Shown: positions 1 to 64,000 of the stretch, piece by piece | Position numbering within the stretch: the first letter of the stretch is position 1 | Layout of the letters: each line of letters opens with the position of its first letter | Origin: a virus | Length of the DNA: 64,000 nt | Strand: one strand, 5' to 3' | Virus record (IMG/VR): IMGVR_UViG_3300020463_000019 | Span: 2,293-66,292 of that record | Program-made: the position numbers and the translations under genes | Notes under the pieces: generated by a model | The model's database searches: none | Seen by the model: only the letters and a program-made list of their open reading frames with translations | What the model was told of the DNA's origin: nothing

Positions 1-14
1 GCGATGCACTTGAC

Positions 15-2648
15 ATGGGTGCTATCAGCGATGACGGAATGCTTGCCAATAAGTTAAGTGGAGCATTTTCAGGCCTAGAAGGTATCAAGCCTCCACAAAT
101 AAAAGCTGATGCAGGCCAAGTTAACACATCAGTTGATGGCGAAGAAGCAAAAGAAAAAACTACAACAAAAGTACCAGCAGTTGTAAGACCAAATGTATTA
201 CACAGTTACTCAAGTTACACATATCATCTTGAAATGTTTGCACTTACAACAGAAGATTATAATAGTTTTGTAAATGATCCAGAGTTTACCATTGAAGGAA
301 AACAAGATCGCTTGTTGATCAAAAGCGGTGGAGGTGATTATGACAATAGAAACAGACATTTCCACTTAGATTATTTTATTGATAACCTACAAATTAGTAG
401 TGTAATTTCGCCTGGCGGAGATAATATTGGTAGTACTAACACTCAGCTATCTTTTGAAATACGCGAACCATACGGTATGACATTGTTGAACGCTTTTGTA
501 CTTGCCGCTGGTGAACTAGGAAGTTATAATTATATTGATCAACCTTACATGCTAAAAATTAGTTTTAAAGGATATGATTCAAAAAATAAACTAATTGAAG
601 AATCTACCAAAGGTTTATCAACTAGATATATCCCTATTAGATTTACAAACTTTACATTTGGAGTTGGCGTTGAAGGAACAACTTATAATATTGAGGCAGT
701 TCCTTATCATAGCATTGGAATATCAAGTCATAAAAGTACTATTCCAGCAAACATACAATTAGAAGCAACCACAGTTGGAGAGTTTCTTGTTAAAGAACTT
801 ACTACAGTCTCTAACAAAACAGTACAAGTAAAAAGAGAAGTTGATCCAAGATTTAGAAGTGCATCAGGTATTGCAAATGAAGGCGGAGGTGCTTTACAGA
901 CAACAAGCCGACAAGAAGAAATTACAGAAAATGTTCAAGGCGGACTAGCCGGTTATTTAAATAATTTAGAACGAGATCATGTAAAACAAAAACTTAAAAC
1001 TGTGGCAGATGTATATGCATTTGAGCTACCTGAGATTATTGGTAAATCGCAAATCATGCTAAATGAATTAGTTGATATTGCAAAAGCAAAAAACGAAAAA
1101 GACCCAGAGAAGATTGCTAAAGGACAATTAAATATTCCTGATTCATTTGAATTTGACAAAGAAAAACAATCATTTGCTATTCGTGCAGGAACACCTATAA
1201 TCAAAGTTATACACAGTGTACTTCGTACATGTAGTTACATGCTTGATCAAGTTCAAAAGTTTGACTTGAAAAGAGACGAAAAAGAAGCACAAGGATATGA
1301 AGAAAACCGTAAGAAGCCAATTAATTTTTATCGTATTGTGCCTCGTGTTGAATTATTATCAGACCAGTTTGATACTATAAGAAACTGTTGGGCTAAGAAA
1401 ATTACTTTTGTAATACAACAATATGATATGACTGGCAAGGATTATGAAAACTTAGGACAAGCACAAATACAAGATTATGTTAAGTCTTATAGATACTTGT
1501 ACACCGGAGAGAACACTGACATTCTTAACTTTGATATTCAGTTTAATGCGGCATACTTTCAAAAAGGATTGTACAATATAGCACAAAAATCAAAACAGTA
1601 TTCAACAGGAATCACTAACACAAATCCAACAGCTATTGCAGAAGGTCACACTGCCCTAGCAGAACCTAATGGTTCATCAAACATATTTCCACGCATGAGA
1701 GAAATTGTAACTGATACCGGAACAAGTAAACAAATTAACGATCCAAGAGTAAGTGACAGAGCCTCAGTTATTGATCATTTTATGGATGATGTATTTGATC
1801 AAGGTGCAGACTTAGTTAGTCTAAATATGAATATTGTTGGCGACCCAGCGTATATACAAACAACTGATCTTAGAGATGTAAGCATAAACAGTTTCAATGC
1901 TCCTGCATTTAACAAAAACCTTAGCCTCAACCCTAACAAGGAATGGCACATTTATATAGAATTTAAAAACCCACCTGATTATAATTCAAGAACAGGCACT
2001 ATGAAAGGTTTTGATATCAATGTAGGCGGAGAAGCTGATGTTAATGCTCCTACAATTGATGGATACTATCGTTTGACTGAAGTTCGTAGTACATTTAGTA
2101 ATGGACAATTTTCACAAGATCTAATAGGTGTGCGTGAGCGTATACAAGCTCTATCATATGCAAAAACAAGTGATCAAAATCCATCCACTAACTTAAATGC
2201 TAGAACTAGTAAGCCACTTAACGGAGAGATAGTGAAAAAAGACGACTTTAGTGCTACTACTAATAAGCCGCCATCAGTGAAACCTAAACCAAAGACAGTA
2301 ACAAGTGAAGATACTTCTGATAAGTTTGATGATCTCAAAGGACCTGAAGAAAAATTAAAGAAAAAAGCATTGACTCCAGTTAGTGAGGTCGAGCAAGCCG
2401 CCACTAATTTTGAAACTAAGGGTGATAAAAAGATCGAGGCAGTGACTCCACCTCCTAAGAAAGTAGTAAAAGAACCACCTCCACCACCTCCAAAAGTGGT
2501 TGAGAATAAACCTAAGTTGCCAGAAGGTATAACTCCTGACAGAGTTAGTGGTGGATGGAGAGCATTCAATCCTGCAACAGGTAAAGCCCAAGGATTTGCC
2601 TTTAATGACTTAGAAGGAGCAAAAGCATTTGCAAGTGGGGGAGGATAA
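15..2648 (+). CDS. Baseplate hub/tail-associated structural protein (possibly 5'-truncated)
   Basis: 877 aa, immediately upstream of the gp5-like spike. Has IVGDP and 'YRLTEVRSTFSNGQFSQDL' segments typical of phage hub proteins and a Pro/Lys-rich C-terminal linker. The frame is open back to the window start. Confidence 0.5.
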   Translation: MGAISDDGMLANKLSGAFSGLEGIKPPQIKADAGQVNTSVDGEEAKEKTTTKVPAVVRPNVLHSYSSYTYHLEMFALTTEDYNSFVNDPEFTIEGKQDRLLIKSGGGDYDNRNRHFHLDYFIDNLQISSVISPGGDNIGSTNTQLSFEIREPYGMTLLNAFVLAAGELGSYNYIDQPYMLKISFKGYDSKNKLIEESTKGLSTRYIPIRFTNFTFGVGVEGTTYNIEAVPYHSIGISSHKSTIPANIQLEATTVGEFLVKELTTVSNKTVQVKREVDPRFRSASGIANEGGGALQTTSRQEEITENVQGGLAGYLNNLERDHVKQKLKTVADVYAFELPEIIGKSQIMLNELVDIAKAKNEKDPEKIAKGQLNIPDSFEFDKEKQSFAIRAGTPIIKVIHSVLRTCSYMLDQVQKFDLKRDEKEAQGYEENRKKPINFYRIVPRVELLSDQFDTIRNCWAKKITFVIQQYDMTGKDYENLGQAQIQDYVKSYRYLYTGENTDILNFDIQFNAAYFQKGLYNIAQKSKQYSTGITNTNPTAIAEGHTALAEPNGSSNIFPRMREIVTDTGTSKQINDPRVSDRASVIDHFMDDVFDQGADLVSLNMNIVGDPAYIQTTDLRDVSINSFNAPAFNKNLSLNPNKEWHIYIEFKNPPDYNSRTGTMKGFDINVGGEADVNAPTIDGYYRLTEVRSTFSNGQFSQDLIGVRERIQALSYAKTSDQNPSTNLNARTSKPLNGEIVKKDDFSATTNKPPSVKPKPKTVTSEDTSDKFDDLKGPEEKLKKKALTPVSEVEQAATNFETKGDKKIEAVTPPPKKVVKEPPPPPPKVVENKPKLPEGITPDRVSGGWRAFNPATGKAQGFAFNDLEGAKAFASGGG

Positions 2649-2651
2649 TAG

Positions 2652-3938
2652 ATGAGCGAATTTCTTCAAAATATAAACAAAATTCATAAAGATTTAGATG
2701 TTAACAAAAAAGGAAGTATTGTTGATCCTGGTCCATATGAAGCAACAATTATGAATGCAAGTGATACGATTCGAACTGGTCGTGTTGATGTTTATATTCC
2801 TGCTTTAGGAGGTCCAATTGGCAGTACAAATAGTTGGTATACAGTTAGATATGCACAACCTTACTTTGGAAAAACAAATAAAGATTTAATAGATAAGCAA
2901 GAAGTTACTGGATTACATAGTTATGGTATGTGGATGACTCCACCTGACCCTGGAACTAAGGTTGTAGTTACATTTATGGAAGGGTTATCAAACAAAGGAA
3001 TTGTAATTGGTTGTATAGTTGATGATATTACAAATTTCATGTGTCCTGGATTACCATGTAGTAAGTATTGGGTAGCAAGTGCAGAAGTAAGTGAGTTATT
3101 TCCAGCATACCAAGTAGGCAAAGACTTTTTGCCAGTACTAGAATATAATCCAAAAGTTGTTAGAGATGTTGACAACAAAGCAGGTGTTATTGAACGTCCA
3201 GTAAATATTCCTCTTGCAAAGATACTAAAAGAACAAGGCTTAATTGCTGACAGTGTAAGAGGATTAAGTCAAAGCACAAGTCAAAGAGAAGCAAACAGTT
3301 CTGTTTACGGAATAAACACACCCGGACGTCAAGTAAATCCATCAGATTCAAGCAATGAAGTCAAAGGGCGTTTACCCGGACATATGTTTGTTATGGATGA
3401 CGGTGACGATAAAGGCGCAAGTAATCAAATGCGTTTGCGTACTAGTACTGGACATCAAATACTAATGGATGACGATGAAGGTATTATATATGTTGCAACT
3501 GCAAGTGGTAATGCCTGGATTGAAATGACAAACAACGGAAACATTCATGTATACGGAAAGCAGAGTTTGAGTATTCATACTGAAGGAAGTTTTAATGTAC
3601 ACGCTGGTGGAAATATAAATCTAAATGCACAAATGGGTATCAATGCATTAGCCGAAGGTAACGGTGGAATAAAAATTGAAGCCAAAGAAGGAAACTACGA
3701 CGTATATAGTAAAACAGGAATAGTGCATCAAAGTGGGGAAGGTGGCTTTGATGTGAAAACTGCATCAGATGTAAAAATTACTGCAACTGATCACGACATA
3801 CACCACAACGGTCCAGAAGCAACAGATGCTCAGAGGCCTACACCTAATGACTTATTAACAGCAAACGGAAATCGAGATGTTACAAATAGTGTAGCAAATA
3901 TCGTGCCTGAACACGAACCATGGAATAGAGGAGACTAA
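2652..3938 (+). CDS. gp5: Baseplate central spike, gp5/VgrG-like
   Basis: N-terminal OB-fold-like 'GRVDVYIP...PPDPGTKVVVTF'; 'GHMFVMDDGD...RLRTSTGHQILMDD' followed by beta-helix-like repeats; PAAR and gp25 lie downstream. Confidence 0.75.
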   Translation: MSEFLQNINKIHKDLDVNKKGSIVDPGPYEATIMNASDTIRTGRVDVYIPALGGPIGSTNSWYTVRYAQPYFGKTNKDLIDKQEVTGLHSYGMWMTPPDPGTKVVVTFMEGLSNKGIVIGCIVDDITNFMCPGLPCSKYWVASAEVSELFPAYQVGKDFLPVLEYNPKVVRDVDNKAGVIERPVNIPLAKILKEQGLIADSVRGLSQSTSQREANSSVYGINTPGRQVNPSDSSNEVKGRLPGHMFVMDDGDDKGASNQMRLRTSTGHQILMDDDEGIIYVATASGNAWIEMTNNGNIHVYGKQSLSIHTEGSFNVHAGGNINLNAQMGINALAEGNGGIKIEAKEGNYDVYSKTGIVHQSGEGGFDVKTASDVKITATDHDIHHNGPEATDAQRPTPNDLLTANGNRDVTNSVANIVPEHEPWNRGD

Positions 3939-3940
3939 AA

Positions 3941-4876
3941 ATGCCATTGAGTTTTGGAGGTCGTACTTTTAATTTTGATCTTGATGCTGTAGCCAAAGGA
4001 GCAGTTGATAAACTGAACAATGGTGCGGACTCAACATTCAAGTTAAGTACGGACGCATGTAGCGTTATGGGAACAATTGGAGCTATAGTTCCAGATCAAA
4101 AAACGGCAGTTGCCGCGGCTGAAGCCGAAGAAAAAACACAAGAAATGTTAACTGCAATAAGTGACTCATCAGGTCAACTTACTGAAGCAATAAGCGAGTT
4201 AACCAAAGTAACTGCAACCGCAGAAACAAAAGCACAAACAGTTAGTGACCTTGCGTCACGATTGAGAGCGGCAGGAAAGCCAGGAGTTGCAGACGAATTG
4301 GAAGAAGCATTAACTAACTATCTTGATGCAGTTGAAGGTAAAGCAGTCAAAGTAAATGATGTAGCAGGTATAGGTGGAGAAGTACCAGTCTTAGATAGTG
4401 ATGGTAATCCAACCTTTGATGAATTTGGTGATCCAGTTACACAAGATGTAGGATCATTAATTGAAACTGCAATATCTGAAGCATCATCTAAGATGGATGA
4501 AGCAACTGCAAAACTTGGAAGTTTAGTATCTGCCACAGGCGGACTAAGTTGTAAAGGAATACAAGAAGCAATGCTAAACAGCAAGTTTGATGCTAGTGGT
4601 AATACTGGAGAAATGAGTAAAAAGGTAAAAAGTACAGTACCAAGACATACTAGACGTATACAAGATAATGGTACACTGGTTAATTTTAATATTGATCGTA
4701 AAAAACCTTTTAGAGATGTTGAAGAAGAAATACAAGTTAGAAACTATGATGCAGCTGAAAACGAAGATCCGTTTACATTAAAGAAAGTGTTGGTTAGAGT
4801 GTATGGAACTGATGCACAGTTAAACAAACGCTATGGTGCAAAAGTTGAAGAGTTACCGGAGGCAATAGAAGTATAA
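3941..4876 (+). CDS. Hypothetical protein, helical, with C-terminal NFNID..RVYG domain
   Basis: 311 aa with GGAG RBS; C-terminal domain shared with the next ORF. Confidence 0.6.
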   Translation: MPLSFGGRTFNFDLDAVAKGAVDKLNNGADSTFKLSTDACSVMGTIGAIVPDQKTAVAAAEAEEKTQEMLTAISDSSGQLTEAISELTKVTATAETKAQTVSDLASRLRAAGKPGVADELEEALTNYLDAVEGKAVKVNDVAGIGGEVPVLDSDGNPTFDEFGDPVTQDVGSLIETAISEASSKMDEATAKLGSLVSATGGLSCKGIQEAMLNSKFDASGNTGEMSKKVKSTVPRHTRRIQDNGTLVNFNIDRKKPFRDVEEEIQVRNYDAAENEDPFTLKKVLVRVYGTDAQLNKRYGAKVEELPEAIEV

Positions 4877-5736
4877 TGAAAAACTACATGATCAAACCAA
4901 ATTTAAAATTACAAAACTTTAATATTGATTATAAACTACCAAACAAAGTTGTAAAATACAACGGCGAAGATATTAAGTTGTATGGAAGAATTAAAGATAT
5001 TGACAAGCGTTTTCCTGATGGAGAAGAAGTAGTTGTTGAATCTAAAAAGCCAGATGCATCAGCCGACGTTCCGGTTTGGCCCGGTGCGGCAAAACTTATG
5101 CCTGCATCATTTACTGCGGCAGTGAGTAAAGCAACAGACGAAATGAAATCATTGACAAACCAAGCACTGAACAGTGTGCAAGGAATGGGATCAGGACTTA
5201 AAGCGTTGGCACAAGGAAATGCAAGTGAACTAATTATGTTAGCCAAACTTGATGCCGCAATTATCAAAGCAAAACAAGAGCTTGGAGAAATATCAAAACC
5301 TACTGCTGATGAATTAAAAAAAGGTGCAGATGGCGAACTATTGAAAGCCATGGATATTAAAGATCCTAGTAGTCTAAGTAAAGCATTAGGCGGCGATGGC
5401 TTGGCAAGTAAAGTAGGAGTGCCTGCAACTGCAAGATCATTATCTGGTGATAGTTTACAAAACTTTAATATTGATAAAACACAAAATTACAGAGATGTTT
5501 TAGAAGAAGTTGATGTAAGAGTTGGCGATGGTGATGATGCTACATTTGAAAGACAAAAGAAAAAAGTTAGAGTATACGGCAGTGAAACTGACTTAACTTC
5601 AAAGTATGGAGCAAGAAGTGAAGAGACTGATATAGGTATCAAGTATGGCAAACAAAAGCCATCAACTACTGGAAAGCCAGACATCAGTACACAGACATTT
5701 AATGCCGCGAAAAAAACTTGGGGAGTATCAGCATAA
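4876..5736 (+). CDS. Hypothetical protein with two NFNID..YG domains
   Basis: 286 aa, TAATG-coupled at both ends; carries a domain paralogous to 3941..4876. Confidence 0.6.
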   Translation: MKNYMIKPNLKLQNFNIDYKLPNKVVKYNGEDIKLYGRIKDIDKRFPDGEEVVVESKKPDASADVPVWPGAAKLMPASFTAAVSKATDEMKSLTNQALNSVQGMGSGLKALAQGNASELIMLAKLDAAIIKAKQELGEISKPTADELKKGADGELLKAMDIKDPSSLSKALGGDGLASKVGVPATARSLSGDSLQNFNIDKTQNYRDVLEEVDVRVGDGDDATFERQKKKVRVYGSETDLTSKYGARSEETDIGIKYGKQKPSTTGKPDISTQTFNAAKKTWGVSA

Positions 5737-6050
5737 TGGCAAGAGGTATTGCACGAGTTGGAGATAGAACACACGGAACATGTTTTCATCCATCACATGT
5801 TCCACCATTAGTAACAGGTGGAACTATTATTACAGGAAGCCCAGACGACTTGACAAACGAAAAGTTAACTGCTAGGCTAGGTGACAAAGTATTAACTGAT
5901 TGCGGACATGTTGCTGAAATAATTACAGGCAGTCCAAGTGTAATTACAAATGAAAAATTAACTGCCAGGTTAGCAGATAAAGTAGCAAACGGACCTCCGT
6001 ATATTGCTGAAATTATTACTGCAAGTCCTGACAGAATGGCAGATGATTAA
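5736..6050 (+). CDS. PAAR-like spike tip protein
   Basis: Start MARGIARVGD at 5736 (TAATG overlap). Repeats IARVGD/LTARLGD/LTARLAD with ITGSP; C/H residues (CFHPSH, CGH) for metal binding. Confidence 0.85.
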   Translation: MARGIARVGDRTHGTCFHPSHVPPLVTGGTIITGSPDDLTNEKLTARLGDKVLTDCGHVAEIITGSPSVITNEKLTARLADKVANGPPYIAEIITASPDRMADD

Positions 6051-6054
6051 AGGT

Positions 6055-6060
6055 TAAATA
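6055..6060 (+). promoter_or_regulatory. T4-like late promoter motif (TAAATA)
   Basis: TAAATA 5 nt before the gp25 ATG; the motif recurs before other structural genes. Confidence 0.55.
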
Positions 6061-6065
6061 GTACT

Positions 6066-6443
6066 ATGGCAATATATAAAGGTTATACATCAGTAGGAAG
6101 AGATTACGTTGATACCGCGGCAACAGACGAGGTATTAATACGCATGGACTTAATGAATCACTTTAATACTAGGATGGGCGAACGTGTAATGAACCCTGAC
6201 TTTGGTTGTCTAGTATGGCAATACCTGTTTGATCCATTTACTGATGAAGCAAAATTTGCTATTATTGAAAACATTCAGGATATTATTAAGCAAGATCCTA
6301 GAGTGGTTCTAGATAAAATTGATGTAACAGAATATGAACATGGTTTACAAGTTATACTAGATCTAGTATATGATGGAAATGATCAATTAGAACAAATGCG
6401 AGTTTCATTTGACCAGCGTTCTGAATCAGCAGAAATGACATAA
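6066..6443 (+). CDS. gp25: Baseplate wedge gp25-like
   Basis: 'NTRMGERVMNPDFGC...LFDP...DPRV' gp25/GPW motifs. Confidence 0.85.
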   Translation: MAIYKGYTSVGRDYVDTAATDEVLIRMDLMNHFNTRMGERVMNPDFGCLVWQYLFDPFTDEAKFAIIENIQDIIKQDPRVVLDKIDVTEYEHGLQVILDLVYDGNDQLEQMRVSFDQRSESAEMT

Positions 6444-6471
6444 TCGTTATATACGCACTTTTTGTAACACA

Positions 6472-6477
6472 TAAATA
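6472..6477 (+). promoter_or_regulatory. T4-like late promoter motif
   Basis: ATAAATA in the intergenic gap before the gp6-like gene. Confidence 0.5.
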
Positions 6478-6502
6478 CTAGAACAAGGAATTGGGTATAT
6501 AA

Positions 6503-9500
6503 ATGAGCACTAGCGACCGTCAAAATAGTTTATTTGTTTCAGAGGACTGGACAAAAATTTATCAAACTTTCCGTGATGCAGACTTTCAAAGTTACGATTT
6601 TGAAACACTTCGTGCCACAATGGTACAATATCTTCGTAATAACTATCCTGAAGATTTCAATGATTACATTGAAAGTAGTGAATTTATTGCACTTATGGAT
6701 CTTATTGCATACTTTGGACAAAGTCTTGCATTTAGACAAGATCTTAACGCAAGAGAGAACTTTTTAGAAACTGCACAAAGACGTGATAGTGTATTACGTT
6801 TGGCAAAATTATTAAGTTATCAGCCTAAAAGAAACCAACCTGCTCGTGGTATGCTCAAAATCACAAGCATTGGAACAACTGAAAGTGTAACAGATAGCAC
6901 TGGCAGAAATCTTGCTGATAGTTTTATTGTATGGAACGATACTACAAATCCTGATTACTTAGAACACTTTGCGGCTATATTAAATGCTTCAATGGCATCA
7001 GCACAAAACTTTGGCAATCCTGCAGTAAAGAAAACATTAAGTGGAATTAAAACTGAGTTGTACGAAATGAACTTAGTACCAGACAGTATTCCAGTTGTTG
7101 GGTTCAGCACTAGTATTGCTGGACAAAATATGCCTTTTGAAGTTGTAAATGGAACGTTTGAAAATAGAGAATACATTTACGAGCAAAGTCCAAGACCGGG
7201 TAATACATTCAATATGTTTTATCGACAGGATGGAAAAGGCGCCGGAAGTAGTAACACTGGTTTCTTTGTTTACTTCAAACAAGGTAAACTTGAAACTGTT
7301 GACTTTACACTTGATAATGCTCTAAATAATCGCCTTGTAAGCATTGATGTTAATAATATTAACAATGACGATGTATGGTTATTTGAAGTTAATCCTGATG
7401 CAAGTACTGGTGATGAGTGGACTAAAGTTCCAGCAATCACAGGAAATAACGTAATTTACAATAGTTTAACAGACAGTGTTCGTTCATTGTTTGCAGTCAA
7501 CAGTCGCACAAACGATCAAGTTGATTTAGTATTTGGCGACGGTGTTTTTGCTGATGTACCAGTTGGTAGTTTCCGTAGTTACTATCGAACTAGCAACGGA
7601 AGAACATATCGCATTAAGCCAGGAGATATCAAAGGACTTCGTGTAAGTGTACAATATGTAAGTAGAACAAATACAGTTGAAACTTTGACAATGGGTCTAA
7701 GTTTACAATACACAATTGACAATGCAACTGGAAGAGAGACACTAGCAGACATTAAATTAAAAGCACCACAACAATATTACACACAAAACCGTATGGTAAA
7801 TGGTGAAGATTATAATATCTTTCCATTAGTTAATTTTAACAATGTAATGAAAAGTAAGGCTATTAATAGAACTAGTAGTGGTATTAGTAGATTCCTTGAT
7901 GTGCGTGATGTTACTGGAAAATATTCTAGTACAAACATTTACTCAGCTGACGGTGGCTTATACCGTAACGAATTTTTAAATAATAAAACATTTACTTGGT
8001 TAACTGACAACGACATTTATAATGTCCTCAGAAACACAGTTGAGCCAATATTGCGTAGCAACGAAACTGAACATTTCTATCTTGCCAACTTTGAACGCAA
8101 AGACTTATCTATGAGTGAAGTAAGATGGGTAAGAGTCAGTTTTGGAAGTAACTATAGCACTGGATATTTTACAGATGCTTCAGGTGATTTACTTGAAGTG
8201 GGTACCGTTGTAAGCAACAATAGACAGTATGTAACTGAAAACAGTATGGTACAATTTTCAGCTCCGACAGGACAACACTTTATGTTAGATGGCACATTAA
8301 TGACAGGTGATGCTGATCATTCTAACAGTTTGAATGAAAGACACGCAGGTATTGTAAGTATTAACAACAACGGTTCAGGTACAAATGATGGACTGGTAAC
8401 TGCACAAACTGGAGCAGTTAGACTAAATGAAAACATTCCAACTGGTGCATTATTGCACTCGGTACTACCAGGATTTGTTAGTGATTTACCTGGTAGTTTT
8501 GAAAGTACAATGTTTACTGCTATCAAGCAATACAAAAACTTTGCAATCGGATTTGATTATCTTGATAGCGAATGGTATATAATCAACAGTAGAGATATTA
8601 GCACAAGTAATGTGTTTAGCAGAGATTTTGCAGAGAATAATACAAACTCAAATAAAGATGCAAGTTGGTTAGTAAAGTTTAGTACAGACGGTAGTACCTA
8701 TAGTATTGCATATCGTGGATTACAATACTACTTTACAAGTACTAGCGAAACAAGATTTTATTATGACCAACAAAGTAAAGTTTATGATCCAATTAATGGA
8801 CTAACCAAGAAAGATACAATTAGTGTACTTGGTATTAACAAAAAACCAACTGATGCAAATCCGTTGGTACGTGACATTGACTGGAACGTTTATGACGTAG
8901 TAGTTGAAAGCGATGGTTATCGTGATAATACAAAAGTATTAGTGACATTTGCTGATCAAGATGATGATGGCATTATTGATAATCCAAATATATTTGATGA
9001 AATTGTTGGCAAAGATTTAACTACAGATACGCCACAAAATCGTAAATTTATGTTTTTAAAGAGACAGGCTGATTATGATAACTTTGATAAGTTTGTTGCT
9101 ACTCAAGCAGGTAGCGTAAACCACAACTATAAAACATTAGCAGAAATTGAAGCAGCTCTTACTAATCTTGTTGTTAATCAAGTGCTTTATGCAGTTGACG
9201 AAAATAAATTTTATATTGTTTCAAATAGTACTGGAACTAAAACAGCAGTTGAAAGTTTAGATTATCAAGTTTATGTTGGTAGAGATGGCATCAAGTTTCA
9301 TTACATGCATAACTCACCAAATAACAGACGTATTGACCCAAGTCCTGGAAACATAATTGATATTTTTGTGCTTACAAGAAACTACAACGATTCATATGTT
9401 GAATATATTCAAGACACAACTAATACAGTAACAGCGCCAGAAGTTCCAACTGTAAACAGTTTAAGAAGTCAATTTAATAGCCTTGAAGGTTATAAAACAT

Positions 9501-10054
9501 TAAGTGATGCACTTATAATGCATAGTGCTAAATTTAAGCCATTGTTTGGTACAAAGGCTGATGAAAATCTACAGGCTAGTTTTAAAGTTGTTAAAAACGC
9601 AGGCTATACTATATCTGACAGTGAGATAAAAACTAAACTAATAGCGGCACTAAACGAATATTTTACAACTGACAACTGGGACTTTGGAGAAACTTTCTTC
9701 TTTAGTGAACTAAGTGCATTCTTGCATCAAAAGTTAACACCATTCCTAAACAGTGTAGTTATTGTTCCTAGAAGTGACACACAAGCATTTGGAAGTTTAT
9801 ATCAAATTAGTTGTGAACATGATGAAATATTTGTATCAGCCGCAACTGTTAATGATGTAGATATTATTGATGCTATTACTGCTTCAAACATCAAAGCAAC
9901 AGGAACAGTATATACTGGAAACGCTGAAACAACATCTCGTGGACTTAACATTACTAACACTAATGGTGGTAATTCGTTTGGTTCGGGCGGTGGAGGCTCA
10001 GGCGGTGGCGGCGGTGGCGGCGGCGGTGGCGGCGGCGGTTATGGAGGCTACTAA
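6503..10054 (+). CDS. gp6: Baseplate wedge gp6-like
   Basis: 'YDFETLR...FNDYIESS...ENFLETA', 'LVFGDGVF', '[10 protein letters not shown]' motifs; follows gp25. Confidence 0.8.
9980..10051 (+). repeat. GGC/GGT trinucleotide run encoding a poly-Gly tail ending YGGY
   Basis: 13 consecutive Gly codons at 10001-10039; locally GC-rich. Confidence 0.9.
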
Positions 10055-13000
10055 TGGCAAAGCGTAAATCCAGTACCTTTCTACCTAAATTTTTACAAAC
10101 TACTAAAAACGAAAAGTTTTTACATGCAACGCTTGACCAATTATTAAACAGTAAAAGTTTAGAAAGAATTGATGGATACATAGGAAAACGTCGTGGTCCT
10201 AGTTATAGTATTTTTGATCCTTACATTAGTACAGTTGGAAGCAACAGACAAAATTATCAGCTCGAACCGAGTGTCACTTATAAGAATGAGGGTGTTCTTG
10301 ACTTTGTAATAACATACGACGATATAATTAGTTATATTGGCAGTAATGGCGGCAATAATTTAAAGCATGATCGTTTATTCAAACAAGAATATTACAACTG
10401 GAGTGGGTTTGCTGATTATGATAAACTAATTAACTTTGGTGAATATTACTGGATGCCAGAAGGTCCTGGTAAAGTAAAAGTTAGTGCAGGTGATATTCCA
10501 TCGTCACAAACTTATGCTATTACACAAGCAAACAATGACCACTACCGCTTTTCACCAACTTATGGAACTGCAAACAATCCAACATTATACCTAGTACGTG
10601 GTGGCAGTTATCAGTTTACAGTTGATCAAGACTCTGAGTTTTGGATTCAAACTGAACCTGGAAAAACTGGTAAAAGTGCAATTAGTTTTAACAGAAGCAC
10701 AAGAGACATTTCTGGTGTAACAAATAATGGAACATCAGACGGAACAATTACTTTTAATGTTCCTCAAACAACTGATCAAGACTTTTTTACAAAAACTTTA
10801 GTCAATGTTGCCGCTATTGACTTGGCCAGTGATTTAACATATAATCAAATTCATGGTAGTACTGTAGATGCATTACAAGCACTTGGCGGAATTGATGGGC
10901 AATTATATTTTGATAATAAGACAATTATTTTTACTCAAGACGTTGATGCTACCAATACATGGCCTGCCGAGGATGGCCCTGACGCTTTAACAACTGATGA
11001 GAAGTTAGCAATATATCGTGTACTTGTATCAAGTGGAGGCAATACTTCTTTGCTGAAAATACAAGACCTTTCTGCTAATCAAAAAGTACAAATTAACGAA
11101 GGTGAATTACACAGTACAAAAGAGTATTATCGTACAAGTGATGGGACACAATTAGAAGTTGTTCCATTAATTAGTGCTCCTTTTAGCACATTATATTATC
11201 AAGATGCTACAACTAGTGGACGTTTAGGAGAAATTAAATTACTTGACGCTACTGATCGTTTTATTGATATTGACACTGAAATACTTGGAAACACACACTA
11301 TACAAGTCCTAACGGAATTAAATTTACCAATGGCATGCACATTGAGTTTGATACTACTGTTATGCCTGTTGCATACCAAAACAAAACTTATATTGTAGAT
11401 GGAATTGGCTCAGGCATTTTGCTTATCGAAAAAGGTACTCATGAAAGTTATGAATTAGATACTACTGAGACAAAAGATTATATAGGAGTACGAAGAGGTT
11501 CGGCTGATAGTAATGCTTGGAGCCGTAGTAATCACTGGTATCATAAAGCTGTGGTAAATGCTATTGCAGATTATAACAATGTGGTTCCAGTAATTGATAA
11601 TGAGAAACGTGCAAATCGTCCTATTATCGAATTTAATAGAAACTTACAACTTTTTAACAGTGGTAATGTTAGTATAGGTGAAGTTGATGTAGTTGATACA
11701 GTAACAACTGATGCATTGAGTAGAGTACAAAACTCCGGTGGTTATATTGTAGACGGAGTCACACTTACAGATGGAATGAAAATAATTTTTCCGAATGATA
11801 CAAATGTAGAAGTTCGTAATAAAATTTATACTGTTGACATTGTTGATTTTGAAGATGATTATTACAATGAAATAAGGTTAATTCCAAGTACAACTACTGT
11901 CGTAGATGGCGATACATTTGTTTGTAAAAAAGGAACAGATCAAAAAGGAAAAAGTTATTATTGGCTTACAGACACTTGGATTTTAGCACAACAAAAGTCA
12001 ACTGTCAACCAGGCTCCTTTATTCGATGTGTTTGACGATAACGGAATAAGTTATGGTAATAATACAATTTATGTAGGCACTAACTTTAGAGGAAGTAAGC
12101 TGTTCGCATATGGAGTTGGTACAGGTGCAAGTGACATTGAATTAGGTTTTGCACTAAAGTATAGAAACTTTAGTAACATTGGAGATATTGTTTTTGATAA
12201 CTCCTATAGCACTGACACTTTCCTTTATACTGCAACCTCAGGTAGCACAACTATTGCAATTAATACTGGTTTTATAAAATTAACTGATAAAAGCAGAACA
12301 GTAAGTTACATAGACGGTTGGACAAAAGTTAAAGACCCTAGCACACAACATCAAGAAGTTGTTTATATTGCAAACGGAGAAGCAGATACTTTTGACATTG
12401 GTGTTAGACCAAAACTTGACTATGATAACAACTATATGCCAGTTGTTGTTTACGTTGACGGAACTGAAATAAAGTCAGGCTACAGTTATCAGTATGTAAA
12501 CGCCAAGCATTGTATAGTTTTTGACGATGCACCTGCAACAAATGCACATCTAATATTTGAAGTATGCAGTGACGAAACAAGTCCGTATGGTGTATATAAG
12601 GTACCAGTAAATTTAAGTAACAACGCATTTAATGCTTCGTTTAATGTAATTACACTTGGACAAATGCGTAACCACGTAGGCGAAACTTTGCGTACTGCGG
12701 CAGACTTCGAAGGGCAATATCCAGGAAGTGGTAATTTACGAGATGTAACAAACAGTGATGTAAACCCAGGAAATATATTACACCATAGTGCTGGTGTGGT
12801 AAATTCAGCATTGTTCTTACAACATGGAAATATGAACTTTATAGATTCCGTTGAGTATAATGCATCTGAATATACAAAGTTTAAACAAAAGTTTATGCAA
12901 GCCGCACAGACCTTAGATATTAATTTTGAAAATATTGCTGATGATGTTGATACAATTCTAAGTAGTATTAATAGTACAAAGAGTAGTGCATTTCCTTTTT

Positions 13001-16000
13001 ATTATAGTGACATGGTGCCACATGGTACTAATAAAAAAATTAGAACATATACTATTACAGATAATAGGCAAGTATCATATCAGTTTGAAACTACATTTAA
13101 CCTTATAACAAATACTAACAGAGCAGTATTAGTATATAGAAATGATGTACAGCTAGTAGAAGGCAAGGATTACACTTTTGAGCCAAATCGTCCAGCCGTA
13201 ACTTTTACAACTGGATTGCTTAACCTTGCAGATATAATCAAAATTGTTGAGTATGAAAATACTGCTGGTAACTATATTCCACAAACACCAACTAAATTAG
13301 GATTGTATCCAAAATTTGAGCCCATTAAGTTTACTGATACAAGTTACATTATTGATGTAGAAATGATTCAAGGGCATGATGGTAGCCTTACTAAAGCCTA
13401 TGGTGGTGTACTTGATGATGTACTACTCGAACTTGAAAAAAGAATTTACAATAATATTAAATCAGTATACAAAGGCAATGTATTTGATGTCAATGAAGTA
13501 ATGCCTGGACGTTGGAGAGATACAGACTATACTACAATTGAGAAGAATACTGTACTTTCTAAATATTTTTTAAAGTGGGCAATTAAAAATAGAATTGATT
13601 GGACTACACATACTGACTACATTAGAGATAACAGATTTACTTGGAACTATAACACACTAGAAGACAGAGTAGACGGTAGATTAATTACAGGTGGATGGCG
13701 TGGTGCATATTGGGATTACTATGACACAGATCGTCCGCATACTCATCCGTGGGAAATGCTAGGATTTTATGTAAAGCCTTCATGGTGGGAAACACGTTAC
13801 GGTCCAGCACCTTACACTAGTGGAAACTTAGTAATGTGGGAAGACTTGCGTGATGGTAAAGTCTATGATGCTGATGGTAACTTTACAGAAAATGATTTAT
13901 ACAAACGACCTGATTTACTTTCGATGCTTCCTGTTAATGATCACGGAACATTAATTGCACCATGGGATAGCATTGCCAGAGGTTCAACTGTATTTGAAAT
14001 GGATGCAAAGTGGACAGTCAATGATTATGGTCCTGCTCAAAGTGCATGGAGAAAAAGCAGTGAATGGCCATTTATGATGCAGGTTGCATCTGCTTTAATG
14101 CGTCCAGCAAAATATTTTGGCCTTATGTATAACACTGATAGTGTAATTCGTAGCACATTAACAGGTAATATTGTTAATACTGCTACTAATAAACAAATTA
14201 AGAAAACTGATTATATTGTACCTTACACAGATCAACTTATAGTAAATGGTTATTCATCATACATTGCAAACTATATGCAATTTCTTGGAGTTGAACTTGC
14301 AGTACTTAAAGACGTGCTTGATAAAGTTGATATAAACCTTGCTTGTAAACTAAGTGCATACACTGATAAGAAAATGCTAAAAGTTCTTGCTGAACAAGTA
14401 AGTCCAAATGCAGTCAGTGAAAATGTGATGGTACCGGACGAAGACTATGAATTATTTGTAAGTAAAACAGGTCCTGTAATTAATGCACCTTATAGTGGCG
14501 TAATTGTGCAATTAACTGATAATGGTTATGTAGTTTATGGTTATAATACAACAGATCCGTTCTTTACTTACCTACCAAGCGTACAAACAAATCGCAAAAA
14601 TACGCACGAAGTACTTGACGAAAGATACATTGAGTATTTAGACTTTGAGGAAGTGCCAATACGCATACCATATGGCACTGAATTTTCTACACCACAACAG
14701 GTGTTTGACTTTTTAGTAGGATATGGACGTTGGTTAGGATTATTAGGTTATGACTTTGATAATTCAACTGAAGAAATAGTTGAAGGTAACGTAGTTGCTA
14801 ACTGGACTATGTCAGCAAAAGAATTTGCATACTGGAAACAACAGCGTTGGGGAGTTGGTGCAGTTGTAAGTTTGAGTCCAAGTGCAAACTTTATTCAGTT
14901 CAATCGTGCTGATGGTATGGTTGATAGTATGGTTACCGAACACAATAGCAAAACTATTTTGAATGAAAATTTCGAAGTACTTGGCATTGACAATTACAGA
15001 ACAAAAAGAGAAGATGGAGTATTTGAACTTACACCTGATCCAGCATCGGGCGGAATATACTTTGCTGATGTTAAAACTGTACAATATGAACATACATTAG
15101 TTCTAAATAACACAACAATTTTTAATGATATTATATATCAACCAGAACTTGGTAATAGACAAAATCGTTTGCGTTTAGTCGGACATAGAACAAACGGATG
15201 GGACGGAAGTTTAACTGCACAAGGATTTATTCTTAATAGAGGTGCAGTAGATCCATGGGTACAAAATACAGATTATGCCAAAGGTGCTATTATAAAATAT
15301 GATGATAATTTGTACACTTCATCCGAAAGACAAACAAGTGAATTAAACTTTGATTATACTAAATGGATACCTACTGATAGTTTTAAACTAGGATTACTTC
15401 CAAACTGGGATACTCTTGGAGGAAACTTTGAAAGTTTCTATAACATAGATGATGTTAATCTTGAAAGTTCAGCAGATGCATTTGGTAAGAGTGTAATTGG
15501 TTATCAGTCACGTGATTACTTGACAAATCTTGGTTTAGATGACACAAGTCAAGTAAAATTTTATCAAGGAATGATTAAAGAAAAAGGAACTAAAAACGCA
15601 ATTGATAAATTGCTTCGTGCGTCATTAGATAACATTACTAGTGATATTGATATGTACGAAGAGTGGGCAATACGTTCAGGAGAGTATGGCGGAACTGATA
15701 TTAATCGTCGTATAGAAATTTTATTAAACGACGCAGACATAACTGGCAATCCTTTTGTAATCCATAATATTGAAAGTATAGAAGACAAAGAAGAAGGAGT
15801 AATGAACCTCCTACCTTCTAACTATTACAAAGCAAATCCAACTACTACTCACAACTGGATACCTATGCATAACAGCGTAGGACTACAGGGAAGTTTATTA
15901 CCATATGCAGGATATGCAAAATTAACTGATGCCGACGCAACATTATTTGACATTTCTAGTTATGAAAATTTAAATGCACAAGTTCCTAATATGAAAGTTG

Positions 16001-19000
16001 GGTACACTCTATATGTTGCAAATGATGACAACAATGATTGGCAAATGTTTTACTTAGATGACTCTAAGGAAAAGGCATTAACAATTACTGCAAGTGATAA
16101 CGATACCCTCCTATGGTCCACTAAAGATAATCATAACATGCAAGAAGGTCAACTATTTGTAGTAACAGATGCCGCTTCGGCAACTGGTGTTCACAGAGTA
16201 TTGCGTACTACTGGACTTAAAACATTTGAAACAAGTGAAACGAATGAAGGACTAGAATACGAAGGCGAGTCTGTTATATTTAAATTTAACAGTATTAGAT
16301 TTACAGACACAAGTAGGTTACTAGAATTCAATCCAAGTCGTGGTTGGAAAGTAAATGACAGATTGTTTGTTGATCAGTATCAAGACAAATGGACAGTATT
16401 CAAAAAAGAAAATGAATATGGTGATCCTCGCACATATACACCAAGAACATACAATTTTGAAGACGGGCGTTTTGGATCATCAGTAGCAATTAACCAAGAA
16501 ATTAGTCTTGGTGTATTTGGTATGCCAACTGTTAACACTCGTGGTGCAGTAACAATTTATATTCCAAACGTAGAAGGCGTACTTGCAGAAGCAACTTTAT
16601 TAAAATCAGATAATACAACAACTGTATTAGAGTTTGGTAAAAGTGTAGATATTCACACTCAATCATTTGCAGTTGGAGCACCTGGAACAAATAATGACAA
16701 CGGTGCAATATTTGTATACACTCGGAATACTCAAACTAACAGTTATGATGTATCACTAGCATTTAGTTTAACAGGACTTGATACAGCAATTGATTACAAG
16801 ACTGCTGACAATACAGTTATCAAAGCAAGTAACGATAGACCAACTACTGGAAGATTAGGAGAAAAAGTACGTTTTTCTAAAGATGGCAAAAAACTTTTTG
16901 TGTCAGCACCAAGAGCAGGTATTGTTTATGTATTTGATCAAGTAGCATCTGGGCCTAAGGCAATTGATCAAACATTTGGTGGTGACGGTATAGAAACAGT
17001 TTTTGAAGCAAGTTCTGATATCAACGGTAGAGCAATTGCTATTGAAGGTGTAGTAAAAATACAAGGCATTGATTATGATGTTCTTGGCAAAACAATTACA
17101 TTTACCAATCCTGTACCTAATGCAGAAAACGTTACAATATTAAGTGGAACACAGTATGTACCAAGTGGAGCAATTCGTCCTTCGACGCTTGTAGGCGGCT
17201 TTGGTGAAAGTATAGCCACAAACGCTGATGGTACAATATTAGTAGTAGGATCTCCAAACGAAGAAAATACATACACACAAGAAGGTGCAACATACGTTTA
17301 CAATTTAACTACAGAACACACAGGCAAAACTGCAGATGTCGACACAGTAAAAACAGATACTAACACACTTTCTGCAGATGTAAAAGAAGGCGACACCTGG
17401 ACACTAACACAAAAAATTACACTAGATGCACTAAACAACCAAGGTGCAAACTATGGTACATCTGTTGCAATGACTGATGATGGACTAAGATTATTTTCAA
17501 GTGCACCTGGCATAGATAGAGCACAACGCTCAAGTGGATTAGTTGTACAGCATGATTATAACGCAACAACTAGTGCATGGGAACTTACAACAAACATAGC
17601 ACAAAACGCTACAGTAGATGATCAGAAATTTGGTGCTAATTTAAATGTTTCTGGCAATGGAACTACACTTGCAGTTGGTGCAATTACAGATACGTTTAAA
17701 GAAACTGCAACTTTTGATGCAGGTGATACAACCTACGATGGCAGTGCAACTGCATACATTGATGATGTAACACGCGGTGGTAATGTATATGTATACCAAG
17801 GCATCGACAAACATTACATACCAGTACAAACACTAGACAATAATTTTATTGACACAGATGATAGATTTGGAAGTGAAATACAAATTATTGATAATAAAAT
17901 TTTTGTTGGTATGCCACTTGATAATAACACAAATACTGATGCAGGTAGAGTGTTTGAATATGATCTAAGCGAAGATATTTTTACGGTAGACGAACAAGAA
18001 GCTCAATTAGTTGACTTCAGTAAGATTAACAAAGTTTACACCTACAGTAAAACTAGAAATGAAGTAATACAATACTACGATTGGATTGATCCTATTAAAG
18101 GAAAGATTCCAGGACTAGCAGATGAAAACATTGATTTTAAAACACTTACTGATCCAGCAACTTACGCATCCACTAAAACATGGGGTCCAGACAACGTTGG
18201 AAAAATATGGTGGGATCTAAGTAAAGTAAAATATCTATATGCTGAGCAAAGTGACTGGGCATATCGTAGCACATTCTGGGGTTCAGTATTCCCAGGTAGT
18301 TCAATCGATGTGTATGAATGGGTTGAAAGTAAAGTACCACCATCAAGTTACGAAGGTGAAGGATCTGTTTACAATCCAGGATTATTTACTACAAATGTTG
18401 AATTGCAAGGATTAATTAATAATACAAAATATTATTTCTGGGTAAAAAATAAACGTGATACTGCTAATAGTAAAACAGCAAGTACATATGATGTTGCTTT
18501 AATGATTGCTGATCCACAAACTTACGGTATACAGTTTGCATCATTTATTAGTGAAACTGATATTGCAATGTCTAACATCATAGAAAATTTAACAAGCAAC
18601 GATACTGTTCTTGTTGTTGATTATGACTTGCAGAAAAATAACCAACTAATACACAGTGAGTGGACACTATTCAAAGAGGGTTATACACAAGACGAATTAC
18701 CAGACAATATTAGACGTAAATGGTTTGATAGTTTAGTTGGGGCAGATACTGCTGGTAACAGTGTTCCTAGTACTAACTTACGTTTTACTGAAAGATATGG
18801 TGTTCAATTCCGTCCAAGACAAAGTATGTTTGTGAACAGGAAAGAAGCACTTAAAGTTTATGTACAAGCAGTCAATGCAGTACTTGCTCAAACTCCTGTT
18901 GCAATTACAAAAGATATAAGTCCTTTATTTGAAGCAGACCCAATGCCAACTGAAAACAGTAACGAGTGGGATCAAAAAGTTCTTAATCAAGAGCAATTAG

Positions 19001-22000
19001 GTTTTGTTCGTGTAAACGAGAAAGTCACTGGACATAAAGTTCTTGTAGAACAAGATGATAATATACAAAACTTGTGGAGCATTTACCAATTAAACACAAA
19101 CAAAACTTGGACATTGATTAAATTACAAAGTTATGATGTAACCACACAATGGGGATATGCAGATTGGTATGCTACTGGATATGATGCAACAACATACATC
19201 AAGTATCAAGTGGAGTTAGTTAAAGACTTAGTTGATGTTATACCAGACGCTGGCGATGTTGTAAGAGTCAACAACGGCGGAAACTGGGAGTTACATCGTT
19301 GGAACGGTGTTGAATATGTTATAATTGCTATAAAAAATGGAACTATTGAACTAGCAAATAGTTTGTATGACTATTCAGTAAGTCGTTATGGTTACGACAG
19401 TGAAGTATTTGATTTCCAACTTTACGACCAAGAACCACAGATTGAAACTAGAAAAATTATTGAAACTGTTTATTCTAACATTTTTACAGAGTCCCTTACA
19501 ATTGAAAACAATCGTATTTGGACAAAGATGATGTATTACATACTCGACGAACAACCATTTGTTGATTGGTTATTTAAGACAAGTTTTGTAAGTGTAAATC
19601 ATAAAATTAGAGCGTTAGATGCGTTACCGTATTATCGTAGAGATAATCAGGATTATGTTAAAGACTTTATTAGCGAAGCAAAACCTTACCATACTAAGAT
19701 TAGAGAATATGTATTAAACTATAATAAGACTGATCCGTATGATGGTGATGTAACTGACTTTGATGTACATAGTTATTATGATACAGAAAACAATTATTAT
19801 CGTAAGCCAAACAGCAGAGACGGTGATGCAGATTTATTAGCGGCCGGTGTTAATATTCCGTTTAATGAAAATTATACATTTGAAGTAGGTGATATTACAG
19901 TTTATGATGGCGGCTCAGGTTATGTAACTGCACCAGCAGTCACTATTAGTGGTGGCGGCGGCAGTGGTGCTGAAGCAACCTCAACTATCACAGACGGAGG
20001 AATAGTAAACTCAATTACAGTTACTAAGCCAGGTACAGGATACACTAGCACTCCAACAGTAACAATAGCCGAAAGCACAGGCACTACAGGAACAGCATAT
20101 GCTAGATTGACAAATGCAAAAGTTCGTACTTTTGATACAACTATGAAGTTTGATAGAACTCTTGAAGCAAGTAATACTGCGGTTACTATAGAATCAATTT
20201 ACAATATACCAAGTGAATCTAGAACAAGGGTATCTGAATGGAGCCCTGGTGTTACATATCTTGCAGGAGATGTTATTAAGCGTTCATACACAGTAACTAG
20301 AGAGCCTATTAGAGTTGATGTTATTAACAATATTATTGGAAGTAGAGAAAGTGTAACTATTGATATTGTCGAGGAGTATTTTGTTCCAAAGGCGTATACA
20401 AGTTCAACTAGTATTCTACATGATCTAAATCAAAATAGATTGGTAAAAATTGATCCAAGTCTTAAGTTTGGTAGAGTTAAAAATACAAGTGATATTTTAG
20501 ATTGGAAAGCAAATACAAGTTATTCATTAAATGACGAAATTAGTTATCAAGGTGAGGCGTATCGGGCAACTGAAGACTTTACAAGTGGCCCTACATTTAC
20601 AAGTGATAGTCTAGTAGTCATTGCTGATGAAACTTTTGAAAATGCTATGGATCGTACAATGGCGTTTTACCAGCCAACCACAACACAGGCCGCAAGAGAA
20701 TTAGAAAATATTTTCAGTGGAATTGAATATCCAAATAATAAAATATTAGGTCCTGGATTTGATCTCGAACCTGGATTTGGACGTAGTGGATTTGATGCTA
20801 TTCCTTATGATAACTTTGAGATTGGTGACGAAGGTATTGCAATGCTTAGTGGTGTTGTTGATACTACTATCACTGCAAGTAATATTCAAATAAGTGGATT
20901 AGAACTTGAATCAGGATCTTATATTAAATTTGATTATGTTGAACCTGGCTATGCAGAAAATACTACTGTGCTTGTTGAAGGTGTGACAGTTGCAGACGTA
21001 CTAAGAAATAGATTTGGTGACTCGTTACTGGGAACACAACCTGACGATATTGATATTACCGGTGGAAAATTTGTAGATCAGTTTAGTTCGCATTCCACCG
21101 AAGAAACAGTTCCAGGTCGTGTATTTGATAGTTTGGATATGGAAGTATACCAAAGTCCAAGTAGTATTGTAGGCAATGAAGGACTTAGTCCAAGAATTGA
21201 TATTATCAAACATGCTGGTGATGGCAGTACTACCAAGTTTAGTTTTGTGACTTCTGATTATAGACACAATATGAACTTACTAGTTTACACAACTCAAACA
21301 GGTAAAGTACAACCAGATGAGTATACAGTAGATTGGACAGACTTTACAATTAATTTTGTAACTGCACCAGCGTCAAATGATATTGTTGATATTATCAGTA
21401 TTGGTAACACTGGTGAAAACATGGTGTTGGATACAGTTTACACAGGAGACGGAAGCACAAAAGAATTTATCTTACCAATCAATTATTCATTAGCAAAACA
21501 AAGTCTTGTTATTATGGATGGCGTTAAAACTGCCCACACTATTACTGAACAAAATAGTAGTAGAGCAGTTTTAAATTTTGCTACTGCACCGGCAGTTGAT
21601 AAGCACATACATATTTTTATTTTCAACTTAGATCCAACAGGCGATATAGCATACAGTCATGTAGCACAAGAAATGTTTACAATGGATGGAAGTACTCGTA
21701 CATTTACACTTGCACAAGAGCCATTCTATGATGCTCCAACTGATGCAAAAGTTTATGTAGAATTATTAGAAGCAAGATTACGTCCAGCGGTATATACATA
21801 TTTTACTGGCGATGGTGCAACAACTACATATACATTAACTTCAAATGCAGATATAGATCATAGAGCAATAACTGCATCAGATATAAGCGTATTTGTTGGT
21901 GGTGCAAGTAACAGTGCCTGGACATTAGACGCTGATGATGGAAGTAGTGCAAGAACAATAACATTTACTACGGCTCCAACAAGTGGATCAAGAATTGCTA

Positions 22001-23025
22001 TTGGTGATAATACCAATGCAGAATTTACTATTTCAGGTAGTAATATAACACTTGATAGTGGACTATCAATTCCAACAGGTGAAAAATTAAACGTAACTTC
22101 ATTTAGCAATCATGATGCATTACAAATGACGGCAGAAACATTTGTAGGACTTTCAACAGGTGAAGTAACACTGAAGATGGGTTATGGTGTCGACAGATTT
22201 GACACAATTGGATATGATGGAGATGACTTCTTGGTTGTTAATAGTCCTTCATATACATTATTTGTAACACCAGAAAATATTAATTACTTGTGGGTTACAT
22301 TGAATAGTGTTAGATTAAGTTTAAACACTGACTATGAGATAGACAACGATAAACTATTGATTAAACGTGCTATTACTGGTACTGATGTACTCGTTGTTAA
22401 TCACTTTAGTGAGAACACAATCAAACATAGAATTGCATGGAGAATGTTTAAAGATGTAGTAGGATCTACTAAGTTCTTCCGTATGATTGATGATGCTACA
22501 ACTGAGCTTACAAAGAAACTTAGTAAATTAGATGTAGAAGTTCATGTAAAAGACGGAAGTAAACTTGCAAAACCAAGCGTAGCACAAAACCTTCCAGGTG
22601 TTGTGTTTATTGGTAGTGAAAGAATTACATATTGGGAAATAGATGGCAATATACTAAAAAATATACGTCGTGGAACTATGGGAACAGGAATTCCATTTGC
22701 ACACTACAAAGGCGATCAAGTTATTGACACAAGCGAACGTCAAACAGTTGAAGACGGATATAGTAGCGTTTGGTATGAAGATATCAATGCTGATAGTGCA
22801 ACTACCACACTTACTGCTGATTATGGTGATAATGTAATTACAGCAGATAATGATAAGGAAACTAACTCAAGTACAACCAGTTTACAGTATCAAACAACAA
22901 AACAAGCCAACTTTTTGAACCAATTTGTTGGTACTATACCAGAAATTAGTGTTGCATTTGATCAATCAGGTAGGTATTTAGCAAGTGGCTATGTACAAGA
23001 TAATTACGTTTTAATTAACGAATAA
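10054..23025 (+). CDS. Giant (4323 aa) baseplate wedge/receptor-binding structural protein
   Basis: Coupled to gp6. FG-GAP-like propeller repeats (~16450-17970: FGSSVAI, FAVGAPG, FGESIA, LVVGSP), CBM5/12-like '[20 protein letters not shown]' repeats and several 'GDGST..F' Ig-like repeats. Confidence 0.7.
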
Positions 23026-23028
23026 ATA
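23023..23028 (+). promoter_or_regulatory. T4-like late promoter motif
   Basis: ATAAATA overlapping the stop of the giant gene, upstream of 23060. Confidence 0.45.
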
Positions 23029-23059
23029 AAGTTATATAATTTAAGGGGTTATAGATAAA

Positions 23060-25309
23060 ATGGCAATAGTATTTCGTAGAAACAAAAGTACGCCGTTAAC
23101 GTTTGAAGAACTTGACGGAAACTTTGATGATGTCAATAATCGAATTACATCAATCGAAGGTTCGTTCGCTGTTTCAGTTAATGGGCTAACCGGTACTGTA
23201 GTTTTAGACACAGATAATATAAGTGAAGGTTCAACCAACCTTTATTACACACAAGGAAGGTTTGACACTGCTTTTGGAAACAAAAACACTGATGGACTAA
23301 CAGAAGGTTCAACCAACCTTTACTTTACCAATGCAAGAGTACAAACTGCAATGAACTCAATTAGTATTGATGCTCTTTCAGACGCTGACACTACTACTGC
23401 TGCCCCTTCAGTTAGTGATGTGTTAACTTGGGATGGTAGTAATTGGAAGCCACTAGCGGCTCCGGGTGCATCAGGTGGTGAAGCCAATACAGGAAGTAAT
23501 GTTGGTACAGGCGCAGGAATTTTTAAACAAAAAGTTGGCGTTAACTTAGAACTATACAGTCTTAGAACATCTGATACAAATCTTACAGTCACACAAAACA
23601 CAGGTAATAACACAGTTGATCTTGCGTTTCTTCCGACTGGCAACTTAGACATGAATGCACAAAGAATTGTAAATCTTACTGATCCAGTTGGTGCACAAAA
23701 TGCGGCTACCAAAGCGTATGTTGACAGTTTAGCAGGAAGTGGAACACTTGATATTTTAGCAGATGATGGTAGTACAACTATTACTATTGACTTAGCAACT
23801 GAAACATTAACAATTGCCGGAACTGCAAATCAAATTACTTCATCAGTAGCAGGCAACGTAGTTACACTTGGTTTACCATCAAGTATAAATGTCAACTCAG
23901 CAACTACTACTGCACTTGCTACTGCAAGAGATATTGCATTGACAGGCGTAGTAACTGGTACTGCAAGTTTTGATGGAACAGCAAATGCGTCTATTAATAC
24001 TGCATTTAGCGGATTAAATGTGACACTTGGTACTGACACAACTGGTAGTTATGTAGCAACACTAAGTGGAACAAACGGAATTTTAGTTACAGGTGGCGGT
24101 GCAGGCGAAGGAACTACACCATCGATTGGTCTTGATACTGGTAGTAGTGCCACAATGCAAGACTTAGTACTCACAGGTAACTTGGAAGTACAAGGAACCA
24201 CTACAACAATCAGCACAACTAATACAACAATCACAGATTCATTAATTGAACTACAAAGTGGATTATCAGGTGCACCAAGTAACGACTCAGGAATTATTAT
24301 TGACCGTGGATCATCTAACAATGTGTTTATTGGTTGGGATGAAAGCGAAGATAAAGTAGTAGTTGGCATAGGTTCATTCACTGGAGCAAGTACAGGCAAC
24401 CTTACAACAAGTGCGGCAACGTTTGCGGCAGGACAATTAGAAGCAGGTAACATTACAATTGAAACAGGAAATATCAATACAACAAGTGGGGACTTAACAT
24501 TTGTTCCGGCTGGTAATATTGCAGTTTCGTCTAAATTAATAACAGGTGTTGCTGATCCAGTTGGTGCACAAGATGCGGCTACAAAAGCATATGTTGATAC
24601 TGAAGTTGCAGGAGCAAGTGCTAGCCAAGACATTGCAGGTGATTCAGGCACAGGCACAACAACATCAGGTACTGATACATTAACATTTACTGGTGGTGCA
24701 GATATTACCACAAGCGTAAGTGGCTCAACAGTAACTTTTGCAGTAGATAATCCAGTTGCAGGTGCAACTGTTGCGGCATCAGTGAACACAATAGCCGCAA
24801 CTGCAAACCAAAGCTACTATCCAACATTTGTTGATGCCAACAACGCATCATCAACTGCAGAACTAGTTTATTCTGCAAGTACATTAACTTATAATCCAAG
24901 TACAGATACTTTGACTGCCGCCAACTTTGCTGGTGAATCATTAACTGCAAAGTACGCTGATATTGCAGAAAAATATTCAAGCGATATGCAATACGATCCT
25001 GGAACAGTAGTAATGGTTGGAGGCAAGAAAGAAACAACTGCATGGAATGGTACAAGTAACTATGTTGCAGGAGTAGTTTCAACTAAACCTGCTTATTTGA
25101 TGAATTCTACACTAGAAGGCGGCATTGAAGTGGCACTGGTTGGACGTGTTCCGGTCCGTGTTACAGGGGCCATAAATAAAGGACAAGCCACGTTTGCAGT
25201 CGACGGAGGCACTAGTAGTGCATCAAGTAGCGGCCCAATTGTTGGTATTGCATTAGAAACTAGCGCCGATGAAGGCGAGAAATTAGTAGAGTGTTTACTT
25301 AAGATTTAA
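23060..25309 (+). CDS. Tail fibre-like protein with C-terminal intramolecular chaperone (peptidase G2-like)
   Basis: Thr/Gly/Ser-rich; 'AATKAYVD' fibre motifs; C-terminal 'YADIAEKY..GVVSTKPAYLMN..VALVGRVPV'. Confidence 0.7.
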   Translation: MAIVFRRNKSTPLTFEELDGNFDDVNNRITSIEGSFAVSVNGLTGTVVLDTDNISEGSTNLYYTQGRFDTAFGNKNTDGLTEGSTNLYFTNARVQTAMNSISIDALSDADTTTAAPSVSDVLTWDGSNWKPLAAPGASGGEANTGSNVGTGAGIFKQKVGVNLELYSLRTSDTNLTVTQNTGNNTVDLAFLPTGNLDMNAQRIVNLTDPVGAQNAATKAYVDSLAGSGTLDILADDGSTTITIDLATETLTIAGTANQITSSVAGNVVTLGLPSSINVNSATTTALATARDIALTGVVTGTASFDGTANASINTAFSGLNVTLGTDTTGSYVATLSGTNGILVTGGGAGEGTTPSIGLDTGSSATMQDLVLTGNLEVQGTTTTISTTNTTITDSLIELQSGLSGAPSNDSGIIIDRGSSNNVFIGWDESEDKVVVGIGSFTGASTGNLTTSAATFAAGQLEAGNITIETGNINTTSGDLTFVPAGNIAVSSKLITGVADPVGAQDAATKAYVDTEVAGASASQDIAGDSGTGTTTSGTDTLTFTGGADITTSVSGSTVTFAVDNPVAGATVAASVNTIAATANQSYYPTFVDANNASSTAELVYSASTLTYNPSTDTLTAANFAGESLTAKYADIAEKYSSDMQYDPGTVVMVGGKKETTAWNGTSNYVAGVVSTKPAYLMNSTLEGGIEVALVGRVPVRVTGAINKGQATFAVDGGTSSASSSGPIVGIALETSADEGEKLVECLLKI
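23225..23322 (+). repeat. 20-bp exact direct repeat (GAAGGTTCAACCAACCTTTA) encoding EGSTNLY twice
   Basis: Copies at 23225-23244 and 23303-23322. Confidence 0.85.
23679..24597 (+). repeat. 46-bp near-identical intragenic repeat encoding DPVGAQ(N/D)AATKAYVD
   Basis: Copies at 23679-23724 and 24552-24597. Confidence 0.8.
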
Positions 25310-25310
25310 T

Positions 25311-25970
25311 ATGACAGACAATAGTAAAAATAATACAGAGAGCAAACAAACTATGAAGCAACCGCAAGAAAATAGTGGTGTACAAGTACAAGGTCATATT
25401 AAAATATTTGACCCAGAATCAGGTGAAGTATTTGTAGACAAGCGTAATGCAATTCATTATGAGAACATGAGTGAAGGTTTAGCAATGAGTCTTGCTAACA
25501 AAACAACTGGATTTGTACATGAAATGCACTTTGGAAACGGTGGAACAAGTGTTGACCCTACTGGAGTTATAACTTATTTGCCTGCTAATAACACAGGACA
25601 AAGTGCTGACTTATATAATCCAACTTATTATAAAGTTGTTGATAACACAAGTAGTTTAAACACAGATCCGATTAGAAACAAAATTGAAGTAAGACATACT
25701 ACTAGCCTTGTCTATACTGATATTGTTGTAAGTTGTTTACTTGATTACGGTGAACCAAGTGGACAAGCGGCATTTGACAATGCAAGTAATTTTGATGATA
25801 CCTATGTATTTGACGAATTAGGATTAAAAGCATGGAACGGAACAGTTGGAGCGGGACCATTGCTCACACATGTTGTTTTTCATCCAGTGCAAAAGAGTCT
25901 TAACAGACTAATACAAATAGATTATACAGTGCGTATTCAGACACTGACTAACCTAAGTTCGGTTAGCTAA
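25311..25970 (+). CDS. Virion structural protein (baseplate/tail-associated)
   Basis: 219 aa in the structural operon; 'FGNGG', 'FDELGL', 'THVVFHPVQKSLNRLIQIDYTVR'. Confidence 0.55.
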   Translation: MTDNSKNNTESKQTMKQPQENSGVQVQGHIKIFDPESGEVFVDKRNAIHYENMSEGLAMSLANKTTGFVHEMHFGNGGTSVDPTGVITYLPANNTGQSADLYNPTYYKVVDNTSSLNTDPIRNKIEVRHTTSLVYTDIVVSCLLDYGEPSGQAAFDNASNFDDTYVFDELGLKAWNGTVGAGPLLTHVVFHPVQKSLNRLIQIDYTVRIQTLTNLSSVS

Positions 25971-25975
25971 ATGAA

Positions 25976-25981
25976 TAAATA
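25976..25981 (+). promoter_or_regulatory. T4-like late promoter motif
   Basis: ATAAATA upstream of 26005. Confidence 0.5.
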
Positions 25982-26004
25982 CATTATATTGGAGCAAGAA
26001 ATAA

Positions 26005-27483
26005 ATGGCCTATACAATTAACAAAACAAGCGGTGCTGTTTTAGCTACCATTGCAGACGGTACGTTAGATAGTACTACTAATTTAACGCTTATTGGAAAG
26101 AACTATTCCGGCTACGGCGAAGCGTTTAATGAAAACTTTGTCGCATTGCTTGAAAACTTTTCAAATAACGTTGCTCCAACTTCACCGCTGGCTGGCCAAC
26201 TATGGTGGGATTCTAGCAACGCATTACTTAAAGTTTACACAGGTAGTACATTTAAAACTGTTAGTTCATCCACAGCAAGTGCAACACAGCCGGCATCAGG
26301 TGTAGTTGGCGACTTATGGTGGGATACTACTAACAATCAATTGAAAGTTTACAACGGTGCAACATGGACACTAGTAGGACCAGCATACAGTAGTGGTGCT
26401 GGACAAAGTGGACCGGTTATTGAAACTATTACGGACAGTGGCGGATCAGATCACGTTGTCGTACAAATGATGAACAGTGATACAATTGTTTCAATCATTA
26501 ACAAAGATGCAACATTTACCCCACAAAGTTCGATTACAGGATTTTCTACTATTAAACAAGGATATACCCTAAACAGTAGTTTAGCGGCGGCAAAGTTTAA
26601 TGGTACTGCAACAGACTCAGACGCACTCGGTGGCGTAGGAGCGGCAAATTATTTAAGAAGTGACGCAAACGATTCAACTAGTGGAACACTAGGAATTATC
26701 AATGATAATGGTATAACTATTGGAACTGACAGCGATTTATCGTTGACAATCAGTGGAGATAATGTTATACTCAAGAATCAAACAAGTAATGGAGATATTG
26801 TTTTCCGTGTAAATGACGGTGGCGTTACAACAACAGTTCTTACACTTGACGGTGCAACTAGCGAAGCTCAAGTTACTGCAAATCCAACAACAGATTTTGG
26901 AATTGCATCAAAGAAATATGTTGATGATTCATTATCTGGAATTGGTGGCGGCGCTGTTCTACTTAGAGATGGTAGTAACGAAATCGGTGGTACAATTTTA
27001 CCAGATACAGATCAAACTTATGATTTTGGATCAACTACAAAGACATTTAATACAATCTACGCACAAACTTTTAGCGGAACAGCAGTTGAAGCACAATATG
27101 CTGACTTGGCAGAAAGATTTGCGGCAGATAAATTTTACGCACCAGGTACAGTAGTAGCACTTGGCGGTGTAGAAGAAATAACCAGAGTAGCCGAAGAAGG
27201 CAGCGAATCAGTGTTTGGAGTGATTAGTACTAAACCTGCATACTTAATGAATAGTAATGCTGGTACAAATAACACACACCCACCGGTCGCAATGAGTGGA
27301 CGAGTTCCTGTACTAGTCACTGGAAAAATTAATAAAGGTGACAGACTCATAAGTGCCGGCGACGGGTTAGCGAAATCAGCAACTAAACATGAACTGACTG
27401 CGTTTAACGTAATTGGTAGAGCACTAGAAAACAAAAAAACAACTGGCGAAGGTACAATTTTAGCCTTTGTCAAAATTAACTAA
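26005..27483 (+). CDS. Short tail fibre/baseplate protein with C-terminal peptidase G2-like chaperone
   Basis: 'LIGKNYSGYGE..LLENF', two 'G(Q/D)LWWD...LKVY' repeats, C-terminal 'YADLAERF..GVISTKPAYLMN..GRVPV'. Confidence 0.7.
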   Translation: MAYTINKTSGAVLATIADGTLDSTTNLTLIGKNYSGYGEAFNENFVALLENFSNNVAPTSPLAGQLWWDSSNALLKVYTGSTFKTVSSSTASATQPASGVVGDLWWDTTNNQLKVYNGATWTLVGPAYSSGAGQSGPVIETITDSGGSDHVVVQMMNSDTIVSIINKDATFTPQSSITGFSTIKQGYTLNSSLAAAKFNGTATDSDALGGVGAANYLRSDANDSTSGTLGIINDNGITIGTDSDLSLTISGDNVILKNQTSNGDIVFRVNDGGVTTTVLTLDGATSEAQVTANPTTDFGIASKKYVDDSLSGIGGGAVLLRDGSNEIGGTILPDTDQTYDFGSTTKTFNTIYAQTFSGTAVEAQYADLAERFAADKFYAPGTVVALGGVEEITRVAEEGSESVFGVISTKPAYLMNSNAGTNNTHPPVAMSGRVPVLVTGKINKGDRLISAGDGLAKSATKHELTAFNVIGRALENKKTTGEGTILAFVKIN

Positions 27484-27498
27484 TAAATACTTTAAATA
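27484..27498 (+). promoter_or_regulatory. Tandem T4-like late promoter motifs
   Basis: TAAATACTT twice (TAAATA at 27484 and 27493) before 27518. Confidence 0.5.
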
Positions 27499-27517
27499 CT
27501 TTAAGGGGTAATAAAAA

Positions 27518-28438
27518 ATGACATACAGTTCAGGTAACACAATTCTTGCAGCTGATTATAATACCTTTGTTGGAACCGTGAATGGCGTTGTAGGGCCAAG
27601 TGCTAGTTACAAAAGTGGCGATGGATATGGCGATTCAGATCTATCAACAGTTGCACAGAGTGCAACAGTAAACTCAACTTCATGGAACACTTTAATTAAC
27701 GCAGTTAAAAAAGCGGCAACCCATCAAGGTACAACAATCAATTTGCCAGGCAGTGCATTAAGCACAGGTGACACAATTGAGGCACTAGACGGAAGTACTT
27801 CTGGGTCTGGTACACTAAACTTATCACAAGCAGTAACAGATATTAACACAAACAAAGCAAACGTAGATGCATCTCAACAAACAACTATTGCAGGCTCATC
27901 TGCAAGTAGTAGAGGTAGCACATGGGGAACAGGCGGAAGTGAAACAATTGATGCACAAGTTCGTGTACAGTTTTCAAGCCAAGTACATACCGATGCTTTC
28001 TTTAATACAGGTGGAGAAATTCACTTAACTTTCCAACATGCAAGTGGTTCGTCCGCACAGGATAATGCATGGAGAACTATTTTTAATACTGCAATTGGAA
28101 CACTAAAATTACAAAAAACATCAATGGCTAGAACAGGTTCTTCAGGAACTATTGCGGCTTTTGGATATACATCATTAACAACTTCTTACCAAAATATTTT
28201 TACTGGTACTAATATTGGTGGTGGTGCATATGGCGCAAACGACGTGGTCGTTAAAGCAAAGTTAGATACATCAAATCATAGAGTTGAATTTGAAATTGAT
28301 TTAGTTGACCAATCCGTAGCAATTTCACCAAGTACAGCTGACGTTGTACAAGCGGGTACAGCCGTAAGTATTGGCTTCAGAAAATCAACAGGTTATGCTC
28401 CAGCAACACCTACAGTTTCACAAATCTCAGGATTCTAA
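27518..28438 (+). CDS. Ser/Thr/Gly-rich virion structural protein
   Basis: 306 aa; 'ILAADYN', 'FFNTGGEI'; last gene before the terminator. Confidence 0.55.
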   Translation: MTYSSGNTILAADYNTFVGTVNGVVGPSASYKSGDGYGDSDLSTVAQSATVNSTSWNTLINAVKKAATHQGTTINLPGSALSTGDTIEALDGSTSGSGTLNLSQAVTDINTNKANVDASQQTTIAGSSASSRGSTWGTGGSETIDAQVRVQFSSQVHTDAFFNTGGEIHLTFQHASGSSAQDNAWRTIFNTAIGTLKLQKTSMARTGSSGTIAAFGYTSLTTSYQNIFTGTNIGGGAYGANDVVVKAKLDTSNHRVEFEIDLVDQSVAISPSTADVVQAGTAVSIGFRKSTGYAPATPTVSQISGF

Positions 28439-28456
28439 TTAATTTTAATAATTAGA

Positions 28457-28485
28457 TTGACTTTTTATCCCTAAGACTATACAAT
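28457..28485 (+). promoter_or_regulatory. Sigma70-type promoter
   Basis: TTGACT (28457-62), 17-bp spacer, TACAAT (28480-85). Confidence 0.65.
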
Positions 28486-28512
28486 AGTAGAGTATTACAC
28501 TCTACTATTTTT
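28483..28512 (+). terminator. Intrinsic terminator of the structural operon
   Basis: Perfect 11-bp stem AATAGTAGAGT/ACTCTACTATT with a 5-nt loop, ending in a T run. Confidence 0.7.
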
Positions 28513-28524
28513 ATAGGATACCCA

Positions 28525-28884
28525 ATGGATAACATAGATACAATATTCGATAAATCAAAATATATTGCGGTCCAGCAAAACCAAGTGCAGTTACTCAAAG
28601 AATTAGTCACAGAGAAACTTACGGTTGGCCAAGGCGGCGGACTTTTCTTAATCAACAGTGAGCTACTAAACTTCTTAGATCTATTAGAACGTTCTGGTTA
28701 TGACACTGCTGTGATTAATGACATGAACGATAATCCAACTGAAATAACTAACATTAAAGAATTCAAAGATCAATGCATGGAAAAGTATGCTCAAGAGCAA
28801 AACCAAGCATTAGCAGAAATGCGTAGAATAAGAAAAGCAAGAACAGTCAAAGAGTTAGTAGATTATGACTTTGCAGAAGAATAA
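28525..28884 (+). CDS. Hypothetical protein (possible fibre assembly helper)
   Basis: 119 aa with AGGA RBS; function inferred only from position. Confidence 0.5.
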   Translation: MDNIDTIFDKSKYIAVQQNQVQLLKELVTEKLTVGQGGGLFLINSELLNFLDLLERSGYDTAVINDMNDNPTEITNIKEFKDQCMEKYAQEQNQALAEMRRIRKARTVKELVDYDFAEE

Positions 28885-29698
28885 GGGCGTTCTTCTCTTT
28901 GCTAAAAACAATCCAGACTTTAACTATATAAAACAGGCTAAAGTTTCTGCAACACTGGCAAAACATTATCTTAACGTTCCAGTAGCACTAGTTACACCCA
29001 AAGACGAATGTGACGAAGATATTAGTTTATTTGATCATGTTATAGACTGGAAAGATAAAGTTGAAGAAATAAACACACGCCCAATGTACATTGATGGCAA
29101 GTTTAAAAAAGTTAGTTGGCATAACTTGGATAGACTAACTGCCTATGATGTCTCGCCCTTTGACGAAACAATCTTAATTGACAGTGATTACTTGATACAA
29201 AATGATGTATTAAATTCAGTATGGGGTAGTAATGCACCTATGCTAATGAATACACATACTCGTATACCTTCAGAACATCAACAACATATATACGAATTAG
29301 TAATTGAAGATGGCTTTCCTAAAGTGCATTGGTTTACTGTTATGTATTTTCGTAAGTGCAAAGAAACACAAGATTGGTTTGAAGTTGCAAAATATGTAAA
29401 AGAGAATTATGATTTTTACAAAAAAACATTTAGAATTCCATATGCATATTATCGCAATGATATTACTGCTTCAATTGCCAGTCATATTATAGGTGGCTTT
29501 AGAGATGATTATATCAAATCATTGCCGGCAAGACAAATTAATAGTTTTAACACAGAACATATATTAGAAGTTGCAAAAGATAAAATTATTGTCAATACAG
29601 ATACTATTCCTGTATTGTTAAAAAATACAAATGTACATTGCTTAAACAAACATGAAATAGAAAGAAACTACGATAAGTTTATGGAGATATATTCATGA
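28865..29698 (+). CDS. GT-A fold glycosyltransferase-like (GT8/GT71-like)
   Basis: 'SPFDETILIDSDY' DxD motif; 'RND' and late His. Confidence 0.65.
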   Translation: MTLQKNKGVLLFAKNNPDFNYIKQAKVSATLAKHYLNVPVALVTPKDECDEDISLFDHVIDWKDKVEEINTRPMYIDGKFKKVSWHNLDRLTAYDVSPFDETILIDSDYLIQNDVLNSVWGSNAPMLMNTHTRIPSEHQQHIYELVIEDGFPKVHWFTVMYFRKCKETQDWFEVAKYVKENYDFYKKTFRIPYAYYRNDITASIASHIIGGFRDDYIKSLPARQINSFNTEHILEVAKDKIIVNTDTIPVLLKNTNVHCLNKHEIERNYDKFMEIYS

Positions 29699-30558
29699 GC
29701 AAAGGTTATTTTACTTTCGCACAATACAGTAAAAAGTTTGGTGACTACCCACGTATGGCATATGCACTAGCACTAAGTTTAAAAGCAAGCCAAAGAGTAG
29801 GTCCTACAGATTTAACAGTAGGAATGACTGAAGATGATTTAAAACAGTTACCCAAGCACTACTTAGATGTATTCAATGTTGAAATCATACCATGGACAGA
29901 TGAAGCAATAATGCACAACTGGAAGTTGCAAAACGAATGGAAAGTTTATCATATGTCTCCATATGATGAAACTATTAAACTTGATGCTGATATGTTGTTT
30001 ACTGTTGATATAAATTACTATTGGCAAATTATGAAAGCAAGAAACTTTGGTGTAGCAGTATGTGATACAATTCATACATTTAGAGATAAAGTAGGTGATG
30101 ATACTTACTATAGAAAAACATTTAAAGCAAATAAATTTTATAATGCATATAGTGCATTAACTTATTTTCGTAAGTGTGATGAAGCATTGACATTTTATAA
30201 TCAAGTAGAAGATATTTACAGACATTGGGAAAAGTATGCAAATGAATACATGAGAATAAATGGTAATGATGTTGCATACACAGATGAAGTATATGGAATG
30301 GCAGTAAGGTTGTTAGGCTGGCAAGATAAAGTTAGGCCACCCAAAAGTTTTAGTTTTGTACACATGAAAAGTAAATGCCAAGGACTTTTAAATTATACTG
30401 TAGATGATAGTTCATGGACTACATTCTTAGATGGACAATACAACGATGAAGGTTTGTGGATTAACAATTATTATCAAACAAAACCTTTGCACTATGTTGA
30501 AAAAAGTTGGTGTACTGATGACCTTATTACTAAACTAGAAAAACAAGCAGGCGTATAA
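29695..30558 (+). CDS. GT-A fold glycosyltransferase-like (paralog of the preceding gene)
   Basis: 'SPYDETIKLDADML' DxD; 'TDEVY', 'FVHMK'. Confidence 0.65.
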   Translation: MSKGYFTFAQYSKKFGDYPRMAYALALSLKASQRVGPTDLTVGMTEDDLKQLPKHYLDVFNVEIIPWTDEAIMHNWKLQNEWKVYHMSPYDETIKLDADMLFTVDINYYWQIMKARNFGVAVCDTIHTFRDKVGDDTYYRKTFKANKFYNAYSALTYFRKCDEALTFYNQVEDIYRHWEKYANEYMRINGNDVAYTDEVYGMAVRLLGWQDKVRPPKSFSFVHMKSKCQGLLNYTVDDSSWTTFLDGQYNDEGLWINNYYQTKPLHYVEKSWCTDDLITKLEKQAGV

Positions 30559-31148
30559 TGGACGTTAATGAACTAAACAAACTAATGGCTGAAAAGTTTG
30601 GTAGTGTACAAATAGATAAACAAGAACAACAATTTTATCTATACTACGACATGCTTGGCAAAATTACAGGCATGTCTGCGGCACCTATAGAAGAACAAAA
30701 AGATAACTTTCAAACATTTATTAATAAAGAAAAGTTTATAGAATTACAAGATGTTAATTTAAATAATTTTGTTGTGGACTCAACAAGTGACCCTGTTAGT
30801 ATTGTAGACATAAGTGCTGAATGGACAAAGAAAGATATTAATATTCCAAAACTAGATCAAAGTTTGTGGACTACAAATAGACTAGTAACTTTACAATTTG
30901 TAAAAGATAAACGCAACTTAAAAATAAAAGTTAATAATCAATTACCTGTTGCAAGAAAAATATTTGTTGTACCACAAGGACAATATATGAGAAAACTTGC
31001 AGAAATAACTTTACATACTGCTACAGATGAAGACTATCATATACCGCCATATAAAAATATAGATGGTTGTGAAATTTTAACGGAGCAAGACTTGAACAGT
31101 TTTGTTGCATATAGAGAAGTAGAAAATGAAACAGACTTATCCAATTAG
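30558..31148 (+). CDS. Hypothetical protein
   Basis: 196 aa, coupled at both ends. Confidence 0.55.
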   Translation: MDVNELNKLMAEKFGSVQIDKQEQQFYLYYDMLGKITGMSAAPIEEQKDNFQTFINKEKFIELQDVNLNNFVVDSTSDPVSIVDISAEWTKKDINIPKLDQSLWTTNRLVTLQFVKDKRNLKIKVNNQLPVARKIFVVPQGQYMRKLAEITLHTATDEDYHIPPYKNIDGCEILTEQDLNSFVAYREVENETDLSN

Positions 31149-32061
31149 TGACTTTGATGTCATCTATATCAGTTACGATGAACCAAATGCAGAAAAAAAC
31201 TGGGCAGACTTATTGAGTAAATGTCCTTGGGCAAAACGTGTACATGGCGTAAAAGGATTTGATGCCGCACACAATAAAGCCGGTGAAGTAAGTGAAACAC
31301 ACAGACTGGTTACTGTTGACGGTGATAATACAGTAAGAAAAGACTTCTTCAAGCAGACTATAGAAATAGATGAGGAAGAACAAAAAGATTATGTGTTTAG
31401 TTGGTGTGGACATAATGTTGTTAATAGTTTAGCATATGGCAATGGCGGACTGAAACTATGGCCAAAACATATTATTGAAAACATGAATAGCCATGAAAAT
31501 GATGTTAGTGAAGATGGTGCTCATAGTGTAGACTTTTGTTGGATGCACACATACTTCCAAATGGCTGATACATTTAGTGACGTTGTAGTCAATGCAAATC
31601 CTGAACAAGCATACAGAGCAGGCTTTCGTGAAGGTGTTAAGATGAGCTTAGATAGAGGTATACTTCCTGCTAAGAATAGATTCTTACAACAAAATCATAT
31701 TAAAAATATGCAACGTCTTAGTATTTGGTGTAGTGTTGGAATGGATATTGAAAACGGTGACTGGGCTATACTTGGTGCAAGGGAAGCAGTATGTTTAACT
31801 AATTTAGACAGTTGGAATCATACAAACATTGCAGATTATGATTTTATGCAAAAATTCGTAGGTGAAAAACTAGATAAGTATAATACAAGCGAAAAAAGAA
31901 GGCAACGCACAAAACACCTAGGCGATCGCCTACGCAATGAATTACACTTCCGTATAGCAGATATGAATGCTGACACAAGTATTTGGTTCAAAAGCGTTTA
32001 TCAGAATCCACATAGATATGGCGTAATGATTACAGAAAGTGAAGCCGACCGTAAGCGTTAA
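31126..32061 (+). CDS. Putative glycosyltransferase-like protein
   Basis: 'ISYDEPNA..RVHGVKG..VDGDN' DxD; paralog of 48598..49278. Confidence 0.55.
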   Translation: MKQTYPISDFDVIYISYDEPNAEKNWADLLSKCPWAKRVHGVKGFDAAHNKAGEVSETHRLVTVDGDNTVRKDFFKQTIEIDEEEQKDYVFSWCGHNVVNSLAYGNGGLKLWPKHIIENMNSHENDVSEDGAHSVDFCWMHTYFQMADTFSDVVVNANPEQAYRAGFREGVKMSLDRGILPAKNRFLQQNHIKNMQRLSIWCSVGMDIENGDWAILGAREAVCLTNLDSWNHTNIADYDFMQKFVGEKLDKYNTSEKRRQRTKHLGDRLRNELHFRIADMNADTSIWFKSVYQNPHRYGVMITESEADRKR

Positions 32062-32070
32062 AGGAACACT

Positions 32071-32499
32071 ATGAAAGTAATTGCACACAGAGGAAACTTG
32101 AAAGGTCCAAATCCTGAAAGAGAAAACTCTCCAGAGTATTTGCTTGAAGCAATAAAGGCTGGATATGACTGTGAAGTTGATGTTTGGTATGATAACAACA
32201 ATCAACTATACTTGGGACATAATAATCCTCAGTATAAAATTGATCATGCTTTTCTTAATAACAAGCACTTTTGGTGTCATGCTAAGAATTTAGAAGCACT
32301 AGAGTATATGTTAGTTAATGATATACATTGCTTCTGGCATGAGCATGATGAACGAACTTTGACTAGCAAAGGCTTTATTTGGACATATCCAAAGCAGGAA
32401 ACAAATTTTAAAAGTATTATCTGCATGATAAATCCAGAAGATACTGCACCAAAAGATTGTTATGGTATTTGTACTGACTGGGTAAACAAACACAAATAG
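32071..32499 (+). CDS. Glycerophosphodiester phosphodiesterase-like (minimal GDPD)
   Basis: 'IAHRGN..ENS..EVDVW..LGH'. Confidence 0.75.
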   Translation: MKVIAHRGNLKGPNPERENSPEYLLEAIKAGYDCEVDVWYDNNNQLYLGHNNPQYKIDHAFLNNKHFWCHAKNLEALEYMLVNDIHCFWHEHDERTLTSKGFIWTYPKQETNFKSIICMINPEDTAPKDCYGICTDWVNKHK

Positions 32500-32514
32500 G
32501 ATCACATATGAAGA

Positions 32515-32757
32515 ATGAAAATAAGATTTTACAAAAATTTGGATGGCATTAGATGGCTAGGTTTTATACTTGCTATGGTAAGTGCATTTATACTATCAGG
32601 CGGAAGTCAAGATGATCAATGGATAGGATGGAGTATTGCATTATTCTCTTGTTCTATATGGGTATACATGGGTTACAAGGATGAAGATGTACCAAGAGCA
32701 TTAATGGAACTAATGTATTTGGGATTAGCAATACGTGGAATTTGGAACTGGTTTTAA
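32515..32757 (+). CDS. Small membrane protein (~3 TM)
   Basis: 80 aa with three hydrophobic segments. Confidence 0.6.
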   Translation: MKIRFYKNLDGIRWLGFILAMVSAFILSGGSQDDQWIGWSIALFSCSIWVYMGYKDEDVPRALMELMYLGLAIRGIWNWF

Positions 32758-32769
32758 AAGGACAATAGT

Positions 32770-33507
32770 ATGAAAATAGCAATTTGTTTTAGCGGACAAC
32801 TTAGAGGTTCATGGAGAAAATGTGTGGAAAGTTGGAAGCAAACGTTTGGTCAGCATGAGCTATATTATTTTGGACATACATGGACAACTAGAAGTGCTCC
32901 TAATTTTATTAAAGTAACAAAAGGTATAACAGATTTAGAAACTGTAGAAAATAGAGAAATACAACAACTAAAAAGAGAACTACCGGATATAAAGTTAAAA
33001 GTGGAAGATCAAATTACTTTTACTCCTAACTTAGATCAAGCATTACATGATGTGAACTATCAAAGTCAGTTTTACGGTGTGATGCAAAGTGCAAACCTTA
33101 AACGTAAACTTGAAATTGAAGAAAATCAAAATTTTGATTTATGTGTACGAGCTCGATGGGATACAATGTTTGATGAGGAATGGAATGTGCCTGAGCCAAT
33201 CACTGATCATGCACAAGTAATACATTTAGGATTTGATGCTAACGGACACAGAATGAGAGTTGGTGACATATACTGGCAAGCACCAAGTGAAGAGTTTGAC
33301 TTAATGTGTGATTTTTATAGACACTTTCATAGACATCCTAAAGAATACTTTAACATGAATAACGATTTACATTATGGTCCAGAACATGTATTTGCATACT
33401 ACTTGAAAGAGTGTAATTTAAATTTAACACAAATTTATCCGCCAGTTAAACTTGTGAGACCAAAGCCAGAACATGTGGTAGGAGCAGGTGACTATGAAAC
33501 CGTCTAA
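32770..33507 (+). CDS. Polysaccharide-locus protein, putative glycosyltransferase ('AICFSGQLR' family)
   Basis: 'KIAICFSGQLR..HTW..FDLCVRARWD..PE'. Confidence 0.55.
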   Translation: MKIAICFSGQLRGSWRKCVESWKQTFGQHELYYFGHTWTTRSAPNFIKVTKGITDLETVENREIQQLKRELPDIKLKVEDQITFTPNLDQALHDVNYQSQFYGVMQSANLKRKLEIEENQNFDLCVRARWDTMFDEEWNVPEPITDHAQVIHLGFDANGHRMRVGDIYWQAPSEEFDLMCDFYRHFHRHPKEYFNMNNDLHYGPEHVFAYYLKECNLNLTQIYPPVKLVRPKPEHVVGAGDYETV

Positions 33508-34246
33508 AGTTGCAATTTGTTTCAGTGGTGAACTAAGAACATTTAATGTTGCATTGCCTTTGTTACTAAATGATTTTTTCTGTGATACAAATGCAGACAT
33601 ATTTTTACATACCTGGAATGTTACAGGCGACCATAAACATACAGATCTTGAACTAGCACATCTACAAGCAATAGTGCATAATAGTCATCACAATCTAGTA
33701 CAACTTAAAGTTGATTCACCTATTAATCACAGTGGGCCATTTGGCAGTATGTTGTACAGTATTCAACAAGCAAACTGGATGAAAAGACAACACGAGATAG
33801 AACAACACTTTGATTATGATTTAGTTATAAAATCACGTTACGATATGTTAGTACGTCCAGGTACAAGATTTTATATAACTGACATTACTGATAGAACTTT
33901 ATATTACAGTTTAGGTAATAGAGGTCTAGTACACACTGATGTTGGTAAACACGGACTTAGTGATATTATTTTCTGGGGAGATAGTCCTACAATAGATATT
34001 GCCTGTGACACATACAGACATTACAACTGGAAGGCTTATCCCAGATATTTAGAACTAATGAATGGCAACATGCAGGACCCTAGCGATAGTATGTTAAGTC
34101 CTGGAACATTAATATATCAACGTACACTAAAACGTAATGTTCAAGTAAGACAAATTGAACCTCAGTATAGTGAAACACTATGGCGTTCGAAAGTTGAACA
34201 CCTTGACCCTAACAACAACTTTGATGAAATTAGACAGGCTTATTAA
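33494..34246 (+). CDS. Paralog of the 'AICFSG.LR' putative glycosyltransferase
   Basis: 'KVAICFSGELR..HTW..YDLVIKSRYD'; ATG at 33494. Confidence 0.55.
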   Translation: MKPSKVAICFSGELRTFNVALPLLLNDFFCDTNADIFLHTWNVTGDHKHTDLELAHLQAIVHNSHHNLVQLKVDSPINHSGPFGSMLYSIQQANWMKRQHEIEQHFDYDLVIKSRYDMLVRPGTRFYITDITDRTLYYSLGNRGLVHTDVGKHGLSDIIFWGDSPTIDIACDTYRHYNWKAYPRYLELMNGNMQDPSDSMLSPGTLIYQRTLKRNVQVRQIEPQYSETLWRSKVEHLDPNNNFDEIRQAY

Positions 34247-35092
34247 ATGCATTTATTAACCGCAGGCGACAGTTGGACATTTGGAAGTGAAATTAAAGAT
34301 GATGGTTTACCACACACAGTAAGTGATTGGGATCCAGAAAACAATGCATTTCGTATTCCTAAAATTTGGCCTACACTATTGTCACAAAGATTAAATTGTA
34401 AAGATCATACAAACATAAGTTATCCAGCAAGTAGTAATGATAGAATAGTCAGACATACAATAAGTTGGATTACAGAACACTACCTACATGATAAAAAAGA
34501 TACCAGTGACTTATTTGTTATTGTTGGCTTTACAAGTCCTGAACGCAAAGACTTTTACTACAAAGATCCTGTTGATAGGAATCAACATGGCTGGACAACT
34601 ATTTGGCCTAATCAAACTAATCATGAATATCATCAAAGAGGTATGCAGGCATTCTTTGACAATTATAGAATGTACTTGTGGAACGAAGAAGAATATTTAA
34701 ATCGTTATGTACAACAGGTAACACAACTGCAAAACTTTTTTACTGTACATGGTATCCAATATTATTTCTTCCAAGCATTTTATAATTTAGACGAGACAGG
34801 TATCACACAATGGGTCGACAAAGGTTATATCAACAGTGAAAATGAAAAAATGGTTGTAGGAGAAAGCAACCCACGCTGGCACTTTCATTACAACAATCAA
34901 CCTGATAACTGGATATGGAAACAGGTTAACAGTGAAAGATTTTACGGCTATAATAAAGCACCACATACCTTTCATGGCTTCATTACACAAAATGCAAATG
35001 GTAGAGAAGTAATTGGAGGTATGCATCCTAATCCACATGGACATGTTTTATGGTGCCACGAACTTGGCAGATGTATAGAGGAGTTAATATGA
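34247..35092 (+). CDS. SGNH/GDSL hydrolase-fold protein
   Basis: 'AGDSWTFG', 'SSNDRI', C-terminal 'MHPNPHGH'. Confidence 0.7.
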   Translation: MHLLTAGDSWTFGSEIKDDGLPHTVSDWDPENNAFRIPKIWPTLLSQRLNCKDHTNISYPASSNDRIVRHTISWITEHYLHDKKDTSDLFVIVGFTSPERKDFYYKDPVDRNQHGWTTIWPNQTNHEYHQRGMQAFFDNYRMYLWNEEEYLNRYVQQVTQLQNFFTVHGIQYYFFQAFYNLDETGITQWVDKGYINSENEKMVVGESNPRWHFHYNNQPDNWIWKQVNSERFYGYNKAPHTFHGFITQNANGREVIGGMHPNPHGHVLWCHELGRCIEELI

Positions 35093-35205
35093 AACTACCA
35101 AATAACTTTAGACACTTTTTAACTGTCAATGCATGTATATGGGGATTTCTTATATTTGCATTAATTCTTGCATACTTAAATGATGATAATGCAAAGTTTT
35201 TTTAA
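35089..35205 (+). CDS. 38-aa membrane peptide (not in ORF track)
   Basis: MKLPNNFRHFLTVNACIWGFLIFALILAYLNDDNAKFF; GAGGAG RBS, ATGA overlap upstream, abuts the next ATG. Confidence 0.6.
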   Translation: MKLPNNFRHFLTVNACIWGFLIFALILAYLNDDNAKFF

Positions 35206-35913
35206 ATGATTTTTATTAGTGCTCCATTTGGAAACTACTTACAATTCAAAAATGCAATTAGTGTTGCAGGAACTTTTACTGTATTGCCTCGTAAAGGAAG
35301 ACTAAAACAAATAATAAAAACACTACGTTATGTAAAAACTGATGCTGGCTGGAGTTGGCGAAATAAATTAGGATTACGAAATCCAGGATTGAGTGTTGCA
35401 CAAAGGACCGTAAACTTTGATAAGATCCTTAGTGTTGCCGCAATAGACGAGACAGATTGGACAAGTATATTCAATTCAATTAGTGCAGATCGCAACATAG
35501 AATTAAATGTAAGTTGTCCCAACTTAGATTCACACAATGATACTACTACTTGGCAAGACTTTGATAAGTTTCCACGTAAGATGAGAAACAGATATTGTAT
35601 AGTAAAAATACCTCCTAATGCAACAGAAGAATTTATAGATAACATAGTTGATATGGGTTACAAACAGATACATGCAAGTAACACATTACCCACAGAGAAA
35701 GGTGGACTAAGTGGCAAAATATTAATGCCTCATACACTTGGAATAATTAGATACATAAAACAAAAACATCCTCACATTGAAATAATTGCAGGTGGCGGAA
35801 TCACTACATCCAAAGATGCAAAAATTTATAAGGGTGCAGGAGCAAATCATATAAGTCTAGGTAGCGTATGTTTTACTCCTTGGAAAATAAAAAGGATTAT
35901 AAATGACAGTTGA
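35206..35913 (+). CDS. pyrD: Dihydroorotate dehydrogenase-like FMN enzyme (short)
   Basis: 'NKLGLRNPG', 'ELNVSCPN', 'VKIPP', 'SNT', 'GGLSG', 'IAGGGI'. Confidence 0.7.
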   Translation: MIFISAPFGNYLQFKNAISVAGTFTVLPRKGRLKQIIKTLRYVKTDAGWSWRNKLGLRNPGLSVAQRTVNFDKILSVAAIDETDWTSIFNSISADRNIELNVSCPNLDSHNDTTTWQDFDKFPRKMRNRYCIVKIPPNATEEFIDNIVDMGYKQIHASNTLPTEKGGLSGKILMPHTLGIIRYIKQKHPHIEIIAGGGITTSKDAKIYKGAGANHISLGSVCFTPWKIKRIINDS

Positions 35914-36688
35914 TTTATTAGTAACCTGCGGCGATAGTTTTGCTTGTGGCAGTGGACTACCAGATGAAGATGCATTTGAAAAAAGTTATGCAGGTTTGAC
36001 AGCCAAAGACATTGGAGTAGAACAAAAAGTATTAGCAAGACCAGGTTGTTGTAATTACATAATTTTCTTACAAATTAAATGGGCAATAGAAAATTTAACA
36101 CAAGCAAATAAACCTTTTGTTTTAATTACAATGACTAATGCGGCTAGAACGGCCTGGTACAAGCCTTTCCAAAATAAACCTTCAGGTGTATCACCTAGCA
36201 TTGAACATTTGAATTATCAAGACTATCCTCCTTATGATACGCACACCCGGAAGACTATGCGTAGACCAATACCTGTGCAGACTGATAACAGTCTACAAAG
36301 CGAAACATTAACTAACTTAGATACGTTTCTAGATGAAAGTGCAGTTGCGGCATGGCCACAATTTAGTCACGAACCACAAGCAAGAATTAAAACATTAAGA
36401 GATTGGGTAGCAGACTTTTTTAACTTTGAAATTAAAAATGATTATGACAATGGAATACTAGCACAAGGACACTTGTTGTTGAAGAAACATAATATACCAC
36501 ATTTGTTTATGGGTTGGCAACCACAGTTTGGGGATCTATTACCTGAGGAAAATTATGTAGCAGTTGACTGGGGATATTGGAGTCAAAATTACCCAGACGA
36601 TAGAGGTACAGGACATTGTGATTATCGAGGACACGACTTAGTCTACAAAGAAATCATCAAGAAAGTAAAGGCACAAGTAAATGATTAA
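35903..36688 (+). CDS. SGNH hydrolase-fold protein
   Basis: 'CGDSFACG', 'GCCN', C-terminal 'GHCDYRGH'. Confidence 0.6.
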   Translation: MTVDLLVTCGDSFACGSGLPDEDAFEKSYAGLTAKDIGVEQKVLARPGCCNYIIFLQIKWAIENLTQANKPFVLITMTNAARTAWYKPFQNKPSGVSPSIEHLNYQDYPPYDTHTRKTMRRPIPVQTDNSLQSETLTNLDTFLDESAVAAWPQFSHEPQARIKTLRDWVADFFNFEIKNDYDNGILAQGHLLLKKHNIPHLFMGWQPQFGDLLPEENYVAVDWGYWSQNYPDDRGTGHCDYRGHDLVYKEIIKKVKAQVND

Positions 36689-37427
36689 AACATTATATAC
36701 TAACGGAGATAGTTGGACATTTGGACAAGAACTGAAGGATGATGAAGCAGATCATTTAACACACAAGTTTTATAATAGTTGGCCATGGCATCTAAGTCAG
36801 CATCTTAGAATACCACAACTTGTAAATGATGCACTGGGAGGAACAAGTAACTATCGCATACTAAGACGTACACTTGATTATATTCAAAACTATAAAGGCA
36901 AGTACAAAGAACTAATGGTAGTAGTTGCATGGACAACATATGAAAGAAAAGAAGTACCAGTTGAGATTTTGCGTAAACATAATAACGGGCACACTGCTTG
37001 GGAAGAAAACAATTTAGAATATGTAAGTGTGTTAATGAATAGTGTGCCAGATGTTGACACCGGCGATAGTGTAGTTGATAGAACAATATTAGATTGGCAT
37101 AAAACAAGTACAATGTTAAACAGTCAACAACACAATGCTAAAGAATTTTATAATCAACAATGGACATTAAAACATGTATGTAAAAGTCTAGGCATTAACT
37201 TATTACAATGCTATGCACTTGATAATCCAGAGTTTGCAGGACAAACTGCAAACAAAGAATGGCTTGAACAAATCATGCCTTTGCCCACAAGTTTAAACAG
37301 AATGTTAATGGCGATAGAACACGAACAAGATGTACGAGCACCACTGCGGCACCCTAACGAAGAGGGCCATAAATATATAGCAGAGCAAATACAATCTCAA
37401 ATACCCTTTTTCAAAAATTATACATAA
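36681..37427 (+). CDS. SGNH hydrolase-fold protein
   Basis: 'NGDSWTFG', 'GTSNYRI', 'RHPNEEGH'. Confidence 0.7.
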   Translation: MIKTLYTNGDSWTFGQELKDDEADHLTHKFYNSWPWHLSQHLRIPQLVNDALGGTSNYRILRRTLDYIQNYKGKYKELMVVVAWTTYERKEVPVEILRKHNNGHTAWEENNLEYVSVLMNSVPDVDTGDSVVDRTILDWHKTSTMLNSQQHNAKEFYNQQWTLKHVCKSLGINLLQCYALDNPEFAGQTANKEWLEQIMPLPTSLNRMLMAIEHEQDVRAPLRHPNEEGHKYIAEQIQSQIPFFKNYT

Positions 37428-37437
37428 TGGAGTAGTT

Positions 37438-37560
37438 ATGTTATTAGTACATAAAATCAAACAATTGTTTAACGATACAGTTTATAGAATTAGACTTGAA
37501 ATTGCTTATCGTAAAAAATTAAAAGAAATCAAGAAAAAAGATCCGTTCATCTACAAATAG
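37438..37560 (+). CDS. 40-aa basic peptide (not in ORF track)
   Basis: GGAG RBS; MLLVHKIKQLFNDTVYRIRLEIAYRKKLKEIKKKDPFIYK. Confidence 0.6.
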   Translation: MLLVHKIKQLFNDTVYRIRLEIAYRKKLKEIKKKDPFIYK

Positions 37561-37568
37561 GAGGCTTT

Positions 37569-37796
37569 ATGGCTGACATTATAGATTTCAAACCCAAAGA
37601 AACAGTTTACATATTAAATTTTACTAGTCCTAGTCCTGTTAAAATGACAAAGTCAGGAAAAGAAAAAATTGCATTAGAGATTCGTAAGGTTGATGAAAAC
37701 CATGGAGTAGGACAAGCATGGGTACCTGCTTTAAACATTAGAGAAGCAAAGAGCAAACTTTGCAAAATGATAGAAGTGCTAGAGTTTCAAGACTAA
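37569..37796 (+). CDS. Hypothetical protein
   Basis: 75 aa, GGAGG RBS, TAATG-coupled to the next gene. Confidence 0.6.
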   Translation: MADIIDFKPKETVYILNFTSPSPVKMTKSGKEKIALEIRKVDENHGVGQAWVPALNIREAKSKLCKMIEVLEFQD

Positions 37797-38518
37797 TGAA
37801 TATTATAATTGGAATGGCAGGAGCAGGTCGCAGATTTGCTGACAGTGGCTATACTTTACCTAAACCCTTGTGCCGTGTAGGTGATACTACAATGATACAA
37901 AAGGCAGTTGATAGTTTAGGTGTTGAAGGCAAATATATCTTTGTAGTTTTACATGAACACCTATTACAGTACAAATGGTTAGAAGCACACTTGGCAAGTC
38001 TTGCTAGGTACGTTACTATTGTAAAACTTGATGAAGTAACTGAAGGTGCCGCTTGTACTTTACTACATGCAAAACAATACATAGACACAGATGAACCCTT
38101 GATCAGTATTAACAGTGATCAAGTTTTACATTGGGATAGTAAAAAGTTTATAGGCAAGTGCAAGGAAGAACCTGATGTTTCTTGGATAATGACTTATCCA
38201 CATACAGATATCAAACATAGTTTTGTTAAAGTTAATGAGTACGGAGTGGTTATCGAAACTGCTGAAAAAGTTGCTATCAGTGAAATGGCTAGTGTAGGTT
38301 TATATCATTGGAGTAAAGGAAGTTTATTTGTTGAAGGTGCAGAACAAATGATTGCAAACAATGATAAACACAACAATGAATTTTATATTGCACCAGTTTA
38401 CAACTACACAGTCAAAACACATTTAGTGAAGCCGTACCAAGTAGATGCAACTAACTTTAGTCCTGTTGGGACGCCGTCAGACCTTGCAGTATTCAATAAC
38501 AAGTATTACAAAAAGTGA
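37796..38518 (+). CDS. Sugar-phosphate nucleotidyltransferase (NTP_transferase family)
   Basis: True start MNIIIG at 37796; 'MAGAGRRF..PKPL', 'TEGAACT', 'NSDQ', 'EFYIAPVYN', 'GTP'. Confidence 0.8.
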   Translation: MNIIIGMAGAGRRFADSGYTLPKPLCRVGDTTMIQKAVDSLGVEGKYIFVVLHEHLLQYKWLEAHLASLARYVTIVKLDEVTEGAACTLLHAKQYIDTDEPLISINSDQVLHWDSKKFIGKCKEEPDVSWIMTYPHTDIKHSFVKVNEYGVVIETAEKVAISEMASVGLYHWSKGSLFVEGAEQMIANNDKHNNEFYIAPVYNYTVKTHLVKPYQVDATNFSPVGTPSDLAVFNNKYYKK

Positions 38519-38631
38519 AAAAAGATAAACTAGGCACGCAGACTAGACGTCTTAATCGCAAACTTAAACACAAAGCAAAACGCAAAGGCAGAATAGATTT
38601 TAGAACAAATAGACCAGGAAAAAGAAAATGA
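38515..38631 (+). CDS. 38-aa very basic peptide (not in ORF track)
   Basis: GTG start overlaps the upstream stop and TGA overlaps the downstream ATG; MKKDKLGTQTRRLNRKLKHKAKRKGRIDFRTNRPGKRK. Confidence 0.6.
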   Translation: MKKDKLGTQTRRLNRKLKHKAKRKGRIDFRTNRPGKRK

Positions 38632-38882
38632 ATGTTGAAGATTTACAATTCACAAGAGATAAAGATCAAGATATATGGAGAACATATTTAAATATTGGTT
38701 CGTATAAAATGATGATAGGATGGTCAAAGTTTGGCAATGATTACATCATAACAATTACTGAAGATAACAAAATGGTTAATATAGAAAATGTAAACCCAGG
38801 ACCAATGATTACTTCAGGATTATCTAAAGAAGTATGTAATAAAAGAATAGAAAATATGTATGCATATGTGAACGAACAATGA
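38628..38882 (+). CDS. Hypothetical protein
   Basis: 84 aa, coupled at both ends. Confidence 0.55.
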   Translation: MNVEDLQFTRDKDQDIWRTYLNIGSYKMMIGWSKFGNDYIITITEDNKMVNIENVNPGPMITSGLSKEVCNKRIENMYAYVNEQ

Positions 38883-39208
38883 AAAAGTATAAACTAGATG
38901 ATATGAAAGGTGGATGGTTTGTAGGTAACTTTGAACCTAGCGTAATGAAAGCAAACTTTGAAGTTGGAATTCATCGACACACAAAAGGAGAGTTTCATCA
39001 GGACCACTTTCACAAAAAAGGCACTGAAGTAAATGTTATGAGAAAAGGCAAACTAAAGTTAAACGGAGAAATATTTGAACCCGGAGATATTTTTATTCTC
39101 TACCCTTACGAAGTTAGCCAAGTAGAATACCTAACCGATGTTGAACTTACAGTAGTAAGAGATATGAGTGACCCTGACGACAAATATATGTTTGACATTA
39201 AGGACTAA
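38879..39208 (+). CDS. Cupin (RmlC-like) protein
   Basis: 'GWFVGNFEP', 'HFHKKGTE' HxH..E metal motif, 'PGDIF'. Confidence 0.75.
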   Translation: MKKYKLDDMKGGWFVGNFEPSVMKANFEVGIHRHTKGEFHQDHFHKKGTEVNVMRKGKLKLNGEIFEPGDIFILYPYEVSQVEYLTDVELTVVRDMSDPDDKYMFDIKD

Positions 39209-39220
39209 AGAAAGTATAAT
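39192..39220 (+). promoter_or_regulatory. Perfect consensus sigma70 promoter; probably a leaderless transcript
   Basis: TTGACA (39192-97), 17 bp, TATAAT (39215-20); ATG at 39226 with no RBS. Confidence 0.8.
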
Positions 39221-39225
39221 AAAGT

Positions 39226-40371
39226 ATGTTAGATATATACGTTGATAGCGTTGACCCAAATGAATATTTTACAGTAACCTACAAACTTGAAGGTAACGAT
39301 TTAAACAGAGCCGCCTTTGCACTAGCAGTAGGACAAAGTGTAGGTAACCCAAGTGTTCGTAATGAATATGAAACTCCTGAACTTATTGATCAGTATAGTG
39401 CTAAAGTAATTGGCCACCCAGACAAACTTGCAGGAAAGTTATCAGGAATAGTCAAGATTGCTTGGCCATATAGAATTATTGACTGGGAAACAGATGGCAT
39501 AGCACAATTACTTTGTGTTGTAATGGGTGGACAAATGGACATTGATTATATTCACAGGTGCGAATTATTAGAACTAGATATTGATAGAGACTTGTGTGAT
39601 GCAGTGGAACCACGCTACGGACTTAATGGTATGCGACACTTAACAGGCAACTACAACAAACCGTTGCTGGGTAGTATTGTTAAACCTAAAACAGGATTAA
39701 CAGGCAAAGCATTACAAGAAATTGTAAGTGCATTTGTAGAAGGTGGTGTAGACTTTATCAAAGAAGATGAGATTATGGCCAATCCAAGTTGCTTGCCTAT
39801 TAAAGAAAGAATATGGCTAGTAGAAGATGTACTAAAAGGTAGCAACGTTGTTTACTGCTACTGCATCAATGCAGATCCCTTGCATGTATTAGACAGAGCA
39901 AAGATGGTAGCAGACAGAGGTGGTAACGGAGTACACATCAACTTTTGGAGTGGACATGGCGTATACAAAAGTATTAACAAACTTGACTTACCAATATACA
40001 TACACTATCAAAAAAGTGGTGACAAAGTATTAAGCAGTACAAAGAATGCTTATAGAATTGCTTGGCCAGTATTGTGTAAACTTGCAAGCCTCAGTGGAGT
40101 CGATACTATACACACGGGCATGTGGGGTGGATACCTCAGTGACGATGAAAATGAATTGCGGCGGACTATGCTTATGCTAAGTTCAAACAATACTGTACCA
40201 GCATTAAGTTGTGGTATGACTGCTGAACTAATACCTGAAGTAACAAGACGCTTTGGTGTAGACTATCTAGCAAACGTTGGTGGTGCTATACATGAACACC
40301 CAAACGGCTTGACGGCAGGAACAAGAAAATTAAGAGATGCAATTGATAGAGAAGATAGGTCCGTAAGATGA
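39226..40371 (+). CDS. RuBisCO-like protein (form IV RLP)
   Basis: 'KPKTGL', 'GGVDFIKEDE', 'IHTG', 'PALSCG', 'VGGAIHEHP'; several carboxylation residues are substituted. Confidence 0.88.
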   Translation: MLDIYVDSVDPNEYFTVTYKLEGNDLNRAAFALAVGQSVGNPSVRNEYETPELIDQYSAKVIGHPDKLAGKLSGIVKIAWPYRIIDWETDGIAQLLCVVMGGQMDIDYIHRCELLELDIDRDLCDAVEPRYGLNGMRHLTGNYNKPLLGSIVKPKTGLTGKALQEIVSAFVEGGVDFIKEDEIMANPSCLPIKERIWLVEDVLKGSNVVYCYCINADPLHVLDRAKMVADRGGNGVHINFWSGHGVYKSINKLDLPIYIHYQKSGDKVLSSTKNAYRIAWPVLCKLASLSGVDTIHTGMWGGYLSDDENELRRTMLMLSSNNTVPALSCGMTAELIPEVTRRFGVDYLANVGGAIHEHPNGLTAGTRKLRDAIDREDRSVR

Positions 40372-41069
40372 ATTATGCCTTTGATGTAGATGGAACTCTA
40401 GGCGAAGCAAGACAAATTATGGACCCAGACTTTAAGCGTTGGTTCATGCAATGGATGCGTGGTAAGAACGTTTACTTAGTTACTGGCAGCGATCGTGCCA
40501 AAACAGTTGAACAAATTGGCCAAGACCTTGTTGATAGATGTACAATGTCATTTCAATGTGCAGGTAATAGTGTATGGCAAAACGGTGTAGAAGTTTCTAG
40601 CACAAAACTCAATGTGCCGCCAGAGATGATTCACTTTCTGGAAGAAAAGGTTGCCGCTACTAGTTACCCGGATCTCTATGGAAATCATATTGAAATCCGT
40701 CCTGGGCTAATCAACTTTAGTATTGTTGGCCGAAACGCTGTCGGTAACCAGAGAGATGATTATTATACTTGGGATCAAAAACACAAAGAGCGTGAGCAGA
40801 TAGCCGAAGAGTTTAATAATAGATTTATAGGCTTTGAAGCCGAAGTAGGTGGAAATACAAGTTTGGACATACACTTAAAAGGACGTAACAAAGCACAAGT
40901 ATATGATGTTATAGGTGCACCGTTGGTGTTCTTTGGCGATAGAATATTTCCCGGAGGCAATGACTATCCATTGCATTGTAGAATGATTGGTCCACAAGAT
41001 AAAAGTCATCCAGTAACAAGTGCAAGTGAAACTTGGAACTTATTAAAAGAATACTACAACCATGTCTGA
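40368..41069 (+). CDS. HAD-family (eukaryote-type) phosphomannomutase
   Basis: 'FDVDGTL', 'VTGSD', 'EIRPGLINFSIVGRN', 'FFGD..GGNDY'. Confidence 0.8.
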   Translation: MNYAFDVDGTLGEARQIMDPDFKRWFMQWMRGKNVYLVTGSDRAKTVEQIGQDLVDRCTMSFQCAGNSVWQNGVEVSSTKLNVPPEMIHFLEEKVAATSYPDLYGNHIEIRPGLINFSIVGRNAVGNQRDDYYTWDQKHKEREQIAEEFNNRFIGFEAEVGGNTSLDIHLKGRNKAQVYDVIGAPLVFFGDRIFPGGNDYPLHCRMIGPQDKSHPVTSASETWNLLKEYYNHV

Positions 41070-42417
41070 GGGCATTGATCCACATGAGATGAAAGCCAAA
41101 CTCAACAGGATTGGATCCGGATTCTGCCTAGCAAAGTGGACACAACTTACACTAAATTTACAGAATGGTACTGCACACAGTTGCCATCATCCTCCTGTAC
41201 ACAAGATACCTGCAGAAGAATTAAAAGATAATCCAAGCGCCTTACATAATACTAAACACAAAAAAGAACGCAGGAAACAAATGCTCAACGGTGAACGACC
41301 AAGCGAGTGTGACTTTTGTTGGCGAATAGAAGATGCTGACAAAAATGCACTAAGTGATAGGCATTATAAGTCGGCTTTTAGTTGGAGTGCAGACCAGTTT
41401 GATCGTATAGCATACAGCGATTCAACAGTAGACTATCAACCCTCTTATGTGGAAGTAAGTTTTTCACATGCGTGTAACTTTAAGTGTATGTATTGTTCGC
41501 CAAGTATAAGCACAAGTTGGATGAAAGAAGTAAAACAACATGGTGCCTTCCCTACTACTGATCGTTATAATAACATAGAGTGGATAGAGCAAACTGGAAA
41601 GATGCCGATACCAACTCGTGAGTACAATCCTTATGTAGAAGCATTTTGGAAGTGGTGGCCTAGCCTATACAAAAGTTTACATACGTTTCGTATTACTGGA
41701 GGTGAGCCATTGATGAGTAAGGACACGTTCCGTGTTATGGAATGGATACTAGAAACAGCCTCGCCAAATAAAAATCTGTTGTTAGGTATCAATAGTAACT
41801 TTGTTGTTGAACCAAAACTGTTTGAACGTTTTATTAATCTTACACAACAAATGCTTGACAGTAAACGTGTAAGAAAGTTTGAAATTTATACTAGTGCTGA
41901 AGCAAGTGGAGTTCGTGCAGAGTATATTAGATCCGGACTTGACTATCAAAAATTTTTAAGTAACATACATCGTGTGTGCAATTTATTTGGAGCAAGAGAA
42001 GATTTTACACTTACTTTCATGTGTACATACAATGCACTAAGTCTAAGTACGTTTACTGAATGGCTAAAAGATTTAGTTGAAGTTCGTAAGCGTTATGGTC
42101 TGTATAGCATTTATATTGATGTTAGTTATGTACGTTATCCGGACATGATGGATATTAAGATACTTCCTGAATCATTTGAAAAGTATATACATGAGTCTAT
42201 TGCTTATATGGAAGAACAAGAGGCAAACGGATTAATGCACAAAAGCGAAACTGCAAAGTTAAAGCGTATTGTTTCCTATTGGAAAAGTACAAGAACAGTT
42301 AATCAGGATACTCATCAAAGAAACTTTAAAGCATATACTGCGGAACTTGATAAGCGACGCAATACTTTGTTCTCAGATGTTTTTCCGGAATATAGTGCAT
42401 GGTATGACACAATTTAA
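41062..42417 (+). CDS. Radical SAM enzyme with N-terminal Twitch/SPASM-like domain
   Basis: CNFKCMYC, TGGEP; N-terminal C..KW / SCHH / CDFC. Confidence 0.85.
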   Translation: MSEGIDPHEMKAKLNRIGSGFCLAKWTQLTLNLQNGTAHSCHHPPVHKIPAEELKDNPSALHNTKHKKERRKQMLNGERPSECDFCWRIEDADKNALSDRHYKSAFSWSADQFDRIAYSDSTVDYQPSYVEVSFSHACNFKCMYCSPSISTSWMKEVKQHGAFPTTDRYNNIEWIEQTGKMPIPTREYNPYVEAFWKWWPSLYKSLHTFRITGGEPLMSKDTFRVMEWILETASPNKNLLLGINSNFVVEPKLFERFINLTQQMLDSKRVRKFEIYTSAEASGVRAEYIRSGLDYQKFLSNIHRVCNLFGAREDFTLTFMCTYNALSLSTFTEWLKDLVEVRKRYGLYSIYIDVSYVRYPDMMDIKILPESFEKYIHESIAYMEEQEANGLMHKSETAKLKRIVSYWKSTRTVNQDTHQRNFKAYTAELDKRRNTLFSDVFPEYSAWYDTI

Positions 42418-43594
42418 TCAAATTTATATAAATAACATTGTAGATGGTTTAAACGATATGGTTATAGATGCAACGTCTATAACGCCAGCAGTATCAGCTA
42501 CTGGAACAATTTCTATCAAACAAACCTTAAAAAGTCTACTTAAAAATCAAGATAATCCCTATTTTATTTTAAATGGGCCATGCGAATGGTTTGAGTCTTG
42601 GTCGGATTCTAGGATTAACTTCTCAGGCCAAACAGTTGATTTCTTCTTATATGAAGTTTTGCATGTTTGGAATAACAACAAAAGATGGGATTGCCCGGAA
42701 GGTGTTATAAATGAAGATTGTGTTATCAACGAGTTTGAAATGGTCGATCGTTGGTGCAAAAAACATAATTGTTCATATAGGATATTTGTTAACGAATTTA
42801 ACATGCTCCAATCACTCCAAAATACAAAATACGCTAACCGGGCAATCCAACACTTAGATACTTTTAGTCTAGCATATTATACAAACATTAAAGATGCTGA
42901 CACAACAAATCTAAAACATAATATTTCATATAAACTAAATTGCTTTACATATCGATGGGATCAGATTCGAATGTTAGCATCAGCATGGCTTACAGGAAGA
43001 AATGATTGTATAGTCACACACTATCACAAAACTGCCGGGGTTAAATACAAGTGGCCAATTAAGGATAGCATACATTGGCAAAAATTAATTAACAAAAGAA
43101 ACTTACTACAATGTATTGGTCCTCTTGCCCTTGAGAAACATTTAACAGAAAAGTTTGACCCAGCAGAGCATGTGTTGCCAGTTACAAAAGAACACTTAAC
43201 TACAGACTCAATTGAGGACTACTACCTTAAAAGTTTTGCTAGTTTAGTATGTGAAACAAACTACGAATATCCATGGGGACAACTAAGCGAAAAAACTATT
43301 AACGCTATACGATTTGAAAATGCATTCATATTACTTGCAGGGCCTGGTAGTTTGGAACAAGCAAAGTCCTGGGGCTTTAAAACTTTTAACCAATGGTGGG
43401 ATGAAAGTTATGATACAATAATCAATCCATGTCAGCGTATGGACGCAGTATTAAACATAGTTGATACTATTTTGAATTATACATATGACGAGCTCCAAGA
43501 AATTAAAAAGCAAATGGCTCCTACACTTTTACATAATAGAAATATAATTCGCACAGGTGAGTTAAGACAAAACATAATGAAGGAAATAATATGA
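42404..43594 (+). CDS. Putative GT-B-like glycosyltransferase
   Basis: Likely start MTQFNQ at 42404; C-terminal 'LVCET..LSEKT..GFKTF..WWDESYD' resembles the GT10-type 'TEK' region. Confidence 0.45.
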   Translation: MTQFNQIYINNIVDGLNDMVIDATSITPAVSATGTISIKQTLKSLLKNQDNPYFILNGPCEWFESWSDSRINFSGQTVDFFLYEVLHVWNNNKRWDCPEGVINEDCVINEFEMVDRWCKKHNCSYRIFVNEFNMLQSLQNTKYANRAIQHLDTFSLAYYTNIKDADTTNLKHNISYKLNCFTYRWDQIRMLASAWLTGRNDCIVTHYHKTAGVKYKWPIKDSIHWQKLINKRNLLQCIGPLALEKHLTEKFDPAEHVLPVTKEHLTTDSIEDYYLKSFASLVCETNYEYPWGQLSEKTINAIRFENAFILLAGPGSLEQAKSWGFKTFNQWWDESYDTIINPCQRMDAVLNIVDTILNYTYDELQEIKKQMAPTLLHNRNIIRTGELRQNIMKEII

Positions 43595-44736
43595 ATATTG
43601 GATGGCTTGGATTAGGCAAGTTAGGTATGCCTTGTGCAGAAGTTATAGCAGACAAAGGGCATAGTGTATTTGGATATGATGTAGAACCAGTAAAGAGTAA
43701 AAAGGTTACAGTCGTAGATCATCCTAGTAGAGCAGTACGTGATATGGATTTTGTTTTTGTTGCAGTACAAACTCCACATGATCCACTATACGGTGGAGAA
43801 CAACCAATTACACATTTACCAAACAAAGACTTTGGACTCGACAGTGTTAAAGAAGTATTAAGTACTATTGATGCATATGCAACAAAAGATACTATTGTTG
43901 TATTGATTAGTACAGTATTACCTGGCACTACTAGGCGTGAGTTTGCAAATTTAATTACCAAAGGTAGACTGATTTACAATCCATACTTAATTGCAATGGG
44001 TACAGTAGAATGGGATATGGTTAATCCAGATATGGTTATTGTTGGTGGTGAAAAGCCTAATGATACTGATGCTAAAAAATTAATAAAATTTTATAAAACT
44101 ATAATGGAAAATGATCCACACTATAACATTGGTACTTGGGAAGAAGGTGAAGCAACAAAAATATTCTACAATACATTTATCAGTGCAAGACTTAGTTTGG
44201 TTAATATGATACAAGACGTTGCACAACGTACAGGTAATATGAATGTTGATGTAGTAACAAACAGTTTATCAAATGCAGGCAAACGTATTACAAGTGCCGC
44301 ATATATGAAAGCAGGAATGGGTGATGGTGGCCCATGTCATCCTAGAGATAATATAGCATTAAGATGGTTAGCAGATAGATTAGATTTAGGATATAATTTA
44401 TTTGATGCTATTGCACATAGTAGAGAAGTACAAGCAAAGCACTTGGCTACAGAACTATTAAAGCATAGTCCTCGTATTGCATTAACAAGTACAAGTTACA
44501 AAGATAGTGTAGAAATTGAAACAGGAAGTTATGCACTATTAGTTGCACATTATGTAAAAGAACAAGGTGGACTGATTGTTGATATTGATAATATGGCAGG
44601 AGTCATACTTCGCGTACATGAAAAAGATAAATTCAAAACAAAAGACTTTGACATTGTAGTAGATCCATGGCGTACATATAAATCAACAAACCCAACAGTA
44701 AAGGTTATACACTATGGTAATACTAGACAAGTATGA
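43591..44736 (+). CDS. ugd: UDP-glucose/GDP-mannose 6-dehydrogenase family
   Basis: 'GLGKLG', 'VQTP', 'STVLPG', 'KIFYN', 'GDGGPCHPRD'. Confidence 0.85.
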   Translation: MNIGWLGLGKLGMPCAEVIADKGHSVFGYDVEPVKSKKVTVVDHPSRAVRDMDFVFVAVQTPHDPLYGGEQPITHLPNKDFGLDSVKEVLSTIDAYATKDTIVVLISTVLPGTTRREFANLITKGRLIYNPYLIAMGTVEWDMVNPDMVIVGGEKPNDTDAKKLIKFYKTIMENDPHYNIGTWEEGEATKIFYNTFISARLSLVNMIQDVAQRTGNMNVDVVTNSLSNAGKRITSAAYMKAGMGDGGPCHPRDNIALRWLADRLDLGYNLFDAIAHSREVQAKHLATELLKHSPRIALTSTSYKDSVEIETGSYALLVAHYVKEQGGLIVDIDNMAGVILRVHEKDKFKTKDFDIVVDPWRTYKSTNPTVKVIHYGNTRQV

Positions 44737-45232
44737 GTACGAACCATTAACATTCACACCCACCTGGGATGATGAATTTAAAAAATTTCCTTACAAGAGA
44801 CAACCGTTTGGTGATTTTGATCAGTTAGCAAAATGGCATAGATTAGGATTTACACATAAAAACTTTACAGGTGAAATGTGTCCTGATCAAAGTATTACAC
44901 CAGAATGGGCAAAAAATATTGGTAAGGTTCTTGCCTGGAAGGATTGTGGTTATACTTTCTATCGTATGCAAGTTGGTGATATACTTCCGCCACATGCAGA
45001 TCATTTTAACAAGTACAAGGAACTATTTCATATTGCAGACAGTGAAGATGTAATGCGTTGTATAGTTTTCTTGGAGGATAAAAAACCAGGACACATGAGT
45101 GAGTTTCAAGGACTAGGCGTAGGTGATTGGCACCGAGGAGATGCAATTGCTTGGAGAGGAACTGTAGAACACAGTGCATTGAATATAGGATATGAACCAA
45201 GATACACATTACAAATTACTGGACATGCTTGA
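44714..45232 (+). CDS. 2OG-Fe(II) dioxygenase-like
   Basis: 'PPHAD' HxD, distal 'EHSALN', 'RYTLQITG'. Confidence 0.7.
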   Translation: MVILDKYEYEPLTFTPTWDDEFKKFPYKRQPFGDFDQLAKWHRLGFTHKNFTGEMCPDQSITPEWAKNIGKVLAWKDCGYTFYRMQVGDILPPHADHFNKYKELFHIADSEDVMRCIVFLEDKKPGHMSEFQGLGVGDWHRGDAIAWRGTVEHSALNIGYEPRYTLQITGHA

Positions 45233-45923
45233 GTATGATGAACTTGATATATTAAAACGCATGGGTTATACATGGAATGACCCGTACGATATTATATACA
45301 AGTTTGAAGATGCATTGTCTGAATATACTAAAGCACCTTATGTTGTGACAACAGATTGTTGTACACATGCAATGGAGTTATGTTTTCGTTGGCTGGCTTA
45401 TAATAATCAAATGCCAGCACAGGTAACAATACCTGAACATACATATCTTAGTGTTCCAATGATGTTAGCCAAACTTGATATTAAATTTAATTTTACACAA
45501 AATAATTGGTTAGGCGAATATCAATTAAGTGGTAGTCCTATATGGGATAGTGCAAGGTTATTAGCAGAAGGTATGTATAAACTACCTGGCTACTATCAAT
45601 GTTTAAGTTTTGGAATAGGAAAACCATTGACAATTGGTCGCGGAGGTGCTATACTATTAGATAGTAAAGAAGCCTATGAATGGCTTAGTCGTGCAAGAAG
45701 CGACGGTAGAGATTTAAAAATAAAACCATGGAACAATCAAACATTTGATTTCATTGGTTATCATTATAATATGACAGTAGAACAAGCCGCAAAAGGTTTA
45801 ATCATGTTGGATACATATGAAACTAACTTTGACTTCTTTGAAGACCCAATGTTACTATATCCAAATTTAAGTGAATGCGTAGGTGAAATAAATGATCATA
45901 CAGACACACAACGAATGGGATAA
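45225..45923 (+). CDS. DegT/DnrJ/EryC1/StrS PLP aminotransferase (short)
   Basis: 'CCTHAMEL', 'WDSA', 'LSFGIGKPLTIGRGGAIL' (PLP Lys); start is 45225 or 45192. Confidence 0.8.
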   Translation: MLEYDELDILKRMGYTWNDPYDIIYKFEDALSEYTKAPYVVTTDCCTHAMELCFRWLAYNNQMPAQVTIPEHTYLSVPMMLAKLDIKFNFTQNNWLGEYQLSGSPIWDSARLLAEGMYKLPGYYQCLSFGIGKPLTIGRGGAILLDSKEAYEWLSRARSDGRDLKIKPWNNQTFDFIGYHYNMTVEQAAKGLIMLDTYETNFDFFEDPMLLYPNLSECVGEINDHTDTQRMG

Positions 45924-46899
45924 ACTAAACAGTATCGTATTAGGAGATGTTGCAGGAGCAAGGTTTCCAAAATATGATGATGTGTTTACTCGAGTAGCCA
46001 AAGGAAGTTCTTGGACTGAAACTGCACAACCTGTAGGTCCTATTAGCCAAGTAGTTATAGAAGAAACTAAAGTAGAATTAGACTTTATGAAACAAACACT
46101 TGAACAAGCAGGTGTTACTGTATACCGTCCAAGGCAATTAGACTTTCAGCAAGTTGTGCATGGTTATAGATACTTCAGTGATGGTATGTATAATTATTGT
46201 CCACGAGATGTAATATTAATTATAGGCAACTATGTAATTGAAACTCCTTGCTTATTTCATAGTAGACAACATGAAGGTGAAGCATACCGAGATATACGCT
46301 ACAGTGGATTAGAACAAGGTTGTAAATGGATCAGTGCTCCTCAGCATAACTTACCTGCTCATGAAGTATTTGATGCTGATGGTAACCTAACTGAAAAGAC
46401 CCCAATCTTTGATGCGGCTAATGTAATGCGTTTTGGAAAAGATATATTATATTTAAAAAGTCAAACAGGGAATGCCGCTGGTGCTAGATGGCTTAGTACA
46501 GTACTAGGATCTGAATATACTGTACATGTATGGGATAAAGTATATGCATACGCACATATTGACAGTACTATTTCCGCACTCAATGAAGAAACTATTTTAC
46601 TTAACAAACCAAGAATTAAAACTGCTGGGCAACTTCCTAAGTTTCTTAGACAGAAAAAGAAAATATGGCTGAGCGAAATTGAGCATACTGACTTCCATGT
46701 TTATCCTTATGCAAGTAAATGGATTGGAATGAATGTGCTTAGTATTAATCCAACTACTGTGATGGTAGATCCAAGACAAACATCATTAATCAAAAGATTA
46801 GAAAAAGAAAAGTTTGATATTGCACCAGTGCAACTAACACATAGTAGAACACTTGGTGGTGGACATCATTGTTGTACATTAGACTTACACAGAGGATAA
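45892..46899 (+). CDS. Amidinotransferase (glycine/inosamine-phosphate amidinotransferase family)
   Basis: 'HNEWDKL', 'CPRD', 'FDAAN', 'HID', 'GGGHHC' (Asp-His-Cys triad). Confidence 0.85.
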   Translation: MIIQTHNEWDKLNSIVLGDVAGARFPKYDDVFTRVAKGSSWTETAQPVGPISQVVIEETKVELDFMKQTLEQAGVTVYRPRQLDFQQVVHGYRYFSDGMYNYCPRDVILIIGNYVIETPCLFHSRQHEGEAYRDIRYSGLEQGCKWISAPQHNLPAHEVFDADGNLTEKTPIFDAANVMRFGKDILYLKSQTGNAAGARWLSTVLGSEYTVHVWDKVYAYAHIDSTISALNEETILLNKPRIKTAGQLPKFLRQKKKIWLSEIEHTDFHVYPYASKWIGMNVLSINPTTVMVDPRQTSLIKRLEKEKFDIAPVQLTHSRTLGGGHHCCTLDLHRG

Positions 46900-46900
46900 T

Positions 46901-48412
46901 ATGAGAGTACTAGGAGTAAGTGCAGGCTTTCATGATGCAGGATTATCAGTTATTGCTGATGGCGAAATACTATTTGCAGGACATAGTGAAAGATATAGCA
47001 AACAAAAACACGATCATCATTTATGTCCAGAAATTGTTACAAAGGCATTGGACTCTGTGTTTCCGTCTGAGATTGATGCTATTGCTTATTACGAAACACC
47101 ATGGCTTAAAAAGACAAGAGAAATATATGCAGGGCAAGGCATTGAAGGCGGTGATAGAAGTAGCACATGGACTACTAAGGGTGCATTGAAAAAAGAGTTT
47201 GGAGACTTGTTACCTAACGCACCAGTGCATACATACCGGCATCATCATACACATGCCGCCGCTGGCTTTCAAACAAGTCCTTTCAAAGACGCAACAGTTG
47301 TTGTCATTGACGCTATAGGTGAATGGGAAACTATTACAATATGGTACGCATACTATGATAACAAAGGTCGTGCGTGTTATGAAAAGTTGTGGCGACAACG
47401 TTATCCACATAGTATTGGATTGTATTATAGTGCAATGACCGCACGACTTGGATTACGTCCACTTGATGAAGAATATATTATGATGGGTATGGCTGGTTGG
47501 GGTACTGCTAGTGGTTTAAATGAAAACTTGATTGAAAGTGAATTTGTACATGATATGGCAACACTACGTTTCAAACAAAATTTACACGCTGGCATTGACA
47601 AAAACTTTATGATCAATATGAATGAATATGATATTGCCGCTAGAGCTCAGTATAGTGTTGAAAAAATGATAGACAATGTAATGTCAAGAGCAAGAGGCTT
47701 TAATAAAAGTCGTAACCTAGTTTATATGGGAGGAGTTGCACTTAACTGTTTATACAATCGCAAACTAGGAGACTTCTTTGACGATATATGGATTATGCCA
47801 AACCCTGGAGATTGTGGAAGTAGTTTAGGTGCCGCGGCACTTACATATGGCAAAAAAATTGAATGGGATAATCCTTACTTAGGAACATTCATATATGGAC
47901 CTTATCCTATCAGAGACTTGATAGATGAACTACAAACAAATAAAATTGTAGGAGTAGCAAACGGAAGAGCAGAGTTTGGACCAAGAGCGTTAGGCAATAG
48001 AAGTTTACTAGCCGATCCACGGGGTCCTGAAATTAAAGATAAAGTAAACGAAATAAAACGTAGACAAAAGTTTAGACCGTTTGCTCCTATGATTCTCGAA
48101 GAGCATGTACATGAATACTTTGACATGCCTGAGAAAACACCTACGTCGCCTTATATGCAAGTAGTTGCCAGATGTAAAAAGCCAGACGAGTTTCCTGCAA
48201 TTATACACGTTGACGGAACTAGCAGAGTACAAACAGTTGGCAAAGGTTGTTATGGCAGTGGTGTACGTTATTTACTAGAACAATGGTATGTGTTAACAGG
48301 TTGTCCTATGTTGCTTAACACAAGTTTAAATATCAGAGGGGAGCCAATGGTTGATACAAGAGAAGATGCAGATAGATTTGAAAAAGAGTATGGAGTAAAA
48401 GTATGCAGTTAG
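46901..48412 (+). CDS. Carbamoyltransferase (NodU/CmcH/TobZ family)
   Basis: 'FHDA', 'HHHTHAA', 'DAIGE', 'GGVALNC', 'EFGPRALGNRS', 'RPFAP', 'LNTSLN'. Confidence 0.9.
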   Translation: MRVLGVSAGFHDAGLSVIADGEILFAGHSERYSKQKHDHHLCPEIVTKALDSVFPSEIDAIAYYETPWLKKTREIYAGQGIEGGDRSSTWTTKGALKKEFGDLLPNAPVHTYRHHHTHAAAGFQTSPFKDATVVVIDAIGEWETITIWYAYYDNKGRACYEKLWRQRYPHSIGLYYSAMTARLGLRPLDEEYIMMGMAGWGTASGLNENLIESEFVHDMATLRFKQNLHAGIDKNFMINMNEYDIAARAQYSVEKMIDNVMSRARGFNKSRNLVYMGGVALNCLYNRKLGDFFDDIWIMPNPGDCGSSLGAAALTYGKKIEWDNPYLGTFIYGPYPIRDLIDELQTNKIVGVANGRAEFGPRALGNRSLLADPRGPEIKDKVNEIKRRQKFRPFAPMILEEHVHEYFDMPEKTPTSPYMQVVARCKKPDEFPAIIHVDGTSRVQTVGKGCYGSGVRYLLEQWYVLTGCPMLLNTSLNIRGEPMVDTREDADRFEKEYGVKVCS

Positions 48413-48597
48413 ATGATGAACAAGCAAATAAGATACTAGACAAACTAGAAATTGTTCAGTTACGTTTAGAAAAGATTGAGCTACAACAAGAGCAGTTGTT
48501 AGAAAAGTTTAACAAGCATGTTGACTTTATCAATGAAACATACGAAGGACTACGAAATCCTATTAGGACTGCCACAAAGTTTTTTGGTAGAAAGTAA
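48403..48597 (+). CDS. Small coiled-coil hypothetical protein
   Basis: 64 aa, GGAG RBS. Confidence 0.55.
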   Translation: MQLDDEQANKILDKLEIVQLRLEKIELQQEQLLEKFNKHVDFINETYEGLRNPIRTATKFFGRK

Positions 48598-49278
48598 ATG
48601 TTTGATATTATTTTTATGAGCTACGAAGAGCCAAATGCTGAAGAGCATTGGCAAGCAGTTAAGGACAAGTACCCATGGACACAAAGAGTACATGGTGTAA
48701 AAGGTTTGGTTAATGCTCATAGAGAGTGTGCTAAACTAAGTCGTACTCAAATGTATTATCATATTGAAGCAGACAACGAACTAACTGAAGACTTCAATCC
48801 TAGTTTTAAACCTGGTGCATACGACAGAGACACAGTGCATGTATGGCGTGCTAGAAATAGTGTAAACAACTTAGTGTATGGTTACAGTGGAATCAAACTG
48901 TTTCCTAAAAAGAATGTACTAGCATTAGATCCTGATAAAGTTGTTGACTTTACAACAAGTGTTAGTGATAAATTTAAAGCAGTACAAATTGTAGGTAGTA
49001 CAGTTCACTATGATACTGACCCATACAATACTTGGAAGGCCGCATTTAGAGAGTGTGCTAAACTAAGTGCAAGGATTATTGATAGACAAAAAGACAAAGA
49101 AACAAGTGAACGTTTAAATACTTGGTGTACAGTTGGAGTAGGAGACTATGCCGACTACAGTATAGCTGGTGCAATTGATGGCTGTGATTATGGCAAATAT
49201 GCTACACAAGATGATATGGTAAAGGTTAATGACTGGGAATGGCTGAGGAATAGATTTGACGAAACAACTAAAGGATAG
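48598..49278 (+). CDS. Putative glycosyltransferase-like protein (paralog of 31126..32061)
   Basis: 'MSYEEPNA..RVHGVKG..IEADN..AFRECAKL'. Confidence 0.55.
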   Translation: MFDIIFMSYEEPNAEEHWQAVKDKYPWTQRVHGVKGLVNAHRECAKLSRTQMYYHIEADNELTEDFNPSFKPGAYDRDTVHVWRARNSVNNLVYGYSGIKLFPKKNVLALDPDKVVDFTTSVSDKFKAVQIVGSTVHYDTDPYNTWKAAFRECAKLSARIIDRQKDKETSERLNTWCTVGVGDYADYSIAGAIDGCDYGKYATQDDMVKVNDWEWLRNRFDETTKG

Positions 49279-49963
49279 TATAATCAGCGACCAGGATATG
49301 TTTACTCGTATGAGTTTATTTACTGGCAATAGTTCATTTGACGATTTACGCAAAACAATTGATAACACAGATGCAATACTCGATGATGCATTTAGCGTAG
49401 GACAATTAAAAAGCAAACGTTGGCTTATAGATAGTTTAATAGAAAGTGGCGGGTATGAACTTGGCACTGTTTTTCTATGTGCTGGATGGTATGCTACACT
49501 TGCTAGTATGTTGTTTAACAGTATACTTTCAATACGGTGCATTAGAAGTTTTGACATTGATCCTAATTGTGCTACTATTGCCGAAACAGTTAATAGGAGT
49601 CAAGTGTTAAATAGTTGGCAGTTCAAAGCAACAACTGCGGATATAATGAACCTGGAGTTTGACAACTACACATATAGTACACAACGAAGCGATGGTACTA
49701 GTGTAGAACTATGTGAAAGTGCAGATACTATTATAAACACAAGTTGTGAACATATACCAAACTTCAAAGAATGGTACGATAGAATCCCGTATGATAAGTT
49801 GGTTATATTACAAAGTAACAACTACTCTGAGTTACCTGAACATGTAAATTCAAGTAACAGTTTAGAAGAGTTTGTAGATAGTGTTCCACTAATAGACACA
49901 TGGTACAAAGGTGAACTAGAGTTAAGTAAGTATACGAGGTATATGGTAATTGGAATTAGATAA
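49256..49963 (+). CDS. Class I SAM-dependent methyltransferase-like
   Basis: 'FLCAGWY', 'SFDID', 'INTSCEH'. Confidence 0.65.
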   Translation: MTKQLKDSIISDQDMFTRMSLFTGNSSFDDLRKTIDNTDAILDDAFSVGQLKSKRWLIDSLIESGGYELGTVFLCAGWYATLASMLFNSILSIRCIRSFDIDPNCATIAETVNRSQVLNSWQFKATTADIMNLEFDNYTYSTQRSDGTSVELCESADTIINTSCEHIPNFKEWYDRIPYDKLVILQSNNYSELPEHVNSSNSLEEFVDSVPLIDTWYKGELELSKYTRYMVIGIR

Positions 49964-50174
49964 ACTATCACTGCGTGAACAACAAAAAGAATGTGCTAGA
50001 GCCTTAGCATCTATGAGTGCTACCAACAACAATATTCATCAATTCAACAAACAAGCACATCACAATAGTCACAACTGGTATTCTGCAGTCATTAACTGGT
50101 ATGTAGAACAGTATGGCGACTTACCCTCAAAGACTGGACCAGGACAAGAAGTTAAGTTAATCTTGGACAACTAA
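49950..50174 (+). CDS. Hypothetical protein
   Basis: 74 aa, TTG start, coupled to the next gene. Confidence 0.5.
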   Translation: MELDKLSLREQQKECARALASMSATNNNIHQFNKQAHHNSHNWYSAVINWYVEQYGDLPSKTGPGQEVKLILDN

Positions 50175-51100
50175 TGATTAATAGTATTACTACTGACGTT
50201 CCGAGCAGTTTAGATATTGAATGGGTAATCAACAATTACTGCAATTTTAATTGTAGTTATTGCACTCCTGACTTATTTGGTAACACTAGTAGAGCATTAG
50301 ATTTACCTATAGCAGTTGAGTTTTTTAACACAGTACATCAACAACATCCAGGAATAAAAATGCTAAGTCTCAGTGGAGGAGAACCTACACTGTGGAAGCA
50401 TCTACCTGAGTTTGTTGATAGTGTAGCAAGTAACTACTTCTTTCATATTATTACCAACGGTAGTAGAACGCTTGACTGGTGGCGTAGATTCATGTATAAA
50501 AGAAAGATAGACAGGATAACAATAAGTTTACATGTAGAGCAAATTAATTTTGATAAAACATTTGCCAATATAGAATTTTTACAAAACCAAACAGACTTAA
50601 CTTTATTAGTATTACTAAAGCCTGGGTCAAAGGAAATACTAGAACAATTTGTAAAACGTATAACTGATGCAAAAATAAATGCAAGTATAAAAATAAAACC
50701 ATTAACCTCGCATGATAATAGAAGTGTGTACAACTACAACAAAGACGAAAAATCATGGTTACAACACTTTAGTTACAACAAAGCAAACATAAATTCCTAT
50801 AGTGGTATTGCTAAAAGACTTATAGTTGATGGCAAAGAGCATAGCATGAGTTATGCTTACAAACTAGTTGCAGGTGGATTAAATAACTTTAGAGGTTGGA
50901 ACTGTAACTTAGGAAGTAGCCGAATGTTTATTTGGCACGATGGAAATGTGTTTCCTGCTACATGTAAAACTGCTATGGCAAGACCGATTGGCAATGTTTT
51001 TTCTAATACGTTAGAAGTTAAAACATCAAGTACAAGATGTGCTGATGAGTTTTGTCATTGTGCACCTGATATTAGGATTACAAAAAGTAGAAATGTATAA
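50174..51100 (+). CDS. Radical SAM enzyme with C-terminal Cys cluster
   Basis: CNFNCSYC, SGGEPT, TNGS; C-terminal C..C..CADEFCHC. Confidence 0.85.
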   Translation: MINSITTDVPSSLDIEWVINNYCNFNCSYCTPDLFGNTSRALDLPIAVEFFNTVHQQHPGIKMLSLSGGEPTLWKHLPEFVDSVASNYFFHIITNGSRTLDWWRRFMYKRKIDRITISLHVEQINFDKTFANIEFLQNQTDLTLLVLLKPGSKEILEQFVKRITDAKINASIKIKPLTSHDNRSVYNYNKDEKSWLQHFSYNKANINSYSGIAKRLIVDGKEHSMSYAYKLVAGGLNNFRGWNCNLGSSRMFIWHDGNVFPATCKTAMARPIGNVFSNTLEVKTSSTRCADEFCHCAPDIRITKSRNV

Positions 51101-52172
51101 ACTAGAAGACATAAAGCAAATACATTTAGAAGTGACACAGAAGTGTCAGGCCGCGTGTCCTATGTGTGATCGCAATATGAATGGCAAAGGTATCAACCCG
51201 CATATTGATTTGAGCGAACTTAGTTTAGAAGACTGCGAAAAAATGTTTCCGCCAGAGTTTATTGCACAACTAGATAGTATGTATATGTGTGGTAACTTAG
51301 GTGATCCTATTATAGCAAAAGACTGTTTACAAATATTCCAATACTTTCGCAAACACAACAAAGACATGTGGTTGAGTATGAACACAAATGGTGGAGCACA
51401 AATACCAGCATGGTGGGCAGGACTTGCTAGTACTCTTAATCACAGAGGTGCAGTTATCTTTAGTGTTGACGGTTTAAAAGATACAAATCATATTTACAGA
51501 CAAGGTGTAAGTTGGGACATAGTAGAACGTAGCATGAGAGCATTTGTAAAAGGTGGTGGTCGAGCAAGATGGGACTTCCTTATATTTGAACACAACCAAC
51601 ATCAAGTTGAACGAGCAAAAGCTCTTGCTATGGAGATTGGTTGCGAAAACTTTATTCCTAAGAAGACAGGAAGATTTGTTACTGCGACTACACAACCTAA
51701 AGAAGAACATGAAGGAAGCAATAGAAAAGGCACTGAGTCAATTGAGCTTAAGAAGCCTGACGATAAATATGTTAATAAAGCTCTTACTACTCAGCAAAAA
51801 TTAATTGAAAAATACGGCGACATGGACAACTACTATGACGCAGTTCCTATTAAATGTAAAGTTGCAAGTTCAGGTAATCTTTTTATTACTGCTGAAGGCA
51901 TGGCAATGCCGTGTTGTTGGACTGCTGGTCGTATGTATAAGTGGTGGCATAAAGATCCTAGAGTCGAACAGATATGGAACTTCATAGATGCACATGGAGG
52001 CAAACAAGGTTTAAGTGTAATTGAAAATGGACTACCTGCAGTATTTGACTCGGGTATATTTGACAGTATAAATGATAGTTGGAACAAAACAAGTTGTGCC
52101 GATGGCAAGTTAAAAGTATGTGCTATGAAGTGCGGTATTGAGTGGGATCCTTTTACGGAGCAATTTAAGTGA
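51093..52172 (+). CDS. Radical SAM/SPASM-like enzyme
   Basis: Start MYKLED at 51093; CQAACPMC, CGNLGDP, FSVDGL; C-terminal PCC..CAMKC. Confidence 0.85.
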   Translation: MYKLEDIKQIHLEVTQKCQAACPMCDRNMNGKGINPHIDLSELSLEDCEKMFPPEFIAQLDSMYMCGNLGDPIIAKDCLQIFQYFRKHNKDMWLSMNTNGGAQIPAWWAGLASTLNHRGAVIFSVDGLKDTNHIYRQGVSWDIVERSMRAFVKGGGRARWDFLIFEHNQHQVERAKALAMEIGCENFIPKKTGRFVTATTQPKEEHEGSNRKGTESIELKKPDDKYVNKALTTQQKLIEKYGDMDNYYDAVPIKCKVASSGNLFITAEGMAMPCCWTAGRMYKWWHKDPRVEQIWNFIDAHGGKQGLSVIENGLPAVFDSGIFDSINDSWNKTSCADGKLKVCAMKCGIEWDPFTEQFK

Positions 52173-53599
52173 TAAACAAAACTGAAGACAAAGATCGTTA
52201 CAATGATATCAGCGAAACATTCTGTGCTTTGCCATGGTTACATTTAAGTAGTAGACCAGATGGCAAGATGCGTACTTGTTGTACTAGTAATGCAAGTAGT
52301 GTACAAGATCCAGACAGTAGTAAAAAAGTAGGTGGTGGAGAAGTTGGTGTTGTAAAGAACAATGATGGCGTGCCTGCTAACTTTAATCACACAAGTTTAG
52401 AAGATGCTTGGAATAGTGACTACATGAAGAATGTACGCAAGATGATGTTGCGTGGAGAAAAGCCAGCACCTTGTCTAAAATGCTATAAGGAAGAAGAAGC
52501 AGGACATCTAAGCAAACGTAATTGGGAAACAAACTATTGGGGTAATAGATATAACTTACACAACTTAGTAGAAGAAACAGACATTACAGGAAAGATACCA
52601 CCAAAGATACGTTACATTGATCTGCGTATGGGAAGTAAGTGTCAACTAGCATGTGTCATGTGTAGTCCACATGATAGCACAGGATGGATTAAAGAATGGA
52701 ATAAAATCTATCCGCAAATAACAAATGAAAAATTAAAAAATACAAGTGCTTGGGATAACAAAGGTCGTAATGATGGTGCAAGTTATAATTGGCACAAAAA
52801 CAATCCTAAGTTTTGGAGTGACTTGTACGAACAGATTCCGCACATGTATCAATTGTATTTTGCTGGTGGTGAAAGTTTAATCATTGATGAACACTATGAC
52901 TTGTTAGAAGAATGTATTAAAAATGGCTACGCAAAGAACATTGAGTTGCGTTACAATAGTAATGCAGTTGAATGGCGTGATGACTTGTTTGACTTGTGGG
53001 CAGAATTTAAACGTGTGAGATTCCACTACAGTATAGACGCACATGGAGAACACAATGACTATATACGCTACCCAACAGATTGGAAACATCAAGAAGAAGT
53101 ATTCTGGAAGTTGGACAATACTAGTGACAATGTAGAAGTAACAACCGCTACAACTATTATGGCACTCAACGTTGGATACATTCCAGAGTTTGTGCAATGG
53201 AAAGTAGCACAGAACTTTCGTAAGATAAACAAATGGCCGTTAGGAGCAGGAGGTATTAACATGCATTTTGCTTACTGGCCACCTCAGTTAAATGTTAAAG
53301 TATTGCCGGCTGAAGTAAAACAAACTATAACAGACAAGTACGAACAAGAGTTCATACCTTGGATGATGGATAACTGGCAAAGTTTTACAGGAGTCAAAGA
53401 AGCAGGACTAACACAAGAACAATGGCTAAGTGCTCCATACGGAGTAAAAAGATTTCGTGGCATTATCAAGTTTATGAATGCAGAAGACTGGACACAACGT
53501 TTACCAGAAACAAGACAGTACTTAAACCTAGTAAACAAACAACGTGGATGGGAAACAAAGTTTCTTGAAGTCTTTCCGTTGTTCAAGGAAGTGCTATGA
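52169..53599 (+). CDS. Radical SAM enzyme with N-terminal Twitch/SPASM-like domain
   Basis: CALPW..TCC..CLKC; CQLACVMC; AGGE. Confidence 0.85.
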   Translation: MINKTEDKDRYNDISETFCALPWLHLSSRPDGKMRTCCTSNASSVQDPDSSKKVGGGEVGVVKNNDGVPANFNHTSLEDAWNSDYMKNVRKMMLRGEKPAPCLKCYKEEEAGHLSKRNWETNYWGNRYNLHNLVEETDITGKIPPKIRYIDLRMGSKCQLACVMCSPHDSTGWIKEWNKIYPQITNEKLKNTSAWDNKGRNDGASYNWHKNNPKFWSDLYEQIPHMYQLYFAGGESLIIDEHYDLLEECIKNGYAKNIELRYNSNAVEWRDDLFDLWAEFKRVRFHYSIDAHGEHNDYIRYPTDWKHQEEVFWKLDNTSDNVEVTTATTIMALNVGYIPEFVQWKVAQNFRKINKWPLGAGGINMHFAYWPPQLNVKVLPAEVKQTITDKYEQEFIPWMMDNWQSFTGVKEAGLTQEQWLSAPYGVKRFRGIIKFMNAEDWTQRLPETRQYLNLVNKQRGWETKFLEVFPLFKEVL

Positions 53600-54939
53600 C
53601 AGAACTAAACATGGATAGGTTTTGTGTTGTTCCTTTTGTGCAGTTAAACACAAGAGGCAAAGGTGATGCACGAGTATGTTGTAGTATCGATGGATTAAAC
53701 TATGGCGTACCAAAACATTTAACACTTGATCAAGTTAATCCAGATACATACAACGGCAAAGACACAGAAGTATATAACCTACAACATGATGATATATCAG
53801 ACTTATGGAACAGTGACTTTATGCGAGACTTCCGACAAAAGATGTTGGCAGGTGAATATATACCCAACTGTGAGTTTTGTTACAGAATGGAAAACAGTGG
53901 ACTTAGTAGTAAGCGACTAGGCAAGAACAAAATATTCTTAGAGCGAACACTTCCGTTCTTACAAGACTATGCAAACGCTAACGGACATGTTGACAAAATG
54001 CCACAGTGGTGGGAGATACGTTTAAGTACCAAGTGTAACCTAAGTTGTATTATGTGTGCTCCAAGTTTGAGTACTATGATGTATAAAGAATATGCAAAGT
54101 GGCGTAAGGATGGAACAGGAAGTCAATACACAAATGGAGCATTGGCTATTGCAGAAGACAGTGGCGAAGAGTTTTTAAGTAAGAGTGAGTTCTTTCGTGA
54201 TCAAGTTACAAGTAATCTGCAACATGTTTTATACATGGAGTTTAGAGGTGGTGAAGTATTTGCAGACAAAGAAAGCATAGACTTTATTGAAGCAGTAAGT
54301 TATACAGAATATGCCGCAGGCATTACGCTAGATATCTCAACAAACGCTACACTAATTAATAAAAGAGTAGTAGACATACTTAATAGATTCAAAGGTGGTA
54401 AACTAAGACTTAGTATTGATGCGTACAAAGAAGCAGATGAATGGATACGCTATCATACAGACTGGAATGCAGTAATTAGAAGTATGGAAATAATGCATGG
54501 CTTACACAACAAGTGGAAGTTCCTAACACAAACAACAGTACAATTTTTAAACTGCTTAACATTAGATGAACTAGTAGTGTTCTTTAATGATTACATTATG
54601 GAACAACGAGACGAAAGATTCTTTTTAGGATTTACAAGTGTAAGAGGTAAAGACTGGTTACGACATGAGATGGTACCTAATAGTATTCGTGAACCAGCAG
54701 TACAACGCATGAAAGAACTAAAACGCACATTACCTATATTCCAAACCAATTGGAAAAATTCAGAACAACTTAACAAAGCAATGGATCAACTTATAAGTGT
54801 ATTAAGCGATACAGAATATACAGAAGAAGCAAAAGTAGAACTTGCACCTAAAGCAAGAAACTTTTTTGAAACACTAACTAGAGTTCGAAAGAAAGATTAC
54901 TTCGAACAGTTTCCACACATTAATCAGAGTATAGCATGA
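53596..54939 (+). CDS. Radical SAM enzyme with N-terminal Twitch/SPASM-like domain
   Basis: CVVPF..VCC..CEFC; CNLSCIMC; RGGE. Confidence 0.85.
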   Translation: MTELNMDRFCVVPFVQLNTRGKGDARVCCSIDGLNYGVPKHLTLDQVNPDTYNGKDTEVYNLQHDDISDLWNSDFMRDFRQKMLAGEYIPNCEFCYRMENSGLSSKRLGKNKIFLERTLPFLQDYANANGHVDKMPQWWEIRLSTKCNLSCIMCAPSLSTMMYKEYAKWRKDGTGSQYTNGALAIAEDSGEEFLSKSEFFRDQVTSNLQHVLYMEFRGGEVFADKESIDFIEAVSYTEYAAGITLDISTNATLINKRVVDILNRFKGGKLRLSIDAYKEADEWIRYHTDWNAVIRSMEIMHGLHNKWKFLTQTTVQFLNCLTLDELVVFFNDYIMEQRDERFFLGFTSVRGKDWLRHEMVPNSIREPAVQRMKELKRTLPIFQTNWKNSEQLNKAMDQLISVLSDTEYTEEAKVELAPKARNFFETLTRVRKKDYFEQFPHINQSIA

Positions 54940-56363
54940 CTGAAGTAGATCATACCAAACACACCCGATGTCCTATACCATGGATGAGTCAAAGTTATAG
55001 AGCCAACGGAGACATTAGAGTATGTTGTCAAGCACAACATGGACCTACTGGCGGTATACTTAAATCACCAGAAGGTAAAGTATTGAATGCTCGTGACAGT
55101 GACTTAAATGAAATACGCAACGCACCACTAGAGAAAGACATCCGAAGTTCGATGATACGTGGCGAGAAACATGTAGAGTGTACACGTTGTTGGACTGAAG
55201 AAGATGCTGGTATGACTAGTAGACGTATCATAGAAAATAAACTATGGACCAAGGGCGGTTGGGATCAACTGCGTGAAGAAGACAAGTATACCTGGGACGA
55301 GTTAATGAGTTATACACAAGAAGACGGAACCATAGATACAGATGCTATTGGCAACAACTTCTTTGATGTACGCTTTGGAAACTTGTGTAATCTAAAGTGT
55401 AGAATGTGCGGTCCAACTGACAGTAGTATGTGGTATGACGAACAAGTTAAACTATGGGGCAACACATACAAAGACAGTCACGGTACTGTTACACTTGTAC
55501 CTAATGCTAAAGGCAAACATGTACCTGAAGTAAATGTTTATGACTGGCATGAAAGTAAACACTATTGGACACAAATGGAATGCATGATTCCTAATATCCG
55601 TAAGTTGTATATTGTAGGTGGTGAACCATTTATGATTGATCAACACTATGCGTTTTTGCAAAAGTGTGTAGATGGTGGCTATGCTAAAAATATCATTGTA
55701 GAGTACAACAGTAATGTAACAAACATTCCACAACGTGCTTGGGACATATGGAAACATTTTAAACGCATAGGCATTGGTGCTAGTATAGATGCAGTAGGAG
55801 ACTTAAACTATTACATACGTCCACCAAGTAGATTTGAAAAGATATGGAGCAACCTTAAAAAACTAAGTGCCGCTGAAGGTAACTTTAGAATGTGGTTGGC
55901 TACAACTATTAACATATACAACGTTTGGGTACTACCAGACATTATGAAGTTCTACATTGAGAACAACATGCCTAGAGTAAATGATGATGACTTCAAACCT
56001 ATTATGACACCACACCCATTACACGGGCCACAGTTCTTAAACATAAGAGCATTACCAAAGCCTATCAAAGATTTAATTGCTGACAAATACGAAAAGCAAT
56101 TGCCACAGGTTTATGAAGTGATTGATCAACACATTCAAGATCCTAATAGAAATCATCACAGTAAAAGACAAGCAAAACTTATATTAGAAACATACAAAGA
56201 CTTTATGTATGCCAAAGACTTTTCAGATAAACTATACAAGTTCTGGGAACACACTAACAGACTAGATAAAATACGTGGACACTACTTCAAAGATTACTGT
56301 CCAGAAATGTATGAGATGTTGTTAGAACATGCACACCCAGACTCTTGTAAGGCACCTTATTAA
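54936..56363 (+). CDS. Radical SAM enzyme with N-terminal Twitch/SPASM-like domain
   Basis: CPIPW..VCC..CTRC; CNLKCRMC; VGGEP. Confidence 0.85.
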   Translation: MTEVDHTKHTRCPIPWMSQSYRANGDIRVCCQAQHGPTGGILKSPEGKVLNARDSDLNEIRNAPLEKDIRSSMIRGEKHVECTRCWTEEDAGMTSRRIIENKLWTKGGWDQLREEDKYTWDELMSYTQEDGTIDTDAIGNNFFDVRFGNLCNLKCRMCGPTDSSMWYDEQVKLWGNTYKDSHGTVTLVPNAKGKHVPEVNVYDWHESKHYWTQMECMIPNIRKLYIVGGEPFMIDQHYAFLQKCVDGGYAKNIIVEYNSNVTNIPQRAWDIWKHFKRIGIGASIDAVGDLNYYIRPPSRFEKIWSNLKKLSAAEGNFRMWLATTINIYNVWVLPDIMKFYIENNMPRVNDDDFKPIMTPHPLHGPQFLNIRALPKPIKDLIADKYEKQLPQVYEVIDQHIQDPNRNHHSKRQAKLILETYKDFMYAKDFSDKLYKFWEHTNRLDKIRGHYFKDYCPEMYEMLLEHAHPDSCKAPY

Positions 56364-57484
56364 TGCACTATCTCAAGCCGGAAGAAATAAAATATCTACA
56401 AGTAGATCACAACAGTGGTTGTAACCTACGTTGCCCACAGTGTGCTAGAACACACAACGGTGCTACTATACCTGGCTTGAAAAATGTAGATCTAACAGTG
56501 GATCACTACAAAGACTTCATTATACACACCCCTAACTTGAATTTTATTATGTTCTGCGGTAACTATGGCGAAGTTGTTGTTAGCAAGACCTTTTTAGAAT
56601 GCCTACAATATGTAGTAGAAAATACCACTGCAAAGATAGTAATAGCCACTAACAGTAGTGCCAGAGATGAAAGTTGGTGGAAAGAGCTCGGTCTAATGCT
56701 AAAGGGTAGAGGAAAAGTTAACTTTAGTATAGACGGATTGAGCGATACAAATCACTTGTATCGTGTGAACGCAGACTTTGATAAATGTCTGCGTAACGCA
56801 CAAGCGTTTATAGATGCAGGAGGGATAGCACGTTGGGATTACTTGGTATTTGCACACAACGAACACCAAGTAGACGGTGCAGTAGAACTAGCAAAGACTA
56901 TGGGTTTCAAAGACTTTGCAGTCAAACTCACAAACCGTTTTGTCAACGACGAACAATATAGGCATAAGAAGGCAGCAAGTGAAAGTAGTAAAGTGGTAAC
57001 ACGAAAGAGTAGTTACACACTAAGCATGGCAAGTGATGCCAAGTATACTGCCAGTGGAGTAGATGATAATACCAATATCATCAACAAGTACGGCAGTTGG
57101 AACAACTATGTGAATGCTACCCCTATTAGTTGTAAGTGGCGACCCGGAGGGCAAATATTCTTAGACTTTGAAAACAGAGTATGGCCTTGTACTTGGACTG
57201 CCAGTGGATACTTGCATCACGGAGACAACACACAAAAGACACAAGCACTACAGTTGTTTGAACGCTACGGAGAAGACTTCAATTGTTTAGACAACAAAAG
57301 CCTACCTGAAGTACTTGAACATTCATACTTTGCCCGAGACTTTTGTGCTAGTTGGAGTAGCACTATGACAGATGCTGTTCCTAAGTTGTTTGCTTGTGGA
57401 AGAACCTGTGGCACAGACTACAACTTCTCTAGTGCTCATGGTGCTAACAGAAGGATACTAGAACTTGACAAACTGGCACATTAA
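56363..57484 (+). CDS. Radical SAM/SPASM-like enzyme
   Basis: CNLRCPQC, CGNYGE, FSIDGL; C-terminal C..WPC..CGRTC. Confidence 0.85.
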   Translation: MHYLKPEEIKYLQVDHNSGCNLRCPQCARTHNGATIPGLKNVDLTVDHYKDFIIHTPNLNFIMFCGNYGEVVVSKTFLECLQYVVENTTAKIVIATNSSARDESWWKELGLMLKGRGKVNFSIDGLSDTNHLYRVNADFDKCLRNAQAFIDAGGIARWDYLVFAHNEHQVDGAVELAKTMGFKDFAVKLTNRFVNDEQYRHKKAASESSKVVTRKSSYTLSMASDAKYTASGVDDNTNIINKYGSWNNYVNATPISCKWRPGGQIFLDFENRVWPCTWTASGYLHHGDNTQKTQALQLFERYGEDFNCLDNKSLPEVLEHSYFARDFCASWSSTMTDAVPKLFACGRTCGTDYNFSSAHGANRRILELDKLAH

Positions 57485-58559
57485 AGTCCTAGACCTAGAG
57501 CCTAGTACACAATGTAATGCGGCTTGCCCTATGTGTGCAAGAAGTTTTCAAGGTGTGCAGAACAAAAACGTGCCTGTTGCCAATCTTCGAGTGAGTGCAT
57601 TACAAACACTACGCCCATACTTAAACGAACTAGAACGACTGAGCATGTGTGGCAACTATGGAGACCCTATACTCAATCCACAGTTAACAGACATCATAGA
57701 CTACTGTCTCAGTATAAACTCTAGTTGCAGTACTATCATACACACCAACGGTGGTGCTAGAACAGAGAGTTGGTGGCGAGAACTAGCAGAGTATCCTTGG
57801 CTTAAAGTAAGATTTGGCATAGATGGATTAGCAGATACAAATCACTTGTATAGACGCAAAGTGCGTTGGGATATACTAGAACGCAACTATAGAGCATTCA
57901 TAGATGCTGGTGGTGTTGCTGAATGGAAGATGATAGTATTTGGTCACAATCAACATCAAGTAGAGGCATGCAGACAACGTGCAATTGATGAAGGATTCTC
58001 AAACTTCAGTTATGTTGTAACCAACAGATTTACACAAGGCAACAAGACAGTGTTTACCATGCACCCTGACGCAGACGATAGTACTCCACTAACAGCCGCA
58101 GACTTGGACTTTGATCCAAGCAAGTTCTCTGCAAGTCATGCACAAAGGGTAAAAGGTGTTTACGACACAGGTGCATACTTGGAAGAAGGCAAACAACCAC
58201 AAAGCCACAAGCCTACAGCTATACCACAGAGAAAGTTTGCTTACACAGATAGTTGGCAACCTCAACAAAACAACATAAGTTGTTATACACAACAAGAAGG
58301 AATAGTGTATGTAAGTGCGGCTGGTGACTTGTATCCTTGTTGTCATCTAGGCTATCCATATGGTGGACAAAACAAATATGATGATTTAGCATGGCTGGAT
58401 AAGAAGACTATTAACTTGTACAACAACAGTGCTGAACAAATCTTTGGTTGGTTTGATGAAGTAGAAAGACGCTGGAGTCAAAGCAACTGCTTGGGTACAT
58501 GCACTAAGGTGTGCAGTACTGAAGGCAAACCCAATCTATATGCAGTGGAAGCCTTATAA
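57465..58559 (+). CDS. Radical SAM/SPASM-like enzyme
   Basis: CNAACPMC, CGNYGDP, FGIDGL; C-terminal YPCC..CTKVC. Confidence 0.85.
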   Translation: MTNWHIKVLDLEPSTQCNAACPMCARSFQGVQNKNVPVANLRVSALQTLRPYLNELERLSMCGNYGDPILNPQLTDIIDYCLSINSSCSTIIHTNGGARTESWWRELAEYPWLKVRFGIDGLADTNHLYRRKVRWDILERNYRAFIDAGGVAEWKMIVFGHNQHQVEACRQRAIDEGFSNFSYVVTNRFTQGNKTVFTMHPDADDSTPLTAADLDFDPSKFSASHAQRVKGVYDTGAYLEEGKQPQSHKPTAIPQRKFAYTDSWQPQQNNISCYTQQEGIVYVSAAGDLYPCCHLGYPYGGQNKYDDLAWLDKKTINLYNNSAEQIFGWFDEVERRWSQSNCLGTCTKVCSTEGKPNLYAVEAL

Positions 58560-58562
58560 ATA
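58555..58562 (+). promoter_or_regulatory. T4 late promoter consensus TATAAATA
   Basis: Exact TATAAATA 5 nt before ATG 58568. Confidence 0.6.
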
Positions 58563-58567
58563 ATACT

Positions 58568-58846
58568 ATGTATGCTATTAAAGTTTATTTAAAAAAGCCC
58601 AAACATTCAGGCTTAAAAACAAAAGGTTCTCCATTTTTAGAAAATGCACTACAAAGAGACTATTATCTCATGCGTGACTTCGATGATAACATAGTACATG
58701 TGTACACTAGAAAAGAACGTGCAGAAAAAACTGTGAACCAACTACAAGAACAAAACCCACATATGATGATAGAACTCACAGAAGACATTCCTGCAGCCGC
58801 ATTGGCCAGAGCCTTAAAAAAGAAAAGTGAAACACCCAAGACATAA
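58568..58846 (+). CDS. Hypothetical basic protein
   Basis: 92 aa behind the late promoter motif. Confidence 0.55.
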   Translation: MYAIKVYLKKPKHSGLKTKGSPFLENALQRDYYLMRDFDDNIVHVYTRKERAEKTVNQLQEQNPHMMIELTEDIPAAALARALKKKSETPKT

Positions 58847-58941
58847 TAGTATGCAGTTGCAGATCCGTGAAATTGGAAATTCAAAGAGCAGAACGCGAGA
58901 GCCGAAATCAAAATAACGGTAAGCAAATTTTTTGAGGTAGT

Positions 58942-59418
58942 ATGAAAACATATCGTAAACCCATACCAGGACATGCACTAACACAGGTGTACAACAGTCG
59001 AGCCAACGGCAGTGACTATGAATGGAAAGAAGTGTACAAACGCTTTTACGCCTATGATCCCCGTGTAGTACAAGTACTAGATGTAGATGCTGACTATATT
59101 ATAATGGAAAGACTTGAAGGTTGGACCTTAGATGATACTGCTAAGTTGTGTGCTCTTGAAGCTCGTGAACGCAAACAAATACTACAAACTGTGGTCAGTT
59201 TACACAATAGTATGCTACAATGGAGTGACGGTTGTCTAGACGAGAGTACAGTGTGGATGCACAATGACATGGACTTGCAAAATTTTATGTATACTGACTC
59301 AGGTATACGACTGATAGATCCAGAAAGTTTTGATGTTAGAACTCTTGGTATACAACACAACAACAGTAGATATGGAAAGTTCTTTGAACTGTATGTAAAA
59401 TTGCTGGCTTATGTGTAA
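58942..59418 (+). CDS. Protein kinase-like/APH-fold phosphotransferase (minimal)
   Basis: GAGG RBS; 'IIMERLEG', 'HNDMDLQNF' catalytic loop, 'LIDPES'. Confidence 0.65.
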   Translation: MKTYRKPIPGHALTQVYNSRANGSDYEWKEVYKRFYAYDPRVVQVLDVDADYIIMERLEGWTLDDTAKLCALEARERKQILQTVVSLHNSMLQWSDGCLDESTVWMHNDMDLQNFMYTDSGIRLIDPESFDVRTLGIQHNNSRYGKFFELYVKLLAYV

Positions 59419-59426
59419 ATAAGTGT

Positions 59427-59522
59427 ATGTTGAAACCCCGTGATTATATAGCACTACACTTGTTGAACTGTGTAATAGCCTGTATAGCCATAGCACTAAT
59501 GTATGAGTGGTATTTTGGTTGA
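59427..59522 (+). CDS. 31-aa hydrophobic peptide (not in ORF track)
   Basis: MLKPRDYIALHLLNCVIACIAIALMYEWYFG; TAAATA at 59416-21, 5 nt before the ATG. Confidence 0.45.
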   Translation: MLKPRDYIALHLLNCVIACIAIALMYEWYFG

Positions 59523-59740
59523 GGCCGGTCGCCAAGTGTAGACGTTGTGGATGTGATTGCCACTGTAGTGAGGATGTGTGTCCAACGTGTCCTAATGATG
59601 TTTGTGGTTACTGTGACTGCGAGGATCCGAAAAGGCTGTACAGCAGATCTCAAAAAAATTGCTACGCAAATCAAAGCGCCATCCTAGAAAACGGGGTCGA
59701 GGTTATTTTCCCACCCCACCCCTGCCAATTTCAGAAATAA
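59507..59740 (+). CDS. Cys-rich metallothionein-like peptide
   Basis: CRRCGCDCHCSEDVCPTCPNDVCGYCDC (10 Cys in 28 aa); start uncertain (GTG 59507 or TTG 59519). Confidence 0.55.
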   Translation: MVFWLRPVAKCRRCGCDCHCSEDVCPTCPNDVCGYCDCEDPKRLYSRSQKNCYANQSAILENGVEVIFPPHPCQFQK

Positions 59741-59760
59741 AAAAACTTTTTTCACTTTTC

Positions 59761-59792
59761 GAGGTTGACAGTTTCTTATACTGTGCTATATT
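59761..59792 (+). promoter_or_regulatory. Sigma70-type (early) promoter, copy 1
   Basis: GAGG-TTGACA (59765-70), 16 bp, extended -10 TGcTATATT (59787-92). Confidence 0.7.
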
Positions 59793-59844
59793 AATATTAT
59801 AGTTAAACAAAAGGGGAATAGGTAATATGACATAGCAAAAGAAA

Positions 59845-60079
59845 CGGTTTGGGATACTGGTTGCCATAAGAACTACAGTATCGGGATTTACAAGAGTGGT
59901 AGCTCTCAGGGAATCAAAGACCGAAATATAGAAACTACCCAACCTAGTCATAGGGGGCACAGCTCGACTAGGTTGCATGAATTGAGAAGCCCCCTACAGT
60001 ATAGAAGATACACAATAGTTACCTGAGGCTTATACACGTGGAGCGAGTAGGGCGGACACTGTGTATCTCCTATACTGTA
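59845..60079 (+). ncRNA. Putative structured non-coding RNA(s) with pseudoknots
   Basis: Several perfect or near-perfect inverted repeats and loop-distal pairings (see findings); no credible ORF; directly downstream of a promoter. Confidence 0.55.
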
Positions 60080-60082
60080 TTA

Positions 60083-60114
60083 GAGGTTGACAAGACTTTT
60101 ATATGTGCTATAGT
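60083..60114 (+). promoter_or_regulatory. Sigma70-type (early) promoter, copy 2
   Basis: GAGG-TTGACA (60087-92), 16 bp, TGcTATAGT (60109-14), then AAGGAG RBS for 60144. Confidence 0.75.
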
Positions 60115-60143
60115 ATACATATAGTTAGAAACAAGGAGTTGTT

Positions 60144-60524
60144 ATGTTTGTAGATGTAAGTAAGCAAGAACTAGAAGATGAGTTGTTCCTAGAAGCAGTT
60201 GATCATTATAACAAAATGAAAGCTGAACTTGGTATGGTTAGCCAGTGGGACATACATGTAGGCAACGGTATGTTTGCTGCTGATGACTGCTTGTTGCAAA
60301 GTGACAAGCAATACAAAGTCACTTATACATATATTGAAAGCATGGGCGACACCATGGATGATGTGCAGTGGGCAGAGGTAAGTATGTTTGCTCCAAGTGG
60401 TAGTATAAAGGATTTATGGTTTGCCGCTGATAGTTGTATTAGGCAGAGTGGTACACACCATTCATACATAGAAGACTTTGAAATGCAGGAGGACGGAACA
60501 CTTGCTCTTGTAACAGGAAGTTAA
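60144..60524 (+). CDS. Acidic hypothetical protein (likely early gene)
   Basis: 126 aa, strong RBS, own promoter. Confidence 0.65.
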   Translation: MFVDVSKQELEDELFLEAVDHYNKMKAELGMVSQWDIHVGNGMFAADDCLLQSDKQYKVTYTYIESMGDTMDDVQWAEVSMFAPSGSIKDLWFAADSCIRQSGTHHSYIEDFEMQEDGTLALVTGS

Positions 60525-60530
60525 TAAACA

Positions 60531-60594
60531 AAAGGGTGACGACTAGCCGGGGAAAACTAAAGGCGTAAAAGTCCCAACCTAGAGTACACCCTTT
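60531..60594 (+). other. Intergenic imperfect stem-loop
   Basis: AAAGGGTG/CACCCTTT outer stem with inner CTAG/CTAG and GGGA/TCCC pairings. Confidence 0.5.
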
Positions 60595-60614
60595 CCAAGT
60601 AGAAGGAATTTGAT

Positions 60615-61172
60615 ATGCAATATTTGATTGCTGGTAATCCTGCGTATGGATTATCTGCCGCCATTGCCGATCGCATAAGCACAGACCAATGGCACAGTAG
60701 AAGTTTCAATGATGTAGATCTAACGAGCGTAGCGAGTCAAAAGCAGTTTGCAAACGATAGTCTACTAGTAGATGTAACCATAGTAGTAAGTTGCCTCTGG
60801 GGTTATGAACAGGTTAAACTAGTAGAACGAGTAGCAAAGGCCTGGGCGGAACATCAGCACGATGGATATCTCGTAGTGCTAGGAAGTAGTGCCGATACTC
60901 CAGTTAAAGGAACTGCTTGGGGATACCCTGCAGAGAAGAAGGCCTTACGAGCATACTGTAGACAACTAAGCCAAATGAGTGCAGGCGAGAATTCACATAG
61001 ATTCCGTTGTACATACCTCTCTCCGGGTAATATGCACACACCCAAACAGGATGAGAAAATGCCAGGTGTAGTTAAACTAAATACAGCGTATGTCGCAGAT
61101 GTAATAGTCTGGTTGACAAATCAGCCAAAACATGTTAATATAAGTGAACTAACCCTGGACGCTATTCCTTGA
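60615..61172 (+). CDS. Short-chain dehydrogenase/reductase (atypical)
   Basis: 'AGNPAYGLS', 'GSS', 'YPAEK' YxxxK, 'SPG'. Confidence 0.7.
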   Translation: MQYLIAGNPAYGLSAAIADRISTDQWHSRSFNDVDLTSVASQKQFANDSLLVDVTIVVSCLWGYEQVKLVERVAKAWAEHQHDGYLVVLGSSADTPVKGTAWGYPAEKKALRAYCRQLSQMSAGENSHRFRCTYLSPGNMHTPKQDEKMPGVVKLNTAYVADVIVWLTNQPKHVNISELTLDAIP

Positions 61173-62329
61173 CAACTGACAACTATCCAAGCAAGCCGTG
61201 TGCTGCTCCTCTAACCAGTGTAGCAATAAAGCCCAACGGCCGGCTTCGCCCCTGTTGTTGGTGGACAGATGATGTAGAACCCAGACTAGAAGATCGTGGT
61301 ATAAAACAGTATATCTGGCAAGACCTCGCGGCTATGTATAAGAACATGGAAAAAGGCATATGGCCAAAAGGTTGTAACAAGTGTAATACCACACAAAAGA
61401 GTCGGTACGATCACTATGAAAGACGCTATCCTAATGCCAGAAACGAACCTCAACGACTAAGAACAATGGACCTCCGCTTTGGTACACTGTGTAATGCCAG
61501 TTGTATTACATGTAGTAGTACTAATTCAAACTATTTCTACAAAGTAAAACGGCAGGGTCTTTATCTAACACCCGAACATCAACCATTTGACAGCCAGGCC
61601 AAGATCGATGCATATGAAGCAGAACAAGATTGGTGGAAAAAAGAACGTAATATCAATGACTTATTAGAGAACCTTGACACAGTGGATCACCTCTATATAA
61701 CTGGTGGTGAACCTACTATCAATCCTATGTTTCATAGTATACTAGAACACTTACATAAACAAGGTCGAACCAAGAGTGTAAGCATAGAAATAAACACCAA
61801 TGGCACCAACCTCAACCGTCACTTTAAACAATTGGTACAACCATTTAAAAAATTAGTTCTTTTTAGCATAGATGGCCATGGAGTGTTAAACAATGCAATG
61901 CGATATCCCACCAAGTTCTCCGCAGTAGAAAAGAACATACTAGCATACAGTGATATAGATAGTGGCCTAGGTGACGAAGTAATAGTAACGCCCACTGTAT
62001 GTGTGTTTAATTTCTTTGAATTAGTCAAGTTATTCGACTGGTGTGCGTTCAACAACATAGAAGTAACCCATCAATTGAACGTTCTTAATAGGCCAAGATG
62101 GCAAAGTTTGAGTCAATTACCTGACAATCTACTACAGCAAGGATTAACACAGTTGCGAACCGCCGGCTATGATCACCATGCAAACACTATACAGAGTCGT
62201 ATACAGGGTGTGAGTTATGAAAAAGATCTTTTATTAACATGGGAGGATACTAAAAAGCGTACACTACAGTGGTTTAACAGTAGACAGTTTAATCCAAGTA
62301 TTACAGGAATACCAGATATCAATGCGTAA
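61169..62329 (+). CDS. Radical SAM enzyme with N-terminal Twitch/SPASM-like domain
   Basis: CAAP..PCC..CNKC; CNASCITC; TGGEPT. Confidence 0.85.
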   Translation: MTTDNYPSKPCAAPLTSVAIKPNGRLRPCCWWTDDVEPRLEDRGIKQYIWQDLAAMYKNMEKGIWPKGCNKCNTTQKSRYDHYERRYPNARNEPQRLRTMDLRFGTLCNASCITCSSTNSNYFYKVKRQGLYLTPEHQPFDSQAKIDAYEAEQDWWKKERNINDLLENLDTVDHLYITGGEPTINPMFHSILEHLHKQGRTKSVSIEINTNGTNLNRHFKQLVQPFKKLVLFSIDGHGVLNNAMRYPTKFSAVEKNILAYSDIDSGLGDEVIVTPTVCVFNFFELVKLFDWCAFNNIEVTHQLNVLNRPRWQSLSQLPDNLLQQGLTQLRTAGYDHHANTIQSRIQGVSYEKDLLLTWEDTKKRTLQWFNSRQFNPSITGIPDINA

Positions 62330-62574
62330 AACACCCATCAAATGTGAAATAAACGTGCCAACCGTGTTGTATGAAGCTACAAAGCGTGTTAACGGTGCAT
62401 ATAGAGCGGTTATCAACTGTTTCCAAAGGCTTTCAACCCCGTCGTCCTCATCAGAGAACCATGGTTTTAGAAAAATTTTCACACCTTTGTCACTTAGTGT
62501 TTTAATTCATATTATACTGTATACACTGTTGTTTTATGCTTATTAATGGATATTAAAGGAATCTTTATTGTAGT

Positions 62575-63696
62575 ATGGCTTATCATAGTTTAGATAGTAT
62601 CATAGACATGCATGTAGAAATATCAAATAGATGTAATGCCGCTTGTCCTATGTGTGCTAGAAATGATTTCGGCGGTGCTACTAAGAGTGATCTACAGTTA
62701 GATGAATGGACTACCGCAGATATTGATAGCATCTTTACGGGTGAACATTCAAACTTACAAAACGTTATGTTTTGTGGTACTCATGGTGATCCTTGTGTAG
62801 CAAAGAATAGTTTATATGCAGTAGATACTATCAAGAACAAGTATGATGCTAGTGTAGAGTTCTACTCTAATGCTAGTATGCGAGACAAAGAATGGTGGGC
62901 TAACTTGGGTAGTTTACTCAATAATAAGTATCCGCATCACACGCATTATAGACGTAATGACTTGGCTATCTTTAGTATAGACGGATTAGAAGATACCAAT
63001 CATCTATATAGACGCCGTACAAATTATAAAAAGATAATAGAGAATGCTAGTGCTTTTATAAGTGCTGGTGGTATTGCCCGCTGGGATTTCATAGTGTTTA
63101 AACACAATGAACATCAAGTTGAACAGGCTGAACACATAGCAAGTGAACTAGGATTCAAACAATTTAGAGTGCGTAAGACTAGCCGTTTTGATTATTCACC
63201 GGACGGTCCAGATAAATGGCGAGTAAAAGATAAGAAAGGTAACATAGAATACTACATAGAACCACCCAGTAAAAAATGGCGTAACCCCGAGAGCAACAAA
63301 TTTGTTGCATTAAAAGCGTCCCACGGGAGCATTGAGAACTACTACAATGTTGCACCCATTGAATGTTTATATAAAAATGAATTTAAAAGAATATATGTAA
63401 ATGCATATGCCAAAGTATATCCTTGTTGTTATATAAGTGATGATAGTTATCCACACAAAAATGCCATATATAAAGATACACAGGCTAAGATCTTTTCGCG
63501 TTGGGGCGACGAATTCAACAGTTTAAGAAGCAATAGTTGGCAGGAAATATTGGATCATGAATGGATGAATGAAGAATTAGAACGCAGTTGGGGAACCAAT
63601 CTAGCAGGAGGTAAACTAATGCGTTGTGCTAGAACTTGTGGAAAAGGTTATTCACCAATTAAATCGCAGAGCACGGATACAGTATTAAATGGATAA
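62575..63696 (+). CDS. Radical SAM/SPASM-like enzyme
   Basis: CNAACPMC, CGTHGDP, FSIDGL; YPCC..CARTC. Confidence 0.85.
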   Translation: MAYHSLDSIIDMHVEISNRCNAACPMCARNDFGGATKSDLQLDEWTTADIDSIFTGEHSNLQNVMFCGTHGDPCVAKNSLYAVDTIKNKYDASVEFYSNASMRDKEWWANLGSLLNNKYPHHTHYRRNDLAIFSIDGLEDTNHLYRRRTNYKKIIENASAFISAGGIARWDFIVFKHNEHQVEQAEHIASELGFKQFRVRKTSRFDYSPDGPDKWRVKDKKGNIEYYIEPPSKKWRNPESNKFVALKASHGSIENYYNVAPIECLYKNEFKRIYVNAYAKVYPCCYISDDSYPHKNAIYKDTQAKIFSRWGDEFNSLRSNSWQEILDHEWMNEELERSWGTNLAGGKLMRCARTCGKGYSPIKSQSTDTVLNG

Positions 63697-64000
63697 AGTA
63701 GCAAGTTATTTCAAGTTTAATCCCACTGGAGCATTCAGTGTAGACTGGTATATTGGCAAACGTTGTAACTTCTCATGCAGTTATTGTGTGGACTATTTGC
63801 ATGATAATTACAGTAAACATGTGCCCTTGGAGAATATGAAAGCACTTGCTGATAGTATTATAGACAAGCATGGACACAATGTATTTTGGAGTTTAACTGG
63901 CGGTGAACCCACTATCAATCCCAAGTTCATGGACTTGTGCCGGTATATCAAACATGAACGTGGTGCCAGACATGTTAGTATTACCACAAATGGAACCAGA
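63689..64000 (+). CDS. Radical SAM enzyme, partial (runs off the window; not in ORF track)
   Basis: Translated by hand: MDKVASYF..DWYIGKRCNFSCSYC..LTGGEPT..TTNGTR; same subfamily as 50174. Confidence 0.85.
   Translation, partial: MDKVASYFKFNPTGAFSVDWYIGKRCNFSCSYCVDYLHDNYSKHVPLENMKALADSIIDKHGHNVFWSLTGGEPTINPKFMDLCRYIKHERGARHVSITTNGTR

Follow-up and report, generated by a model that had tools for sequence, protein, structure and literature searches.

The window analysed here, 64,000 nt long, corresponds to bases 2293-66292 of a linear IMG/VR contig of 66,292 bp from an uncultured marine jumbo phage; the contig is rated 19% complete. Positions 28525-64000 hold 41 ORFs (80 aa or longer), every one on the + strand, with overlapping or abutting genes at 25 of the 40 junctions and distances of at most 17 nt at 31 of them. 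This agrees with a sequence-only reading of the same DNA, which had described a single co-oriented, coupled run directly after the fibre genes. Since the window ends where the contig ends, the island is truncated at 64000 and its size is at least 35 kb. A Pfam scan covered every ORF except the 92-aa one at 58568-58846; of these 40, 14 passed a curated cut-off and 13 matched no family at E ≤ 0.01.

The baseplate and fibre genes upstream of the island include a VgrG-like gene, PAAR (2.5e-12), gp25 (2.8e-12), a weak gp6-like match and a 4323-aa ORF. Four Ser/Thr-rich fibre-type ORFs directly precede the island, with a weak match to the T7 tail-fibre N-terminal domain.

23060-25309 (+), fibre-type ORF, Ser+Thr 25.2%
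25311-25970 (+), fibre-type ORF, Ser+Thr 17.8%
26005-27483 (+), fibre-type ORF, Ser+Thr 22.0%
27518-28438 (+), fibre-type ORF, Ser+Thr 27.1%

Ser+Thr content of the fibre-like ORFs overall is 22-27%, against ~10% in the enzymes; such richness is usual for fibre proteins. The earlier concern that the contig might be a chimeric join with bacterial DNA at ~28.5 kb can be set aside, as 27749-28627 is spanned by one contig of an independent study, and read depth over 28.5 kb is flat in four runs. The fibre-to-island synteny is kept in the relatives G001 and G003 at 50-88% amino acid identity, and extends to the more distant phage contigs G006:C3 and G006:C12. The join is genuine and evolutionarily conserved.

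The genes listed below form a core that recurs after the fibre genes in distant phages, except for the 196-aa ORF, which matched no family in Pfam and PHROG searches.

28525-28884 (+), 119-aa protein, first core gene, with homologues in relatives
28865-29698 (+), GT8-like protein (GT-A, DxD; weak Pfam match)
29695-30558 (+), related GT8-like protein (GT-A, DxD; family profile)
30558-31148 (+), 196-aa ORF, homologues in close relatives only
31126-32061 (+), DxD protein, core gene, virus-only family (alignments A5 and A8)
41062-42417 (+), N-terminal-twitch radical SAM enzyme, core copy (NF033640, 3e-98)
48598-49278 (+), second DxD paralogue, core gene
49256-49963 (+), protein with methyltransferase-like motifs, core gene

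The core consists of the 119-aa protein, the GT8-like pair, the DxD protein and the N-terminal-twitch (N-twitch) radical SAM enzyme, and what is new here is its linkage to fibre genes. In 70 distant viral contigs from IMG/VR, as well as in RsoM2USA, a cultured Ralstonia phage, it lies downstream of these genes and shares their strand, so that the scattering in relatives considered in the sequence-only reading does not apply to the core. Both GT8-like proteins occur in all 70 distant loci, 31126 in 68, the N-twitch radical SAM enzyme in 55 (at ~+2.8 kb) and the 119-aa protein in 46. In 35-56 of these loci the GT8-like pair is preceded by homologues of the fibre-type ORFs, with those of 27518 just upstream in 56 and those of 26005 and 25311 in 49 each. 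RsoM2USA has the same order as the window, its ORFs 354-346 coming after ORF361, a virion protein, and the baseplate genes, with identities of 34% (119-aa protein, 74-81% in G001 and G003), 44% (31126), 40% (41062), 41% (48598) and 31% (49256).

Of the roughly seven glycosyltransferase-like proteins proposed earlier, two look GT8-like. The 29695 family (1050 unnamed homologues) gave 19 PDB matches, all of them glycogenins, at E 5e-4 to 6e-3 and over the N-terminal half only, while its relative 28865 gave a single weak match, to Mannosyl_trans3 (E 0.0019). None of the other five significantly matches a family or a PDB entry. For 31126, its paralogue 48598, 32770 and 33488, the support consists of motifs, automatic Atlas names ('GT2-like' for a cluster near 31126, 'capsular polysaccharide biosynthesis' for one near the 32770/33488 family) and confident AlphaFold models (pLDDT 92.7 and pTM 0.87 for 48598; pLDDT 87.0 and pTM 0.88 for the 32770/33488 family). 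PDB searches with the profiles of the 31126 family, of A4 (32770/33488) and of A7 and A8 (49256/48598) returned no match. Nothing was found in support of 42269 as a glycosyltransferase, and the methyltransferase assignment of 49256, based on motifs, was not confirmed.

A sugar cassette built around a RuBisCO-like protein (RLP), with a phosphomannomutase gene next to it, is interleaved with the core.

32071-32499 (+), short GDPD-like protein, 142 aa (phrog_34507, 3e-26)
32770-33507 (+), alpha/beta-family A4 paralogue (phrog_13607), often accompanying the cassette
33488-34246 (+), second A4 paralogue (phrog_13607)
37760-38518 (+), NDP-sugar pyrophosphorylase (nucleotidyltransferase; A1 family profile against PDB)
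38879-39208 (+), small cupin (A3 profile)
39226-40371 (+), RLP, phage 'IV-like' clade (Pfam 1.6e-32)
40368-41069 (+), phosphomannomutase, eukaryotic-type HAD (Pfam PMM 1.3e-24)

The RLP matches PDB 2cwx (4.7e-31) and retains KPK and K-x-D-E, with H294 replaced by Q, R295 by K and K334 by Y. It has 182 relatives in IMG/VR and none among 50,697 GenBank phage records; ~90 phage RLPs are already in print (bioRxiv 10.1101/386292). The RLP is accompanied by the nucleotidyltransferase in 79 of 80 loci, by the GDPD-like protein in 66, by the cupin in 58 and by A4 in 33. The nucleotidyltransferase profile matches PDB 4evw (2.6e-37), then mannose-1-phosphate guanylyltransferases (~2e-11), and the matches of the cupin profile include a 113-aa mannose-6-phosphate isomerase (6.6e-4). 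As for the GDPD proposed earlier, 32071 is GDPD-like over an N-terminal motif (A2 profile, 5.1e-05). In other phage lineages, the cassette adjoins a GDP-mannose 4,6-dehydratase (2.9e-113, 18 loci), and its neighbours include FkbM-type and CmcI-type methyltransferase, GT4 and GT2 genes.

Further ORFs encode tailoring and other enzymes.

32515-32757 (+), hydrophobic 80-aa ORF, one predicted TM segment
34247-35092 (+), SGNH-like protein (DUF6071 4.6e-20, GDS motif)
35206-35913 (+), DHOD-like TIM-barrel ORF (DHO_dh 8.9e-19), interrupting the SGNH trio
35903-36688 (+), SGNH-like protein (GDS motif)
36681-37427 (+), SGNH-like protein (DUF6071 2e-07, GDS motif)
42269-43594 (+), ORF of ~400-440 aa, TTG start as listed, 149-nt overlap with the previous gene
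43591-44736 (+), NDP-sugar dehydrogenase (UDPG_MGDP_dh_N 2.9e-18, central domain 2.4e-14)
44714-45232 (+), 2OG-oxygenase-like cupin (Asp_Arg_Hydrox 0.001)
45192-45923 (+), short DegT-like aminotransferase, 243 aa (DegT 2.4e-15)
45892-46899 (+), StrB1-type amidinotransferase (PDB 1bwd 1.6e-79, full length)
46901-48412 (+), NodU/CmcH-type carbamoyltransferase (Carbam_trans_C 3.2e-51, Carbam_trans_N 1.2e-38)
60615-61172 (+), short SDR-like protein

Pfam, NCBIfam or PDB profile matches bear out the RLP, phosphomannomutase, nucleotidyltransferase, sugar-nucleotide dehydrogenase (as an NDP-sugar dehydrogenase), DegT, amidinotransferase, carbamoyltransferase and cupin named in the sequence-only reading. 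These families build and tailor nucleotide sugars and glycans, and the gene set is phage-borne, both as had been stated. The dehydrogenase matches TIGR03026 at 2.4e-40, under that model's cut-off, and the carbamoyltransferase is matched by 146 GenBank phage records. Two of the three SGNH proteins are backed by DUF6071; the N-terminal GDS motif typical of SGNH proteins is present in all three and is what supports 35903. The DHOD-like ORF, absent from the earlier description, has no homologue among the relatives and is unique to the window contig. ORF 42269 matched no family in Pfam and NCBIfam; its homologues in close relatives share 47-49% identity with it. Both the SDR and the kinase-fold assignments turned out weak: 60615 (66% identical to its homologue in the related locus L119) matches NCBIfam SDR models from 8.3e-05, all under cut-off, and the 158-aa fragment 58942 matches APH at 0.0064 and Bud32 at 0.0042. 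Contigs of runs X4 and X5 skip 32510-32768, so the 80-aa ORF is missing from some strains.

The remainder of the island is dominated by radical SAM genes.

50174-58559 (+), array part 1: ORFs 50174, 51039, 52169, 53596, 54936, 56363 and 57465, CxxxCxxC in all
58568-60524 (+), window-specific insert: 92-aa ORF, 158-aa kinase-like fragment, 725-nt gap, 126-aa ORF
61169-64000 (+), array part 2: ORFs 61169 (N-twitch), 62575 and 63689, the last truncated by the contig end

Eleven PF04055 matches and 11 CxxxCxxC motifs in 11 ORFs confirm the earlier count of at least 11 radical SAM enzymes. Five of the 11, including 52169, 53596 and 54936 in part 1, exceed the NF033640 (N-terminal-twitch) cut-off. 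Gene order in part 1 is identical in L119, L120 and L121, at 59-95%. In L119 the homologue of 63689 measures 422 aa and is followed by two further radical SAM ORFs, and the insert is lacking between the homologues of 57465 and 60615. The sugar cassette around the RLP, like the tailoring genes and the radical SAM array, is an accessory and variable addition to the core.

Similar uncharacterised islands are already known from pelagimyophages, Campylobacter phages and a cyanophage, and the earlier remark that no characterised phage pathway of such breadth is known overstates how singular the island is (PMC7029224, PMC2853527, PMC12801897). The closest published parallel is the fibre-adjacent hypervariable region of pelagimyophages, which holds radical SAM cassettes, GT8s and UDP-glucose dehydrogenase (PMC7029224). 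In Campylobacter, phages CP220 and CPt10 carry 11-12 radical SAM genes and an amidinotransferase (PMC2853527). Cyanophage S-SCSM2R has an operon of glycosyltransferase, DegT-like, radical SAM and amidinotransferase genes (PMC12801897); its neighbouring genes match the window's 2OG-oxygenase-like/DegT-like/amidinotransferase triad at 25, 39 and 33%.

Our leading, still tentative, reading is that the island directs the cytoplasmic synthesis of a heavily tailored glycan, which would most probably be attached to fibre or baseplate proteins. Its main rival, which we regard as rather unlikely, is host-surface remodelling, in which cytoplasmic enzymes would alter lipid-linked O-antigen or capsule precursors for export by host transporters, for instance to block superinfection or to keep progeny off debris during a long infection. 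UDP-sugar dehydrogenase, DegT, carbamoyltransferase and GT8 are enzyme types typical of LPS pathways, and the pelagimyophage authors interpret their fibre-adjacent region as host O-chain modification (PMC7029224). Two bacterial genomes were examined, and in each of them N-twitch radical SAM genes lie within polysaccharide clusters: G107 has them in an O-antigen cluster of the ABC type, together with RmlC, RmlD, Wzm, TylF, WbsX and a Wzt that carries a fused N-twitch radical SAM domain, and G178 has them next to GT2 and an NDP-sugar epimerase, with prophage recombination genes close by. This context (n = 2) suits a host lipid-linked glycan equally well, and acting on such a glycan would make phage export genes unnecessary. 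However, the order of core and fibre genes is strict in the 70 distant loci and the Ralstonia phage despite widely differing host O-antigens, and the island genes sit inside the structural (late) run with overlapping stops and starts. Pfam and TM prediction also found no polytopic membrane protein, initiating phosphoglycosyl transferase, Wzx flippase, Wzy polymerase or ABC transporter in the window, nor in the islands of G001, G003, G004 and G006:C3.

Aminoglycoside pathways employ DegT-type aminotransferases, carbamoyltransferases and twitch radical SAM enzymes, and the nearest PDB relative of the amidinotransferase is StrB1 of streptomycin biosynthesis, followed by AGAT, HsvA and SxtG. The product might thus be a free small molecule, an aminoglycoside-like or guanidino/carbamoyl sugar metabolite (antibiotic or signal), rather than a polymer-bound glycan, and the S-SCSM2R authors label the triad homologues 'antibiotic synthesis genes' (PMC12801897). 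We consider this improbable, as Pfam on 40 ORFs found neither a cyclitol-forming enzyme nor an exporter, the S-SCSM2R triad is located among five glycosyltransferases, and the tailoring genes are accessory additions to a core that is rich in transferases and linked to fibre genes. Phages are known to glycosylate DNA, and radical SAM enzymes serve in base hypermodification; sugars or side chains on phage DNA bases could evade restriction, and the radical-SAM-rich Campylobacter phages reportedly also modify guanine (bioRxiv 10.1101/2023.04.13.536721). This alternative, kept in the sequence-only reading, is strongly disfavoured because neither a homologue of the ThyA-family hydroxymethylases nor a TGT/DpdA gene is present in the relative G001, which is 87% complete; moreover, the island is placed in the structural gene run, away from replication genes, and its conserved neighbours are fibre proteins. 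Equally far-fetched is peptide (RiPP) or protein maturation, in which the SPASM/twitch array would cross-link or epimerise a peptide or structural protein instead of a sugar. Several copies weakly match peptide maturases (PapB and StsB, for example) below threshold, and the 725-nt gap contains a Cys-rich 77-aa ORF (59507-59740), but none of 118 loci compared holds a homologue of this ORF, its insert is missing from L119, the arrays have no conserved small precursor gene, and the two bacterial contexts examined for NF033640, whose cut-off five copies exceed, are polysaccharide clusters.

Returning to virion decoration, the island can be pictured as a late-expressed, fully cytoplasmic glycan factory assembled in layers; its chemical steps, their order, the late expression and the acceptor are what we infer from the gene content, family assignments and conserved linkage. 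The ancestral core (layer 1) would comprise the 119-aa protein, two GT8-like transferases, two DxD paralogues, the N-twitch radical SAM enzyme and the methyltransferase-motif protein; layers 2-4 are accessory or variable. In layer 2, the PMI-like cupin, phosphomannomutase and NDP-sugar pyrophosphorylase are predicted to supply a GDP-hexose-type donor, with the RLP and the GDPD-like protein feeding or diverting a sugar-phosphate precursor by a chemistry that is not assignable. Layer 3 may add a uronate (NDP-sugar dehydrogenase), an amine (2OG-oxygenase-like cupin and DegT-like aminotransferase), which the amidinotransferase would convert to a guanidino group, and an O-carbamoyl group (carbamoyltransferase), while the SGNH proteins could put on or take off acyl groups. 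In the variable layer 4, at least 11 radical SAM enzymes might edit single sugar positions by oxidation, epimerisation or C-methylation. Judged by gene order alone, the end glycan would most likely be placed on Ser/Thr-rich proteins of the phage itself, with its fibre or baseplate proteins as candidate acceptors. A core common to marine phages and a Ralstonia phage would be explained better by such a conserved phage acceptor than by variable host O-antigens.

The window covers bases 2293-66292 of a linear IMG/VR viral contig of 66,292 bp, whose CheckV completeness of 19% implies a genome of roughly 350 kb. The + strand carries all substantial ORFs, which are named here by their start coordinate in the window. 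The tail genes come first:

first 28.4 kb, + strand, baseplate and fibre proteins
first 28.4 kb, + strand, VgrG-like spike (DUF2345, 1.9e-07)
first 28.4 kb, + strand, PAAR protein (2.5e-12)
first 28.4 kb, + strand, gp25 (2.8e-12)
first 28.4 kb, + strand, gp6-like wedge protein (weak match)
10054-23025, + strand, giant ORF of 4323 aa, between the gp6-like baseplate gene and the fibre genes
before 28.5 kb, + strand, four fibre-type ORFs with 18-27% Ser+Thr

The giant ORF shares 55% identity over 3499 aa with its counterpart in G001, a relative of the window phage, and displays a weak likeness (30% over 155 aa) to the 2541-aa ORF361 of the cultured Ralstonia jumbo phage RsoM2USA, reported as a virion protein by MS (PMC8504454). 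Scans of the whole window for tRNAs and Rfam families came back empty. Sites resembling promoters or terminators are as frequent as expected by chance, and none of the terminator-like kind was found on the + strand between 22 and 42 kb.

The island that follows (28525-64000) holds 41 ORFs of at least 80 aa. At 25 of its 40 junctions the neighbouring ORFs overlap or abut, and 31 of the 40 are no more than 17 nt wide, so that the run is, as the sequence-only reading described it, co-oriented and largely translationally coupled. Megablast of positions 28000-52000 against GenBank phages gave no match. A Pfam scan of 40 of the 41 ORFs placed 14 above a curated cut-off and left 13 without any family at E<=0.01, and the PHROGs matches of 10 early ORFs are to 'unknown function' families only. 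The gene list drawn up from sequence alone nevertheless stands for the most part; what lacks firm matches are most of its GT-like proteins, the methyltransferase 49256, the SDR 60615 and the kinase 58942, the last three showing motifs or sub-threshold matches only. A profile of the 49256 family found nothing significant in the PDB. The assignments of 37760, 45892, 38879 and 32071 become firm only through family profiles or PDB searches.

A chimeric join at ~28.5 kb can be ruled out. A contig from an independent study bridges positions 27749-28627, read depth is even across 28.5 kb in four runs from four studies, and the synteny is retained in relatives. In G001 (306.7 kb, 87% complete) and in G003, gene order is preserved from the fibre genes through the island as far as ~53.6 kb, with amino acid identities of 50-88%; the contig of a further relative, G004, begins inside 29695 and follows the same order onward. 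The G001 island extends over ~47 kb across the contig ends, assuming circular permutation.

Conservation is concentrated in a small core (28525, 28865, 29695, 31126, 41062, 48598 and 49256). The 29695 family has 1050 unnamed homologues in the protein collection and at least 499 relatives in IMG/VR. In 70 distant loci, taken as those whose 29695 copy falls below 50% identity, the conserved neighbours share one strand throughout, and the linkage proposed from the window is borne out for the core.

Neighbours of the 29695 family in the 70 distant loci
28865: 70/70
31126: 68/70
27518: 56/70
N-terminal-twitch (N-twitch) radical SAM: 55/70
26005: 49/70
25311: 49/70
28525: 46/70
giant ORF: 41/70
accessory nucleotidyltransferase: 7/70
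accessory carbamoyltransferase: 6/70
accessory NDP-sugar dehydrogenase: 5/70
accessory SGNH-like: 1-5/70
accessory RuBisCO-like protein (RLP): 1/70

Read joints from 31274/31644 to 41625 are weak, with only 29-32 letters on the shorter side, and hint at relatives without the 10-kb accessory block. On a smaller scale, contigs of two independent sequencing runs skip exactly the stretches 32510-32768 and 38514-38877; strains thus exist without the 80-aa hydrophobic ORF 32515 and the 84-aa ORF 38628, the latter being absent from G001, G003 and G004 as well.

The core also reaches a cultured phage. RsoM2USA encodes homologues of 27518, 28525, 28865, 29695, 31126, 41062, 48598 and 49256 at 25-44% identity, and is the only match to 29695, 31126 or 41062 among 50,697 GenBank phage records. 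Its core copy comprises ORFs 346-354 (MG752970), located after the baseplate genes and ORF361. About 90 kb from this core, at 123-129 kb, RsoM2USA carries a second small cluster, in which an N-twitch gene is 34% identical to 41062, an SGNH-like gene 25% to 36681 and the carbamoyltransferase 44% to that of the island.

The estimate of about seven GT-like proteins held only in part. Profile support as a transferase is confined to the GT8-like 29695; its relative 28865 has one weak match, and the other pairs have none. A profile of 40 members of the 29695 family retrieved glycogenins only from the PDB (19 of 19 matches, E 5e-4 to 6e-3), all at positions 3-109 and hence confined to the N-terminal half of the family. 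In its DxD motif, D97 is nearly invariant and D99 invariant. A Pfam scan of the same 40 members gave no GT8 match and no recurring family. Two pairs, 31126/48598 and 32770/33488, come from families confined to viruses, for which PDB profile searches returned nothing significant. Compared by hhalign with a Pfam-validated GT2 alignment, neither these families (probability ~1%) nor the 29695 family matched significantly, and no significant match was found among the 29695, 31126/48598 and 32770/33488 alignments themselves. AlphaFold models show confident alpha/beta folds for the 48598 family (pLDDT 92.7) and the 32770 family (pLDDT 87.0); both pairs are at most candidate GT-A proteins.

Genes for nucleotide-sugar synthesis are recognized with more certainty:

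32071, + strand, GDPD-like protein (N-terminal GDPD motif kept, 5.1e-05)
37760, + strand, nucleotidyltransferase, NDP-sugar pyrophosphorylase (profile against PDB 4evw, 2.6e-37)
38879, + strand, small cupin (family profile)
39226, + strand, RLP (Pfam RuBisCO_large 1.6e-32, above cut-off)
40368, + strand, phosphomannomutase (Pfam 1.3e-24)
43591, + strand, NDP-sugar dehydrogenase (firm assignment)

At E<=0.001 the RLP matches 99 PDB sequences, led by the form III enzyme 2cwx (4.7e-31, residues 14-375). In this alignment KPK (K175/K177) and K-x-D-E (K201/D203/E204) are kept, while H294 is replaced by Q, R295 by K and K334 by Y; the numbers follow spinach RuBisCO. By the loss of these residues, 39226 belongs with the form IV proteins (RLPs) and is not a carboxylase. 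Its relatives number 182 in IMG/VR, and none was found in GenBank phages. In 80 loci examined, the RLP is accompanied by the nucleotidyltransferase in 79, the GDPD-like protein in 66, the cupin in 58 and the 32770 family in 33. Neighbours in other lineages include a GDP-mannose 4,6-dehydratase (2.9e-113) in 18 loci and an FkbM-type methyltransferase in 20, besides a CmcI-like methyltransferase, GT4 and GT2. These companions and neighbours place the RLP in a nucleotide-sugar cassette, which is probably of the GDP-hexose type. For 37760 itself, the next matches after 4evw are mannose-1-phosphate guanylyltransferases at ~2e-11. This TTG-started ORF is preceded by 332 nt without a listed ORF (37428-37759), and, going by the consensus of its family, translation probably begins slightly downstream of 37760. 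A literature search linking phage RLPs to nucleotidyltransferases returned no paper, with the proviso that supplementary tables may hold such genes.

A second group of genes is of the kind that tailors sugars:

34247, 35903 and 36681, + strand, three SGNH-like proteins (GDS motif within the first 40 residues of each)
45192, + strand, short DegT-like aminotransferase of 243 aa (2.4e-15)
45892, + strand, amidinotransferase of StrB1/AGAT type (PDB 1bwd 1.6e-79, residues 2-334 of 335)
46901, + strand, carbamoyltransferase, NodU/CmcH (3.2e-51 and 1.2e-38; both domains above Pfam cut-offs, 133.8 and 173.7 bits)

After the streptomycin enzyme StrB1, the next PDB relatives of 45892 are AGAT, HsvA and SxtG. 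Its C-terminal G-G-G-H-H-C aligns with G-G-G-F-H-C of 1bwd, and we take the Cys to be catalytic. Homologues of the triad 44714, 45192 and 45892 adjoin one another in cyanophage S-SCSM2R, in the company of a radical SAM gene and five glycosyltransferases. Two of the three GDS-motif proteins pass the Pfam cut-off for DUF6071, and none of the three matches an SGNH model. The N-terminal GDS motif is presumably the SGNH-like block I signature, and we take DUF6071 to be SGNH-like. Among these genes lies a dihydroorotate-dehydrogenase-like TIM-barrel ORF (35206-35913; Pfam 8.9e-19; NCBIfam 8.2e-18, below its cut-off) with no homologue in G001, G003, G004 or the 80 RLP loci.

The most conspicuous part of the island is an array of radical SAM genes. 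PF04055 is detected at E<=0.01 in 11 ORFs, in four of them above the cut-off, and all 11 carry CxxxCxxC. Two families can be distinguished. The first comprises five ORFs whose full-model scores exceed the 170 bits set as the curated threshold for NF033640 ('twitch domain-containing radical SAM protein'), namely 41062 (329.5 bits), 52169 (412.9), 53596 (281.9), 54936 (362.8) and 61169 (207.4); five other scanned radical SAM ORFs reach 30-46 bits. In these five N-twitch proteins a Cys-rich domain lies N-terminal to the radical SAM core, with CxxxCxxC at residues 108-158, and the N-terminal region of 52169, 53596 and 54936 matches Pfam SPASM. The second family consists of 51039, 56363, 57465 and 62575. 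Mutual identity among the paralogues in the window is 18-39%, and IMG/VR contains 491 relatives of the class-A radical SAM family.

Copy number and content of the array vary between relatives. PF04055 counts in G001 to G005 are 12, 6, 16, 15 and 1, and for eight of the 11 copies in the window, G001, G003 and G004 offer nothing more than 40% identical. Their order recurs at 59-95% identity in three further loci (L119, L120 and L121). In L119, a 17-kb locus with CxxxCxxC in 13 of its 16 ORFs, the array runs beyond the end point of the window (12023-17006), with a complete 63689 homologue of 422 aa and then two more CxxxCxxC ORFs. G+C content rises to 0.40-0.416 at 56001-62000, against 0.33-0.36 in most of the island, and this stretch coincides with the distal, lineage-specific part of the array. 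A 725-nt gap inside the array contains a 77-aa ORF (59507-59740, + strand, GTG start) with a run of CxxC-type cysteines. It was considered as a RiPP precursor and rejected, with no homologue in 118 loci; the whole 58.5-60.5 kb stretch is missing in L119.

NF033640 is rare in cellular genomes. None of 14 control genomes passed its cut-off, and it was found in two of 400 sampled Pseudomonadota, setting aside one metagenome-assembled genome (MAG). In the first of these two bacteria (G107), four tandem N-twitch copies are flanked on one side by RmlC, RmlD and Wzm and on the other by a WbsX glycosyltransferase together with methyltransferases of TylF type and class I. The cluster on its contig C19 is an O-antigen cluster, in which one of the four copies is part of an 854-aa ORF (8579-11143, - strand) that also comprises the Wzt ABC ATPase and the carbohydrate-binding domain at the C-terminus of Wzt; the three other tandem copies lie beside it. 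In the second (G178), a single copy adjoins a GT2 and an NDP-sugar epimerase/dehydratase. These polysaccharide contexts in both bacterial genomes (n=2) point to glycans rather than peptides as N-twitch substrates. A literature search on radical SAM, O-antigen and twitch returned twitching motility only, and the term 'N-terminal twitch' does not occur in the papers retrieved.

The MAG is a separate case. One locus matching 52169 in a contig scan was considered for host assignment and rejected, as it lies on a phage contig binned into the MAG. The record, titled as a Gammaproteobacteria MAG, holds two phage contigs, G006:C3 (108 kb, 35.7% GC) and G006:C12 (44 kb, 31% GC), both with baseplate and fibre genes, then the core, then radical SAM arrays. 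Either they were misplaced there in binning or they give a weak hint of the host.

That the phage builds its own tailored glycan is, as a kind of chemistry, well supported. As for the acceptor, our best reading is that the glycan decorates the fibre or baseplate proteins, a view taken from gene linkage that we hold tentatively and at somewhat less than even confidence. The core stands in fixed order with the fibre genes from marine phages to the Ralstonia phage, which would favour a phage-encoded acceptor. Among the 40 scanned island ORFs, Pfam detects no initiating phosphoglycosyl transferase, flippase, polymerase or Wzm/Wzt, and no initiating transferase, flippase, polymerase or transporter was found in the islands of G001, G003, G004 and G006:C3 either. 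By a crude hydropathy scan, no ORF of the window island has two or more TM segments. The relatives' islands contain only two such ORFs, of 109 aa (4 TM, G004) and 83 aa (2 TM, G003), and no large polytopic membrane protein occurs in any of these five islands. Remodelling of host glycans is a somewhat unlikely explanation that gains from the ABC-type O-antigen context of the bacterial N-twitch homologues; given that context, the island's enzymes might modify lipid-linked glycans of the host with no need for export genes of the phage. It was also the reading chosen by the authors of the closest published parallel (PMC7029224).

The remaining alternatives concern a different kind of product. A free metabolite from an aminoglycoside-type cluster is very unlikely, as no cyclitol-forming enzyme appears among the Pfam matches of the 40 ORFs, an absence that is provisional, since the contig stops inside the island. 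DNA modification is extremely improbable: G001 (87% complete) yields no match for PF00303 (ThyA) or PF01702 (TGT/DpdA), with controls positive in 10 and 14 of 14 genomes, respectively, which argues against the best-known hypermodification routes. To peptide maturation by the radical SAM enzymes we assign an equally slight chance. Returning to glycosylation of the virion, a fuller version of it is decidedly unlikely to hold in all its parts. Large phages would have a dedicated, ancestrally fibre-linked protein-glycosylation system, in which N-twitch and related radical SAM enzymes would act as position-specific editors of sugars already in the glycan; cassette swaps, a new RLP-dependent nucleotide sugar and guanidino/carbamoyl tailoring would then produce a lineage-specific fibre coat.

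Virus-encoded glycosylation of virions has precedents in the capsid and tail of mycobacteriophages and in the capsid and fibril glycans of giant viruses, where a virus decorates its structural proteins with transferases that it encodes itself or, in the case of giant viruses, with complete nucleotide-sugar pathways. A similar mode of action is proposed for the island. To our knowledge, these systems contain no radical SAM arrays, RLP or amidinotransferase. RsoM2USA has the minimal core in the same place after baseplate and fibre genes, all annotated as hypothetical, and its core site is without the RLP cassette, the tailoring triad and the long radical SAM array.

The sequence-only reading knew of no characterised phage pathway as broad as the island. 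Four published, uncharacterised parallels narrow that claim, each described here from the accessible part of its source. The hypervariable region (HRC) of pelagimyophages and cyanomyophages averages 44.6 kb and lies beside the tail-fibre module (Zaragoza-Solas et al. 2020, PMC7029224). It contains fibre genes, glycosyltransferases (GT8 being the commonest), UDP-glucose dehydrogenase and radical SAM cassettes that vary between close relatives. The HRC phages are T4-like with genomes of ~140-200 kb, unlike the jumbo phage of ~350 kb here, to which RsoM2USA alone among cultured phages is related in the core genes. In that part of the article, supplementary gene lists aside, 'RuBisCO' and 'carbamoyl' occur 0 times and an amidinotransferase is not mentioned. 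Campylobacter phages CP220 and CPt10 encode 11 and 12 radical SAM proteins per genome, including an interchangeable module of five genes whose function was left unassigned; no link to fibre or sugar-nucleotide genes is described in the accessible text (Timms et al. 2010, PMC2853527). A putative amidinotransferase near this module is 26% identical to 45892, whereas the backbone of both phages is T4-like and their matches to the class-A radical SAM proteins are only half-length at 27%.

In the Synechococcus phage S-SCSM2R, homologues of 44714, 45192 and 45892 (25, 39 and 33%), the radical SAM gene and the five annotated glycosyltransferases form an operon of ~8 kb, compared with at least 35 kb for the island, and it lacks an RLP cassette, a carbamoyltransferase and a radical SAM array; the authors read it as antibiotic synthesis (PMC12801897). 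Finally, ~90 phage 'IV-like' RLPs form a divergent clade from Myoviridae-type and large phage contigs in IMG/VR (Jaffe et al. 2018, bioRxiv 10.1101/386292). Like 39226 they are missing carboxylase residues, and their function was left open by the authors. The accessible text gives them no pathway context (Figure S1 and the supplements may show neighbours), in contrast to the nucleotide-sugar cassette here. A search for literature linking jumbo phages to radical SAM genes and glycosyltransferases found none; supplementary files may list some of the genes.

What appears to be new is the size and breadth of such an island in a jumbo phage, the distinction between a small conserved fibre-linked core and swappable cassettes, the assignment of an RLP to a set of sugar-nucleotide genes, the occurrence of NF033640 among polysaccharide genes and a cultured phage that carries the core. 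With RsoM2USA holding a minimal core, the question becomes experimentally reachable. The glycan reading offers testable contexts for the phage RLP clade, for the N-twitch family, which now has polysaccharide settings in bacteria as well as in phages, and for several virus-only families with confident predicted folds; if the radical SAM enzymes are editors, it would provide a first function for the RLP clade and the NF033640 family. Should the island serve host-surface remodelling or a metabolite instead, it would still rank with the largest islands of auxiliary biosynthetic genes observed in phages. If virion glycosylation is correct, phage-encoded tail-fibre glycosylation would be a widespread trait of large phages. 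The fibre coat would then bear on adsorption, host range and shielding of the fibres, and a lineage-specific coat would add a second layer of host-range or shielding variation above the fibre sequence.

Follow-up and report, generated by a model that had tools for sequence, protein, structure and literature searches.

To our knowledge, every RuBisCO-like protein (RLP) with an assigned function acts in salvage or catabolism. MtnW/YkrW of Bacillus and Geobacillus (2oem, 2zvi) is the 2,3-diketo-5-methylthiopentyl-1-phosphate enolase, a non-carboxylating, enolizing enzyme, and the RLP of Rhodospirillum rubrum is reportedly a 5-methylthioribulose-1-phosphate 1,3-isomerase with a cupin partner. The OiaX-type RLPs of apiose catabolism (NF042437; 3-oxo-isoapionate-4-phosphate decarboxylase) act on a phosphorylated keto sugar acid, so that the RLP scaffold also handles non-pentulose substrates, again in a catabolic role. 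Enzymes of the ManC/AlgA type are bifunctional phosphomannose isomerases/GDP-mannose pyrophosphorylases, which combine a nucleotidyltransferase (NT) domain with a cupin domain.

Phage RLPs were already reported in 2018 as divergent proteins encoded on IMG/VR contigs of the myovirus type, including phage genomes >200 kb, which grouped with Beckwithbacteria, and the function of these "Form IV-like" RLPs was stated in that source as unclear (Jaffe et al. 2018, Mol Biol Evol, PMC6389311). Here we describe a large marine phage that carries a RuBisCO relative predicted not to fix carbon, which probably helps to build an unusual sugar. The window, which is the whole stretch of 64,000 nt that was analyzed, comes from an IMG/VR virus contig estimated to be 19% complete.

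The RLP gene and its phage

The RLP gene is located on the + strand at 39226..40371 and encodes a protein of 381 aa, a member of an NT-linked "Form IV-like" clade. Together with a cupin and a phosphomannomutase (PMM) gene, it makes up the three + strand ORFs of the span 38879-41069. The protein matched PF00016 with an E-value of 1.6e-32 (113.4 bits against the Pfam cut-off of 30.1), and its best solved relative in HMMER searches was PDB 2cwx (E 4.7e-31), in the alignment to which it lacks about 30 C-terminal residues. The AF2 model (pLDDT 93) was compared with solved structures using Foldseek, which gave a TM of 0.88 to Pyrococcus form III RuBisCO (2d69/2cwx) and of 0.84 to the Geobacillus RLP. 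Hence, the match to the catalytic domain, the N-domain and the TIM-barrel fold make this protein a member of the RuBisCO large-subunit superfamily.

Genes for baseplate, PAAR and giant virion proteins are located at 1-28 kb of the window, and its reading as a fragment of a large T4-like phage is supported by the sequence. Synechococcus phages contributed 172 of the 281 baseplate matches. A cyanophage origin was therefore considered but appears doubtful, because the best baseplate matches were to jumbo phages of Rhizobiales and enterobacteria (~36% identity), and because no psbA-type gene was found in five of five large RLP-bearing relatives. Searches of 50,697 deposited phage genomes (INPHARED) with the DNA of the region (blastn) and with the RLP (tblastn) gave no match, which shows only that no isolate phage in this collection has a detectable relative.

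Active-site residues

The active-site residues were checked in two ways, using the HMMER alignment to 2cwx and a 117-row alignment, which included 62 rows of the clade that contains the RLP. The earlier note on this DNA, made by eye, had proposed that the KPK lysines K175 and K177, the KEDE residues K201, D203 and E204, as well as H327 and S379 are kept, and that E60 is replaced by G, H294 by Q, R295 by K, and K334 by Y; all these assignments were recovered in both alignments. Further changes in the window RLP are T65→N, W66→P, N123→G and H298→D. Across the clade, K175, K177, K201, D203, E204, S379, G381 and G403 are retained in 62/62 rows, E60→G, H294→Q and K334→Y are also found in all 62 rows, and N123→G in 61 of them. 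The clade also keeps K or R at position 295, and H327. The replacing residues, which are Q for H294, Y for K334 and C for G380, are themselves nearly invariant. The replacement of E60, N123, H294 and K334 indicates that the RLP is not a carboxylase, as the earlier note had also proposed. The NCBIfam models for the large subunit and for forms II and III all gave scores far below their cut-offs, and with its catalytic set incomplete the protein lies outside the carboxylating RuBisCOs of forms I-III.

Phylogenetic position of the RLP

The RLP was located in a well-supported clade (SH-aLRT 99), and the phylogeny, built without form I and used as a check on the earlier proposal of a form IV-type RLP on a phage, set this clade apart from the MtnW-like, OiaX-like and form III rows. 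The clade fell inside form IV, where its support was moderate (94), but its deep placement is uncertain, because a single form II row served as the root and form I was not represented. With this uncertainty, the tree and the residue columns are consistent with the proposal, and the protein is best described as a form IV RLP in the broad sense, which keeps the fold and the metal site without the carboxylase residues and appears to fall outside forms I-III.

The clade holds IMG/VR T4-like contigs and one Beckwithbacteria MAG (L090), and, as judged from this membership, it probably corresponds to the "Form IV-like" group that Jaffe et al. (2018) described from phages and Beckwithbacteria. That group was placed as an outgroup to all RLPs (PMC6389311), whereas the present tree nests the clade in form IV. 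In the main text of that study "nucleotidyl" and "glycosyl" occur 0 times, and the sole passage with "sugar" concerns the reductive hexulose pathway; its main-text passages also contain neither the synteny with NT, cupin and GDPD-like genes, nor an RLP-NT fusion, nor the occurrence of the clade in SAR11, Legionella, Azospirillum and DPANN (PMC6389311).

Association with a nucleotidyltransferase

The gene neighborhoods were compared in 126 loci, 80 viral and 46 cellular, out of roughly 2,300 homologs, with Pfam labels assigned to one representative per BLAST cluster of neighbors. Some of the loci counted as cellular are short MAG or SAG contigs, which could be mis-binned phage DNA.

The gene at 37760..38518 (+ strand), a short distance outside the span 38879-41069, encodes a sugar-1-phosphate NT-like protein, which matched NCBIfam Arch_glmU (4.6e-11, far under the cut-off) and PDB 4evw (1.1e-11). 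Its homologs align from residue 13, so that translation probably begins at the ATG near 37796. All 41 aligned family members matched rmlA_long and Arch_glmU weakly, 21 of the 41 also matched inositol-1-P cytidylyltransferase and 4 of the 41 IspD, and residues G21, G23 and R25, which correspond to the N-terminal G-x-G-x-R signature, are invariant, as is K35. Because the matches to these families are all far below the curated cut-offs, the enzyme could also be a polyol-phosphate or a ketose-phosphate NT.

The NT was present in 79 of the 80 viral RLP loci, and the sole locus without it (L004) has just 1.1 kb of contig upstream. In 60 of these 79 loci it was located ≤500 bp from the RLP gene, and in 76 on the same strand. 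The NT was also found in 41/46 cellular loci. Additionally, the two proteins occur as a natural RLP-NT fusion of 667 aa (P0124), in which the RLP part shares 47% identity with the window RLP and the NT part 38% with its window counterpart (E 4e-54). This fusion represents a 90%-identity cluster of 128 members, and 12 of the 15 members listed are 667-671 aa long and come from several independent sources. The covalent fusion and the near-obligate adjacency argue that both proteins act on one pathway. Synteny and fusion show that the RLP and the NT are functionally coupled, but they give neither the order of the steps nor an anabolic direction.

In the full-text literature searched, which covers only a minority of subscription journals, no study was found that ties an RLP to a nucleotidyltransferase, a nucleotide sugar or a glycan. 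Relative to the literature found, the NT linkage, the fusion, the recurring cupin and GDPD-like neighbors, and the cellular spread have no earlier report.

Glycan genes and distribution of homologous loci

Apart from the NT, 67/80 viral loci carried one or more sugar or glycan genes with a Pfam annotation, among them genes for glycosyltransferases GT2/8/11/25/61, GDP-mannose dehydratase, DegT, FkbM/CmcI methyltransferases and NeuB. Members of the clade were also found in SAR11, Legionella, Azospirillum, CPR and DPANN genomes, where they adjoin glycosyltransferases, and phage RLPs group with those of SAR11 in the tree. The cellular loci contained LicD in four Legionellaceae, Bac_transf with GT2 and GtrA in Francisellaceae, five GT2 genes in Patescibacteria, and GT9/GT17/GT61 in SAR11. 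Kinases, transporters and dehydrogenases typical of catabolic operons were not seen among the RLP neighbors, which were transferases and tailoring enzymes instead. The earlier note had tied the RLP to sugar-nucleotide genes, and had set beforehand that homologs without such a linkage would speak against this; the homologs did show the linkage, with the NT in 79/80 and another sugar or glycan gene in 67/80 viral loci.

Other genes of the locus

The gene directly upstream of the RLP (38879..39208, + strand) encodes a small monocupin of 109 aa, which matched phrog_24762 (3.4e-33) and gave no match to Pfam, including its PMI models. A profile of 40 homologs matched quercetinase (4.5e-6) as well as Cupin_2 and mannose-6-phosphate isomerase (both ~7e-4), and the H-x-H...E residues of cupin motif 1 (H43, H45 and E50) are invariant. 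The cupin was present in 58/80 viral loci, ≤500 bp from the RLP in 53 of the 58. It was missing from the other 22, 17 of which have an unrelated 242-aa protein instead, and from 33/46 cellular loci, and thus cannot be essential.

Motifs, profile and fold suggest that the product of 32071..32499 (+ strand), here called p142, is a minimal GDPD/PLC-like phosphodiesterase-fold protein of 142 aa. Its gene is located 7 kb upstream of the RLP in the window, while in most relatives it adjoins the RLP or the NT; it was present in 66/80 viral loci. The protein has conserved HRG, EN, ExD and GHD motifs, its profile matched the GDPD 7e0v (6.8e-5), and the top Foldseek matches of its AF2 model (pLDDT 96.6) were GDPDs, which were weak (best E 8.9e-4, TMq 0.35-0.55). 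It is shorter than the full GDPD barrel of ~230 aa, and the Pfam GDPD model was unmatched. A Woesearchaeota MAG has a full-length PF03009 GDPD in its place, and a four-gene operon with the order p142-RLP-cupin-NT was found in cultured Azospirillum oleiclasticum and in an Elusimicrobia MAG. The model proposed below does not explain what this GDPD-like protein does.

The PMM gene (40368..41069, + strand), which overlaps the RLP stop codon, encodes a eukaryote-type, HAD-IIB phosphomannomutase of 233 aa (PF03332, E 1.3e-24; PDB 5ue7, 5.9e-25). It was found within the flanks of just 9/80 viral loci, and elsewhere in the genome in three of five large RLP phages. Hence, of the RLP neighbors named in the earlier note, the NT, the cupin and the PMM were all identified, but the PMM is a local feature outside the conserved core.

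An 84-aa ORF between the NT and the cupin (38628..38882, + strand) had no match in Pfam, PHROG or NCBIfam, nor by BLASTP in the 80 viral loci (E 1e-5). An ORF of 94-108 aa (cluster c40) occupies its position in the six closest relatives (L002-L007), a match that is positional. Further upstream, two DUF7796-like paralogs of 245 and 252 aa (32770..34246, + strand) belong to a viral family that recurs near the RLP, in 33/80 viral and 11/46 cellular loci (cluster c5). The Atlas feature and the structure neighbors of this pair pointed to DUF7796, with a cluster automatically named "capsular polysaccharide biosynthesis protein". The family profile (A4) gave chance-level matches only to PDB sequences, and in hhalign it matched the c10 family with 94% probability across 45 N-terminal columns only. 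Two DUF6071 paralogs (34247-35092 and 36681-37427; PF19547, 4.6e-20 and 2e-7), a DHO_dh-like TIM-barrel protein (35206-35913; PF01180, 8.9e-19) and a 261-aa protein of no named family (35903-36688), all on the + strand, fill 34247..37427 and are common to the closest relatives alone (11-12/80 loci). The downstream region (41062..48412, + strand) carries sugar-tailoring genes, which encode twitch radical SAM, NDP-sugar dehydrogenase, short DegT-like, amidinotransferase-like and carbamoyltransferase proteins (NCBIfam NF033640, 3e-98, and TIGR03026, 2.4e-40; Pfam PF01041 and PF16861/PF02543).

Proposed function and its alternatives

The explanation that we favor, with a probability of about 0.6, is that the RLP and the NT, usually together with the cupin and the GDPD-like protein, form a small, widely transferred biosynthetic unit, in which the RLP would be an enolizing isomerase or epimerase acting on a phospho-ketose and feeding the NT, to give an activated rare sugar for a glycan. 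While the fold, residue pattern, clade, synteny, fusion and glycan-cluster context are observed, the chemistry, step order, substrate and final acceptor given in the following are inferred. The Mg-binding set (carbamylatable K201, D203 and E204), K175/K177 and the glycine-rich P1 phosphate site would bind a phosphorylated ketose, and the RLP would remove one of its protons to give an enediolate, which is how the RuBisCO reaction also begins. Because the residues for CO2 addition, hydration and C-C cleavage (E60, N123, H294 and K334) are gone, the enediolate would only be reprotonated, which would convert the sugar phosphate to an epimer or a keto-isomer. The cupin could possibly contribute an aldose-ketose isomerization, and a mutase, here the PMM, a phosphate shift. 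The NT would then couple the product to a nucleotide, and glycosyl- or phospho-transferases of the cluster would install the activated unit in a glycan, which in the phage could remodel the surface of the infected cell or decorate phage components. The earlier suggestion of a branched sugar unit found nothing in its favor, and the transcarboxylase or branched-sugar reading was set aside, because H294 and K334, which are kept by the carboxyl-handling OiaX-like RLPs, are replaced in 62/62 clade rows.

The activated unit could instead reach its acceptor as an X-phosphate and not as a glycosyl residue. Enzymes of the LicD family use CDP donors to transfer phospho-alcohols, and phosphocholine and ribitol phosphate are known phosphodiester decorations; by analogy, the NT would make an NDP-activated, probably CDP-activated, phospho-ketose or polyol for LicD-type or GDPD-like enzymes, and the RLP would act before or after nucleotidylation. 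A LicD gene (PF04991, 1e-42) that adjoins the RLP-NT pair of L. nautarum in divergent orientation, the LicD homologs in all four Legionellaceae loci, which are without p142, the handling of phosphodiesters by the p142/GDPD fold, and the inositol-1-P cytidylyltransferase (21/41) and IspD (4/41) matches of the NT are consistent with such a transfer. However, LicD was found in just 4/126 loci, the best NT matches are to sugar-1-phosphate enzymes, and GDPDs are known as hydrolases rather than transferases, which makes this route unlikely. The degradative nature of GDPD-fold enzymes, and the roles of characterized RLPs in salvage or catabolism, would fit a catabolic or scavenging module, which degrades or diverts a phosphodiester or sugar phosphate of the host to feed phage nucleotide or energy metabolism; the GDPD-like protein would release a phospho-alcohol for the RLP to isomerize, while the NT acts on an unrelated sugar. 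The covalent fusion and the near-obligate adjacency of the RLP and the NT speak against such a separation, as do the neighbors, which are transferases and tailoring enzymes without the kinases, transporters and dehydrogenases of the catabolic type, and we regard this explanation as quite improbable.

Salvage of by-products of SAM and radical SAM enzymes was named as an alternative in the earlier note. The RLP would then isomerize 5-deoxy- or 5-methylthio-ribulose-1-phosphate, which would detoxify or recycle 5'-deoxyadenosine from the phage radical SAM enzymes, at least 10 ORFs of which lie at 41-64 kb of the window, with 11 matches in the closest large relative (G001); the RLP and cupin pair also recalls the MTA-isoprenoid shunt of R. 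rubrum. However, radical SAM ORFs were present in the flanks of just 25/80 viral loci, and the three RLP phage genomes estimated as 100% complete had 0, 0 and 1 radical SAM matches; the two such genomes with none argue against this salvage. An IF-2B/MtnA-type isomerase was found neither in the window's record nor in five of five large RLP phage genomes, and the window's record also gave no PNP_UDP_1 (MTA) phosphorylase/nucleosidase. In the tree, MtnW and the MtnW-like rows lie outside the clade, which keeps K/R295 and H327 instead of the hydrophobic P2 pocket of MtnW (R295→P, H327→L), while the NT linkage and the fusion would have no role in salvage, so that this explanation is very improbable. 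The loss of several canonical RuBisCO residues could also mean that the RLP no longer catalyzes any reaction and instead scaffolds or regulates the NT. This is hardly credible, given that 62/62 rows keep the metal ligands, K175/K177 and the glycines that bind phosphate. This invariance, together with the nearly invariant replacements, suggests a re-tuned active site rather than decay.

If the favored reading as a biosynthetic unit is true, a clade wired into nucleotide-sugar and glycan biosynthesis widens the known chemistry of the RuBisCO superfamily, and the phage "Form IV-like" RLPs gain the function that was left open in 2018. More tentatively, and at somewhat less than even odds, the superfamily may have an anabolic branch, in which the RLP-NT pair, sometimes fused, makes an undescribed nucleotide-activated rare sugar or phospho-ketose as a building block for the surface glycans of SAR11, Legionellaceae, Azospirillum, CPR bacteria and DPANN archaea. 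The module would then have passed more than once between large T4-like phages and their hosts, and the phages would employ it to alter the coat of the infected cell or of the virion. As the module is present in SAR11, the most abundant marine heterotrophs, and in phages with RLPs that group with theirs, it may bear on the co-evolution of surface glycans and phage recognition in the ocean. The four-gene operon of A. oleiclasticum, which is cultured and not a pathogen, and the small, soluble-looking phage genes make the hypothesis directly testable.

Comparison with known systems

Form III RuBisCO of Pyrococcus horikoshii (2cwx/2d69) is the best sequence and fold match of the RLP, and both keep K177, as true RuBisCOs do, while the score of the RLP against the form III model is 133.6 bits, with the cut-off at 497. 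MtnW/YkrW shares the fold (TM 0.82-0.84), and like the RLP it keeps K175, K201, D203, E204 and the P1 phosphate site. On the other hand, the RLP scored far below the NCBIfam MtnW/YkrW cut-offs (129.5 against 409 bits, and 101.3 against 513.6 bits), and MtnW has K177→V, N123→K, R295→P and H327→L, whereas the phage clade keeps K177, K/R295 and H327, and has G123. No methionine-salvage (mtn) genes were found in the window's record or in the five large RLP phage genomes. Scores, residues, clade and neighbors thus all differ, which argues against an MtnW/YkrW enolase. An OiaX identity is contradicted as well, by the score (115.6 bits against a cut-off of 700), by the separate OiaX clade (support 100), and by H294 and K334, which are kept in 12/12 OiaX-like rows each, whereas the phage clade has Q and Y.

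The order of the NT and the small cupin, with the PMM and GDP-mannose dehydratase in some RLP loci, resembles ManC/AlgA, but this is a resemblance only, because here the NT and the cupin are separate genes, with the RLP wedged beside them. The R. rubrum pathway is a salvage route fed by MtnA and MTA phosphorylase, and is not known to include an NT; neither of these two enzymes was found in the window's record. Its RLP reportedly moves protons only, alongside a cupin-fold enzyme, and it is the closest mechanistic analogy for the isomerase or epimerase reading of the phage protein.

Gene content of the window

The window is phage DNA. Its ORFs of at least 125 aa lie on one strand with five exceptions, and its first 28 kb carry genes for the hub and wedge of the baseplate, for PAAR and for a virion protein of 4323 aa. 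The best matches of the baseplate wedge are to jumbo phages, at ~36% identity. The IMG/VR contig from which the window comes is 66,292 bp long, with an estimated completeness of 19%. The single ORF of the 4323-aa protein (10054-23025) matches the virion structural family phrog_10938 and, near residue 3300, also a head-closure family.

The region 38879-41069 consists of three closely packed ORFs, all on the + strand. The 109-aa ORF at 38879-39208 had no match in a Pfam search, and a profile of its 40 homologues matched cupins (quercetin dioxygenase, 4.5e-6; Cupin_2 and mannose-6-phosphate isomerase, ~7e-4), with cupin motif 1 (H43, H45, E50) invariant among the homologues, which identifies it as a monocupin. 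It is followed by the 381-aa RuBisCO-like protein (RLP; 39226-40371; PF00016, E 1.6e-32, 113 bits versus a cut-off of 30) and by a 233-aa eukaryote-type phosphomannomutase (PMM; 40368-41069; PF03332, 1.3e-24; PDB 5ue7, 5.9e-25). A nucleotidyltransferase (NT; 37760-38518, +; PDB 4evw, 1.1e-11) lies just upstream, and genes for an NDP-sugar dehydrogenase, a DegT-like protein, a carbamoyltransferase and at least 10 radical SAM ORFs are located 3′ of the region. A short protein (232-243 aa), encoded at 45192-45923 and in a related viral locus (L002:14168-14866), matches only the middle part (positions ~165-239) of the model for DegT aminotransferases, and its conservation in relatives shows that this is no one-off truncation. 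The glycan cluster also contains a 235-aa dihydroorotate-dehydrogenase-like TIM-barrel protein (35206-35913; PF01180, 8.9e-19), which had no relative among 80 viral loci.

Fold and active site of the RLP

The solved structures closest to the RLP were Pyrococcus horikoshii form III RuBisCO (2cwx, 4.7e-31), an Alicyclobacillus RLP (4nas) and a Geobacillus enolase (2oej). Its AlphaFold model, built with 47 homologues, had a pLDDT of 93 and TM scores of 0.88 to 2d69/2cwx and 0.84 to the Geobacillus RLP. The HMMER alignment and a 117-row alignment confirmed all residue assignments of an earlier note, and showed that, in canonical RuBisCO numbering, K175, K177, K201, D203, E204, H327, S379, G381 and G403/G404 are retained, while the substitutions are E60 to G, T65 to N, W66 to P, N123 to G, H294 to Q, R295 to K, H298 to D and K334 to Y. 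All six NCBIfam RuBisCO/RLP models scored the protein far under their cut-offs, including those for form III RuBisCO (133.6 versus 497), MtnW (129.5 versus 409) and OiaX (115.6 versus 700). The PF00016 match, the residue pattern and these scores mean that the RLP is a genuine member of the RuBisCO superfamily, which belongs to none of the RLP families having an NCBIfam model. On this residue pattern, with E60, N123, H294 and K334 all replaced, carboxylation is ruled out, in line with the view of the earlier note that the protein is not a carboxylase.

Phylogeny and spread of the clade

At E <= 1e-5, a word-indexed search returned 2,323 homologues; the 120 best were all 372-407 aa long and at least 51% identical to the RLP. 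Among 50%-identity representatives, 1,011 matches came from an exhaustive search, and 89 of them were labelled with NCBIfam. A clear step separated a close group (extending to ~1e-48, with 33% identity or more) from a plateau at ~1e-32, made up of ordinary RuBisCOs and RLPs. A tree of 117 rows (IQ-TREE quick search, LG+G4) comprised the window RLP, 20 and 21 rows from the 80 viral and 46 cellular loci, respectively, 20 close representatives and 55 distant rows (3 MtnW, 11 MtnW-like, 12 form III-like, 1 form II, 12 OiaX-like and 16 others). The 62 close rows formed a single clade (SH-aLRT 99), which in this tree, holding one form II row and no form I rows, was separate from the MtnW and MtnW-like (99), OiaX-like (100) and form III rows, and had four unnamed representatives as its sister (94).

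The active site of this clade is nearly invariant: E60/S61 is G/Q, H294 is Q and K334 is Y in 62/62 rows each, C stands at G380 in 60/62, and at the distal positions residue 295 is K or R in 59/62 and H327 is kept in 55/62. Such a signature is the pattern expected of a re-tuned active site rather than of decay.

The clade extends beyond phages, as a scan of one genome per prokaryote species gave 46 cellular loci. These included a complete Pelagibacter chromosome and several single-cell genomes of SAR11, Legionella nautarum, L. maceachernii, L. drozanskii and Azospirillum oleiclasticum, a Turneriella and a Verrucomicrobiae chromosome, Beckwithbacteria and other CPR bacteria, and DPANN archaea. 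Several loci come from short contigs of MAGs or SAGs, which might be phage DNA that was mis-binned; those in isolates and closed chromosomes are free of this doubt. Viral and cellular rows were intermixed, and the tree requires nine changes of the viral label, of which well-supported branches force at least four. A single viral row (L020) grouped with the complete Pelagibacter chromosome and a SAR11 single-cell genome (L093, L087; support 99), which suggests a recent phage-host exchange and a SAR11 host for this lineage.

Conserved partners and glycan context

The search of IMG/VR found 182 stretches with an RLP relative, and in the best 80 of these loci all ORFs in flanks of up to 8 kb were searched with profiles. 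The NT was present in 79/80 viral loci, the exception (L004) having just 1.1 kb of contig upstream; it lay within 500 bp of the RLP in 60 of the 79 and on the same strand in 76. The cupin was found in 58/80 loci (within 500 bp in 53 of the 58), and a 142-aa protein (p142; 32071-32499 in the window) in 66/80. The NT, cupin and PMM by which the RLP had been described as flanked are all there, the NT just outside the three-gene region, but the PMM occurred in only 9/80 viral loci. The cupin and an unrelated 242-aa family were mutually exclusive (58 loci with the cupin, 17 with the other family, 5 with neither, none with both), which may reflect non-orthologous replacement. The 242-aa family has many conserved Cys and His residues and no match in a Pfam search.

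The p142 protein retains the glycerophosphodiester phosphodiesterase (GDPD) motifs HRG, EN, ExD and GHD, and its profile matched a GDPD at 6.8e-5. Its model (pLDDT 96.6) had GDPDs as top fold matches, which were weak (best E 8.9e-4; TM by query 0.35-0.55). The RLP and NT also occur as a natural fusion of 667 aa (P0124), whose N-terminal part is an RLP with 47% identity to that of the window, and whose C-terminal part is an NT with 38% identity to the window's own (E 4e-54). This protein stands for 128 members clustered at 90% identity; among the 15 members listed, 12 have lengths of 667-671 aa and originate from ENA, JGI, Tara and MGnify.

In the cellular loci, the RLP ORF was found in 44/46, the NT in 41/46, p142 in 26/46 and the cupin in 13/46. 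A compact p142-RLP-cupin-NT operon was present in A. oleiclasticum and an Elusimicrobia MAG, while a Woesearchaeota MAG had a full-length Pfam GDPD at the position of p142. In A. oleiclasticum (L126:3891-11480) the operon is directly followed by CysD, CysN/C (a CysN/APS-kinase fusion) and a GT41-TPR protein, which hints at a sulfated product.

When one representative per BLAST cluster of flank ORFs was annotated with Pfam, at least one further sugar or glycan gene was found in 67/80 viral loci, so that the linkage to sugar genes is present. These genes encoded GT2, GT8, GT11, GT25, GT61, GT1 and WavE proteins, GDP-mannose 4,6-dehydratase, DegT, NeuB, UDP-GlcNAc 2-epimerase, carbamoyltransferase, and FkbM and CmcI methyltransferases; T4-type replication genes (clamp, clamp loader, RegA, RNase H, DnaB) lay beside many loci. 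Among cellular loci, the RLP had GT9, GT17 and GT61 as neighbors in SAR11, Bac_transf, GT2 and GtrA in a Francisellaceae genome, five GT2 genes in a Patescibacteria MAG, and LicD in four Legionellaceae loci.

Proposed role and alternatives

Comparative evidence, namely the synteny, the fusion and the glycan context, supports a probable biosynthetic sugar-nucleotide role of the RLP, as the earlier note had put forward from sequence. In RuBisCO, carbamylated K201 together with D203 and E204 holds Mg2+, K175 and the carbamate act in enolization, and G381, G403 and G404 bind the phosphate adjoining the carbonyl, while K334, E60, N123 and H294 are needed for CO2 addition, hydration and cleavage. 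The clade has kept the former set and lost the latter, and hence the simplest chemistry, which we infer from established RuBisCO enzymology, would be enolization of a phospho-ketose followed by reprotonation, as in an epimerase or keto-isomerase. The distal pocket is hydrophobic in MtnW but polar in this clade (K/R295, H327), which suggests that the substrate is hydroxylated or carries two charges. The NT family appears to resemble sugar-1-phosphate nucleotidyltransferases, as 41/41 aligned members matched rmlA_long and Arch_glmU, all under cut-off. Because of this resemblance, the order of steps could be from a ketose phosphate through the RLP, and possibly the cupin as an isomerase and a mutase, to the NT, with the resulting NDP-sugar used by transferases. 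A variant of this role, in which the unit would be transferred as a phosphodiester substituent, finds real support in the LicD genes of Legionellaceae and in the GDPD-like partner in other loci.

The proposal that the unit is a branched sugar was not supported, because H294 and K334, retained in 12/12 OiaX-like rows each, are both lost in the clade, which speaks against branched-sugar or transcarboxylase chemistry. It is also unlikely that the RLP recycles by-products of radical SAM enzymes. Neither the window's record nor any of five large RLP phage genomes, three of them estimated 100% complete, yielded an isomerase of the IF-2B/MtnA type, and a search of the window's record for a gene of the PNP/MTA-phosphorylase type also came back empty. 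Moreover, radical SAM matches numbered 11, 0, 1, 0 and 0 in the five genomes, a radical SAM ORF was present in only 25/80 viral loci, and a salvage pathway has no place for the NT.

Radical SAM genes and other RLP fusions

Beyond its sugar genes, the window contains an array of nine or more radical SAM ORFs (50174-63696); the genome with 11 Radical_SAM matches is the closest large relative (G001, 306,714 bp). Three adjacent paralogues (52169-56363) have the SPASM iron-sulfur domain (residues ~10-106) N-terminal to the radical SAM core (residues ~143-327), the reverse of the usual order, and the same arrangement was seen in a distant RLP-bearing phage locus (L051:12927-13961). Outside the NT-linked clade, a 583-aa protein (P0227) has an N-terminal TIR domain (PF13676, 3.3e-13) fused to a full RLP (PF02788 and PF00016). 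Two further natural fusions (P0158 and P0172; 726 and 742 aa) combine a form III-like RuBisCO with a domain resembling IF-2B/ribose-1,5-bisphosphate isomerase, which would presumably unite two consecutive steps of the archaeal AMP pathway in one polypeptide.

Comparison with previously described RLPs

Phage RLPs as such are already known: ~80 non-redundant "Form IV-like" RLPs were reported on putative phage contigs, some of them Myoviridae, with one curated genome of ~200 kb (Jaffe et al. 2018, PMC6389311). That study grouped the phage RLPs with Beckwithbacteria and left their function open; its main text contains neither "nucleotidyl" nor "glycosyl", and its sole "sugar" passage concerns another pathway. 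An earlier study of ocean metagenomes had assigned 65 homologues of RuBisCO to new groups, which may or may not include the present clade (Yooseph et al. 2007, PMC1821046). A literature search, with most subscription journals outside its reach, found no paper that connects RLPs with NTs or with glycan biosynthesis. Compared with these reports, the obligate NT partnership, the RLP-NT fusion, and the cupin and GDPD-like partners appear to be new, as do the occurrence of the clade in SAR11 and in cultured bacteria and the biosynthetic role suggested here.

Follow-up and report, generated by a model that had tools for sequence, protein, structure and literature searches.

Radical SAM enzymes arrayed in a marine jumbo myovirus: candidates for combinatorial tailoring of a carbohydrate

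Why would a phage carry eleven radical SAM (rSAM) genes, seven of them in one tandem run, and on what would their products act? The locus that raises this question lies in a 64,000-nucleotide stretch (the window) of IMG/VR record IMGVR_UViG_3300020463_000019. The preliminary description, made from the sequence alone, took the DNA to be that of a phage, and rightly so: the baseplate hub and wedge are homologues of those of jumbo myoviruses, the wedge showing 35.7% identity to Phosso and Atu_ph07. The source is an uncultured marine jumbo myovirus, and the record is a fragment of its genome of about 350 kb, of which it holds 19%. Genes for the baseplate (PHROG hub and wedge), for a giant fibre-like protein (a 4323-aa ORF) and for the tail occupy positions 15-28438 on the plus strand. 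The rSAM array lies downstream of the baseplate and fibre genes, within a tightly packed cluster for soluble sugar-nucleotide and tailoring enzymes, and consecutive genes overlap across 39226 to 58846. No TM-rich protein was found in the window, and no membrane or export protein is encoded there.

The preliminary description had counted seven rSAM genes in tandem and 11 or more in total, each marked by a CxxxCxxC motif. We found seven contiguous rSAM ORFs at 50174-58559 on the plus strand, with neighbours overlapping by 1-20 nt, and 11 ORFs in the window, all on the plus strand and with the starts that had been given for them. In each of the 11, a single CxxxCxxC stands close to where it is expected. 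Taken alone, such a motif is no rarity: 14 matches occur in the three plus frames of the window and 18 in the three minus frames. All 11 ORFs match Pfam PF04055 at E <= 0.0025 (four of them above Pfam's own cutoff), and when the record was searched all 11 candidates matched NCBIfam model NF033640. Because each motif sits in an ORF that matches rSAM models, we accept the 11 genes as real.

The division into three classes is also real. The motifs proposed for each type reappear in its consensus; identity is 19-28% within type A, 29-39% within type B and 32% within type C, and only short motif matches extend across types. Type A (five genes) belongs to NF033640 (N_Twi_rSAM, 'twitch domain-containing radical SAM protein'). 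The model describes a subfamily and has no reaction attached to it; the five genes match it end to end at 207-413 bits (cutoff 170) and share with it an N-terminal, four-cysteine Twitch Fe-S domain and a CxxxCxxC core. The type A consensus includes 'CxLPW', 'PCC' and 'CxxC', and C19, C37, C102, C105, C158, C162, C165 and GGE are invariant in 96 sequences. Type B (four genes) has the catalytic core in common with type A (hhalign 99%, E = 6.8e-18) and extra cysteines at the C-terminus. Its consensus motifs are 'CGNxGDP', 'SIDGLxDTNHLYR', 'WPCC' and 'CxxTC'; CxxxCxxC is invariant, and the four C-terminal cysteines are at least 90% conserved. Type C (two genes) is a small SPASM/Twitch-like form with the consensus 'WxxxNxCNYxCSYC'. 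Unlike NF033640 as curated, the phage genes are arrayed, with as many as 13 in 21 kb, and are accompanied by two rSAM types outside the curated models.

Profile comparisons aligned positions 6-74 of type A with the Twitch domain (residues 184-257) of BtrN, the butirosin Twitch rSAM dehydrogenase (E = 4.9e-7), and the core with BlsE (E = 3e-11). These auxiliary-cluster domains are homologous, but Twitch precedes the core in type A and follows it in BtrN. Since sequence similarity is limited to the domain level, the phage rSAMs are not members of the families of BtrN and BlsE. The closest solved structures match types A, B and C, for none of which a reaction is known, only at the generic core or Twitch domain.

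The type A gene at 41062-42417 (plus strand, as are all genes below; NF033640 329.5 bits) belongs to a lineage also found in phage RsoM2USA, whose ORF349 is 39.8% identical over 97% of its length (clade support 100). The run of seven opens with an accessory type C gene (50174-51100; PF04055 47 bits; dN/dS 0.16-0.20), whose 50% identity cluster occurs in six loci. Two core genes follow. The type B gene (51093-52172) has its 50% cluster in 81 of 82 loci, 2837 homologues at E <= 1e-5 and a dN/dS of 0.057 against L001, the closest locus; it was listed from a GTG at 51039, but the ATG at 51093 is its probable start. The type A gene (52169-53599; 412.9 bits; dN/dS 0.050) recurs at 58-95% identity in at least 112 related viral stretches. 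The remaining genes of the run are accessory: two of type A at 53596-54939 (281.9 bits; cluster in 20 loci; dN/dS 0.042) and 54936-56363 (362.8 bits; 28 loci; dN/dS 0.068), and two of type B at 56363-57484 (29-39% identity to other type B; 7 loci; dN/dS 0.074) and 57465-58559 (PF04055 35.1 bits; 3 loci). Beyond the run are an accessory type A gene (61169-62329; 207.4 bits; a singleton at 50% identity), an accessory type B gene (62575-63696; 30-32% identity to other type B; cluster in 2 loci) and an incomplete type C gene (63689-64000; PF04055 53.4 bits; CNFSCSYC at residue 26), the eleventh, which is truncated by the end of the record and not merely by that of the window.

These genes are under purifying selection, with dN/dS of 0.04-0.2 overall for those tested. 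The five type A genes of the window fall in five deep lineages of the tree, with orthologues in other phages, and CxxxCxxC is missing from just 7 of 592 rSAMs, chiefly ORFs at locus ends. The claim of divergent, intact SPASM/Twitch-class paralogues is thus backed by class identities, motifs and selection. Two other accounts were rejected: membership of all in one housekeeping family (MoaA, QueE or NrdG), for which scores were 37-40 bits against cutoffs of 131-325, and degeneracy of the copies, given a dN/dS of 0.04-0.07 against L001 for five genes.

Arrays of this kind occur in at least 112 related viral contig stretches, with a maximum of 13 rSAMs in 21 kb, and genomes of this jumbo myovirus type have 10-19 rSAM-model matches each. 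Copy number differs greatly among relatives. At 50% identity the rSAMs form 158 clusters, of which just two are universal, and downstream repertoires have a Jaccard similarity of 0.99 where core identity is at least 99% and of 0.07 where it is 80-85%. Two conserved rSAMs combined with fast exchange of the others look like combinatorial, strain-specific tailoring. A fixed assembly line on one substrate, as had been suggested, fits poorly with two conserved enzymes and others swapped from a very large pool; the accompanying remark that the array is a large Fe-S investment gains some colour, as a SAM synthetase or IscU scaffold is encoded near the arrays of relatives.

The genes around the array point to sugars. 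A module upstream of it (37760-48412), in which gene ends overlap, encodes nucleotidyltransferase-like, RuBisCO-like, phosphomannomutase, NDP-sugar dehydrogenase, cupin hydroxylase-like, short DegT-like, amidinotransferase-like and NodU-type carbamoyltransferase proteins. GT-like genes at 28525-32061 (g28525, g28865, g29695 and g31126) are in the same order as RsoM2USA ORFs 354-350 and 34-44% identical to them; GT assignments in the window are weak, as in the Mannosyl_trans3 match of g28865. Beside the core rSAMs in most related loci is g48598 (48598-49278), a paralogue of g31126 with 41% identity to an RsoM2USA neighbour gene; it has no Pfam or PHROG match, falls in Atlas viral clusters only and gives a weak glycosyltransferase-like lead (GT2 at 0.87). 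Another core gene, g49256 (49256-49963; cluster in 78 loci), is 31% identical to an RsoM2USA neighbour gene and has no Pfam match; its Atlas lead, Methyltransf_31 at 0.95 on 21% of cluster members, makes it a possible SAM-dependent methyltransferase. The third, g49950 (49950-50174), encodes a 74-aa protein that 70 of 80 related loci share with 71-93% identity; it has 18 invariant residues in 38 sequences and a TTG start in 35 of 51 copies. A short SDR-like protein (60615-61172) accompanies arrays in 21 related loci, its matches to SDR oxidoreductase models being weak and all under cutoff. Among 150 clusters of companion ORFs in the related loci the recurrent Pfams include GDP-Man dehydratase/epimerase, UDPG/GDP-Man dehydrogenase, RmlD, cytidylyltransferases and DegT, as well as carbamoyltransferase, 2OG oxygenases, nitroreductase and B12-binding rSAMs.

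Bacterial homologues are rare, with 3, 1 and 2 matches in samples of 401, 133 and 401 genomes (each counting its own centre genome): phage contigs in a MAG bin (G001), G102, G173 and one short contig (G720). G102 carries four tandem N-Twitch rSAMs in an ABC-transporter-dependent O-antigen cluster with Wzm, RmlC, RmlD, TylF-type methyltransferases and a WbsX glycosyltransferase. Of these rSAMs, one is a fusion with Wzt, the only such case among the 120 best Wzt-like proteins listed. As in the phage, a single operon-like block combines tandem N-Twitch rSAMs with methyltransferase genes and one for a glycosyltransferase. The phage, however, is without the Wzm/Wzt export and dTDP-rhamnose genes, and its paralogues are deep, whereas the tree shows its three full-length G102 copies to be recent local duplicates. 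In G173 the rSAM gene adjoins a GT2 and a GDP-Man-dehydratase-like gene.

Among cultured phages, Ralstonia phage RsoM2USA has a mini-cluster downstream of baseplate and virion genes in which homologues of g28525, g28865, g29695, g31126, g48598 and g49256 surround the g41062 orthologue in the same order as here. In Synechococcus phage S-SCSM2R, an amidinotransferase and a short aminotransferase-like gene accompany the rSAM, all three amid five annotated glycosyltransferases. Unlike the phage studied here, each has a single rSAM. Genes of both mini-clusters are unannotated or labelled 'antibiotic synthesis'. The hypervariable host-recognition cluster of marine pelagimyophages and cyanomyophages (PMC7029224), which in pelagimyophages is described as holding tail fibres and LPS glycosyltransferases along with rSAM cassettes that vary, is similar in lying after tail and baseplate genes, in its LPS-type sugar genes and in differing between close relatives. 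Those phages are T4-like, with a mean cluster size of 44.6 kb, whereas ours, with about 350 kb, is a jumbo myovirus related to the Atu_ph07 and PBECO4 types; in the available text of that paper the rSAMs are mentioned in passing, without analysis.

The rapid swapping of rSAMs among relatives, in a sugar-pathway cluster, suggests radical chemistry that diversifies a carbohydrate. We regard combinatorial tailoring of a carbohydrate as the best explanation, held with evenly balanced confidence. Gene content, intact catalytic residues, purifying selection, hypervariability and the carbohydrate settings of homologues are shown by the data, and the substrate class, reaction types and final target are inferred. 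Of the two substrate options raised earlier, peptides and sugars, context favours sugars in the window, in relatives and in the bacterial O-antigen cluster. The array would be the variable part of a carbohydrate-tailoring island in the tail/host-recognition region. Its soluble enzymes (nucleotidyltransferase, phosphomannomutase, NDP-sugar dehydrogenase, aminotransferase-like, amidinotransferase-like and carbamoyltransferase) would supply activated, modified sugars, to be assembled by the GT-like proteins. Each rSAM may use its [4Fe-4S]/SAM site to take a hydrogen atom from one specific carbon of the sugar, with its auxiliary Twitch-type cluster handling the electron; that carbon would then undergo oxidation, epimerisation, deoxygenation or C-C bond formation. 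The conserved pair (type B 51093 and type A 52169) could carry out a common step with g48598, g49256 and g49950, and accessory rSAMs recombined from a large, old pool would give each phage a lineage-specific product. With neither membrane nor export proteins encoded, the chemistry is presumably cytoplasmic, and the most likely destination of the product would be virion proteins or a host surface polymer built in the cytoplasm.

The alternative that survives best, which we nevertheless consider unlikely, is that the rSAMs modify peptides or proteins, as RiPP-like maturases of a small phage peptide, or by crosslinking the giant fibre and tail proteins or epimerising residues in them. SPASM/Twitch rSAMs are typically peptide maturases, and one paper (PMC13692751) deals with protein thioether crosslinks by a SPASM rSAM. 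The phage enzymes belong to the same superfamily as SkfB, PapB, CteB and anSME, likewise have an auxiliary Fe-S domain and, as in some RiPP clusters, occur in tandem; PDB profile matches include SkfB, CteB and YydG, and 3 of 10 long family members scanned have TPR repeats, which bind proteins. Matches to peptide-type NCBIfam models (PapB, SkfB, WgkB, StsB, anSME-type) are weak, however, and all far under cutoffs, and the type A auxiliary domain differs from that of the RiPP maturases in being N-terminal, with four cysteines. The fibre genes, including the 4323-aa ORF, do precede the array and g49950 heads its core, but that protein is Cys-free and conserved over its whole length, with no leader/core pattern. 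A Cys-rich ORF (59507-59740) suggested earlier as a substrate is unsupported: it was found in none of 80 related loci, and a contig about 93-96% similar skips part of it. Nor was a conserved precursor peptide found in the 80 loci, or any peptide-maturation, peptidase, RRE or transporter family among the 25 commonest Pfams of the 150 companion clusters. Bacterial and cultured-phage neighbourhoods are carbohydrate contexts, and a RiPP or protein substrate is less supported than a carbohydrate.

Next in rank, and also improbable, is a diffusible aminoglycoside- or aminocyclitol-like small molecule made during infection and tailored by variable rSAMs, instead of a glycan joined to a macromolecule. 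The authors of PMC12801897 call the homologous trio of S-SCSM2R 'antibiotic synthesis genes', and the enzyme set here resembles aminoglycoside pathways, and the setting of BtrN, in its aminotransferase-like (DegT-type), amidinotransferase-like (inosamine type) and carbamoyltransferase (NodU/TobZ-type) genes, alongside the NDP-sugar dehydrogenase. The BtrN-like Twitch domain, the B12-binding rSAMs of relatives and the lack of encoded lipid-carrier or export proteins point the same way. Against this, the DegT-like protein is short and covers its profile only in part, GT-like genes are abundant, and the window showed neither a resistance nor an efflux gene. The tail/host-recognition position and serotype-like turnover suit a surface structure better, as does the O-antigen export cluster that houses bacterial homologues.

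Phage base modification employs rSAM (QueE-type), amidino- and carbamoyl-transfer chemistry, and the cluster might accordingly hypermodify phage DNA with sugar, amidino or carbamoyl-type bases against host restriction. Type C has weak QueE-like matches (N-terminal, 36.9 bits against a cutoff of 260; PHROG E = 5e-5), and Campylobacter phages have amidinotransferase-like homologues. This reading is very improbable: the window ORFs scanned, in a record holding 19% of the genome, include no QueC, QueD, FolE, DpdA, hydroxymethylase or DNA glycosyltransferase, and the cluster sits in a structural region and has its bacterial homologues in an O-antigen cluster. That most rSAM copies are duplicates with no function of their own, redundant or in decay, as Pfam scores under the gathering cutoff in 7 of 11 and the great copy-number variation might suggest, is the least credible reading of all and is largely refuted by the cluster ligands and SAM motif, all invariant in the 96 type A sequences, the low dN/dS, the rarity of motif loss and the separate deep lineages of paralogues only 19-39% identical.

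The window carries eleven radical SAM (rSAM) genes, and seven of them are contiguous at 50174-58559, so the tandem array proposed in the preliminary description is real, and it is a striking feature. The CxxxCxxC motif on which that proposal was built lies at the expected place, near the start of the catalytic core, in all eleven ORFs. Because this motif occurs 32 times in a six-frame translation of the window, support for the assignment comes from profile matches and not from the motif count. PF04055 matches all 11 ORFs at E <= 0.0025; four exceed its gathering score of 29.5 bits (47, 35.1, 30.7 and 53.4 bits), and the other seven fall under it, at 18.5-25.5 bits. The NCBIfam model NF033640 (N_Twi_rSAM) picks up all 11 rSAM ORFs of the record, and profile matches to many rSAM structures in the PDB back membership in the superfamily.

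The genes, all on the + strand, fall into the three subfamilies originally described, which hold in identities, ORF typing and alignments, with CxxxCxxC invariant in the alignment of each type. Type A (41062, 52169, 53596, 54936 and 61169) matches NF033640 over its full length: the five genes score 412.9, 362.8, 329.5, 281.9 and 207.4 bits, where the curated cutoff is 170. Types B and C score 30-46 bits against the same model, over the core only. Across 96 type A sequences with a mean column identity of 16%, four N-terminal cysteines (C19, C37, C102 and C105) and the three core cysteines are invariant. The Pfam SPASM model matches at the N-terminus in three type A genes, and the first 70 residues of type A align with the Twitch domain at the C-terminus of BtrN (E = 4.9e-7). 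Judged by its sequence, type A has an N-terminal Twitch domain with predicted cluster-ligating cysteines. Type B (51093, 56363, 57465 and 62575) has the type A catalytic core, including an 'IDG...Y.R...W' stretch (hhalign 99%, E = 6.8e-18), and conserved extra cysteines at the C-terminal end; none of the NCBIfam models is a curated family that captures it. Type C (50174, and 63689, which is cut by the record end) is a form of approximately 310 aa with a C-terminal 'CxxxxCxC'. The SAM-binding GGE-type motif is invariant in type A (G233, G234, E235) and type C (G68, G69, E70), and at the corresponding position type B shows the variant 'CGNxGDP'.

Assignment to a housekeeping rSAM family had been raised as the case against this description. 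The best scores were 39-40 bits for MoaA (cutoffs 284 and 325), 36.9 for QueE (260) and 38.4 for NrdG (131), so that no model passed its cutoff, and the matches cover the N-terminal core only. None of the models for PapB, SkfB, StsB, WgkB and other RiPP maturases exceeded 44.5 bits, where the cutoffs are 300-650. Partial matches to BtrN-type carbohydrate or cyclitol rSAMs (E = 1e-3 to 5e-7) are limited to the Twitch domain in type A or the N-terminal core in types B and C, and do not extend over the whole enzyme. A single-protein sequence search of the PDB returned nothing for type A and weak core matches only for types B and C, and ten family representatives bear only the generic labels 'radical SAM/SPASM' and 'AslB/TPR'. 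Among solved or curated relatives (NCBIfam models and PDB profile matches) there is no assigned reaction, and the argument about substrate therefore rests on context.

The copies are not degenerate, as had also been considered: the genes are intact, and five array genes have dN/dS of 0.042-0.074 against L001, the closest related viral locus (dS 0.5-0.9). For type C, measured against more distant loci, dN/dS was 0.16-0.20.

We scanned viral contigs with g52169 (window ORFs are named by their start), the type A gene at 52169, and found 112 related stretches at 58-95% identity in contigs of up to 330 kb, 80 of which were kept as loci. These viral loci, the window and two bacterial loci together contain 592 rSAM ORFs (348 type A, 158 type B and 86 type C), with CxxxCxxC missing in seven, mostly at locus ends. 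The densest locus has 13 rSAM ORFs in 21 kb. Larger relatives have 14-19 rSAM-model matches per record, concentrated in one region; in a 330 kb, 93%-complete relative, all 14 lie within 46-89 kb. At 50% identity the 587 viral ORFs form 158 clusters, and just two of these are universal: g52169 (82 of 82 loci, by construction) and g51039, the type B gene at 51093 (81 of 82). The remaining window rSAM clusters are present in 1-28 loci. This pair, together with g48598, g49256 and the small g49950, makes up a conserved core. The last of these (49950-50174, + strand, 74 aa) has been retained in 70 of the 80 related loci, and 18 of its residues never vary; its start is TTG in 35 of 51 copies, and its reading frame differs from that of g49256, whose last 14 nt it shares.

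Downstream of the core, the rSAM repertoire turns over quickly. Mean Jaccard similarity between loci was 0.99 at core identity of at least 99% (10 pairs), 0.53 at 90-95% (19 pairs), 0.20 at 85-90% (29 pairs) and 0.07 at 80-85% (195 pairs), and 65% of the pairs in the last class have no downstream rSAM cluster in common. In a FastTree phylogeny of 98 type A sequences, with long branches and unsure deep forks, the five window genes fall in five separate deep lineages, each beside an orthologue from another phage, which suggests that the arrays were assembled from an old pool and not by recent duplication. That pool is large: the type A profile matches 10,048 representatives of 50% clusters at E <= 1e-30, including many double-rSAM fusions. 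Many of the best family matches (P0241-P0271) are proteins of 750-1400 aa with two complete N-Twitch rSAM units in tandem. Among ten long family members scanned, three contain TPR repeats and one an FkbM methyltransferase domain.

The window makes up the final 64,000 bases of a viral record of 66,292 bases, which is 19% complete by CheckV, implying a genome of approximately 350 kb. Its baseplate and fibre genes occupy 15-28438, with a baseplate hub, a 1183-aa baseplate wedge, a 4323-aa ORF and fibre or tail proteins in the first 28 kb, and the sugar and rSAM cluster comes after them. The wedge shares 35.7% identity with its counterparts in the jumbo phages Phosso and Atu_ph07 and 35.6% with the PBECO4 group, which makes this phage a jumbo myovirus. 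Beyond 28.5 kb and up to the window end all sizeable ORFs are on the + strand, and neighbouring genes overlap or almost abut across 39226-58846. The array has tail and baseplate genes for neighbours and varies among closely related phages, as host-recognition clusters do. Arrays in this region, with turnover at about the speed of serotype loci, may bear on host recognition or on changes to the host surface. The 4323-aa ORF (10054-23025, + strand) follows the baseplate wedge, and its positional equivalent in the cultured Ralstonia phage RsoM2USA is the virion protein ORF361 (2541 aa).

Genes ahead of the array encode a sugar-1-phosphate nucleotidyltransferase-like protein, a RuBisCO-like protein, a phosphomannomutase, an NDP-sugar dehydrogenase, cupin hydroxylase-like, short DegT-like and amidinotransferase-like proteins and a NodU-type carbamoyltransferase. 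The sugar-nucleotide enzyme assignments are clear; glycosyltransferase-like genes farther upstream are weak leads. Companion ORFs from the viral loci were examined in 150 clusters: the recurrent Pfam families are those of sugar-nucleotide enzymes, oxidative tailoring enzymes and B12-binding rSAMs, and the 25 families listed of the 55 that match include no peptide-maturation family. Some related arrays also have B12-binding (class B) rSAMs, nitroreductases and fatty-acid-desaturase-like proteins, and some a PNP_UDP_1 phosphorylase-family protein, which one might speculate is a nucleosidase for 5'-deoxyadenosine. A full-length MetK lies approximately 14 kb from the array in two related phage records, G402 and G404 (in the former at G402:C1:31869-32945, 425 bits as a SAM synthetase), and a third encodes an IscU/NifU-type Fe-S scaffold (G403:C1:22688-23059, 176 bits) approximately 5 kb away. 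With such genes, these phages seem to invest in rSAM chemistry. Flavodoxin was found in none of five relatives.

The 381-aa RuBisCO large-chain-like protein (39226-40371, + strand), between small ORFs and the phosphomannomutase gene, matches PF00016 at 113 bits, falls under the cutoffs of the form III, MtnW and OiaX models, and has no match in 50,697 phage records. The 243-aa DegT-like protein (45192-45923, + strand) covers only positions 165-239 of a 360-position profile; cyanophage S-SCSM2R has a homologue, its 'AHBA synthase', that is likewise short, at approximately 195 aa. The ORFs at 31126-32061 and 48598-49278 are paralogues in one family that matches no Pfam or PHROG entry and offers a weak GT2 lead. 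Inside the cluster are also two DUF6071 proteins (34247-35092 and 36681-37427) and a dihydroorotate-dehydrogenase-like TIM-barrel protein (35206-35913).

Two cultured phages have one rSAM gene each in a similar setting. RsoM2USA has counterparts of g28525, g28865, g29695 and g31126, then a single rSAM gene 40% identical to g41062, then counterparts of g48598 and g49256, in the same order as the window and downstream of its own baseplate genes and 2541-aa virion protein. Its rSAM gene is thus flanked by relatives of both g31126 and g48598. In S-SCSM2R, an rSAM gene, a short aminotransferase-like gene and an amidinotransferase gene are interspersed among five genes annotated as glycosyltransferases. 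Cellular genomes seldom carry the family: in samples of 401, 133 and 401 genomes (centre genome counted) there were 3, 1 and 2 matches, namely G001, G102, G173 and one short contig, G720. Two of these are informative bacterial contexts. G102, on a contig that also carries dnaE and accA, has four tandem N-Twitch copies between genes for Wzm, RmlC, RmlD, TylF-type methyltransferases and a WbsX glycosyltransferase, and one of its rSAM copies is fused in frame to Wzt; this fusion occurs in one of the 120 best matches listed, G102's own cluster. In G173 the homologue adjoins a GT2 gene and a GDP-mannose-dehydratase-like gene. Another entry, G001, a 'Gammaproteobacteria' MAG, was rejected as a host signal and is a binning artefact, since its array contigs carry phage baseplate genes. 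Contigs C3 and C12 (L081) are two different jumbo-phage contigs, each with a baseplate wedge gene, and with contig C4 included the MAG has 21 rSAM-model matches.

From this gene context we infer that the substrate is a carbohydrate; candidate end targets are a virion protein, a host polymer or a free metabolite. Each rSAM enzyme would abstract a hydrogen atom from one specific carbon, either in an activated sugar or in a sugar that an oligosaccharide already contains, and a Twitch-type cluster would carry the reaction through to oxidation, epimerisation, deoxygenation or C-C coupling. A common step would fall to the conserved pair and the accessory enzymes would lead to lineage-specific products, with the resulting keto or radical intermediates perhaps processed by nearby SDR-like (g60615), aminotransferase-like and methyltransferase-like proteins. 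As no window protein has more than one hydrophobic segment, any product would be made in the cytoplasm. More tentatively, a large clade of abundant marine jumbo phages may use interchangeable rSAMs as a combinatorial toolkit that rewrites sugar stereochemistry and oxidation state in a finished glycan, either on the virion or on the infected-cell surface, a 'radical glycan code'. If so, a fast-evolving glycan code would govern host recognition or the exclusion of competing phages, and the N-terminal-Twitch family (more than 10,000 clusters) with its type B sister would represent a major supply, for the most part viral, of new radical chemistry on carbohydrates.

A peptide or protein substrate, in the manner of RiPP maturases or as modification of fibre or tail proteins, seems doubtful. 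SPASM/Twitch enzymes are more often peptide maturases, the TPR repeats of the long family members are compatible with such a role, and a conserved small protein stands at the head of the core. However, that protein, g49950, is unlike a precursor peptide, being conserved with no leader/core pattern found in it. The Cys-rich peptide previously suggested as substrate (ORF 59507-59740, 77 aa) is not supported: it occurs in none of 80 related loci, and a contig from run X7 that is approximately 93-96% alike skips 58934-59426 and 59477-59629, the second stretch taking in part of the ORF. The gap that houses it (59418-60144, approximately 725 nt) lies beside g58568, g58942 and g60144, which are unique to this phage. 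An aminoglycoside-like free metabolite as the product is unlikely, and ranks below carbohydrate tailoring; so does phage DNA modification, which is very improbable.

Carbohydrate-acting rSAM enzymes are few, and each is prized (BtrN, DesII, AprD4, NeoN and GenK). A family that comprises at least 10,048 clusters, has no characterised member, is tied by context to sugars and reaches 13 divergent copies within a single 21 kb locus is therefore a promising place to look for new reactions. In outline the kind is already familiar, from phage host-recognition islands that carry sugar genes and from Twitch rSAMs with carbohydrate substrates. What is new, one printed sentence aside, is the scale, the hypervariability and the way in which a family with an N-terminal Twitch domain, itself uncharacterised, predominates together with its sister type. 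Our literature searches found no published analysis of these arrays, and the sole mention found in print is that sentence, made in passing; in passages of the source, pelagimyophages are described as having a hypervariable host-recognition cluster of tail fibres, LPS-type glycosyltransferases and variable rSAM cassettes (PMC7029224). The biology of the arrays may concern how large marine phages recognise hosts or alter host surfaces, a question that the single-rSAM versions in two cultured phages make testable.

Regulatory signals were sought across the window. The T4-type late promoter motif TATAAATA occurs twice where 8.25 matches are expected, sigma-70-like sites number 71 (64.8 expected) and terminator-like sites 8 (10.6 expected), none of which amounts to a signal, and Rfam and tRNA scans of the window found nothing. 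Short-sided joints between paralogues in contigs from sequencing runs were dismissed as cross-matches on conserved motifs. Among 24 sequencing runs listed, no RNA run carried the stretch. All or part of it recurs as near letter-identical copies in contigs from further seawater samples, in 20 DNA runs from 13 studies.

Follow-up and report, generated by a model that had tools for sequence, protein, structure and literature searches.

The region 59845-59996 of the window (the whole stretch of 64,000 nucleotides analysed here, bases 2293-66292 of the 66,292-bp IMG/VR virus record IMGVR_UViG_3300020463_000019, CheckV completeness 19%) belongs to a family of structured RNAs of 160-210 nt, which is single-copy in the records searched and is carried by uncultured marine T4-like and jumbo phages. 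This large, covarying family combines a double pseudoknot with a reading frame of two to four codons and fits no known RNA family or mechanism. Found in 75 IMG/VR contigs, it is both abundant and cosmopolitan; its T4-like carriers fall into two size classes, and it is apparently undescribed. We regard the existence of the family and the fold described below as almost certain. The best overall explanation appears to be a real RNA family with a ribosome-engaging leader role in cis, to which we assign a probability of roughly 55%.

Architecture of the element in the window

The plus strand carries all long ORFs of the window. Among the encoded proteins is a baseplate wedge protein, the closest cultured relatives of which belong to Sinorhizobium phage Phosso and Agrobacterium phage Atu_ph07 (35.7% identity), with the Rak2/PBECO4-type jumbo coliphages ranking next. 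The window furthermore contains an ORF of 4323 aa, and radical-SAM genes run on both flanks of the RNA element. Based on the relatives of the baseplate wedge protein and on the gene content, a jumbo myophage of marine origin within the wider T4-like group is considered to be the source. Sections of the region 59400-60600 were present in 20 of 24 listed marine or seawater sequencing runs (10 studies). No intergenic gap of the window is larger than the one that contains the element (59419-60143). Searches of the neighbouring genes against Pfam and PHROGs provided no functional clue to the RNA, and no relative of the upstream 158-aa ORF was found in IMG/VR.

All parts of the element are encoded on the plus strand. 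A sigma70-like promoter (59765-59792; TTGACA, 16 nt, TG-n-TATATT), preceded by an A/T-rich tract, scores 11/12 with a TG extension, in agreement with the first-pass annotation, which had taken the region to be promoter-driven. The Shine-Dalgarno-like (SD) word GGGGA (59813-59817) is located 9 nt upstream of the mini-ORF ATG ACA TAG (Met-Thr-stop, 59827-59835), and the conserved A-rich single-stranded spacer CAAAAGAAA (59836-59844; family consensus ..A.AGUAA) leads from the stop codon to the first helix.

The six pairings proposed in the first-pass annotation were all recovered, five of them as exact Watson-Crick helices and P1 with one G.U pair. Domain 1 (59845-59923) is a three-way junction of P1-P3 that is supported by covariation, and the MFE structure of the window gives the same helices. 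It comprises P1 (CGGTTT/AGACCG, 59845-50/59918-23), P2 (GATACTG/CAGTATC, 59853-59/59876-82), the apical part of which varies across the family, P3a (59885-89/59911-15) and P3b (AGAG/CTCT, 59893-96/59903-06). The P3b loop GGTAG pairs with CTACC to form the pseudoknot PK1 (59898-902/59935-39), whose 3' strand is separated from P1 by the conserved linker AAATATAGAAA. The second domain consists of the 10-bp hairpin P4 (CAACCTAGTC/GACTAGGTTG, 59940-49/59966-75) with a 16-nt loop, in which TAGGGGGC pairs with GCCCCCTA (59951-58/59989-96; linker CATGAATTGAGAA), resulting in the H-type pseudoknot PK2.

Between the RNA and a second promoter a long hairpin with one A.C mismatch is predicted (59997-60077, arms 59997-60014 and 60060-60077). 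Inspected by eye, it is kept in the related locus L008 with two compensatory pairs and the same A.C mismatch, and a long inverted repeat occupies the same place in the stand-alone members L106 and L095. L009, L010 and most of the family lack the long hairpin, which is lineage-specific and may serve 3' processing or act as the 3' end. The second promoter (promoter P2, 60087-60114) is of the same class as the first one according to the promoter scoring (11/12 with TG) and drives the next gene, an ORF of 126 aa (60144-60524). Homologues of this ORF were detected at six IMG/VR loci, all of which lack the RNA element, and by blastn the element is absent from the whole records L002-L006. In L002-L005 a promoter and an SD precede the homologue (by eye), with the RNA absent.

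A covarying RNA family in marine phages

Judged from the window sequence alone the structure is at chance level and not convincing. The region 59845-59996 folds at -40.3 kcal/mol (z -1.10) with 26 of 200 shuffles being as stable, and perfect 10-bp stems with loops of 3-30 nt occur three times in the window compared with a mean of 2.6 in 30 shuffles. For the 286-nt stretch 59800-60085 z was -2.82 on the plus strand (1 of 200 shuffles) and -3.57 on the minus strand.

Alignments of public contigs to the region revealed that homology in other genomic contexts begins exactly at the ATG of the mini-ORF, with a different SD ahead of it, and ends at about 59945-60014. The promoter cassette (59763-59811) occurs separately in other genomic contexts of public contigs. 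One contig of 193 nt, from a metatranscriptome run of seawater, corresponds exclusively to 59827-60014. Its coverage of the RNA alone is a weak hint at a transcript, as the run contained only 0.05 of the sampled words and the contig has a depth of 2.8, so that a carry-over of DNA is possible.

The frame of the mini-ORF, read with TAG as glutamine (52 codons), was used merely as a probe for a multi-pattern search. This peptide pattern yielded no confirmed match in IMG/VR and five loci holding relatives of the RNA in contigs of JGI and other metagenomes. Relative to the window AGAG/CTCT is replaced by AGTC/GACT in these relatives, and three lineages differ in the pair beside the G5/C5 run of PK2 (A-U, C-G or U-A). 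The changes within the putative TAG=Q frame are radical and located in loops. A covariance model (R1) was built from the five metagenome relatives and later improved (R2). Among 19 loci fetched via the 141-aa ORF of L010-L012, R1 detected three distant members (78-83 bits). One degenerate pattern taken from the P3 region matched 92 IMG/VR stretches and returned 80 loci, 75 of which are matched by R2 with E values between 1e-37 and 1e-12. In total the family comprises 80 matches with 57 distinct sequences. The retrieval pattern fixes TTTACA, GG.A and CARGGAAYC in 75 members, and invariance at these positions is therefore given by construction.

Outside these carriers the searches remained empty. 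The related jumbo phage records G001, G002, G004 and G005 gave at most a non-match of 12.7 bits with R1, and no match was obtained with R1 in phage Melnitz or with R2 in T4 (NC_000866, E<=10). The complete 280-kb record G013 contains the retrieval pattern and has no R2 match. A blastn search in distant mode with the window region and four other members detected no relative among 50,697 cultured phage records. Exact 21-, 17- and 20-mers found nothing in IMG/VR or chance matches that were not scored by R1 (L013-L015), a 20-mer had four chance matches in 185,579 species genomes, none of which is supported by the model, and the family pattern was found in none of the 401 genomes searched from the class of one alphaproteobacterial MAG.

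Covariation already exceeded all 500 shuffles with four sequences. In the alignment of six sequences (A3) 98.1% of the cells are paired compared with 31-44% in slid controls, and 28 of 45 pairs are changed on both sides (8.2 +/- 2.1 in shuffles). With all 57 distinct sequences the proportion of standard pair cells is 96.5% (31-48% in slid controls), and 536 cells are changed on both sides compared with 157 +/- 12 in shuffles, none of 500 of which reached this number. The covariation test among homologues that had been proposed with the first-pass annotation thus returned compensatory changes, and the homologues exclude a chance origin of the fold. Changes on both sides affect 6/6 pairs of P1, 7/7 of P2 and 3/4 of P3b, with 85-100% of the cells paired, and all ten pairs of P4 (99.0% of the cells paired). 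In P4 three compensatory pairs relative to the window are found in L100 and one public contig.

The nested helices were aligned by the covariance models, from which both pseudoknots were left out, and the pseudoknot counts are therefore independent of the model fitting. PK1, for which the P3b loop is partly fixed by the retrieval pattern, is paired in 99.3% of the cells, and two of its five pairs covary (UA 34/AU 19 and CG 41/GC 15); L032 carries the variant GGAAC/GUUCC. For PK2 four of eight pairs covary on A3. A run of at least six contiguous pairs links loop and tail at the corresponding position in 43 of 51 sequences, comprising 24 distinct helix sequence pairs. These include GGGGCCG/CGGCCCC and GGAGGGG/CCCCUCC, and in one subclass UGAUC/GAUCA replaces the G/C runs. 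The pairing of the P4 loop with the 3' tail is accordingly kept through compensatory change, as expected for an H-type pseudoknot, and both predicted pseudoknots are borne out by covariation in the homologues. The nucleotides of the junction and the linkers are strongly conserved across the family. In single-sequence MFE structures of 50 members P4 was present in 40, P3b in 31, P2 in 27, P1 in 20 and P3a, which is largely fixed by the retrieval pattern, in 41. A structure-blind MAFFT/RNAalifold analysis of 18 diverse members recovered P3 alone (9 pairs).

The mini-ORF and the genomic context of the RNA

The ATG-ACA-TAG minigene reported in the first-pass annotation is indeed present in the window, but it is not incidental: it is a conserved part of the element. 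All 57 distinct contexts with sufficient sequence upstream contain an ATG, one to three further sense codons and a stop codon that ends 5-10 nt before P1. In 53 contexts the stop lies 9-10 nt away from P1, and the remaining four have a distance of 5 nt. Seven variants of the mini-ORF were found, all of which keep start, frame and stop (ATGACATAG in 47 of the 57 contexts, ATGCGGCGATAA in three, ATGGATTACGGATAG and ATGTTGTAG in two each, and ATGAGGCGATAA, ATGTTATAG and ATGAAAGAACCATAG in one each). The two-codon form, consisting of SD, AUG, one sense codon and stop, accounts for 50/57 contexts and forms with three to four sense codons for 7/57; the sense codon itself is variable (ACA, UUG, UUA and CGG-CGA). 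An SD-like word is located at -15..-4 in every context, compared with a background of 9.6-12.3% of the 12-nt windows at the same loci. The remaining leader sequence shows no conservation between lineages. The mini-ORF is probably translated. A sigma70-like promoter was detected in 48 of 53 contexts, its -10 element ending 22-51 nt (median 32.5) before the ATG of the mini-ORF; the leader is about 25-50 nt long. In a ribosome toeprint the leading edge lies at +15/16 from the first base of the P site. For a ribosome whose P and A sites are occupied by ACA and the stop codon, respectively, the leading edge would, judged by this spacing, coincide exactly with the first base pair of P1.

One copy of the RNA is present in each of four RNA-positive records searched as a whole, including a complete genome of 328 kb with terminal repeats. 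The genome sizes implied by CheckV are about 170 kb for the carrier records G006-G008 and G012 and about 330-370 kb for G000 and G009-G011. In the smaller class the RNA is located between nrdA and a block ending about 2.5 kb downstream in a gene for a gp32-type single-strand DNA-binding protein, and in the jumbo class among radical-SAM genes, an AAA-type gene and a helicase gene. The RNA stands at the head of predicted early operons near genes of the DNA metabolism and behind strong promoters of the early type.

In 63 of the 80 matches an ORF with its own SD starts on the same strand 11-32 nt after the end of the model; visual inspection adds three more matches with such an ORF, and six matches are truncated at a contig end. 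The downstream ORFs encode at least ten unrelated types of small proteins, the commonest being a predicted membrane protein of 61-82 aa. The region had been regarded as non-coding, which holds for the window, where the RNA is a stand-alone structured RNA, but not for these 63 members, in which it forms the 5' leader of a small ORF. At least five lineages have no ORF directly behind the RNA. In the window and L008 the RNA is followed by the long hairpin and then by a fresh promoter, in L100 and L061 by a fresh promoter of their own, and in L106 and L095 by a long inverted repeat. In the tRNA island of L010-L012 the order is tRNA-Leu, tRNA-Met, 141-aa ORF, promoter, RNA, 144 nt and tRNA-Trp. Most members have no terminator or defined 3' end.

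No conserved pairing between 5' leader and 3' flank was detected (mean z 0.02; 2/56 at z<-2). The median unpaired probability of the downstream SD is 0.30 with the RNA compared with 0.37 without it, and a general occlusion is therefore not indicated. In the subset L064, L065, L119, L086, L084 and L032 a pseudoknot-free model gave unpaired probabilities of 0.00-0.01 in context compared with 0.2-0.7 for the SD region alone.

Relation to known systems and proposed role

The first-pass annotation had not recognised the family, and the database searches agree. None of the 4227 models of Rfam 15 matched the window at the gathering threshold; the nine matches in 59600-60200 at E<=10 are all far below it (<=19.4 bits, E>=0.83). 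At the five metagenome loci and 16 family loci Rfam detected nothing but tRNAs. ARAGORN found no tRNA or tmRNA gene in the window, and in related loci tRNAs and, elsewhere, permuted tmRNAs were predicted, never over the element. No description of this RNA was found in the literature searches. From IMG/VR, the data source of the present family, 10,006 unnamed candidate structured RNAs were predicted by Fremin, Bhatt and Kyrpides (2023; PMC10690425), where the classes named in the main text are GP20 and GP32 leaders and tRNA-like structures; the supplementary candidate lists may contain the RNA. In the available part of PMC9004378 a tmRNA and a glutamine riboswitch, and not this RNA, are described for related marine phages.

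Several known systems show partial or topological analogies to the element, none of which amounts to a membership. The bar minigenes of phage lambda consist of AUG-AUA-stop in an A-rich surround behind a strong SD and are phage-encoded, and the two-codon ORF of the family resembles them in all these respects. It differs from bar in that the stop is mostly located 9-10 nt before a double-pseudoknot fold and that 7/57 contexts have three to four sense codons; to our knowledge no conserved structured RNA is attached to bar. In the leader of the caulimovirus 35S RNA, ribosome shunting involves a short ORF, a short spacer, a compact structure, a landing site and the main ORF. Most members of the family have a similar order, in which a very short ORF, about 9 nt of spacer and the fold precede an SD and ATG located 11-32 nt further on. 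However, shunting is a eukaryotic scanning mechanism, the genes downstream of the phage RNA have their own SD, and the window copy and four other lineages have no ORF directly behind the fold. With the bypass of T4 gene 60 the element shares the T4-type phage, a sense codon followed by UAG and an RNA structure, but it has no long nascent peptide and no conserved matched landing codon (tails CCCCACA or CCCCAAA). A bypass of this type was rejected, as ACA stands behind the fold in some members and AAA in others; in the window the fold is followed by ACA GTA TAG, i.e. by a stop two codons on.

The T4 RNAs rnaC and rnaD (species 1 and 2) of the tRNA cluster are small stable RNAs, likewise from a T4-type phage, and in L010-L012 the element is located in a tRNA island too. 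In contrast to the family, rnaC and rnaD are annotated beside tRNA-Arg and lack a mini-ORF, and they went undetected by R2. Flavivirus-type xrRNAs have a similar topology, that is a three-way junction with the P3 loop pairing to a single strand 3' of P1, whereas the phage RNA is extended by an H-type pseudoknot as second domain, begins with a putatively translated 5' end and matches no Rfam xrRNA. The few copies per genome, the position directly behind an early promoter and the independence of the following genes are reminiscent of put of phage HK022 and nut of lambda. The put RNA consists of two plain stem-loops and does not need the ribosome, and no similarity of put or nut to the family RNA was found.

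Within the preferred explanation we tentatively propose a gene-independent leader module acting in cis, in which ribosome and knotted fold would together set the fate of the following early transcript. The host RNA polymerase would transcribe the RNA early, a ribosome would bind the SD and read the mini-ORF, and the folded RNA would then lie, still intact, at the mRNA entry of the terminating ribosome. The downstream transcript may be affected in its stability, its read-through or its translational hand-over. The frequent position as physical 5' leader of a nearby ORF and the diversity of the downstream protein types argue for this proposal. The lineages lacking an ORF directly behind the RNA, the lack of a conserved leader-flank pairing and the lack of a general occlusion of the downstream SD argue against it, as does the conservation of the tertiary fold, which a mere stabiliser could do without. 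That the RNA has a function in its own right is nearly as likely, because the RNA of the window lineage stands alone with the hairpin and the second promoter behind it. The RNA may thus act in trans as a stand-alone molecule on the ribosome, which we consider a less probable alternative to be taken seriously: SD and mini-ORF would dock the 70S ribosome, and the double pseudoknot would act there; it might, for instance, trap terminating ribosomes, re-programme them or titrate a translation factor, with the downstream genes being merely co-transcribed. The single copy per record, the own strong early promoter, the missing link to the identity of the downstream gene and the metatranscriptome contig that covers the RNA alone are consistent with this alternative, as are the compensatory conservation where a promoter, a tRNA or the long hairpin follows instead of an ORF and the strongly conserved junction and linker nucleotides, which would be expected with a specific partner. 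It is at odds with the lack of a terminator or defined 3' end in most members and with the 63 of 80 members that form the 5' UTR of a nearby ORF. A more specific and rather unlikely version of the ribosome link is that the mini-ORF places the mRNA entry of a terminating 70S ribosome at the foot of P1 and that the body of the RNA acts on the parked ribosome. Such an RNA may pass the ribosome over the fold and on to the start site that follows, as a bacterial counterpart of viral shunt or IRES-like devices, or alternatively may act in trans early in infection by retaining or re-programming host ribosomes. If the link to the ribosome is true, phages would have a new and testable way of using or controlling host ribosomes, and if the ribosome is parked as suggested, the family would constitute a new type of viral RNA that targets ribosomes in bacteria. 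Even a mere leader or stabiliser would be a new class of regulatory RNA.

A complex, conserved and covarying fold in the 5' UTR also characterises riboswitches, and the domain of the junction and PK1 could be the aptamer for a putative ligand, with P4 and PK2 as expression platform of the following gene. The pairing of the SD in a subset of members is consistent with a C-rich PK2 strand choosing between P4 loop and SD, and the glutamine riboswitch described in PMC9004378 sets a precedent in related marine phages. Nevertheless, the downstream genes form no coherent class, members that precede a second promoter or a tRNA do not suit such a model, the UGAUC/GAUCA class of PK2 has no anti-SD character, a general occlusion of the SD was not observed, no Rfam riboswitch matched and the mini-ORF would be left unexplained, so that a riboswitch appears improbable. 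Still less probable is a toxic minigene analogous to bar, in which putative peptidyl-tRNA drop-off or the tying up of ribosomes would aid host shut-off and the knot would stabilise the RNA. The strong SD, AUG, single sense codon and stop in an A-rich surround (50/57 contexts), the early-type promoter and the tRNAs near the element in some carriers would suit such a minigene, but the sense codon is not fixed and three to four codons occur in 7/57 contexts; furthermore, a plain hairpin would be enough for stability, leaving the conserved junctions and the two pseudoknots unexplained. At the far end of the scale we place a small protein produced by read-through of the TAG (recoding), or a decayed gene remnant. 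TAG read as glutamine opens the frame 59827-59985 for 52 codons, TAG ends just 4 of 50 ORFs of the window, and up to 18 of 50 members have, by chance, some frame running open across the RNA. A coding function was rejected, since every member has at least two stops in the ATG frame (in-frame stops being added in L032, ATG ACA TAG CGA AAG TAA, and L036, ATG ACA TAG CGA TAG TAA), and neither the total length of 160-210 nt nor the apical part of P2 (15-48 nt) follows a multiple-of-three pattern. In addition, the frame in which the conserved core is read differs between members, the variable sites show no codon periodicity (19/13/13, 10/6/7 and 21/12/16), and the substitutions in the helices are compensatory. 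The lack of tRNAs, and hence of a suppressor tRNA, in the window according to ARAGORN further disfavours recoding.

Open frames that cross the RNA element were also observed as such, namely a frame of 91 aa on the minus strand of the window (59703-59978) and frames of 80-83 aa in L050 and L069. Gene callers could annotate frames of this kind as spurious genes.

Possible replacement of domain 1 and recurrence of the promoter cassette

The contig 12 of the public sequencing run X7 is syntenic with the window and shares approximately 94% identity with it on either side of positions 59775-59926. In place of these 152 bases, which comprise the -10 region, the leader, the mini-ORF and domain 1 of the RNA element, it carries 149 unrelated letters, while the window sequence from 59927 onwards, including the 3' strand of PK1, P4 and PK2, is retained. 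The replaced segment may represent a swapped or strongly diverged domain 1.

A promoter plus 5'-UTR cassette with the layout GGTTGACA ... TGnTATAnT ... ATAGTTAGA ... AGGAG is present in two copies in the window (59763-59811 and 60083-60125) and at about 2890-2960 in the related loci L002-L004. It was found repeatedly ahead of different genes, also in other contigs, and thus appears to be one of the mobile regulatory cassettes known from T4-type phages.

tRNA and tmRNA genes in related loci

In the loci L010 (2132-3388) and L011 (670-1929) the RNA element is part of a phage tRNA island encoding tRNA-Leu(UAA), tRNA-Met(CAU) and tRNA-Trp(CCA), where it is flanked by the 141-aa ORF and, at a distance of 144 nt, by the tRNA-Trp gene. 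Using ARAGORN, permuted (two-piece) tmRNA genes with the predicted tags ANENFASEDLRLAA, ANDNFASEDLRLAA and ANDNFASEELRLAA were detected immediately 5' of homologues of the 141-aa ORF in L034 (2615-3017), L035 (2631-3017) as well as L038 and L039 (both 2412-2948). These genes suggest hosts that use a two-piece tmRNA, such as Alphaproteobacteria (cf. PMC9004378).

Reading frames upstream of and across the RNA element

Immediately 5' of promoter P1 a Cys-rich frame of 77 codons (59507-59740, plus strand) contains 13 Cys residues in the pattern CxxCxCxCxC...CxxC...CxxCxC. It is surrounded by a cluster of nine genes with matches to the radical-SAM family in Pfam or PHROGs (50174-58559 and 61169-63696), two of which encode SPASM domains. 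The product of this frame could be a precursor peptide that radical-SAM enzymes modify. The frame lacks a Pfam match and has only GTG or TTG as start codon, and the overlapping segment 59478-59628 is exchanged for 236 different letters in a syntenic relative. Its start is overlapped by a hydrophobic ORF of 31 codons (MLKPRDYIALHLLNCVIACIAIALMYEWYFG; 59427-59522, plus strand), which was read by eye.

Open frames of 80-91 codons also extend across the RNA element and its promoter in the window (59703-59978, minus strand), in L050 (5581-5832, minus strand) and in L069 (2126-2368, plus strand). They are by-products of the sequence composition, and genome annotation could mistake them for genes.

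Elsewhere in the window, a single ORF of 4323 aa (10054-23025, plus strand) follows the baseplate wedge gene.
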